IMG/VR virus record: IMGVR_UViG_3300043393_000115
Coordinates: 1 to 30,013 of that record
From: a virus
Lineage: Duplodnaviria; Caudoviricetes
Reading direction: 5' to 3' (one strand)
DNA: 30,013 nt
Shown: positions 1-30,013 of the stretch, in pieces
Layout of the letters: every line of letters starts with the position of its first letter
How positions within the stretch are numbered: position 1 is the first letter of the stretch
The notes under the pieces: generated by a model
Told to the model about the DNA's origin: nothing
Database searches by the model: none
What the model saw: the letters and a program-made list of their open reading frames with translations, nothing else
Made by a program: the position numbers and the translations under genes

Positions 1-40
1 TAGTAAAAGTATAGGGATATTAAAATCGGAGATTAGTGCT

Positions 41-214
41 TTATTCAGTGAAAAAATCTTTAAAGTCACTCTTTAAAATACGAATTTTCTCTTGAATTTT
101 GCATGCGAAATTATATAAGTAGTCATCATTTATTGATGCCATAATTGCACCTTCGCAATTATCTATGAGCTCTTGCATAACAAATAGAATATCTTCTTTT
201 GAAATTTCTTTCAT
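41..214 (-). CDS. hypothetical protein, 57 aa (MKEISKEDILFVMQELIDNCEG...), not in ORF track
   Basis: Read by hand: ATG at 214, TAA at 41-43, AAGGTG upstream; continues the leftward operon. Confidence 0.6.
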   Translation of the reverse strand: MKEISKEDILFVMQELIDNCEGAIMASINDDYLYNFACKIQEKIRILKSDFKDFFTE

Positions 215-280
215 TCAATCACCTTTAATACTTCAGATTGTTGGTTATAATAAAGTAGCTGATTATCATAATTTATGTCC

Positions 281-511
281 CTATAAACCTCGTTCGCATT
301 TTTCGCACACTAAATTTTCAAGATCGCACCCATAACAATAATTTGTCCACTTGTGCTCGCAATAGTTATTTATTAGGAATAGGATTTTCTTAATTAATTT
401 ATTATGATTTTTTTTAGAGCAAAGTTGAGGCCATGATAAACCCATTCCATATTTATAAAGTTCACCCCACGCGCCTATCATTTGCAACTCTTCTTTCGTA
501 AAGTCATTCAT
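281..511 (-). CDS. hypothetical phage protein with Cys/His-rich C-terminus
   Basis: ORF packed 2 nt from its neighbour; CEH...C...CxxC pattern. Confidence 0.7.
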   Translation of the reverse strand: MNDFTKEELQMIGAWGELYKYGMGLSWPQLCSKKNHNKLIKKILFLINNYCEHKWTNYCYGCDLENLVCEKCERGL

Positions 512-513
512 CT

Positions 514-771
514 TTATAAAGCCTCATATTCAATATTTCCAAACAATGAAGGGTCTTCTAGTGCCATTTTAATTACACAAGGATAGCAAGCAAGGATGAT
601 TTCTCTACCTAAGCAAGATTGAAAAGCAAGGAAGCCTTTCTTCTTTTCAGAAAGCCACATTTTACTTTTACACTTTGGGCACTTGCGTAAATCCGATTTA
701 GAGTGCTCATCCGGTGGTTTTGGATAATCTGAAAGGGGAGGACAAAATACCATAGCAGCTTTATTGTTCAT
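514..771 (-). CDS. hypothetical zinc-finger-like protein
   Basis: CPKC and CYPC pairs; AGGT RBS. Confidence 0.7.
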   Translation of the reverse strand: MNNKAAMVFCPPLSDYPKPPDEHSKSDLRKCPKCKSKMWLSEKKKGFLAFQSCLGREIILACYPCVIKMALEDPSLFGNIEYEAL

Positions 772-789
772 TAATTACCTACTTTAAAA

Positions 790-1023
790 TCAGTCATCTA
801 ATGCCTCTTCCCATTTATCAACATATAAATCTAGCAAACCCCTTAATCCTGGACGTATTCCCCATTCGTGCTCAGGCTGATCGCTAAGAACATATCTATA
901 GAATTTCTCTAGTAAATAGTCTGGATGCATTTCGTTGGATAGAATTATACCTGCCTCTTCTCCTAAAACTATTAGTAGAAAACACACTATATTCTCAACT
1001 TGGTCTTTCTTATTCATCTTCAT
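790..1023 (-). CDS. hypothetical protein
   Basis: ORF overlapping the upstream gene end in a dense operon. Confidence 0.7.
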   Translation of the reverse strand: MKMNKKDQVENIVCFLLIVLGEEAGIILSNEMHPDYLLEKFYRYVLSDQPEHEWGIRPGLRGLLDLYVDKWEEALDD

Positions 1024-1204
1024 ATCCTATAGTTTTTTTCAATATTTTTACATACTGCTCTCTGATAGAGTCAAGAAGATCATAATATGCTTGATTAATG
1101 TTTGTTTTGCCTGATTGCCACATTATTGGATATCGGATTGCTTCAATTTGACCCAATAAAAACATCATATCTTGACGTAACTTTTGATTTTCGTAGTCAA
1201 TCAT
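1010..1204 (-). CDS. hypothetical protein
   Basis: ATGA coupling with the upstream ORF; GAGG RBS. Confidence 0.7.
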   Translation of the reverse strand: MIDYENQKLRQDMMFLLGQIEAIRYPIMWQSGKTNINQAYYDLLDSIREQYVKILKKTIGYEDE

Positions 1205-1365
1205 TCCTCATCCTCTTCTAACAATCTATCTAAAGCTAATAAACAACCCTTATACCCAACCTGATATCCGCATTCAAAACTCGCGGGATTTTCTTCTACA
1301 AGCTTTGGTAGTTTTGATGCTATCTCTGCAAAGCCTTCATCTATGAATGTTTGTATTTGTTTCAT
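1201..1365 (-). CDS. hypothetical protein, 54 aa (MKQIQTFIDEGFAEIASKLPK...), not in ORF track
   Basis: Fills the gap exactly, with ATGA overlaps at both ends. Confidence 0.75.
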   Translation of the reverse strand: MKQIQTFIDEGFAEIASKLPKLVEENPASFECGYQVGYKGCLLALDRLLEEDEE

Positions 1366-1607
1366 TCTTGAGATAGTCCCATTTTTTTTAATATTTTTAT
1401 ATATTCGGGATCTATATCACTTTTATCTAAAAGATCATTTATTTTCTTTTGTAATACATAATTTCTTATGTAAGACCTATTCACTTCTTTCCTGGTTTCA
1501 AAATAAATAGAAACCCACAAAATAGTACATACAAATACAATAAATGGATTAAGAATCGTGAAAATATTAACTAAGTAATAGTAAAATTGCCCTATTGTAT
1601 CAATCAT
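1362..1607 (-). CDS. hypothetical single-pass membrane protein (start MIDTIGQF)
   Basis: AAGGAATAAAATG start context; hydrophobic segment IFTILNPFIVFVCTILWVSIYF. Confidence 0.7.
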   Translation of the reverse strand: MIDTIGQFYYYLVNIFTILNPFIVFVCTILWVSIYFETRKEVNRSYIRNYVLQKKINDLLDKSDIDPEYIKILKKMGLSQE

Positions 1608-1963
1608 TTTATTCCTTCTTTTTGGTAAATTTATAATCAATATTTTCTTCATAGAATTTTATTAATCCAACTAAATAAGCAAAATGAAAAAGTGCCGAAA
1701 AATATCCATATTTCATGCCTTTTATATAAATAAATTTCTGGTCTTCGTTGTTAAGCTCTTCAATATTTTCCTGTCCTTCCCAGATGAAGTTAGTTTCTGA
1801 TAAGTTAGTCAATATTCCTTTTAAATATTCATCCAGGTCCTTATTCGACATTACTCCGTCATGACAGGAAGAACAATATATAGCTGCACCCTCATCTATC
1901 AAGATATTTTTTTTGCAAACCTCGCAGGTTGCGGTAATCGATATATCAATCATTTTATTCCTT
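1598..1963. repeat. 20-bp perfect direct repeat TATCAATCATTTTATTCCTT at 1598-1617 and 1944-1963
   Basis: Seen directly; each copy spans the RBS, the upstream stop codon and the ATG of a gene junction. Confidence 0.9.
1609..1953 (-). CDS. hypothetical protein with N-terminal zinc ribbon (start MIDISITATCEVC)
   Basis: CEVC...CSSC; AAGGA RBS. Confidence 0.7.
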   Translation of the reverse strand: MIDISITATCEVCKKNILIDEGAAIYCSSCHDGVMSNKDLDEYLKGILTNLSETNFIWEGQENIEELNNEDQKFIYIKGMKYGYFSALFHFAYLVGLIKFYEENIDYKFTKKKE

Positions 1964-2797
1964 ATCTGCCAACCTATTAAGCTTCGATATAAAGTCATCA
2001 GCCTGTATTTCTGATAACTGTCCTAGTGTATCAACTTTGTAATGCTCAAGCGCGGATTTTAATCTCTCTGGATCGAAAACTTTAACTGCCATTAGAGCAT
2101 GCACTTCTTTCAGTTGTTCAGGATTGGCCAGATTATCGGCTTCTACTGTAGGTTCCATTTCTATGATTTGACCTTTTGCGGATTTTAGTTTGTCCATTAG
2201 ACTCTTGGATTTATTGAGTACTTTATTATCTTTTGGTGGATCACTATAGTCCAAAACTTCTTCTTCTGTTTTTATTCCTCTTAATGCATCTGAGAAAGTA
2301 TCTCTTATACAAAATCCCCGGGCTCTCATTTGCAACATCCTTTCAGGATATTGCTTCCATGGTCCTTGCCTATCCCATAATTGTGCTTGTTTTGCTGAAC
2401 CTACGCTGAAAGTTACGGTGTGGGGCTCATGATTTTTTCTTTTTATGACACAGACTGCAGATTTTTTATCTCCTGAGTGCTCTAATATTTCTTCTTTTAT
2501 CCACTCAAAATCTTTATGTCCTTGAACAACAGCTAGAAGACCGTCTCCATACATACATGGCTTTCCATTGATAACAGCAATGTCTTGTATTGCTTGCATC
2601 ATAGGTATTCCAATTTGAAGCCCCATTTCCATGGCTATTAATATATCAGCAGGCTTACCCTGCATTCCCTTTGGCACCATAGAAGATTTAGATAAAGATT
2701 CGGCAACTTTCATATAATGTGTAAAATTATCTTTGGATAGAAGGCTTTGCCCTATGTGTTCTTCTCGCGTCTGCATATTAATTATTTCGCTACTCAT
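1955..2797 (-). CDS. recT: RecT-family single-strand annealing protein
   Basis: VPKGMQGKPADILIAMEMG...IAVINGKP...WKQYPERMLQMRARGFCIRDTFSDALRG signature; adjacent to the exonuclease. Confidence 0.85.
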   Translation of the reverse strand: MSSEIINMQTREEHIGQSLLSKDNFTHYMKVAESLSKSSMVPKGMQGKPADILIAMEMGLQIGIPMMQAIQDIAVINGKPCMYGDGLLAVVQGHKDFEWIKEEILEHSGDKKSAVCVIKRKNHEPHTVTFSVGSAKQAQLWDRQGPWKQYPERMLQMRARGFCIRDTFSDALRGIKTEEEVLDYSDPPKDNKVLNKSKSLMDKLKSAKGQIIEMEPTVEADNLANPEQLKEVHALMAVKVFDPERLKSALEHYKVDTLGQLSEIQADDFISKLNRLADKE

Positions 2798-3627
2798 GCT
2801 GCTTCCTCCTCAACTACATTATTTCCCCACTCTGGGAATTCTAATTCTTGAACGGGATATCCTGGCCATTTGTTAGAATCCATGCATTCTTTAAGTTTTC
2901 TCTTATATCTATTGAATTGGTCTATGCCTTTTTGTAATGCTGTATCGCCCATAATAAAAACACGTGGAAAATAAGGGGCTTCTTTCTCGCATGCAAGGAT
3001 AGTAAACACCTCAAAAGGTCTTCCAATTGCTTTTGCGGCTTCATAGGCCATAGCTGCCTGTAGATAGTATCCATACGTTATGGCCGATCTGGTAAATGCT
3101 CCTGTACTTAAATCAGTTGTAGTTTTTAAATCAACTATCATTTTTGATGACCAGATATCAGGGCGTGTTTTAAACTGTATTCCTGTTTCTTCGTCAGTCC
3201 AGAAAATAGATTGCTCAAATACTGAATCTGCTAATAATGTTTGAACGATTTCATCCTGGCTTACCAGTGAAACCATACGACTTACCTTTGTGTATTGCTC
3301 ATCAGTTAATACAATCTTACCTTCGCTTTCATTTAAAAATGCATCAAACTCTTCTTTACCCTGCTTAGTTCTTCTATCTACTTTAGGAGACACACAAAAT
3401 TCATTGTTGAACTTAGCTGGCTCAAGTAGCAGCGTATGAAAAGCACTTCCTATATTCATAGCTGGTGTTGATTCTTTTTTATCTGCCTCTCCTGATAAAA
3501 ACTCATACCAATAATGGTATGGACTCTTATTAAAAAGCATTAGCTTGCTTCGTGAAATACCATGGCTCTTATGGTACTCATTATTAGTTATGTCATAGAC
3601 ACCATTTTGATAAATTAGCTCACTCAT
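2794..3627 (-). CDS. recE: RecE/exonuclease VIII-like PD-(D/E)XK nuclease (start MSELIY)
   Basis: YH...ISRS, GSAFHTLLLEP, KTRPD...IVDLKTT, YYLQAAM motifs; GGAG RBS before ATG 3627. Confidence 0.88.
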   Translation of the reverse strand: MSELIYQNGVYDITNNEYHKSHGISRSKLMLFNKSPYHYWYEFLSGEADKKESTPAMNIGSAFHTLLLEPAKFNNEFCVSPKVDRRTKQGKEEFDAFLNESEGKIVLTDEQYTKVSRMVSLVSQDEIVQTLLADSVFEQSIFWTDEETGIQFKTRPDIWSSKMIVDLKTTTDLSTGAFTRSAITYGYYLQAAMAYEAAKAIGRPFEVFTILACEKEAPYFPRVFIMGDTALQKGIDQFNRYKRKLKECMDSNKWPGYPVQELEFPEWGNNVVEEEAA

Positions 3628-3655
3628 ATTGCATTCTCCAGTTAAAACACGCATA

Positions 3656-3695
3656 GTATATAGCAATAGTTGCACTATAGCAATAATTGCTATAG
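3656..3695 (-). promoter_or_regulatory. leftward early promoter with palindromic operator, copy 1
   Basis: Minus strand TTGCTA-N17-TATACT; palindrome CTATAGCAAT-A-ATTGCTATAG at 3675-3695. Confidence 0.75.
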
Positions 3696-3726
3696 TTTAA
3701 TTTACATCTTTTACGAAAGGGGTTTT

Positions 3727-3924
3727 ATGAAACCGGATGACGTCAAAAAGTATTATCGCAGCACTTACAATTTCATGAAAGAAACGGGAATTTCTAGCTC
3801 AACTTTGTGTAACTGGTTGCGATTGGGATTTGTTCCTAAGAATTCGCAGTACAGACTTGAACACATTACCAAGGGAGAATTAAAAACGCAGTGGAGTGAA
3901 AACGGTTCCAATGAGGTAAAATAG
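3727..3924 (+). CDS. Cro-like helix-turn-helix regulator (start MKPDDV)
   Basis: 65 aa; GISSSTLCNW...VP...QYRLEHITKGELK Cro-like pattern; divergent position. Confidence 0.78.
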   Translation: MKPDDVKKYYRSTYNFMKETGISSSTLCNWLRLGFVPKNSQYRLEHITKGELKTQWSENGSNEVK

Positions 3925-3957
3925 CGGTTGTATTGTAACCGTGAAAAGGAGTTTGTA

Positions 3958-4137
3958 ATGCAAGTAGACCTATTTAACAAATCAGAAGAATTATTAAAAA
4001 TACTAGCTAACTCAATACATGACCGCGATGTTAAAGCCCAGAATGATTTTTGTTTTAATGTCGCGGAGCTTAATGCCGCAGAGCAATTCTTATCAGAGTT
4101 TATCAGGGAGTTACAAAAAGATTGTATCTGTTTGTAG
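3958..4137 (+). CDS. hypothetical protein (start MQVDLF)
   Basis: AAGGAG RBS before ATG 3958. Confidence 0.7.
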   Translation: MQVDLFNKSEELLKILANSIHDRDVKAQNDFCFNVAELNAAEQFLSEFIRELQKDCICL

Positions 4138-4169
4138 ATTGCATAAGGATTTTTATAATATAAACTAGT

Positions 4170-4213
4170 AAAAAAGCCCGCAAAGTGGAGGCACATGACG
4201 GGCTTTTCATTTT
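4170..4213. terminator. possible bidirectional terminator or attenuator hairpin
   Basis: AAAAGCCCG...CGGGCTTTT inverted repeat with a large loop and a T tail. Confidence 0.5.
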
Positions 4214-4283
4214 AGGTCTTATCTTAACGAGAGTTACATAACTAGACAGCTTACGAGCCACTAATCAACGGGAGAATTATAAC

Positions 4284-4652
4284 ATGCAAGATACATCAAT
4301 GACAGAATGTGAAGACAGTAAAAAACAATTTATCAACGAATTTTTTATAAAAGTTCATATTGAGAGAGCCGCTCAAGGCTTAGATAGTGAATTTTCTATA
4401 AAATATGGGCTGGATATGGCCTTTATGCTGGCTCTCCTGGAAAACCAATATAATAGGGATGGCGCACAAAATAATCTAATCACGGAAAATGGAAAGCGAT
4501 ATTGCAAAATTGTTGTGGCGGATTTTTTAAATGCTGCCCCGCTCTGGAAAAAAGAAACCGCTTTTCAGATAATTTTAGATATGATAAATAGTGATTTTAT
4601 CGAAGTCACCGGAAATATAAACCAAGAGGAATTAATGTATAAGGGGAAATAA
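4284..4652 (+). CDS. putative winged-helix protein resembling N-termini of phage replication proteins
   Basis: GGGAG RBS; KYGLDMAFML...NGKRY...PLWKKET...IEVTGN pattern, judged by eye. Confidence 0.55.
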   Translation: MQDTSMTECEDSKKQFINEFFIKVHIERAAQGLDSEFSIKYGLDMAFMLALLENQYNRDGAQNNLITENGKRYCKIVVADFLNAAPLWKKETAFQIILDMINSDFIEVTGNINQEELMYKGK

Positions 4653-4816
4653 ATTAGGGCATCCGGCCCTCAGCCTAATCTGTTACAAGCAAATTAGGTA
4701 CATCCTACAAAAGTACTGTCGACACGACACAAAATGGAGGGCTTACACCCAGAATGTTTACACACCCAATCTTTCCACTTCACATTCATACTTCAATTTA
4801 CGAGGAAAATTATACC

Positions 4817-5812
4817 ATGAAAAGCACTAAAAGAAACATAAACAAAGAAATTCTTGAATTATTTTCAGGTCAAAAAAACACAGTCACTATTCCTAAGTTC
4901 TATATACAAATAACAGGCAGCTACGCAAAAGCAAATGTCTTAAATCAAATCATCTATTGGTCCAATAAATCTGACGCAGACGAGGAGTTTTTTTATAAAA
5001 CATACGAGGAATGGACCAACGAAATACACCTAAGTGAACGAACCGTGCGCAGATATTTAACAGAATTTGAAAATGAATCCTGGATATTAACTAAAGTAAA
5101 AAAAGTAAAAGGTTTGAACATAAAGCACATAAAACCGAATTTTGACAAGATAATTGGTTCAATACATGACTATCTGGATAACGATTGCCCCAACCGGCCA
5201 ACTTGTCTGGATGGAAAAAAAAACCAACAGGTTTCCTGTGCAATTATTGCCCCAACCGGCCAACTTGACCGTTCGGAACCGGCCAACTTGACCGCTTCTT
5301 CTATATATACAGATGAATACATACAAATAAATAAACCCCCTACCCCCTTAACGGGGGGTAACATCAAAACCCAGTCTTTTGGGTTTCAGGATATGATCAG
5401 CGATAACCCACACGAAATCCCAGAGCAAACTCTCAAGGACTGGATAATCGTTAGGAATAAGAAACGCGCTCCCATTACCTCAACTGCTTGGACTAGGTTG
5501 CAAAAAACGCTAACTGAAATTAAAACCGAGAAGGGTGTTTCTCCAATTGAGGCTTTTGAAACGATGGTTTCGAGTGGCTGGCAATCGGTGAAAGTTGAAT
5601 ATTTTGCAAAAAGTATAAACTATGAAAAAATAAAACTAGAAGCAGAAGATCGCGCCAGAAAAATTGAAGAGCACTCCAAACAACTAGCGGTGGACAACTT
5701 CAACAAAAAAAACGACGGGATTGTTTACAAAGACTTAATGAAAAAACTCAGCGAAAAATCGTCAAATGAGCTTAATTCCATGAAAAGAATTTTAAATATG
5801 AAAGTCGCATAA
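4817..5812 (+). CDS. phage replication initiator, O-like (start MKSTKRN)
   Basis: SGQKNTVTIP...VLNQIIYWS...FYKTYEEW...LSERTVRR wHTH, internal iterons, PPTPL linker, W...RNKKRAPIT C-domain. Confidence 0.85.
   Translation: MKSTKRNINKEILELFSGQKNTVTIPKFYIQITGSYAKANVLNQIIYWSNKSDADEEFFYKTYEEWTNEIHLSERTVRRYLTEFENESWILTKVKKVKGLNIKHIKPNFDKIIGSIHDYLDNDCPNRPTCLDGKKNQQVSCAIIAPTGQLDRSEPANLTASSIYTDEYIQINKPPTPLTGGNIKTQSFGFQDMISDNPHEIPEQTLKDWIIVRNKKRAPITSTAWTRLQKTLTEIKTEKGVSPIEAFETMVSSGWQSVKVEYFAKSINYEKIKLEAEDRARKIEEHSKQLAVDNFNKKNDGIVYKDLMKKLSEKSSNELNSMKRILNMKVA
5184..5294 (+). repeat. iterons of the putative replication origin
   Basis: AACCGGCCAACTTG three times (5192, 5254, 5277); 22-bp identity between 5184-5205 and 5246-5267; AT-rich tract follows. 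Confidence 0.85.
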
Positions 5813-5921
5813 AGACCCATGGTTAATAGAAAAAAATTTTTGCTACAATTGGGTAATCATGACCAGAAAGTCGCCCTAAACGAAAATTTGGAAGATTTAG
5901 AGGTATATTCGAGGGCTATTT

Positions 5922-6146
5922 GTGCCGACAAATGATGAATGCAAGAAAATCATAAGGAAATTATCTTGGAAATTTGGAGTATCTCCAAATGCTATAACTA
6001 CCACTTTCTTGAGTGCAGATGACAAACTCGATATGATTAACGGCGATTTAGATGAAAAAGACCTGGAATCAGCTATAAACGTGTGGATTCATAACGGCAT
6101 GCCAGATGTTGCGCATGGCAGTATTGAGCCAAAAAATTTAGATTAA
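5922..6146 (+). CDS. hypothetical protein
   Basis: GTG start with GAGGG RBS. Confidence 0.7.
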   Translation: MPTNDECKKIIRKLSWKFGVSPNAITTTFLSADDKLDMINGDLDEKDLESAINVWIHNGMPDVAHGSIEPKNLD

Positions 6147-6163
6147 CGAATATGGATATTTTT

Positions 6164-6361
6164 ATGCAAACTGGAAAAGTGAAGTGGTTCAATGATGCGA
6201 AAGGGTACGGATTCATTGCCTCTGAGGGAAAAGAATATTTTGTGCATTTTAAGGAAATTCAGTGTGAAGGATTTAAATCTTTGACTGAGGGCCAGAGTGT
6301 AAAATTTACCCCGGCAGCCTCTCCAAAAGGTGCTCTTGCTACGAAAGTAGATTTAGACTAA
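6164..6361 (+). CDS. cspA: cold-shock domain protein (CspA family RNA chaperone)
   Basis: GKVKWFN, RNP1 KGYGFI, RNP2 YFVHF, GFKSLTEGQSV. Confidence 0.95.
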   Translation: MQTGKVKWFNDAKGYGFIASEGKEYFVHFKEIQCEGFKSLTEGQSVKFTPAASPKGALATKVDLD

Positions 6362-6555
6362 GTCACATGCAAGATAAAAATTATAGCTAGCGTGATTACC
6401 CACATCGCAATAGTTATTAACGTATTGGCCTGAAGGTCCCTTATTTCTTGTTTAATCTTTTGTATTTCGTCATGCAAAATAAAGGTATTTACCTGCACTA
6501 GAGTTTTTTCCTGGACAGAAACTTGGCCCCCATATTCTTTTTCAAAACTCTTCAT
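6358..6555 (-). CDS. hypothetical coiled-coil protein with C-terminal TM helix
   Basis: Hydrophobic end LITIAMWVITLAIIFIL; packed operon. Confidence 0.65.
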   Translation of the reverse strand: MKSFEKEYGGQVSVQEKTLVQVNTFILHDEIQKIKQEIRDLQANTLITIAMWVITLAIIFILHVT

Positions 6556-6556
6556 A

Positions 6557-6739
6557 TTACGCCCTTTTTTTATTAATCATTTGCATATGGCTAATTGCAG
6601 ATAACCTCGCAATTCCTTCTGATTCAAAAACCTCAGCATCACTTTCTGGGTAAAGAGGCTCCATTAATCCGCGGTCGGTAGAATACAGTAAATAAATAAA
6701 CCCATCACTTCTTTTGAAAATCTCATACTCATAGTCCAC
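6557..6739 (-). CDS. hypothetical protein
   Basis: GTG start with GGAGG upstream; packed operon. Confidence 0.65.
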   Translation of the reverse strand: MDYEYEIFKRSDGFIYLLYSTDRGLMEPLYPESDAEVFESEGIARLSAISHMQMINKKRA

Positions 6740-6742
6740 GCA

Positions 6743-6934
6743 CTACCCTCCTATCACTCTTAGTTTATCTATGTGTTCAGCCCTTATCTCTCCTTTTTGG
6801 TCTTTGATAAGAGCGTAGCCCATCGTGTAATCAGAAACCAAAATCGTCACTAACTCCATTAAATGCCCGGAAGGGTTTATATTTATCAAATACCCCTCCC
6901 GAGGACTAAATCTTTTTATTGTTTCATGCTGCAT
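6743..6934 (-). CDS. hypothetical protein
   Basis: ORF in a packed leftward operon. Confidence 0.65.
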   Translation of the reverse strand: MQHETIKRFSPREGYLININPSGHLMELVTILVSDYTMGYALIKDQKGEIRAEHIDKLRVIGG

Positions 6935-6941
6935 ATATCAA

Positions 6942-7226
6942 TTACAACCTCTCGTATTGTCTTACAAAATTCTTACAAAACTTAGCAAAATTATCCATCG
7001 CATAGGGATGAATATTTCTTTCAAGCACACTTTCATTATCATCCCAGTCAAGCTCCATTTGCACGTCAAAACCGCCCTTTTTATTCTTGGTTATCCAGAG
7101 ATTATAATCTTCTCCTAGGAGATCAAGTACTGTTATCTCCGATAAGCTTTTAGGTATTATCGGTTGCTCTTCATCAAGATAACTTTCAAATAGAACTTCG
7201 TCTGTTATTCTACACGGCATGTTCAT
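6942..7226 (-). CDS. hypothetical protein
   Basis: GAGGAG RBS; ATGA overlap with the upstream gene. Confidence 0.75.
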   Translation of the reverse strand: MNMPCRITDEVLFESYLDEEQPIIPKSLSEITVLDLLGEDYNLWITKNKKGGFDVQMELDWDDNESVLERNIHPYAMDNFAKFCKNFVRQYERL

Positions 7227-7435
7227 TTTCGGTTCTCCTCGTAATCATCGATAAACATCTGTAACTTTCTAGATTCCTTTTCAAGTGCGTGAACAATATG
7301 TTGCAAAGTTTGTGTTCCACAATTTGATGTGTGCCTAAAACAGATGTCGCTACACAAGTACTCAATGGAAATAGAATGCTCGCATCCCTTTATGTGTGAA
7401 ATAGAGGACTCCTTTGTAGTAAATTCTAATCGCAT
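7223..7435 (-). CDS. hypothetical protein
   Basis: GGAG RBS; first gene after the duplicated promoter. Confidence 0.7.
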   Translation of the reverse strand: MRLEFTTKESSISHIKGCEHSISIEYLCSDICFRHTSNCGTQTLQHIVHALEKESRKLQMFIDDYEENRK

Positions 7436-7473
7436 TTTTTATTCTCCATTTTCTAGTTTGTTTACTCAAAGCA

Positions 7474-7511
7474 ATAATATAGCAATAGTTGCAATATAGC
7501 AATAATTGCTA
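7474..7511 (-). promoter_or_regulatory. leftward early promoter with palindromic operator, copy 2
   Basis: 7477-7511 matches 3658-3692 at 34 of 35 positions; minus strand TTGCTA-N17-TATTAT. Confidence 0.75.
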
Positions 7512-7555
7512 CAAAATAATTTACAACAATTTATTAACAGGATTTGCACCATTTT

Positions 7556-7564
7556 TGTGGATAA
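7556..7564 (-). promoter_or_regulatory. consensus DnaA box
   Basis: TGTGGATAA, the reverse complement of TTATCCACA, in intergenic DNA. Confidence 0.5.
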
Positions 7565-7624
7565 TTTATGATTGTGGTATGTTACAAACTATCAAATCAT
7601 AAATTATCACAGGGAGTGTACATT

Positions 7625-7801
7625 ATGAGCGAAGTCAAAGATTATTCATCCGAAAAAGAGTATACCCATTACAACGGCGTATCATCAATGTACGGTAAAA
7701 TAGTAGATGAACAGTGCCGTATGCAGCCTAAATATTGCATGCCTGGCGAAGTTGGTGGCGAAATGCAGGGTGAACGCAGTAATAAACAAGCTGGACCCTA
7801 G
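7625..7801 (+). CDS. hypothetical protein, first late-region gene (start MSEVKDY)
   Basis: AGGGAG RBS before ATG 7625. Confidence 0.7.
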   Translation: MSEVKDYSSEKEYTHYNGVSSMYGKIVDEQCRMQPKYCMPGEVGGEMQGERSNKQAGP

Positions 7802-7907
7802 TAAGTCTTTTAAAAGCACTGTGAATCAATTGGGCTAATTAACCGCGAAAGTTAGATGGCTCAGTTGATGAGAGTGCAATAATTAAACAAAAGGTGCTCA
7901 CACTAAA

Positions 7908-8297
7908 ATGAAAAAAGGTGGAATTCAGCCCAATCAAGTTTACAATGAAGGCGTTTGTGATATGGCCGTCAGTATTCTAGGTGCTGGTAAAAGTATTGCG
8001 CGCCTAGCCTCCTCCCTTGGCGTATGTCGTGAAACCATTTATGAGTGGCGAGAAAAACATCCAGAGTTTGATAAAGCCTTCAAACAAGGCAAAGAAGCAG
8101 CTCAAGCATATTGGGAAGACATCGGTGAAGATGGGGTTATGGGAATTACTAAGAACTTTTCCGCAAGCGCCTGGATTTTTACCATGAAAAACCGCTTTCG
8201 AGAAGACTATCGCGACGACAAGGACGACAAGAAAGATGATGCTGTTTCGGTTCTTGAAAAGATTATCAGCGGAGAGCTTAAAGTAAAGCATGATTGA
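7908..8297 (+). CDS. terS: terminase small subunit
   Basis: HTH LGVCRETIYEWREKHPEF and WIFTMKNRF motif; overlaps the terL start. Confidence 0.85.
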   Translation: MKKGGIQPNQVYNEGVCDMAVSILGAGKSIARLASSLGVCRETIYEWREKHPEFDKAFKQGKEAAQAYWEDIGEDGVMGITKNFSASAWIFTMKNRFREDYRDDKDDKKDDAVSVLEKIISGELKVKHD

Positions 8298-9789
8298 CGT
8301 ATACGACTTACTCCAGTTCGCCCCAGCTTTCTTTAAAATCTCAGACAAAGAAGGTCAAATCATTCCGTTTAAATTCAATAGAGCTCAGCTCTACGTACAT
8401 GAACGTATAGAAGATCAATTAAAGAGATTGGGATATGTTAGAGTATTAATACTGAAAGGGCGCCAACAGGGTATTTCAACTTATATTCAAGCACGCTATT
8501 TTCATAGAGTACTCACCGTCCCGGGCACCCAAGCGTTCATATTAACCCATATGGCAGATGCCACTCAAGCGATTTTTGAGATGGCTAAGCGATATAATAA
8601 TAATTTACCAGAAGGGCTTGCACCTGTCGCAGATAAAGACAATGACAACAGGCTCGTCTTTAACAGACTAAACTCAGGATATAGAGTTGGTACTGCAGGC
8701 TCCAAGCAAATTGGGAGGTCCATGACCAACCAGCTATTGCATCTATCAGAATATGCCATGTATGAAAACCACACTGAAATTAAATCAGGGATAGAGCAGA
8801 CTGTTGCGGATTTAAAAGGCACCGAAAAGATAAAAGAATCTACTGCCAAAGGCGTTGCGAACGCCTTCTACTCAGACTGGCAGGAAACATTAGAAGGAAA
8901 CTCAGACTGGGAATCAATTTTTGTCCCATGGTATTGGGATGATGGCTATACAAGAGACTCCCCTGAAATGGTTTTAACCGATGAAGAAAAAGATTGGATG
9001 CATCTGTACCAAGATAAAGGTCTTACAGTCAGGCATCTAGCGTGGAGACGAAACAAATTAGGGGATTTTTCAGGAGACTACACTCAAAAATGCAAAATGT
9101 TTTCTCAAGAGTACCCATTTACCGATTCTGAGGCCTTCCTAAATTCAATTGAAGATACTTTTATATCCATTGAACCCGTTCAGCGCGCTAGAAAGAATAG
9201 AATTACAACCGATTCTGCCCTGATTATTGGAGTTGACCCGGCCCGAGGTGGAATTGATAACAGCGCTATCATAAGACGCAAAGGAAGATGCGCTTATAAC
9301 TTAGAAATTCATCAAGGTTTGGATACCATGCAACTTGTTGGTAAACTAAAGACTATTCTTGATAGAGAGCACCCGTTTAAGGTTTTTATTGACTGCATAG
9401 GAATAGGGGCAGGTGTAGTCGATAGGTTAAATCAGATGGGATATGAATGTGTTATGGGTATCAACGTAGCAAGGACTGCTAATAACACCGATAGGTTTGC
9501 TAACCTACGAGCCGAATTGTGGCATGAGATGCGAGAATGGTTTTTACAAGACATGCCGGTGCAAATACCTGATGACCCTGAGCTTCAGAAAGAAATATGT
9601 GGACTTGGATATGGCGACAAACTTGGTAGATTGCTCATTGAAAGCAAGGACAAGGCGAAATCCAGAGGGATGGCAAGCCCTGATAGGGCTGATGCTCTGA
9701 TGATGACATTTGCTTTTGGTCAGTATGCAGGGGCGTCTTCTTATCAGCCTAACTATATACCGGAACATACAGCAGGAAGATTGATTTAA
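8290..9789 (+). CDS. terL: terminase large subunit
   Basis: LKGRQQGIST Walker A, LHLSE Walker B, ESTA, IGVDPA nuclease motif, SPDRADAL. Confidence 0.96.
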   Translation: MIDVYDLLQFAPAFFKISDKEGQIIPFKFNRAQLYVHERIEDQLKRLGYVRVLILKGRQQGISTYIQARYFHRVLTVPGTQAFILTHMADATQAIFEMAKRYNNNLPEGLAPVADKDNDNRLVFNRLNSGYRVGTAGSKQIGRSMTNQLLHLSEYAMYENHTEIKSGIEQTVADLKGTEKIKESTAKGVANAFYSDWQETLEGNSDWESIFVPWYWDDGYTRDSPEMVLTDEEKDWMHLYQDKGLTVRHLAWRRNKLGDFSGDYTQKCKMFSQEYPFTDSEAFLNSIEDTFISIEPVQRARKNRITTDSALIIGVDPARGGIDNSAIIRRKGRCAYNLEIHQGLDTMQLVGKLKTILDREHPFKVFIDCIGIGAGVVDRLNQMGYECVMGINVARTANNTDRFANLRAELWHEMREWFLQDMPVQIPDDPELQKEICGLGYGDKLGRLLIESKDKAKSRGMASPDRADALMMTFAFGQYAGASSYQPNYIPEHTAGRLI

Positions 9790-9797
9790 ATATCTTA

Positions 9798-9975
9798 TCT
9801 ACCCATGGTAGAAGGAGTTGGGCAGTCGTTATGCGTAAGCCCCTTTATTGATTTAAGAATAAAACAGCAAGCCTCTGATGTAAGCTCAAATCGCTGTTAA
9901 CCAAAGGGCTGCGCCACGCTCTATCGCTAGCAGAAATGGGCAAGGTTACGATGTGATTCTTGTCCTAGTGGCGCA
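9798..9975 (+). ncRNA. candidate structured RNA between terL and portal
   Basis: Several nested inverted repeats in a 225-nt non-coding gap (see findings). Confidence 0.4.
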
Positions 9976-10014
9976 TTAATAAAACCTAAAACCATCTTAA
10001 AAGGATTTAAGATT

Positions 10015-12315
10015 ATGGCTAGGAAAGCTCCGAAATTAGCGCGTGAAGCACGTCTTGCATGCGAAAAGTGGCGCGAACACTTTAAATACAACATAGATTT
10101 ATATCATGAGATGCACACCTTCATTCTTGGCCAGCAATGGAGCCAAGACGAAGAAGACGACATGATTAATACTTTCCGAAAAGTCCCCATGACTGCGAAT
10201 AAGCTAGGGGCTATGTCTAATTCCCTTTTAGGTGAGCAGCAGCAAAACACACCGCAGTTACAAGTAGTTCCCATGACGAACTGCGACGAACAAACAGCTC
10301 ACCTTCGCGAAATAATAGTTAAAGATATCGTCTTCTCAACGGATGCAAAGATTGCTTATCAAACTGCAGCAGCACAATCTGCTAATGGTGGCTATGGGGC
10401 ATACTTCATCGGCACAGACTACAAATCCCCGCGCTCTTTTGAGCTCGACATCATATACGGCTATTTCAAAGACTCAACAAGAACTTACTTTGATATAGGT
10501 GCTGAAAAGCCCAATAAGACAGACGGAATGCATGGCGGATATATAGTTCGCATGAGTCGCCAAAAATTCAGAGAACTGTACGGCAAAGAGCTTGAAGAAA
10601 AAGTATCAAGGTCCATGGCGCCAACTGCCAGCAAAGAAGAAATCGCATTAGCTGTACAGCCTTCCGATGGTGACGATCCATTCACTTGGGCTGATAATGA
10701 AGCAATAACACTTCTGCATCACTTTAAGCGTAAATATGTCAAAGACACCCTTTATAAAATGTCTAATGGTAAAAGCTATGACCAAGATGAGCTTGACGAA
10801 CTAATTGAGCGCTCAATTATAATTAACAAACGTCATGAACGTGAAGAATTCGACCAGATGCAAGAAGCAGCCCTTAATGAAGTCATGGGAATGCCCCAAC
10901 AGCAATCACAAGGAATGCAGCAACAAGAACAAATGCAAGGCATGCAAGAAGAGCAGCAAAACCCTGAAATGGCTAATCCTAATGAAGTGCCTGAGGAATT
11001 AGATGAAGGCCTAATGACCCTGTGGGATGACGGGGAACCTGTCAGAATTGAAGATAGCAAGCCCTTTAAATCTTATAAGATTATGCACTATGAAATAGCA
11101 GGGGATTATATTTTAGAAGAAGAAGAGTTCCCATCCGAAGATATCCCTGTAATCTTTGTTGATCAGAATTCTTATTATGATAAATCCGGTAAGCAAATAT
11201 GCAGATCATTCTTGGGGGATTGCAAAGATATACAGCGTTACATTAACTATCTTAGAACGCAATCAGCTTATATCTTAAAAGTCAGTAGGTATGACCAGTT
11301 CATGGGTTCAAAACAAAACGTTCAAAGCTTAGATACGCAAAGAAACTGGCGTGACCCGAATTCTATACAAGGACTTTTAACTTATGATGAGTCGCAAAGT
11401 GGCGCTAAGCCTGAGCAACTCCGCGCACCTGAGCTATCGCAAAGCCTTATCCAGCAGTATGAGCTTGCTATTAATGACCTATACTTGGCCACAGGATTAT
11501 ATCCAACAAGAATGGGTCAGCAAGGAAACGAAGTATCTGGGGATGCAATTGACGCTCGAACCAGGCAAGGCTCTTACGCAACTTATGTTTATTTTAACTC
11601 TATCAATCGCGCAATTGCCGCAGGTGGCGAAATCGTTAATCAAATGATACCTAGAGTTTATGATTCTGAGCGCGTATTAACACTTATGATGCCTGATGAG
11701 GGAATGAAGAACATAACCATCAATAAACAAGCTGATGAGTACGGTGAGCTTATTGAAAACGATATTCGTAAAGGCACTTATGAAGTTCGCCTTAAACCAG
11801 GCCCAAGTTATGAGGGACAGAAAGAACAAGCATTACAATCTCTACAGCAAGTCCTACAGGCAAATCCTGAAACCTTTAACCTAGTTGCAGACCTTTATGC
11901 CGATAACCTGCCTCTAGCTAACAACATAGAGATTAGAAACCGACTTAAAACAATGGTGCCTCCTCAGATTATCGAAGCCGGAAAGACAGGAAAAATGCCG
12001 CATGAAAATGGCCAAAACTCACCTTCCCCGGAAGAGCAAGCCATGCAAATGCAGCAGCAACAGATGCAGATGGAGATGCAGTTTAAGCAGCAAGAAATTG
12101 AGATTAAGAAACAAGAATTGCAATTAAAAGCTCAGCAACAGCAAATAGATTTAGAGATTGAAAAGCAAAAATTACAAGCTGAAGAGATGGAAGTTCTAGG
12201 CCAAATTGAAGAACAAAAACTACGCTACTTAGCTGAAACAAATAGAACAGAAAGTGATACATCCATTGCTCATGCTAATAACTTAGTTAAGATTTTAACG
12301 CATAAAATTGGCTAG
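10015..12315 (+). CDS. P22-like portal protein
   Basis: 766 aa after terL; GQQW, KDIQRYINY, SGDAIDAR, GTYEVRLKPGPSY motifs; Q-rich coiled-coil C-terminus. Confidence 0.93.
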   Translation: MARKAPKLAREARLACEKWREHFKYNIDLYHEMHTFILGQQWSQDEEDDMINTFRKVPMTANKLGAMSNSLLGEQQQNTPQLQVVPMTNCDEQTAHLREIIVKDIVFSTDAKIAYQTAAAQSANGGYGAYFIGTDYKSPRSFELDIIYGYFKDSTRTYFDIGAEKPNKTDGMHGGYIVRMSRQKFRELYGKELEEKVSRSMAPTASKEEIALAVQPSDGDDPFTWADNEAITLLHHFKRKYVKDTLYKMSNGKSYDQDELDELIERSIIINKRHEREEFDQMQEAALNEVMGMPQQQSQGMQQQEQMQGMQEEQQNPEMANPNEVPEELDEGLMTLWDDGEPVRIEDSKPFKSYKIMHYEIAGDYILEEEEFPSEDIPVIFVDQNSYYDKSGKQICRSFLGDCKDIQRYINYLRTQSAYILKVSRYDQFMGSKQNVQSLDTQRNWRDPNSIQGLLTYDESQSGAKPEQLRAPELSQSLIQQYELAINDLYLATGLYPTRMGQQGNEVSGDAIDARTRQGSYATYVYFNSINRAIAAGGEIVNQMIPRVYDSERVLTLMMPDEGMKNITINKQADEYGELIENDIRKGTYEVRLKPGPSYEGQKEQALQSLQQVLQANPETFNLVADLYADNLPLANNIEIRNRLKTMVPPQIIEAGKTGKMPHENGQNSPSPEEQAMQMQQQQMQMEMQFKQQEIEIKKQELQLKAQQQQIDLEIEKQKLQAEEMEVLGQIEEQKLRYLAETNRTESDTSIAHANNLVKILTHKIG

Positions 12316-12351
12316 ATTTACAGGTTTTTAACAATACAAGGAATGTATGTT

Positions 12352-13242
12352 ATGGCTACAGAAACAAGCAGTATCGATGAATTATTAGTGAGCGAGATAA
12401 CATCTACTCGCCCAGCAGCTCCTGAAACGCAATACGAACCTGAAGATGAGACTTACGATGAACCCGTTTCCGGTAATGCAAGCAATGATGTCTCAGAGGA
12501 CTCACAAGATGAAGGTGAGGAAGAACCATCAGAGCAAGACGCCAGCGAAGAAAGCCCCTCAAAAGAGCGCGAAGTTGACGATTATGGGAATGCTAAGAAA
12601 GCTCCTAGGACTTACTCAGAAGAAGAAGTAAATGAAATGTTTCGTAAGCGCTTTAAAAATCAAGCGCCAGAGGTCCAGCAACAAATGCAGCAACAACAAG
12701 CCCAAGGAACTGGATTTGAATATAACCCAGAATCTACTGAGAGTTGGCAAACCCAGTTAGAGCAGTTTGTTGAAGCAACTATCTCGAAAGTATCTCAAAA
12801 GCAAGTTCAAGCACAACACCAGCAACGCGAAGCACAAGCGCAAATGGAGTTTGAGGACAAGTTCACACGTGGCATGGAAAGGTTTAGCGACTTTAGAGAC
12901 GTGGTTGGAGCGGCTCAGATTGATGATCCTATGACTTATGCGCTCAGAGGCATGAACGACCCGGCGGCCTTTATCTATGCTGCTGCCAAAAGACAGCCCC
13001 AAGAGCTATCCAGGATATCCAATATCCAAGACCCATATGCCAAAATGGTTGAGATGGGGAAATTAGAGGAGCGTATGCGTAAAACAGCAGCTAGCACCTC
13101 AGCGCCTAGACCTATTACCCGGGCCCGGGAAGATGGTTCTATGCCTATTAACAATGCTAAGAAAGAGGCGAGCATCGAGGACTTAATAGCGAAATCTGAC
13201 GCAAAAAGGCGCGCACAGTTGGTTGCTAAAAGGGGTAGGTAG
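12352..13242 (+). CDS. scaffolding protein (start MATETSS)
   Basis: Acidic disordered N-terminus, helical Q-rich core, basic C-terminus; lies between portal and coat. Confidence 0.8.
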   Translation: MATETSSIDELLVSEITSTRPAAPETQYEPEDETYDEPVSGNASNDVSEDSQDEGEEEPSEQDASEESPSKEREVDDYGNAKKAPRTYSEEEVNEMFRKRFKNQAPEVQQQMQQQQAQGTGFEYNPESTESWQTQLEQFVEATISKVSQKQVQAQHQQREAQAQMEFEDKFTRGMERFSDFRDVVGAAQIDDPMTYALRGMNDPAAFIYAAAKRQPQELSRISNIQDPYAKMVEMGKLEERMRKTAASTSAPRPITRAREDGSMPINNAKKEASIEDLIAKSDAKRRAQLVAKRGR

Positions 13243-13249
13243 ATGTTTA

Positions 13250-13295
13250 GTAAGCATCACCAACCTTGGTGCCAAATAACCCAGGTGATGCTTAC
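13250..13295. terminator. 12-bp inverted repeat between the convergent scaffold and toxin genes
   Basis: GTAAGCATCACC / GGTGATGCTTAC; no strong U tract. Confidence 0.5.
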
Positions 13296-13325
13296 GGTAT
13301 GGAATTTTAAGTGGTTTTTGTATGT

Positions 13326-13610
13326 TTACAAGATATATTTTTTGAGTTCTCTATAGAAATTCTCATGAACACCAAGAGTGTATAAAGTTCTGCTCTCAGC
13401 ATCCCATTGATAAGAAATTAAATATTCTTGTGAATTTATCTTAAATTTATATACAAAGAAGTTACGCAAATCCCCTGCTTTCTCTTCGCCTATTTTTGGA
13501 TTTTTTACTATGTTTTCTATCGCATCGTCTACGCATATTTTAGCGTTTTTATGCAATTTTTTGTACGCCTTTTTAAAAACAGGCATCCATTCTATTTGTA
13601 TGCTATTCAT
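13326..13610 (-). CDS. relE: type II toxin, RelE/ParE superfamily (start MNSIQIEW)
   Basis: FKKAYKKL...NPKIGEEKAGDLRNFFVYKFK...LGVHENFYRELK; overlaps the antitoxin end. Confidence 0.9.
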   Translation of the reverse strand: MNSIQIEWMPVFKKAYKKLHKNAKICVDDAIENIVKNPKIGEEKAGDLRNFFVYKFKINSQEYLISYQWDAESRTLYTLGVHENFYRELKKYIL

Positions 13611-13830
13611 TACGTCCTTCAAAATGAAATGGTTCTGACAGTGACTTATCCTGCTTTGCCGAAATTAAAGTATCCCTTATAAACTCGATAGGTAAATCAG
13701 GGTTGTCTAAGGCGCATTTTCCCAAGGTCGCCCAGAACTCTATCTGCGATGGAACGGATCTAAACTCTGAATTGGCCACCATTTTTGCATCGTTATATAT
13801 TTTCTCGCTAATCCTAATTGGTATTCCCAT
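13603..13830 (-). CDS. ParD-like (ribbon-helix-helix) antitoxin (start MGIPIRIS)
   Basis: IRISE...RSVPSQIEFWATLGKCALDNPDLPIEFI family pattern; upstream of the toxin. Confidence 0.88.
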   Translation of the reverse strand: MGIPIRISEKIYNDAKMVANSEFRSVPSQIEFWATLGKCALDNPDLPIEFIRDTLISAKQDKSLSEPFHFEGRNE

Positions 13831-13857
13831 CTCTATTCCTCTGTTTTGGTAATGTAT

Positions 13858-13873
13858 TGCAACAATTGTAGCA
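13858..13873 (-). promoter_or_regulatory. TA promoter/operator
   Basis: Near-palindrome TGCAACAATTGTAGCA containing a minus-strand extended -10 TGCTACAAT. Confidence 0.55.
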
Positions 13874-13935
13874 TTCAATGATTGATAATACTACCAATGA
13901 TTGATATTAATTAAGTCGCGACCAATTACACCATT

Positions 13936-13964
13936 TTGACAATAATTGTAGCGATAGTTATTCT
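13936..13964 (+). promoter_or_regulatory. sigma70 promoter for the coat gene
   Basis: TTGACA-N17-TATTCT. Confidence 0.7.
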
Positions 13965-13970
13965 ATGAAC

Positions 13971-14034
13971 TGACGTGTAAATCTCAAGCCCCGTCACTTG
14001 AAAATATTAGCGTGTATCGTCTTTCCGCAAAGAC
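13971..14034 (+). ncRNA. tandem pseudoknot-like cis element in the coat 5' leader
   Basis: Two units of CGTGTA plus a hairpin whose loop is complementary to the 5' flank. Confidence 0.5.
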
Positions 14035-14091
14035 AAAGGATGAAATTGTTTTCTAATTTTAATCGTTGTCATTGTATAAGGATCATACAAA

Positions 14092-15333
14092 ATGGCTAAT
14101 ATTATGCAAACAACACAATATGTGTTGGATGATGTATTCGTGCGCTTTTGGAATTCTCTCGCTTTCGCACGCACGGCGAATAGAAACCTTGAAGGTGACT
14201 TCAAAAACCTACGCTTCGCAACTGGCCAAACTGTTAACTACCGTCTAGAAGAAAGATATCTAGCTGGTGAAGGTGCAACAGCGACAGCCGAAGCTCGCGT
14301 TCAGGTAATAAGACCTTTAACAATATCCAAGCAATTCCGTACCATGATTGAGTACACAGGGTTTAACTTAACCTTTGATCGTGCTCGTGATGAACCTTAT
14401 CTAGAAATGGCAAATGCACCTCGTGCTAAGCGTTTAGCTAACATGGTTGAAGGCTTCATTGCTACAGATAACTTACAAAAACAAGTTTATCAAGCAGTCG
14501 GAACTCCTGGTGTTCCCGTTGATTTCAACACCATATTAACTGCCGATGCTTACATGACAGAACTTGCTATACCTGAAGATGGAAAAAGGTATTGCGGTGT
14601 TCCTCCTCGTGTGTCTGCTAACTTAAACAGCAACTTGTACAACGTGTTTAATAATACAGTCAACACCGGCGCATTGATCGACGGCTTCATAGGTCACCTG
14701 TCTGGCTTTGACTTCTTTAAGACTAACTTCTTAACAAGGCAAATAGCTGGTGCTGGACAAGCTGGTGGTACTCCTCCTGCTGGATTTTCACTAGCTGGTA
14801 CTGTGACCAACGGACCCATAACAGGCGGTAACACTATAGCCTTAACAGGGTTGGTAGCATCCACTGTCGTGTTCAATGAAGGCGATATAATTGAGGTTGA
14901 TGATGCTGCAGGCGTGTTCATGGTTAACCCATTAACTTATGAACCTTTGCAACAACGTGCCCAGTTCGTAGTGACAGCGCAGGTTATATCAACTGGCGGC
15001 GGTACTGCAAACGTACCGGTGAACCCAACAATCGTTATCTCTGGGGCCAGACAAAATATCTCTGCTGCCATTCCTAATGGTGCTCAGATGTTACTGCGTT
15101 TATCACATAACGTATCTATTGCTTATCACACTCAAGCAATCGTGTTTGCAGCTCCTCCAATAAAAGAACTTAGAGGAGGCGTTGAAGCTGTTACCCGTTA
15201 TAGCGACCTATACAAACTAGCCATGACTTACTCATTAGGTGCGGATATTCGTAACTATGAGCAGCTAGACCGTATAGACGTTATCTGCGGTGTTGCTATC
15301 AATCCAGAGTTTGCAGTTCGTATCTGCTCGTAA
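14092..15333 (+). CDS. major capsid protein (P22 coat-like)
   Basis: 413 aa; MAN start, GQTVNYR, IGHLSGFDF, AYHTQAIVFAAPP, RIDVICGVAINPEFAVR. Confidence 0.93.
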   Translation: MANIMQTTQYVLDDVFVRFWNSLAFARTANRNLEGDFKNLRFATGQTVNYRLEERYLAGEGATATAEARVQVIRPLTISKQFRTMIEYTGFNLTFDRARDEPYLEMANAPRAKRLANMVEGFIATDNLQKQVYQAVGTPGVPVDFNTILTADAYMTELAIPEDGKRYCGVPPRVSANLNSNLYNVFNNTVNTGALIDGFIGHLSGFDFFKTNFLTRQIAGAGQAGGTPPAGFSLAGTVTNGPITGGNTIALTGLVASTVVFNEGDIIEVDDAAGVFMVNPLTYEPLQQRAQFVVTAQVISTGGGTANVPVNPTIVISGARQNISAAIPNGAQMLLRLSHNVSIAYHTQAIVFAAPPIKELRGGVEAVTRYSDLYKLAMTYSLGADIRNYEQLDRIDVICGVAINPEFAVRICS

Positions 15334-15399
15334 CTCACATGCGGTTGACACTTGCCATTTTTAGGTATGTTTCAACCGCATGCTTCTTTAAGGATAAAG

Positions 15400-15603
15400 A
15401 TGCAAGAAATAGACGATTCACACGTACTCTATCTTGGGAGAGTAATCCCAAAATCCGATTTTAGAGTATTCATTTATGGGTATGACGGCGCATTAAAACT
15501 CGTTGACACCTATGAGGAATATGAAATTTACATGGAAACGGGCAATTGGTTTCCAGAACTTAAAGATGTGCCAGAAAAAAAACCCCGTAAAAAAGAGGGA
15601 TAA
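15400..15603 (+). CDS. hypothetical small virion-region protein (start MQEIDD)
   Basis: AAGGA RBS before ATG 15400; basic tail. Confidence 0.7.
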   Translation: MQEIDDSHVLYLGRVIPKSDFRVFIYGYDGALKLVDTYEEYEIYMETGNWFPELKDVPEKKPRKKEG

Positions 15604-15605
15604 AA

Positions 15606-16547
15606 ATGGCCTACACATTCAGAGATTTTGCATTCCAGGTTTATAGGCTAATTAATGCCTCAAACCCTACAGTGCCGCTACATGGTGATGACGAAAAGCT
15701 TTGCTTGCAAGTTTTAAATCAGCTTATGCAATCCTATGCCTCTACAGGCCTTATGCTTACCATTGCAAAGACAGTGACATGTCCTATTAATATTGGCGAT
15801 AATACTATTCGCTTTGTGGGAAATAATTATCCAACGGATACTATTGTCAGAGAGCTTGTAACACTAACGCTTAATTCACCTTCTTTTAGCGTCGCAGATG
15901 GCACAATTTATAGCATTGGAGATTTGGTCACAGGGAATGGCATACCAGCCTTAACAGCCATTGAATCAATTGACGGAAACCTAATAACCCTAACTAACGA
16001 CTCAACACTGACAGGGTCATCAACCCTTACCTTTACTCAGCCCGTGGTCATTCCAGGCATTGTGTTTATAAAAGGTGGAAGGCTTTCGAATCTAGATAGC
16101 GCATGGTTAACATTATCAGGGGTTACTTACCCTCTAATTGATAAATCTAGGGATGAGTACTTAGCAGCCTGGAAATATGAGCCTCTCCAAGGACTTCCTA
16201 GGTTTGCTATAACTTTCCCAGACACCGAATGGGTGGATGTTAAGTTATATCCGGCACCTTCCCAATTCTTTCAATTTTTTGCTAGATGCAAACTGCAATT
16301 ATCTGAGTACACAAAAGACTCTGATATGTCGAATTTGCCACAGTATTACATCCGATATCTGCTTTATGCCTGTGCAAGAGATGTGTCGCTCTTTAAAGGC
16401 CGTGCTGATGCGTGGACGCAAAGGCTTGAACAAACCTATCAAGAAGCACTAAACATCATGGTAGCTTCTAGTGAGGTTAATTTATCTATAGCAGGTGATG
16501 AGCAATCGCTTTTAAACGGAGCGTGGCGAGTTAGGGCAGGTGTGTAA
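15606..16547 (+). CDS. putative head-tail adaptor (P22 gp4 position)
   Basis: Helical N-terminus CLQVLNQLMQSY, LYPAP, LPQYYIRYLLYACA; synteny. Confidence 0.72.
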   Translation: MAYTFRDFAFQVYRLINASNPTVPLHGDDEKLCLQVLNQLMQSYASTGLMLTIAKTVTCPINIGDNTIRFVGNNYPTDTIVRELVTLTLNSPSFSVADGTIYSIGDLVTGNGIPALTAIESIDGNLITLTNDSTLTGSSTLTFTQPVVIPGIVFIKGGRLSNLDSAWLTLSGVTYPLIDKSRDEYLAAWKYEPLQGLPRFAITFPDTEWVDVKLYPAPSQFFQFFARCKLQLSEYTKDSDMSNLPQYYIRYLLYACARDVSLFKGRADAWTQRLEQTYQEALNIMVASSEVNLSIAGDEQSLLNGAWRVRAGV

Positions 16548-18304
16548 TGGCCATTCAACCGCTCGGAATATTTACCTTTTACGATAAACAGCGATTCACG
16601 CAGTTCGGTGCGATGGACTGTGCTAATTTCTATAAAATAGAAGTGGAATCTGCTAAGAAAAAACAAGCCTTATATCCTGCTATGGGTCGAAAACATGTCA
16701 ATTTCTTTAATGAGAATCGTCTTGTATACATCCATCAGCCACGGTTTATATTTAAGTCCATTGATTATCTTTATGTTGTTGTAGGCACGCAATTATTCCA
16801 ATACGACAGATTCTACAATGAAAGGCTCGTGGGATTTGTCCATAATACTGGCCCTATTTGGTGGGCGGTTTTGCCTGTGGGAAATGTGGTCTATATAATG
16901 CTAACCACCAATGGTAAGATATTTGTGATAACTGAAGATGCAGGGACAATTAATTATGAGCAAGCTACAGGAACTGGTGTCCCGACTAACCCGCTTTATG
17001 TGGCGGCATTCGGAAACAGGTTTGTGGTTAGCGATGCTAATACTCCTGATTATTTCTTATCTCAAGTTAACTTAGCTGGAAATTCTAGCACTTGGTTTAA
17101 TGTTCCTGGGGTACCAGGAGGCTCATTATTCAACAGAGCCTCAGGAAGAATAGGGCAATTTGCAGTCCTTCATAACCAGCTATACATCATGTGCGATTTT
17201 ACAACCGATGTTTGGTCTAATATCCCAACCCAGATTACTGTTTCAGGCTCAACTGCAGAATTCCCTTGGAAGTTAAACACATCCTATAACTTTGATTACG
17301 GGATAGCTGACCCTTTATCTTTATCGATAGACTTTGGTCGCATGGTATGGCTTGCTAAAAACTCCAATGGCCTTGTTAGCTTTATGGCTTCCAATGGTTC
17401 GCAGCCTCAAGATATCTCAACGCAGGCCATTAATGTACTCCTTGAGCAATCAGAAGCTGAAGAAGGACAAGTTAATCCTTTCTTAAACCTAGATACAGAT
17501 GGGTTCTTATACCAATACGAAAACACCGTGTTTTATAGGGTTTCAGCAGGTAATTATGATGATACCCAACTGCTAGACCCACCAGATACATCTGCTGATT
17601 CAATCGAATTTAACTTTGAAACGCAGACCTGGGCGAGAGTTATAGAACTAAATGGCTCAAGGTGCCGTATACAAAAACACACATTTTTTAATAACAAGCA
17701 TTTAGTAATCATACAAAAAGACAACGCAGTTTATGAAATGGCAGGAAATATCTATCACAATGAATTAAGAACACCTGATACAGACCCACAAGCAACCAAT
17801 GCCTTTACTAAATACCCGATGCGTTATGAGCTAGTAACCACGCAAATTTTCTTAGACGATTACGCGGAGTTTATAGATGATTACGTTGAAATCGATTTTG
17901 TCTTTGGTGATAGGACGTTTTACAGGAATAATGCGCCGTTTGATAATACGGTTTTTATTGTCGATGAAACTTCGACTGCCGATGTGCCTGTATATCTTCT
18001 TACGGAAGATGATGCATTTATTATCGAAGAAGGTTCAAATACGCCTGCCTTTGATGACAATCACTACAATGCGTTATTCAAGCCTCATATTGAGTTATTT
18101 TATTCTGATGATGGTGGTGTTACTTATGAAGCTGCTGATTTGCGTGAATTTAGCCCCTTAGGGGAGTACAGGTGGCGTATGCGCTGGTATGAGTTAAGTA
18201 TCAGCCGAAATCGCTGCTATAAGCTTGTATGCGTATCTAGTGCGCCAATAGTCATTTTAGGTGCTGTCCGTAACACAAGGCGCGCAAGTGGAGGGGCTAA
18301 CTAA
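16547..18304 (+). CDS. tail nozzle / packaged DNA stabilization protein (P22 gp10-like)
   Basis: Beta-propeller-like; ISTQAIN, YSDDGGVTY...LGEYRWRMRWYEL C-terminal motif. Confidence 0.85.
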   Translation: MAIQPLGIFTFYDKQRFTQFGAMDCANFYKIEVESAKKKQALYPAMGRKHVNFFNENRLVYIHQPRFIFKSIDYLYVVVGTQLFQYDRFYNERLVGFVHNTGPIWWAVLPVGNVVYIMLTTNGKIFVITEDAGTINYEQATGTGVPTNPLYVAAFGNRFVVSDANTPDYFLSQVNLAGNSSTWFNVPGVPGGSLFNRASGRIGQFAVLHNQLYIMCDFTTDVWSNIPTQITVSGSTAEFPWKLNTSYNFDYGIADPLSLSIDFGRMVWLAKNSNGLVSFMASNGSQPQDISTQAINVLLEQSEAEEGQVNPFLNLDTDGFLYQYENTVFYRVSAGNYDDTQLLDPPDTSADSIEFNFETQTWARVIELNGSRCRIQKHTFFNNKHLVIIQKDNAVYEMAGNIYHNELRTPDTDPQATNAFTKYPMRYELVTTQIFLDDYAEFIDDYVEIDFVFGDRTFYRNNAPFDNTVFIVDETSTADVPVYLLTEDDAFIIEEGSNTPAFDDNHYNALFKPHIELFYSDDGGVTYEAADLREFSPLGEYRWRMRWYELSISRNRCYKLVCVSSAPIVILGAVRNTRRASGGAN

Positions 18305-18603
18305 TGGCCATATTCTTAGATAGAGTGGATTCATCCCCTTTGCAGGAAACTAAATTCCCATTTGAATTTGAGTCCTGGGTAAGTAACTTAGTTGACTCAT
18401 TAAACAAAAATCTACAAGTTATCCAAGATGCACTAAACCTGTATAATAATGGATTAATAGCACCTAGCTTCACAACAGTAGAGATTGCGGCCCTAGACCC
18501 TGATTTAGACGATGGCGTAATCCTTTATGACAGCACATTAAATCTTTATGTCGGAAAAATAAGTGGCACATTAGTGCAATTCACAACAGCAGCTTATCCA
18601 TAA
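18304..18603 (+). CDS. small tail-associated protein
   Basis: TAATG coupling to the nozzle gene. Confidence 0.7.
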   Translation: MAIFLDRVDSSPLQETKFPFEFESWVSNLVDSLNKNLQVIQDALNLYNNGLIAPSFTTVEIAALDPDLDDGVILYDSTLNLYVGKISGTLVQFTTAAYP

Positions 18604-18632
18604 GGATTGGATAATACACAAGGAGTGTGACT

Positions 18633-19208
18633 ATGAGCTGGCTATCAGACTTTTTCAATCCAGGCAGGGCGTATAAATCCGCAGGCCACACTATGGATAA
18701 GTATTATCAAGAGGGCAAAGGATATACACAGCCCTATATGGACGCATTAATGGACCCGCAGGGTTTGCAAAATAAGTGGACTCAAGGGTATGAAACTAGC
18801 CCCTATGCAAAGCAAGCTATGGATATGGCATCTCAGTCAGGGCTTAATGCAGCCTCTTCAATGGGCCTTATGGGTTCCACTCCTGCACTCCAAGCAATCC
18901 AAGGTGGGGCGTCCAATATCGCCATGGCTGATAGGCAAAATTATCTAAATGACTTGATGAATAAGTATCAAATGGGTGCAGGAATGGCCACAAATGCTCA
19001 AGGTAACGCTATGCATATGGGCGATGCAATGGGTGGGCTTAAATTCGGTGAGCGCCAAGCAGGTTCCAATATGATTGGCCAAGGGCTTAATTTTGCAGGG
19101 AATTTGGCAGGCAATTGGCTAACGGGCGGATTTGGTCAAGGGGGTATGGGTCGCGGTATGTTCCAGCCTAACCAAGACTACATGTCAGGCCGCGGCCGAG
19201 GATACTAG
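18633..19208 (+). CDS. DNA ejection protein, gp7-like (start MSWLSD)
   Basis: G/A/M/Q-rich; SPYAKQA...AASSMGLMGS; synteny. Confidence 0.75.
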   Translation: MSWLSDFFNPGRAYKSAGHTMDKYYQEGKGYTQPYMDALMDPQGLQNKWTQGYETSPYAKQAMDMASQSGLNAASSMGLMGSTPALQAIQGGASNIAMADRQNYLNDLMNKYQMGAGMATNAQGNAMHMGDAMGGLKFGERQAGSNMIGQGLNFAGNLAGNWLTGGFGQGGMGRGMFQPNQDYMSGRGRGY

Positions 19209-19217
19209 GAGAAAATC

Positions 19218-20393
19218 ATGGCAAGTATATCACAAATCCCTTTTCCTAAATCCGGCATAGATGTCTTTGGCGAAGGCATGAATCGTATGCTCGATCATAT
19301 TATGAAGCGCCAGCAAATGGCCAAAGAAGCTATGCCGCACCCATCAGGTGACGTTGCCAATGCTCTGTTCGTAGAACAACTACGTTCAAAATTTGGCGAA
19401 AATGACCCTAGATATTTACAGGCCAAAGCAGCACACGACCTCGGTCTTAAAGGTAAAGAATCTTTATTCGATTATCGGAGCAGTCTGATGCAGACCGCAC
19501 CTTTTAGGGCTTTATCTCCAACAGGAAAAACGCTTGCAGAATCTCGTGGTCAATCTCCTCTAGATGCAAAAATGAAAGCCATGGGCGTTCCTGGTGCAAA
19601 TCCAAAGATTAAAGAGGTTGTTGGAGAGCAAGGATATGATGAAAATGGAAATCCTGTTTACGATGAAGAAGAATCGATATCTATAACAGGGGACCCAGAA
19701 AAAGATGAGATTTATAAACGCGCTTTGACTAAACAAACTACTGATGCGGCCGCTAGGAATATTTATTTGCGCGCACAGAACTTAGATAAAACCCGTAAGG
19801 CAATTGATGTTAATGACCTTACTAGATATTCAGGTTTAAAAGGTACAGGACAATACTTATTGGAGTCAGCCAAAGCGAGCGCGGGCAATCCTTCTCCTGA
19901 ATTTATAGCTCATTCTCAGGCTATGAACAGCGCTTCATTAATGGCAGACCAAATGAGGCAATTTTATGGGGATTCTATTCAGCCATCAGCAATGCAACGC
20001 CTACGGGAATTGTCTAACCCATCTACTTGGCTAAAAGATCCTAAGGTTGCTAAAGCGGAATTTGACCAATTAAATAAAATTCTGGATCAAGAAACCGAAA
20101 CCTATAAGAACGCCGCTACAGCTCCAGAAAAATTGAATAAAATTAAGTTCCAAGATGGAAAATTTTCAGTTGAAAAGACTAATGACTCGAAGAATCCAGC
20201 TAACATTTTAAATGATGACCAACAGCAACAATTTGCTATTGAGATGTCTCAGCAATTAATGGATGCGCTTCCCGAAGCTACTCCTAAAAATATTTTAGAA
20301 ACAGCCAGGGCTTCTGGAAAGTCTGTTAATGAAGTAGTTAATTACTTAATGAAACAAAAACAACGCGTGCTGGAAATGCAGGGAGGCCAATAA
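19218..20393 (+). CDS. putative DNA ejection protein (gp20 position)
   Basis: Helical, Cys-free; AGGAG RBS; synteny. Confidence 0.65.
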   Translation: MASISQIPFPKSGIDVFGEGMNRMLDHIMKRQQMAKEAMPHPSGDVANALFVEQLRSKFGENDPRYLQAKAAHDLGLKGKESLFDYRSSLMQTAPFRALSPTGKTLAESRGQSPLDAKMKAMGVPGANPKIKEVVGEQGYDENGNPVYDEEESISITGDPEKDEIYKRALTKQTTDAAARNIYLRAQNLDKTRKAIDVNDLTRYSGLKGTGQYLLESAKASAGNPSPEFIAHSQAMNSASLMADQMRQFYGDSIQPSAMQRLRELSNPSTWLKDPKVAKAEFDQLNKILDQETETYKNAATAPEKLNKIKFQDGKFSVEKTNDSKNPANILNDDQQQQFAIEMSQQLMDALPEATPKNILETARASGKSVNEVVNYLMKQKQRVLEMQGGQ

Positions 20394-21769
20394 TGGCTAA
20401 TCTCTTTGAAATTTACCCAGAAGAACAGGGGAACAAAAAAGCAGCTAACCTATTTGAGGTCTACAAGGATGACTCTTACCATCCAGACATGGATCCTATG
20501 GAAACTGCTCGCGCAGAGATAAAAAAGCAATATCCCGGAATGCCTGATTGGCTTAGAGAAGGGATATTAAAAACAGTAGGAACAGAACCACATCCAGTGC
20601 TTGAAGCGGCTTCTAAAGGAATTTCTAATGTTACTGATTACATCCCAGCGGCAGTTGGAGGTGCTTTGCAAGGCGCTTCCATACCAATAAGAGGAGCTGC
20701 AAGCTTATTTCCAGGAAAGTTTGCTCAGAATTTAGCTAACTCACCCGACTTAAGAGGATTGTTTCCAGAAGCACAAGGTACTGGTCAAAAGTCAGTTCAG
20801 ATGGCTGCAGAGCTTGCTGGTGGCGGCGGTTTATTTGGTAAATTAATGCAAGGAGTTAAAGGCGCTGCTCAATTAGCCAGGGTACCTCAATCGCTACAAA
20901 ATTCTGCTGCACTCGCTGGCGCAGGAGCTATAGCAACTCCCGGAGACATTGGAGATAAATCGGTAGGAGCAGGTGGTGCATTAGCTTTAGGAGGGCTAGG
21001 AAATGTAGCTCAAAAAGTTGGTAGCAAAGTTTCTGAGACCATTCCTGCTTTTTTAAGAGGGCTTTCCAGTAAATCAACCAAAAAAGATCTGGTTTCTGCA
21101 ATACAAAAACCACATGACCTTCTAGAATCTTCGGCAAATGAACTTTATGGCCAGGTTAATCAAGCTATCAAAAATAGAAATATTAATATACCAATGAAAC
21201 CAGAATTTCTTGCGCAAGCACGTGAATATTTTCCTAGAAAAACATCCGTTGATGAATTGTTTGATAAAGCAAAGGCTGGCGACTACAAAGCAATACATAA
21301 AATTCAAAGCAGCCTTTATAAAAAAGGTACTAAACAGTTAGCAGGTGATGATTTAGTTAGTGAAAACGAAGGGGAAGAAATAATAGACTTACGTGATCGC
21401 ATGAATGATTTCCTGGAAGATCACTTGATAAAAGAAGGTCACTTAGATGTTGCGCACGTTTTAAAGCAAGGGAAAAATTCTTTTGCGGAATTAATGAATA
21501 CTTACTTTCCGAAACATTTAAGAAAAGGGATTGGTAAAATGGTTCATCCTGAATTGAGGTTGATACCAAAAAACCCAGAGAATTTATTTGCAGAAGACTC
21601 TGTACCAATGAGAAATTTTCTTGAAAAACATCCTGAGGCTGCAAAACATGCTTTAGGAGTTCAGGAAAAAAAAGAAGCAAATAAAATGCTGAAAAAGTTA
21701 TTATTAGGCAGTGTATATTCTACAGCAGGAGCAGGTGGGGCAGCTTCTTTGTATAACTTATTCAAGTGA
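20393..21769 (+). CDS. putative DNA ejection protein (gp16 position)
   Basis: Gly/Ala-rich amphipathic segments; TAATG coupling; synteny. Confidence 0.65.
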   Translation: MANLFEIYPEEQGNKKAANLFEVYKDDSYHPDMDPMETARAEIKKQYPGMPDWLREGILKTVGTEPHPVLEAASKGISNVTDYIPAAVGGALQGASIPIRGAASLFPGKFAQNLANSPDLRGLFPEAQGTGQKSVQMAAELAGGGGLFGKLMQGVKGAAQLARVPQSLQNSAALAGAGAIATPGDIGDKSVGAGGALALGGLGNVAQKVGSKVSETIPAFLRGLSSKSTKKDLVSAIQKPHDLLESSANELYGQVNQAIKNRNINIPMKPEFLAQAREYFPRKTSVDELFDKAKAGDYKAIHKIQSSLYKKGTKQLAGDDLVSENEGEEIIDLRDRMNDFLEDHLIKEGHLDVAHVLKQGKNSFAELMNTYFPKHLRKGIGKMVHPELRLIPKNPENLFAEDSVPMRNFLEKHPEAAKHALGVQEKKEANKMLKKLLLGSVYSTAGAGGAASLYNLFK

Positions 21770-21771
21770 AT

Positions 21772-21840
21772 TTAGTCGCCCATAGCCTTCCATACCAATG
21801 GAAATAAAATAATAAATGTAATTATAAAAACAGTTAACAT
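21772..21840 (-). CDS. 22-aa hydrophobic peptide MLTVFIITFIILFPLVWKAMGD, not in ORF track
   Basis: Perfect TAGGAGGT RBS; last gene of the leftward accessory operon. Confidence 0.65.
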   Translation of the reverse strand: MLTVFIITFIILFPLVWKAMGD

Positions 21841-21849
21841 AATAACCTC

Positions 21850-22074
21850 CTAAACTAACTTAAACGCATGTAGTATCACAGGAATTAAGAACGAAGCCAC
21901 AATTATAGAAACCAAGGCTATAAACATTGTTTCAATTTTAGAATTGAGCTTATCAAATCGTTCATCTACCCTATCAAGCTTACGATTTGTATCTGTAGCC
22001 AAATTTTCTAGAATTCTTATTCTTGTCTCATGGTCTATATAAAATTCAACTGTGTCATCAGATTTCTTGTTCAT
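21850..22074 (-). CDS. coiled-coil protein with C-terminal TM helix
   Basis: HETRIRILE...LDRVDERFDKL followed by a hydrophobic tail; AGGA RBS. Confidence 0.72.
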   Translation of the reverse strand: MNKKSDDTVEFYIDHETRIRILENLATDTNRKLDRVDERFDKLNSKIETMFIALVSIIVASFLIPVILHAFKLV

Positions 22075-22090
22075 AAATAATCCTATTCTC

Positions 22091-22216
22091 TCATTTTATT
22101 TTATTAATTATAGCTTCAAGACGAAGAATGTCTTTCTTAAGAAATTCAATAGCCTGTTCTAATAATGCCAATCTAGTCGCTTCACTGTATTGATTCTTAA
22201 TGTATTCATAGTCCAC
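22091..22216 (-). CDS. 41-aa coiled-coil peptide (MDYEYIKNQYSEATRLALLEQ...), not in ORF track
   Basis: GTG start with AAGG upstream; fills the gap between neighbouring genes. Confidence 0.55.
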   Translation of the reverse strand: MDYEYIKNQYSEATRLALLEQAIEFLKKDILRLEAIINKIK

Positions 22217-22226
22217 TCTATATGCC

Positions 22227-22448
22227 TTATTTCTTCTTAAATATCCCATATGTCTGAGAGGCAATCATCTGTTCCTGCTTCTCTTTTTCAAGCAGCACTA
22301 AAACTTCTTGCATAGCGAATATATATCCAGTTGCAAATGCTTTAGTTGTAGGAGGAGTAGCATCAGTCATATTGTGAGTCTCTTCGACTATTATGTCTTT
22401 TCTCTGTCTTATAATGTTTTCTAGTCGATCTTGCATGGGTTCACTCAT
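22227..22448 (-). CDS. hypothetical protein
   Basis: ORF with -10-like TACAAT/TATAAT immediately upstream. Confidence 0.6.
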   Translation of the reverse strand: MSEPMQDRLENIIRQRKDIIVEETHNMTDATPPTTKAFATGYIFAMQEVLVLLEKEKQEQMIASQTYGIFKKK

Positions 22449-22626
22449 GATTAATTATAGTTGATTGTAGCACGATTTGGGTAAAATAAAAGCATTATTA
22501 TTTTGTTTGTAATCAGATATTTATGAGGATCTTTTGAGAGAGTTATTGTAGAATCGAAACTTCAGCCGGACATATGGGTTAGCGCCCTGCCCGGCTTTAT
22601 CATCATGTCTACGGGGAAAGAATATC

Positions 22627-23136
22627 ATGTCTATAAAAAAAATAAAGCACATATTTGACCAACTACCTAAAATAGTTAGAAAACATCCTGAATTAACTCC
22701 AAAAGATAAAATCGTCTTCCTAGAAATATACGATGTTTTAAAAGATAAACCTTACGCATGCCACAGAAATGAAACCTTAGCCAAGGCAACTAACTTGTCT
22801 GTTCGTACTATCGCAAGAGTTCTAAATACCCTTGAGCGGCTAGGAATTCTAATAAGAGAAGGGATTTCATTTAATAGACGATTTTTTCTGGGTAAATTAT
22901 TTACTGTTTCCGAATATTTATATACCAAAATTACTCAGACTAAAAAAAATTTATCCACCTGTGCCAAAAAGGTAGTAGGCATGAGCCAGGTTGGCAAACA
23001 TACTAAGAACTTCTTTAATAAGAATTATAATAAGGCTCCTTCTGAAGAGGAAACGATATACAAATGGTACAAAGATAATTCTAATGTAGAAATGCCGGCT
23101 TATCTTAAGGATTTATTTCCGGAACCTATAGTATAA
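22627..23136 (+). CDS. winged-HTH protein, replication-initiator-like
   Basis: LTPKDKIVFLEI...NETLAKATNLSVRTIARVLNTLERLGIL; Asn/Lys-rich tail. Confidence 0.75.
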   Translation: MSIKKIKHIFDQLPKIVRKHPELTPKDKIVFLEIYDVLKDKPYACHRNETLAKATNLSVRTIARVLNTLERLGILIREGISFNRRFFLGKLFTVSEYLYTKITQTKKNLSTCAKKVVGMSQVGKHTKNFFNKNYNKAPSEEETIYKWYKDNSNVEMPAYLKDLFPEPIV

Positions 23137-23386
23137 ATTTAGAAGATTAATAAACAATTTTAAGAATCAAGTTGGGTCTTGAGGGTTCGACTCACTCTTA
23201 AATGGAGAAATGAATAATGAGGGATAAAGTATTTACCTTAATAATGATTTTTATACTATTGGGACTTTCTTTATGTATTGTGCTAGACCCCATGGATATC
23301 GACGCAGCACATCAGAATATATTTTACAAAATAGAAACTTGGATTTGGTAATGCGTTTAACGAGAAAAAAGCGAAGGGTAGCGAAA

Positions 23387-23776
23387 ATGAACGAACACAA
23401 TTCATTACTTAGTACGCGAGAGGCCGCAGAAATTGTAGGCTATAGCGTAAGACACATACAAACTATGATAAAGAAAGGAAAGCTTTCTGCAATAAGGGAT
23501 GAGGCAGGCAATTACATCATCGATAAGTCTGAGTTTTACCGCGTATTCCCTGATGCGAATGCTAAGCGAACAGAGACGAAAAAAGAAGCGCTGGAAGTTG
23601 AAATCACGTATTTGAAAGAAATGGTTGCTGAAAAATCACGCCAAAATGAGTTCTTAGTTCAACAGCTACAAGAATCAGCCACTGAGAAGACTGCTTTGAT
23701 TGAGACGCTTAATAGTAATCAACGGTTACTTGAACACAAAAGCAAACCTAGAAAGAAATTCTTAGGCTTGTTCTAG
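23387..23776 (+). CDS. excisionase-type HTH plus coiled-coil DNA-binding protein (start MNEHNSLL)
   Basis: LSTREAAEIVGYSVRHIQTMIKKGKLSA...YIIDKSEFYRVF; coiled coil ending RKKFLGLF. Confidence 0.78.
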   Translation: MNEHNSLLSTREAAEIVGYSVRHIQTMIKKGKLSAIRDEAGNYIIDKSEFYRVFPDANAKRTETKKEALEVEITYLKEMVAEKSRQNEFLVQQLQESATEKTALIETLNSNQRLLEHKSKPRKKFLGLF

Positions 23777-23859
23777 AAATTCCTCACATTTTTAATACCC
23801 CACTGAATTCGTTATACTAGATACCAGAATATAGAACGCTGCTTAAAAAGGATTTTAAG

Positions 23860-26043
23860 ATGGCAACTCCGATATACGTAAGAGGGTCTAACCCAGTTTG
23901 GAGCTTTGTTGACCTTCAAGGCAATCAATTCGATGATACGTTTTATATGTTCGTTCTGGAGAACACGCTGCCTTACGCGCCTGCAATGGTATGGCATGAC
24001 CCTTTCGGTAACGTGGTATGGACTAACCCTATACAATTCCTGGCAAATGGCACGCTGCCTATAGATATATTCTGGGATCCTGACATGGTCTACAGATTAG
24101 AATTCAGGCAAGGCCCAACACAATCAGACCCATTAATTTATCTTGTTGAGAATTACACTCCCGGCGGTGGCGGCGGTGGAAATCCTCCTATTGAAGAATT
24201 GGCAATTGTTACAGGGAACATGATTACCAACCCACAATTTTCTCTTGTGAGTTTTAGTTCCCCATTTACCTATTCGGGAAGTGCACCATCAGATGGTATA
24301 GCAGTAGCACCAGGCTGGGATTTAATATTGGCAGGGTCAGGTACTGTAGTACTTACGAAGGTTCCTCTAAGCAGTGTTGATCAGGTTCCTACGAACGCCC
24401 CATATGCACTTAGGATAACCTTAACCGGAAGCTGGACAGGAACTCCTTATTTAAGGCAAAGATTTAATCAAGCTGGAATGCTGTGGGCTAATACAAGGAC
24501 TCCTCAGCCTAATTCTTATGTTTCAGGTTCCATAACCGCAAGGGTTGAAAATATTCCTGTAAGCCTATTTACTAGGCTAGATGCATCTACTGGTGCACCT
24601 CAAGCTATCATTATTCCGTCATCAATTATTAACGATCAATATGACGTATATCCTGGCCAAAATGTTATGCCAGTTACAACCAATACGGACATACCGCCAG
24701 ATGCCTACATAGATTATAAAATATTTTTTCCAAATAATTCTGATATTTACTTAACTAGTATTCAGTTAGTTAAAAGTAATTTTGAATTACCCATACAATA
24801 TCCCTATGAGCAAGAAACTATTGAACGACAAGTTGACCATACGTTTCACTACTATCGTGAAAGTATTTTGTTTCAACCTAAGTCTAGTATTTTGACAGGA
24901 TGGGACTTTTCTCTTAATCCTTGGCAGTTTACAAGTACTACGAGTGCAGATTTGGCTAGTAATGCTTACACTGCTGACCAGTCAATTATCATCCAACAAG
25001 CTTATGTAGCCTCAGCTACTCCTAATAATATCCAAGTTGGACGTGGAACGGCTGCTCAGAATTATGGACTTAAAGTTACCTCAAAAACAGCCACAAACCA
25101 GTTCGCAGCATTGCAATACATTGACCCAGCAATCTGCAGACCCTACTGGGGAGGAACATTATCCTCCTTAGTCAAAGTCTTTGTTCAAAAGCAAAGTTCT
25201 GTTGGTGATTTACGCGTTAAAATGAAGCTTCTAAGAAGCACAGGAATTCCCACTACAACTAACCAAACATATCCGGTATCTTCCTGGTCAGCCTTGGGAG
25301 AGCCTTCTTATAACGGCGCATGGAGTGCAGTGTCTGCCGTTAATGACCCTGTCTATAATCTAGTGGCAGGGGAAAATATAATTACTTTTGACGGCTTTAA
25401 TTTAGCTGCAGCGACTAATGATAACGAGACACTAGCAATTATATTTTACACAATTGACCCCATGACTTCTTCTGGTACGCCTGATTTCATAATCTTAGAT
25501 AGTATATCTTTGGTACCTAATGAGTTCGCTATTGCAAGTAATCCACTCACCTTTGAGCAGACTTTGAAGGGGTGTGAATATTATTATGAGAAGTCTTATA
25601 AAACTATAGATTTGCCTGGAACTGTGACCCAACAAAATGCAATTTGTGCTCCAATGAATCCTTTCGCACTTACAGGTTCAAACCAAATTACTTGTGTGGC
25701 GCAAGATTTTGGTCATCAGTATAGAACGCCAAAAAGAGAGTTTTCATCAATTCCAACACTTACCTTTTATTCTGGAACGACCATCAATCCCAATACGGCA
25801 CAAGCCTACATTTATCATGCTGCTGGCGGAGGTCAAAATGACACCTTGGAGATTGTTTTTAACGATCATTTTACTGCTTTCGGATTCAATGATAGTAAAG
25901 GATTTTCATATCGAGCAATATTAACAGACGGTTCTTCGCCTTCTAGAATGGTTACATGTAGTTATCCAGGGGTAGCTACAGGGTCCATTGCGGGAGCTAG
26001 TCTTCTTTATCATTTCACATCAGACGCACGAATGGGAGTTTAA
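23860..26043 (+). CDS. tail fibre/tailspike-like virion protein
   Basis: N-terminal head-binding-like region (WTNPIQFLANG), beta-rich body, CEYYYEKSY motif. Confidence 0.75.
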   Translation: MATPIYVRGSNPVWSFVDLQGNQFDDTFYMFVLENTLPYAPAMVWHDPFGNVVWTNPIQFLANGTLPIDIFWDPDMVYRLEFRQGPTQSDPLIYLVENYTPGGGGGGNPPIEELAIVTGNMITNPQFSLVSFSSPFTYSGSAPSDGIAVAPGWDLILAGSGTVVLTKVPLSSVDQVPTNAPYALRITLTGSWTGTPYLRQRFNQAGMLWANTRTPQPNSYVSGSITARVENIPVSLFTRLDASTGAPQAIIIPSSIINDQYDVYPGQNVMPVTTNTDIPPDAYIDYKIFFPNNSDIYLTSIQLVKSNFELPIQYPYEQETIERQVDHTFHYYRESILFQPKSSILTGWDFSLNPWQFTSTTSADLASNAYTADQSIIIQQAYVASATPNNIQVGRGTAAQNYGLKVTSKTATNQFAALQYIDPAICRPYWGGTLSSLVKVFVQKQSSVGDLRVKMKLLRSTGIPTTTNQTYPVSSWSALGEPSYNGAWSAVSAVNDPVYNLVAGENIITFDGFNLAAATNDNETLAIIFYTIDPMTSSGTPDFIILDSISLVPNEFAIASNPLTFEQTLKGCEYYYEKSYKTIDLPGTVTQQNAICAPMNPFALTGSNQITCVAQDFGHQYRTPKREFSSIPTLTFYSGTTINPNTAQAYIYHAAGGGQNDTLEIVFNDHFTAFGFNDSKGFSYRAILTDGSSPSRMVTCSYPGVATGSIAGASLLYHFTSDARMGV

Positions 26044-26046
26044 AAC

Positions 26047-26382
26047 ATGGCTATACAATATAATGCTAACTTTATAGAAACAATGCCTTTTAGTGATGTT
26101 TGCGCACAAGTTAACTGTGCTGCATCAACAGAAGAAACTTTTACTGTCCCTGGCAGTGCAACCATCCAATACCAAGCCTATTTTGAATACGCATCCGATT
26201 CCAATGTTTTTATACGTTTAAATGGTACCCCTGCAATACCTGCGAGTGGCACTGTCGGAACAGAGCAGTACAATGAATTTAAGCCTATCAAACGATATGT
26301 AAAAGGCGGTGATGTGCTTCATTTTATTACCCCTGATACCAATGCTTATATAGGCGTATCACTAAGGCAACTTCCTGGCTAA
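26047..26382 (+). CDS. small beta-rich virion protein
   Basis: GGGAG RBS; position in the tail cluster. Confidence 0.7.
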   Translation: MAIQYNANFIETMPFSDVCAQVNCAASTEETFTVPGSATIQYQAYFEYASDSNVFIRLNGTPAIPASGTVGTEQYNEFKPIKRYVKGGDVLHFITPDTNAYIGVSLRQLPG

Positions 26383-26405
26383 AAATTAATTAATCATAAG
26401 GCTTC

Positions 26406-28226
26406 GTGATGAGTATAACGACAAGAAAGTTTAGCGAATTTACAGATGGTGGTGATTTAGAAAACTCTAATACTACCGTTGGCCTTGAAGGTGGTGCTAA
26501 TACTCGCTTTAACAATCCTTGGACTTTTTTAGCATCAGGTACCACAGGGGATAGACCAGCTCCAGCGGCTGCTATGTATTACAGATTGCGCTTTAACACA
26601 ACCCTTGGAAGTTATGAGTTCTATGACCCTGTATCACTGGCATGGGTACAATTAGAAGATTCCGGTGACATATCCGATTTAATAGCACGTCTTGCAGCAC
26701 ACACCATGGGTGATGGAGCGTCCATGATTGGTCTTCAAAACCAAACAGGGGTGACCAACAAGACAGTACAAGATTTAGCTAATGCTACCATAATAGCCCA
26801 GACCGATAATGGAACTTTAACTAATGGCCAGTTCATGGATGATTTGGCAAATGGAGTTATGTATAACACTGGTGGGGTCTTAGGGGCTGACGCTAATTTT
26901 ACGACCAATGGCACTGGCACTGTTTCAATCACGGGTCAATTAAATGTAGATAATTTAAGGCTGGATGGGAATTCACTTTCTTCTACAAATGCAGGTGGTG
27001 AATTATATCTGCAACCTAATCCAACAGGAGCTTTAATTACTGGCTCTACTGCAACTATAGCCCAATTGACCCCCTATGTCGGCGGGGCTGGTATTTTATA
27101 TATGATTGGATCGACAGCAATAGCGGATAATCCTAATGTGTACTTAATTGGCCTAGGAGAGGCACCATTAAATGTATGTGCTGCTTCCAATGCTTCTGCG
27201 GTTGGCAGTTATTCCCCACTTATAAACGGAAATTTTTTAGGGATATATGACTATCTTGGCGATGATGGAACAAGTCTTAGGTTAAGCGCCCAGGTCCTTT
27301 TTGCGGTAGAAGGTAGCGTTTCAACAGGCATAGTCCCCTCAAGATATATCATCAGAAATACTGATTCGTCAGGAAATTTTAATGATGCTCTTATAATAAA
27401 TGCAGATGGAAATGCCTTTTTTTTCAATAATATTTCTGGTAATAATTTCTTACCAGGCTACGCCACCACAGCAACGGCAGCTACAACTACCACTCTCACC
27501 GTTAACAGTAGATATCTTCAATATTTTACAGGGGTGACTACTCAGACCGTTGTCATGCCTGTGACAAGCACTCTGGTTCTAGGTCAATCTTGGCGTATAG
27601 TGAATAATTCATCAGGCGCTTTGACTATTAATTCCTCTGGGTCAAACTTAATATTAACGATGGCCGCAAACACGAGCGCTGAAATTACCTGTATATTAAC
27701 ATCTGGCACAACGGCTGCGTCTTGGAATTCGACCTATATTTCTGATGCGGGTTCTTCAGGAATAGTAAGCCCTGGAAATATCAATGAGCTTGCCTATTAT
27801 GCTGCTACAGGGAGTACGGTATCGGGCATTACGACGGCAAATAATGCCATATTAACCACGAATGCCTCAGGGGTTCCTTCCTGGACTGCCGCTACTTTTC
27901 CTATCACTTGGTCAGGGGTTCCGGGGGCCACCCAAGCGGCAGCAGTTAACAAAGGATATATAATACAAAATGCAGCTACTACGACGGTCACATTACCCTT
28001 AACGGCAGCCATTGGCTCTATAGTGGCCATAGCAGGCTTAGGAGCTGGAGGATGGGTATTAACGGCTAACACTGGCCAGACAATCAAGTTTTCACCATCG
28101 ACTACTTCAAGTGCTGGCTCGCTAGCTAGTACATCTCAGTATGACACTGTTGAAGTGGTTTGTATTACTGCAGATACTACATGGAGCGTACGTTCTGCAC
28201 CAGGATTAGGACTAACCGTCACTTAA
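26406..28226 (+). CDS. tail fibre-like protein
   Basis: T/G/S/N-rich; SGTTGDRP...LRFNTTLGSYEFYD, VDNLRLDGN, VTLPLTAAIG fibre motifs. Confidence 0.75.
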   Translation: MMSITTRKFSEFTDGGDLENSNTTVGLEGGANTRFNNPWTFLASGTTGDRPAPAAAMYYRLRFNTTLGSYEFYDPVSLAWVQLEDSGDISDLIARLAAHTMGDGASMIGLQNQTGVTNKTVQDLANATIIAQTDNGTLTNGQFMDDLANGVMYNTGGVLGADANFTTNGTGTVSITGQLNVDNLRLDGNSLSSTNAGGELYLQPNPTGALITGSTATIAQLTPYVGGAGILYMIGSTAIADNPNVYLIGLGEAPLNVCAASNASAVGSYSPLINGNFLGIYDYLGDDGTSLRLSAQVLFAVEGSVSTGIVPSRYIIRNTDSSGNFNDALIINADGNAFFFNNISGNNFLPGYATTATAATTTTLTVNSRYLQYFTGVTTQTVVMPVTSTLVLGQSWRIVNNSSGALTINSSGSNLILTMAANTSAEITCILTSGTTAASWNSTYISDAGSSGIVSPGNINELAYYAATGSTVSGITTANNAILTTNASGVPSWTAATFPITWSGVPGATQAAAVNKGYIIQNAATTTVTLPLTAAIGSIVAIAGLGAGGWVLTANTGQTIKFSPSTTSSAGSLASTSQYDTVEVVCITADTTWSVRSAPGLGLTVT

Positions 28227-28239
28227 AAAAGGATTTATT

Positions 28240-28815
28240 ATGGCCACTATAAATAGTGTAGGAGTAGGTCTATCAGGGGCTAGCGGCACTGGCTCTTTCG
28301 CAGGCACCACCTCTCCTACCTTTGTAACACCAACCTTAGGAGTAGCCACAGCCACAAGCATAGGCTTTGGGGGTAATACTATTCAGACCTATATAGCTGG
28401 CGCGACTTTCTCCCCTCTCCCTACGATAACAGCGGCTACGATGGGTGATTTATCAGTGTCTTATTCTGTTCAGACTGGTACTTATACTAAGATAGGCATA
28501 CTAGTCATGGTCAACATAGCCTTAACCTTTACACCAACGTTTACAACGGCAACAGGAAATTTGCAGATTTCTAATATGCCCTTTGCAGGGGCTGCCACTG
28601 GGTACTCTATTAACGTACTTAGTACTAGCTCGAATATGGTTTGGCCTGTTGGACGAACTCAAATGTGCGGGGCTATAATAAGTGGCACGACAAACTTGAT
28701 ACTTTCTTGTTTTGGGTCGGCTGTAAATGCTTCAAATTTTGCCATAACCAATTTGACTTCAGGGGTGGCTACAGCTATTACGTTATCAGGGCTGTATAGA
28801 ACAAGTACGGCATAA
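28240..28815 (+). CDS. short tail fibre / receptor-binding tip protein
   Basis: TSPTFVTPTLGVATATS shaft motif; GTYTKIGILVMV...ISNMPF tip motif. Confidence 0.72.
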   Translation: MATINSVGVGLSGASGTGSFAGTTSPTFVTPTLGVATATSIGFGGNTIQTYIAGATFSPLPTITAATMGDLSVSYSVQTGTYTKIGILVMVNIALTFTPTFTTATGNLQISNMPFAGAATGYSINVLSTSSNMVWPVGRTQMCGAIISGTTNLILSCFGSAVNASNFAITNLTSGVATAITLSGLYRTSTA

Positions 28816-28840
28816 TTTAACTACTAAAAGGAAATAAAAA

Positions 28841-29068
28841 ATGGCTGCAGAAATAAAAGCAATGCAAGATGCTTTGGAAGCATTTAAAATTAAAAAAACT
28901 GAATTTGTTATGCAAAAAGAACAAACCCAAGCTACTTTTCATCAATTAAGCGGAGCTGTCATTGTCTTAGAGCGCCTGATTGCCGAACATCAAGAAAAAA
29001 TAGAAAAAGAACTTAAAAAAGCTAGCGGAGAAGAGAATGGCGAAGTTGAGTGCGAAAACAAGGAATAA
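28841..29068 (+). CDS. coiled-coil protein, possible fibre chaperone
   Basis: Helical, charged; follows the fibre gene. Confidence 0.6.
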   Translation: MAAEIKAMQDALEAFKIKKTEFVMQKEQTQATFHQLSGAVIVLERLIAEHQEKIEKELKKASGEENGEVECENKE

Positions 29069-29261
29069 GCTTCCTAAAAGTGATTTTGGTCTGCCAGGGC
29101 AAAAAAAATATCCTATGCCTGACAAATCTCACGCAGCCAATGCGAAAGCACGCGCCACCCAAATGGTGGCCAAAGGTAAACTATCAGAATCCAGCAAAGA
29201 AAAAATAGACGCGAAAGCAAATCGAATTCTTGACGGCGGCAAAAGGGGAGCTAAGAAATGA
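29037..29261 (+). CDS. small basic phage protein (LPKSDFGLPG..KYPMPDKSHAANAKAR)
   Basis: Lys/Ala-rich; motif recalled from phage hypothetical proteins. Confidence 0.75.
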   Translation: MAKLSAKTRNKLPKSDFGLPGQKKYPMPDKSHAANAKARATQMVAKGKLSESSKEKIDAKANRILDGGKRGAKK

Positions 29262-29323
29262 AAGAACAAAGAAAAAATGATGATAAAAGAAATAGTGGTA
29301 AGAAAAATAAAAAGGGATGCTAA
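29258..29323 (+). CDS. 21-aa basic peptide MKEQRKNDDKRNSGKKNKKGC, not in ORF track
   Basis: GGGGAG RBS and ATGA overlap with the upstream stop. Confidence 0.5.
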   Translation: MKEQRKNDDKRNSGKKNKKGC

Positions 29324-29335
29324 AAGGAGAACATC

Positions 29336-29536
29336 ATGGCTTATGAAAATGCACCAATTAAAAGAAATGATACTTCCGGTGCTGACAGGAAAGTTAGAAC
29401 GGGTTATAATGAAGAAATTGATCGCGCCAAAAGCGCTAGAAATTCGCAGTTAACAGATTCCGACCCCATGATTGAAAAAGATGGATTTTTAGGCGTGGAT
29501 AATTTAGACAAAATGAGACGTAGAAAGATTAGGTAG
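29336..29536 (+). CDS. hypothetical protein
   Basis: AAGGAG RBS. Confidence 0.7.
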   Translation: MAYENAPIKRNDTSGADRKVRTGYNEEIDRAKSARNSQLTDSDPMIEKDGFLGVDNLDKMRRRKIR

Positions 29537-29562
29537 TTACTTTAAATCACAAGGAGTGTGAC

Positions 29563-30013
29563 ATGGCTATTACAGCGATAGGACGTTATTTTGTTGGCGA
29601 TCCAAACATTGTCTCTATAGTAACTACTGACAATTTAGCTACAATTACTACTTCTGGTTATATCACTACTCAGGCCGAGGAAATAGAAGCTCTGCAGAAT
29701 GGTGAATTCCAGTGGACTGATACTGATTTAGTATTGATGTATTATTCTCCTGCTCAAATAGGTTTTTTTGTCAGGGACGCTGATAACGATACATTTGATG
29801 CGTTAGATCCTGCTGGTGGCTTGGCTGACACTCTGCAAGACGGAGATATATTCGTAGGAAATGCCTCTAATATAGCAACGGGCGTTTCGCCTTCTGGTGC
29901 TATAACATTAACTAATGCTGGGGTTTTCGGGATTACTGCCGGCGCTATTGTTAACGCTGATATTAATGCGGCTGCAAACATATCGTTTAGCAAACTAGCA
30001 GCTCTTTCAAGTG
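29563..30013 (+). CDS. virion structural/fibre-like protein, truncated by the window end (MAITAIGRYFVGDPN...)
   Basis: AAGGAG RBS; frame open to the end; IFVGNASNIATGV...AIVNADINAAA fibre-like motif. Confidence 0.8.
   Translation, partial: MAITAIGRYFVGDPNIVSIVTTDNLATITTSGYITTQAEEIEALQNGEFQWTDTDLVLMYYSPAQIGFFVRDADNDTFDALDPAGGLADTLQDGDIFVGNASNIATGVSPSGAITLTNAGVFGITAGAIVNADINAAANISFSKLAALSS

Follow-up and report, generated by a model that had tools for sequence, protein, structure and literature searches.

Late-gene Shine-Dalgarno hairpins in a family of P22-like podophages match the loop code of CsrA/RsmE operators

Several late genes of an uncultivated podophage appear to hold their Shine-Dalgarno (SD) sequence in the loop of a short hairpin, which raises the question of whether translation of the virion proteins is gated and, if so, by what. 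The DNA analyzed (the window) is the 30,013-nucleotide stretch covering positions 1 to 30,013 of IMG/VR record IMGVR_UViG_3300043393_000115. It derives from a P22-like podophage, is 81% complete, and belongs to a family with 302 IMG/VR stretches. The first-pass annotation had proposed a morphogenesis regulon gated by host CsrA or by a phage RNA-binding protein. All 11 hairpins that it listed (7 main, 3 weaker, and the csp site) were found as it had read them (Table 1), and the GGA is 5 to 16 nt from the start codon, thus overlapping the SD, at all listed sites except 18594-18614. Both hairpins of this tandem exist, but the upstream one does not qualify as an SD, its GGA being 29 nt upstream of the start. 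The gene at 23860 had been called a tail fibre, a label for which no PHROG, Pfam, or PDB match was obtained; a search with the 727-aa protein returned one locus.

Table 1. Hairpins, genes, and coat leader elements of the window
Feature	Position	Strand	Start codon	Remarks
Weak site before cold-shock gene (csp, 6164-6361)	6149..6160	+	6164	strict form 2/26
Weak hairpin C-AGGGA-G, 3 bp	7608..7618	+	7625	before first late gene; strict 3/26
First late gene, 58 aa	7625-7801	+	7625	
Portal SD hairpin	9994..10013	+	10015	AAGGAU hexaloop, 7 bp; strict form 10/29 genomes
Portal protein gene	10015..12315	+	10015	PHROG 156, E 1e-81
Scaffold SD hairpin	12334..12348	+	12352	AGGAA pentaloop; weakly conserved, strict 3/32
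Scaffolding protein gene	12352..13242	+	12352	PHROG 8865; start agrees with relatives
Coat-gene predicted sigma-70 promoter	13936..13964	+		TTGACA-17-TATTCT, near-consensus
Coat leader unit 1, predicted pseudoknot	13972..14001	+		at predicted transcript start
Coat leader unit 2, predicted pseudoknot	14009..14034	+		
Upstream AAGGAU, possible second site	14036..14041	+		42 nt 5' of coat SD GGA
Coat SD hairpin	14072..14090	+	14092	AAGGAUC loop; strict form 20/32 genomes
Major capsid (P22-coat type) gene	14092..15333	+	14092	PHROG 283, E 1e-35
SD hairpin of 67-aa post-coat gene	15385..15400	+	15400	weakly conserved, strict 5/30
Upstream non-SD GGA hairpin	18594..18614	+		spans stop of 99-aa gene
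gp7-like gene SD hairpin	18617..18629	+	18633	C-AAGGA-G pentaloop; strict form 14/32 genomes
gp7-like gene, likely ejection protein	18633..19208	+	18633	P22 gp7-like by position and 34% identity (4-row alignment; profile search without match)
727-aa gene SD hairpin	23842..23859	+	23860	AAGGAU hexaloop; strict form 19/31 genomes
727-aa conserved late gene	23860..26043	+	23860	likely tail-associated, by position
Weak site before 191-aa gene	28224..28240	+	28240	no stable fold, not conserved
Last-gene SD hairpin	29547..29561	+	29563	strict form 10/34 family members; gene cut by window end

On both strands of the window, perfect stems of at least 6 bp were found at 5 of 722 GGA sites, all 5 just upstream of late starts. 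Beyond position 7500, stems of 5 bp or more occurred at 6/18 start-site GGAs versus 4/285 other GGAs (Fisher P = 3e-6). By these counts the set as a whole exceeded chance, but the sites were weak singly: against shuffled controls only the portal hairpin stood out, with 2/200 dinucleotide shuffles folding equally well, versus 16 to 153 of 200 for the remaining nine sites. The 28224-28240 and csp hairpins were absent from the centroid fold, and the csp site is probably due to chance. The starts of recE and of the 7435 gene had stems of 2 bp only, in line with the annotation. There are, however, two counter-cases that it overlooked: at the early repO start, GGA is in a 7-nt loop on a stem of 5 bp, and the 22074 gene has a GGA hairpin of 4 bp at its start.

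Across 32 genomes, the expected excess of late hairpins was observed: stems of 5 bp or more were present at 69/312 intergenic GGA starts of late genes, versus 6/100 early starts on the same strand, 10/153 on the opposite strand, and 8/113 host starts, class counts that are blurred by starts mis-set by the ORF caller (e.g., repO and several helicases) and whose P values are inflated, because related genes are among them. Identical upstream sequences were counted once, and orthologues were counted only if a start could be assigned no more than 15 codons from where it was expected. The late rate was the higher one in 27 genomes, and the other 5 showed no late excess. Similarly, the strict class of high-affinity CsrA loops comprised 104/737 late starts, 9/290 and 16/661 early starts, and 11/336 host starts, and it was commoner in late genes in 30/32 genomes. 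None of the 47 late GGA starts of the outgroup podophages VvAW1, P26218, X14, and P22 had a hairpin. Pairing by mere composition, between the A-rich 5' and U-rich 3' flanks of an AGGA SD, is likely to account for the csp and 28240 sites and perhaps for those of scaffold and post-coat genes, but it is an extremely improbable explanation of the whole, since flank-swap nulls, which preserve positional composition, gave 3.6% (maximum, 6.7%) versus the 22% observed in late intergenic starts; for the core genes it is refuted by these nulls, by the family z scores given below, and by the comparison with the outgroups. Host starts also exceeded their own null (8/113 versus 2.2%).

Gene by gene, the families of the portal, coat, gp7-like, and 727-aa genes exceeded the null with z scores of 6 to 9, and the stems covary in relatives, bearing out the suggestion that selection acts on structure. 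The stems of the 727-aa gene have almost wholly different sequences between phages. An unpaired GGA in a loop of 5 to 7 nt on a covarying stem was found for the coat, portal, gp7-like, 727-aa, and last genes, whereas the scaffold, post-coat, csp, and 28240 sites did not show such a loop across relatives. The first five genes form the conserved core; these four and the 7625 gene are not conserved in strict form, although the family stems of the 7625 gene exceeded the swap null (z = 4.6). A helicase gene on the early strand also has the hairpin, in 5/20 cases. No gene has the hairpin in every genome, the best families being strict in about 60%, and one genome (G024) has a strict hairpin at 0/24 late genes. 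The hairpin regulon is thus smaller and looser than first listed.

Conservation of the GGA is uninformative by itself, because the GGA doubles as the SD core. The CsrA-type loop code was confirmed, however, by the neighboring positions, which read ANGGA with N free. In the coat loop, CA before N is fixed and N is G in 40, U in 12, C in 8, and A in 2 cases, with a C-G closing pair in 63/75; the window has AAGGAUC, versus C-ANGGA-G in most relatives. Where a non-A precedes GGA, A at position -2 was found in 41/44 late hairpins, compared with 31/78 host sites and 38/80 and 52/127 early sites. The code described for CsrA/RsmE comprises an ANGGAX hexaloop and AGGGA and AAGGA pentaloops with a C-G closing pair (PMC4005645, in the part available). 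A SELEX consensus is also known for CsrA, the dimer of which bridges sites over 10 to 63 nt, according to the available part of PMC7652899. At the level of sequence, the phage loops equal this reported code.

Some leaders contain a second, non-SD GGA hairpin. Such a hairpin was present 5' of the portal gene in 17/51 leaders (null mean, 0.9; maximum, 3), with no start codon behind it in any of the 17 and a spacing in relatives of about 20 to 25 nt; 14 of the 17 fell into one clade of a quick portal tree. In the gp7-like leader of the window, the upstream GGA (18604) and the SD GGA (18622) are 18 nt apart. There was no clear excess of second hairpins at the coat, scaffold, and 727-aa genes, and the upstream AAGGAU of the coat leader formed a hairpin in 1/71 leaders and is not conserved. 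These observations bear on the possibility that no protein is involved and that weak hairpins set the rate or stoichiometry of structural-protein translation, or shield the SD from distant RNA, the loop GGA being merely the SD. Predicted stem energies of -1.5 to -9 kcal/mol, the patchy presence of the hairpins, and their preference for independently initiated, mostly intergenic late starts (69/312 versus 19/265 overlapping starts with 5 bp or more) would all fit. We nevertheless regard it as unlikely, since it predicts neither the free N after a fixed CA, which comes at the cost of an anti-SD pair, nor the non-SD hairpins 5' of the portal gene, nor the absence of hairpins in four other podophages.

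If a protein reads the loops, it could be encoded by the phage or by its host. No csrA was found in 38 virus records with Pfam at E = 0.001, nor at E values up to 10 in 32 records (the 81%-complete window and 31 near-complete relatives); a two-sequence HMM run over 15,224 frames gave a best E value of 0.52. The phage-protein branch of the original proposal is weakened by this outcome and by the negative search for a GGA-rich sponge RNA described below. The reader of the loops could still be a phage protein without similarity to CsrA, such as a small ORF product or a virion feedback repressor, or late translation could be switched on through melting of the hairpins by the cold-shock protein of the phage. 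Such a protein would have candidates in csp (26/32 genomes) and in several small conserved ORFs without a family, and precedents in the translational repressors RegA, gp32, and gp43 of T4 (PMC3014915, available part) and in the csrA alleles of other phages, VvAW1 included (PMC7366521, available part). It appears quite unlikely, however, because the loop code is that of CsrA, so that binding by the CsrA of the host would be expected in any case, and because VvAW1, which carries its own csrA, has 0/13 late hairpins; melting by Csp would be compatible with CsrA binding rather than an alternative to it. For the 58-aa (7625) and 59-aa (3958) proteins, nothing usable came from the ESM Atlas.

The phage family likely infects Legionellales, an assignment based on one single-cell genome. 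The best clue is a relative with 83% coat identity that makes up a whole 36.5-kb contig of this Legionellales genome. csrA is present in the same genome and was over the cut-off in 78/86 genomes of the order; a close coat was found in only 1 of these 86, and 4/5 matches in bacterial genomes were in metagenome-assembled genomes of unrelated groups. The phage collection searched contained no cultured member of the family, the best coat identity being 28%, that of the distantly related VvAW1 coat. Tyrosine integrase (PF00589) and cleavable CI repressor (PF00717), the pair by which temperate lambdoid/P22 phages were recognized, were each found in 0/32 genomes, and on gene content, with the integrase search covering the tyrosine type, these are non-integrating P22-like phages. 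A search for homologues of the cold-shock gene, itself present in 26/32 genomes, pointed to no host. The family is common and may give a rare handle on phages of Legionellales, almost none of which have been described to our knowledge.

A near-consensus sigma-70 promoter is predicted for the coat gene itself, and a similar one lies 5' of the leader in 63/75 leaders. The coat leader is predicted to contain two conserved, uncatalogued pseudoknot-like units (75 of 76 leaders were counted, L002 being left out). Each unit has a hairpin whose loop pairs with a sequence outside it: in unit 1 the stem is UCAAG/CUUGA and the loop sequence CCGUC (13991-13995) pairs with GACG-N-G, and in unit 2 the stem is GUCUU/AAGAC and the loop sequence CCGCA pairs with AGCG-N-G. 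Rfam 15 gave no match for the window at E values up to 1 and two chance-level matches (E = 1.3 and 5) for L081. A loose motif scan of 4/64 parts of other viruses gave at least 120 loci, none with two units. In PMC10690425, 6 supplementary files contained none of four short leader motifs, but the leader may be listed in files 1, 2, and 4. A conserved Cro block in the coat promoter was also considered; it was dropped because in relatives the coat promoter did not share its operator-like palindromes with the cro region (2/26; null, 1 to 3).

The explanation toward which we lean is that host CsrA represses late translation through the SD hairpins of the capsid, portal, and ejection/tail genes, its binding being predicted. 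The phage has no apparent csrA, and therefore it is the host's CsrA that likely holds back assembly. The SDs of several key late genes would fold into short hairpins that present A(N)GGA as a loop, and CsrA, until titrated away, would bind these loops and block translation. The stems seem too weak to stop translation alone, so a protein presumably clamps them, and where two GGA loops exist a CsrA dimer might bridge them. Since a late activator was not recognized and the coat gene seems to be transcribed from a promoter of its own, the delay would be provided by a brake on translation. Two routes of release, between which the data do not choose, are a flood of late mRNA that outruns CsrA once DNA has been replicated and titration by host Rsm-type RNAs when the replicative phase ends; growth phase may thereby gate late translation. 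Phages normally time their late genes with transcription factors of their own, and in Legionellales the CsrA regulator is a life-stage switch. If the CsrA reading is true, a global RNA-binding regulator of the host would decide when capsid, portal, and tail are made, a new way to sense host physiology. A wider and doubtful extension is that this widespread, non-integrating phage family of intracellular Legionellales has wired virion assembly to the replicative-to-transmissive switch: late mRNA from constitutive host promoters, with a new tandem pseudoknot cap stabilizing coat mRNA, would be blocked by CsrA inside the protist and freed by Rsm RNA titration at nutrient exhaustion, so that assembly and lysis coincide with a vacuole filled by sibling cells. 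A host Rsm RNA was not identified in the single-cell genome, where a triple-GGA pattern occurred no more often than its reversed control.

CsrA could instead activate or stabilize late mRNA, or abundant late mRNAs could act as a sponge taking CsrA off host messages. CsrA has been documented to activate mRNAs and to protect them from RNase E (PMC7652899, available part), and for the coat mRNA a high abundance and a structured 5' end are predicted. Against this very unlikely alternative, the sites are positioned over the SD, as is classic for repression, whereas the activating sites described in the same part of that source are upstream or open an SD-hiding stem. Nor was the GGA-rich sponge RNA suggested earlier found: clusters of four or more GGAs numbered 6 in 62 sequences, all unrelated, with none recurring and none in the window.

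In a literature search that was limited for subscription papers, CsrA sites on phage late genes were nowhere described, and "CsrA" does not occur in the one paper describing a Legionella phage, LME-1 (PMC12407071). The closest counterparts are the CsrA/RsmE operators, such as Pseudomonas fluorescens hcnA-RsmE and Escherichia coli glgC-CsrA, which, as far as the available parts of PMC4005645 and PMC7652899 go, share the A(N)GGA(X) loop of 5 to 7 nt on a short stem closed by C-G or U-A, SD overlap, and a further loop site upstream that a dimer could bridge to. The phage sites differ in their morphogenesis targets, in many AU-rich stems closing with A-U, in being mostly single, and in that binding is predicted. 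The CsrA regulon of Legionella pneumophila (fleQ and lqsR) likewise has A(N)GGA loops, often paired, at the ribosome-binding site, serves a life-stage switch, and likely belongs to the same host order, but it consists of chromosomal genes with electrophoretic mobility shift and RIP-seq support, and the available part of PMC5338858 mentions no phage targets. CsrA is also tied to phages by csrA alleles of F116, H66, VvAW1, Bcep22, and others, targets of which are not described in the available part of PMC7366521, and by RsmA/CsrA control of prophage activation in Serratia 39006 (same source); the window phage instead lacks csrA and carries target sites. T4 resembles it in translation-level timing and in a leader pseudoknot, with RegA, a gp32 pseudoknot operator, a gp43 hairpin, and SD-sequestering late-gene hairpins (PMC3014915, available part). 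However, the T4 regulators are phage proteins, unlike the host CsrA proposed here, RegA sites are unstructured, and the late-gene hairpins of T4 bury the SD in their stems, whereas those of the window phage hold it in the loop.

The window (30,013 bases, 81% complete, 39.4% G+C) carries a P22-like late module comprising the terS, terL, portal, scaffold, coat, and Hc3 head closure genes and also encodes a Cro-like gene, an O-like initiator, and a cold-shock gene, with RecE/RecT on the opposite strand. Its coat protein matched 302 related stretches in IMG/VR, the best 80 of the 302 sharing 83% to 92% identity; the best coat identity among cultured phages was 28%. Thirty near-complete relatives, each taken as two overlapping halves, were compared with the window and with 21 kb of a single-cell phage, giving 32 phage sequences in which ORFs were called by our own caller. 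The host sample was 392 kb of a 2.1-Mb genome (336 genes).

The first-pass annotation had listed hairpins presenting the Shine-Dalgarno (SD) GGA of late genes in their loops as candidate CsrA/RsmA sites, and every one of them is present in the window sequence. Perfect stems of 6 bp or more occur at only five of the 722 GGA sites of the window, all directly 5' of late starts, and beyond position 7500 stems of at least 5 bp were found at 6/18 start-site GGAs versus 4/285 other GGAs. Taken one by one, the hairpins compared weakly with shuffled controls, portal alone clearly exceeding them. About 12 late starts lack such a hairpin (terS, terL, adaptor, Hc3, the 99-, 391-, 458-, 111-, and 606-amino-acid genes, and small distal genes), and the early repO start has a borderline one. 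The tandem at 18594 to 18629 places two GGAs 18 nt apart, within the optimal range reported for CsrA bridging (PMC7652899).

Across the relatives, stems of at least 5 bp at intergenic GGA starts were, as had been supposed, commoner among late genes (69/312) than among early same-strand (6/100), opposite-strand (10/153), and host (8/113) genes; a null in which late genes exchanged their 5' and 3' flanks gave 3.6%. A strict class of high-affinity loops, modelled on RsmE affinity rules, was found at 104/737 late, 9/290 early same-strand, 16/661 opposite-strand, and 11/336 host starts, with a late excess in 30 of 32 genomes. By family, the strict form was present at the coat (20/32), 727-amino-acid (19/31), gp7-like (14/32), portal (10/29), and last (10/34) genes, less often at the scaffold (3/32), post-coat (5/30), first late (7625; 3/26), and csp (2/26) genes, and at neither Hc3 (0/29) nor cro (0/30). 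Two genes outside the window, encoding endolysin and an early-strand helicase, had it at 5/20 starts each; the endolysin hairpins (in relatives G012, G029, G030, and G034) have 8- to 11-bp stems, four of them carrying a near-SELEX ACAAGGAUUGU loop, and GGA-loop hairpins occur at the helicase gene in G009, G010, G015, G032, and others. No such hairpin was found at the 47 late GGA starts of podophages VvAW1, P26218, X14, and P22, which have related or analogous late modules. The portal and 727-amino-acid stems differ almost wholly among phages while pairing holds, a pattern first noticed between genes of the window. The family counts, the differing stems, and the 0/47 result argue for genuine selection on structure at about five core genes, and a chance origin of the hairpins is highly improbable. 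The regulon as originally drawn shrinks to that core: three to five of the listed sites are probably lineage specific or due to chance. The window itself is unusually rich in such sites.

In coat leaders, the base before GGA is G in 40, U in 12, C in 8, and A in 2, the preceding CA is fixed, and a C-G pair closes the loop in 63/75; the last-gene family has the same free base. Where that base is not A, late hairpins have A at -2 in 41/44 cases versus 40% to 48% of controls, about half of the 44 being coat hairpins and so not independent. The best SD would want A just before GGA, so the free base disfavors plain SD structure. In the code reported for RsmE/CsrA, N is looped out of an ANGGAX hexaloop, and AGGGA and AAGGA pentaloops bind likewise tightly (PMC4005645); the CsrA SELEX consensus has short stems (PMC7652899). 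Judged by sequence, the loop code of the phage hairpins is the same. In addition, 17/51 portal leaders (null maximum, 3) have another GGA hairpin ~28 to 41 nt before the start, 14 of them in one clade and with at least two stem types. Tuning by the hairpins without any protein is unlikely, given the A kept at -2 beside a free base and this second hairpin, which has no start codon behind it.

GGA-loop operators are a textbook type, and CsrA bound at SD-overlapping sites excludes the 30S subunit. We slightly favor the reading that host CsrA represses late translation through these hairpins. It would act on the portal, coat, gp7-like, 727-amino-acid, and last genes and, in some relatives, on endolysin and helicase; coupled downstream genes would follow, and repression could be lifted by an excess of mRNA once replication has taken place or by Rsm RNAs of the host. 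Gating of virion assembly by growth phase through host CsrA adds further steps and is doubtful; in Legionella pneumophila, CsrA governs the replicative/transmissive switch (PMC5338858). That a phage-encoded factor reads the hairpins is quite unlikely, as no csrA, divergent forms included, was found in the window or relatives. We consider it very unlikely that CsrA is an activator or is sponged by late mRNA; no sponge RNA was found on these phages. We found no report in the open-access literature of such operators on phage morphogenesis genes with host-supplied CsrA. A review that treats csrA in phages deals with alleles carried by the phages themselves and, for Serratia, refers to prophage activation being under CsrA control (PMC7366521), whereas here the sites are on the phage and CsrA would be supplied by the host.

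Relatives conserve the 120 nt that precede the coat start. A TTGAC-type promoter precedes the leader in 63/75 cases, and in 47 of these the first of two predicted pseudoknot units begins 6 to 7 nt past the -10 box. In each unit, a 5' NNNG-N-G (then UA) is followed by a hairpin, and a CC-NNN run in the hairpin loop is the pairing partner of that 5' element; units 1 and 2 occur in 70 and 73 of the 75 leaders, respectively. Over 40 aligned leaders, a 21-pair structure (both units plus the SD hairpin) had 89% of cells paired and 14 pairs changed on both sides; none of 500 shuffles scored as high and slid controls reached 35% to 53%, lenient controls since the structure was derived from the same sequences. 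The units had no Rfam match. We infer that both helices of each unit form at once, and the units likely stabilize or gate coat mRNA; they may alternatively have a put-like antitermination role. Because this promoter is close to the host consensus, coat would already be transcribed when infection begins; with no late activator recognized among conserved families, some later brake would be needed.

Of five matches in bacterial genomes, one is an entire 36.5-kb contig of the single-cell genome BBSC-SA01, classified as Legionellales UBA4722 (PMC7453286); the other four, in MAGs of unrelated groups, are likely misbinned. BBSC-SA01 has a canonical csrA behind aspartokinase. In the order as a whole, csrA was above cut-off in 78/86 genomes but a close coat was present in only 1/86; Legionellales are the likely rather than proven host. 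One genome (G084, same order as G039) has eleven CsrA-family matches.

Additional features of the window
Feature	Position	Strand	Context
11-bp palindrome-like motif, six copies	3663, 3680, 7482, 7499, 13859, 13939		three divergent-promoter regions
ParD-like antitoxin and ParE-like toxin pair	13326-13830	-	between scaffold and coat promoter
HTH_36 replication-initiator-like and excisionase-like HTH/coiled-coil genes	22627-23776	+	between ejection and 727-aa genes
Cold-shock (CspA-family) gene	6164-6361		just before late region; in 26/32 genomes
CCCCAACCGGCCAACTTG-type direct repeats	5186-5205, 5246-5270, 5275-5297		inside replication initiator gene
Coat sigma-70 promoter and two pseudoknot-like units (predicted)	13936-14034	+	units covarying

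The palindromes, in the recE/cro, 7435/7625, and antitoxin/coat promoter regions, are likely operators of the Cro-like protein (3727 to 3924); in relatives, palindromes common to the coat promoter and cro region did not exceed the null (2/26; null, 1 to 3). Neither a tyrosine integrase nor an S24 repressor domain was found (0/32 records each), and the ParD/ParE-like pair is consistent with carriage in a plasmid-like state for a family in which no tyrosine integrase or CI was found. The HTH_36 and excisionase-like genes, with 3 and 6 family members, look like a captured small-plasmid module, and the CCCCAACCGGCCAACTTG-type repeats are likely origin iterons. The phage Csp could possibly serve as an RNA chaperone for structured leaders.
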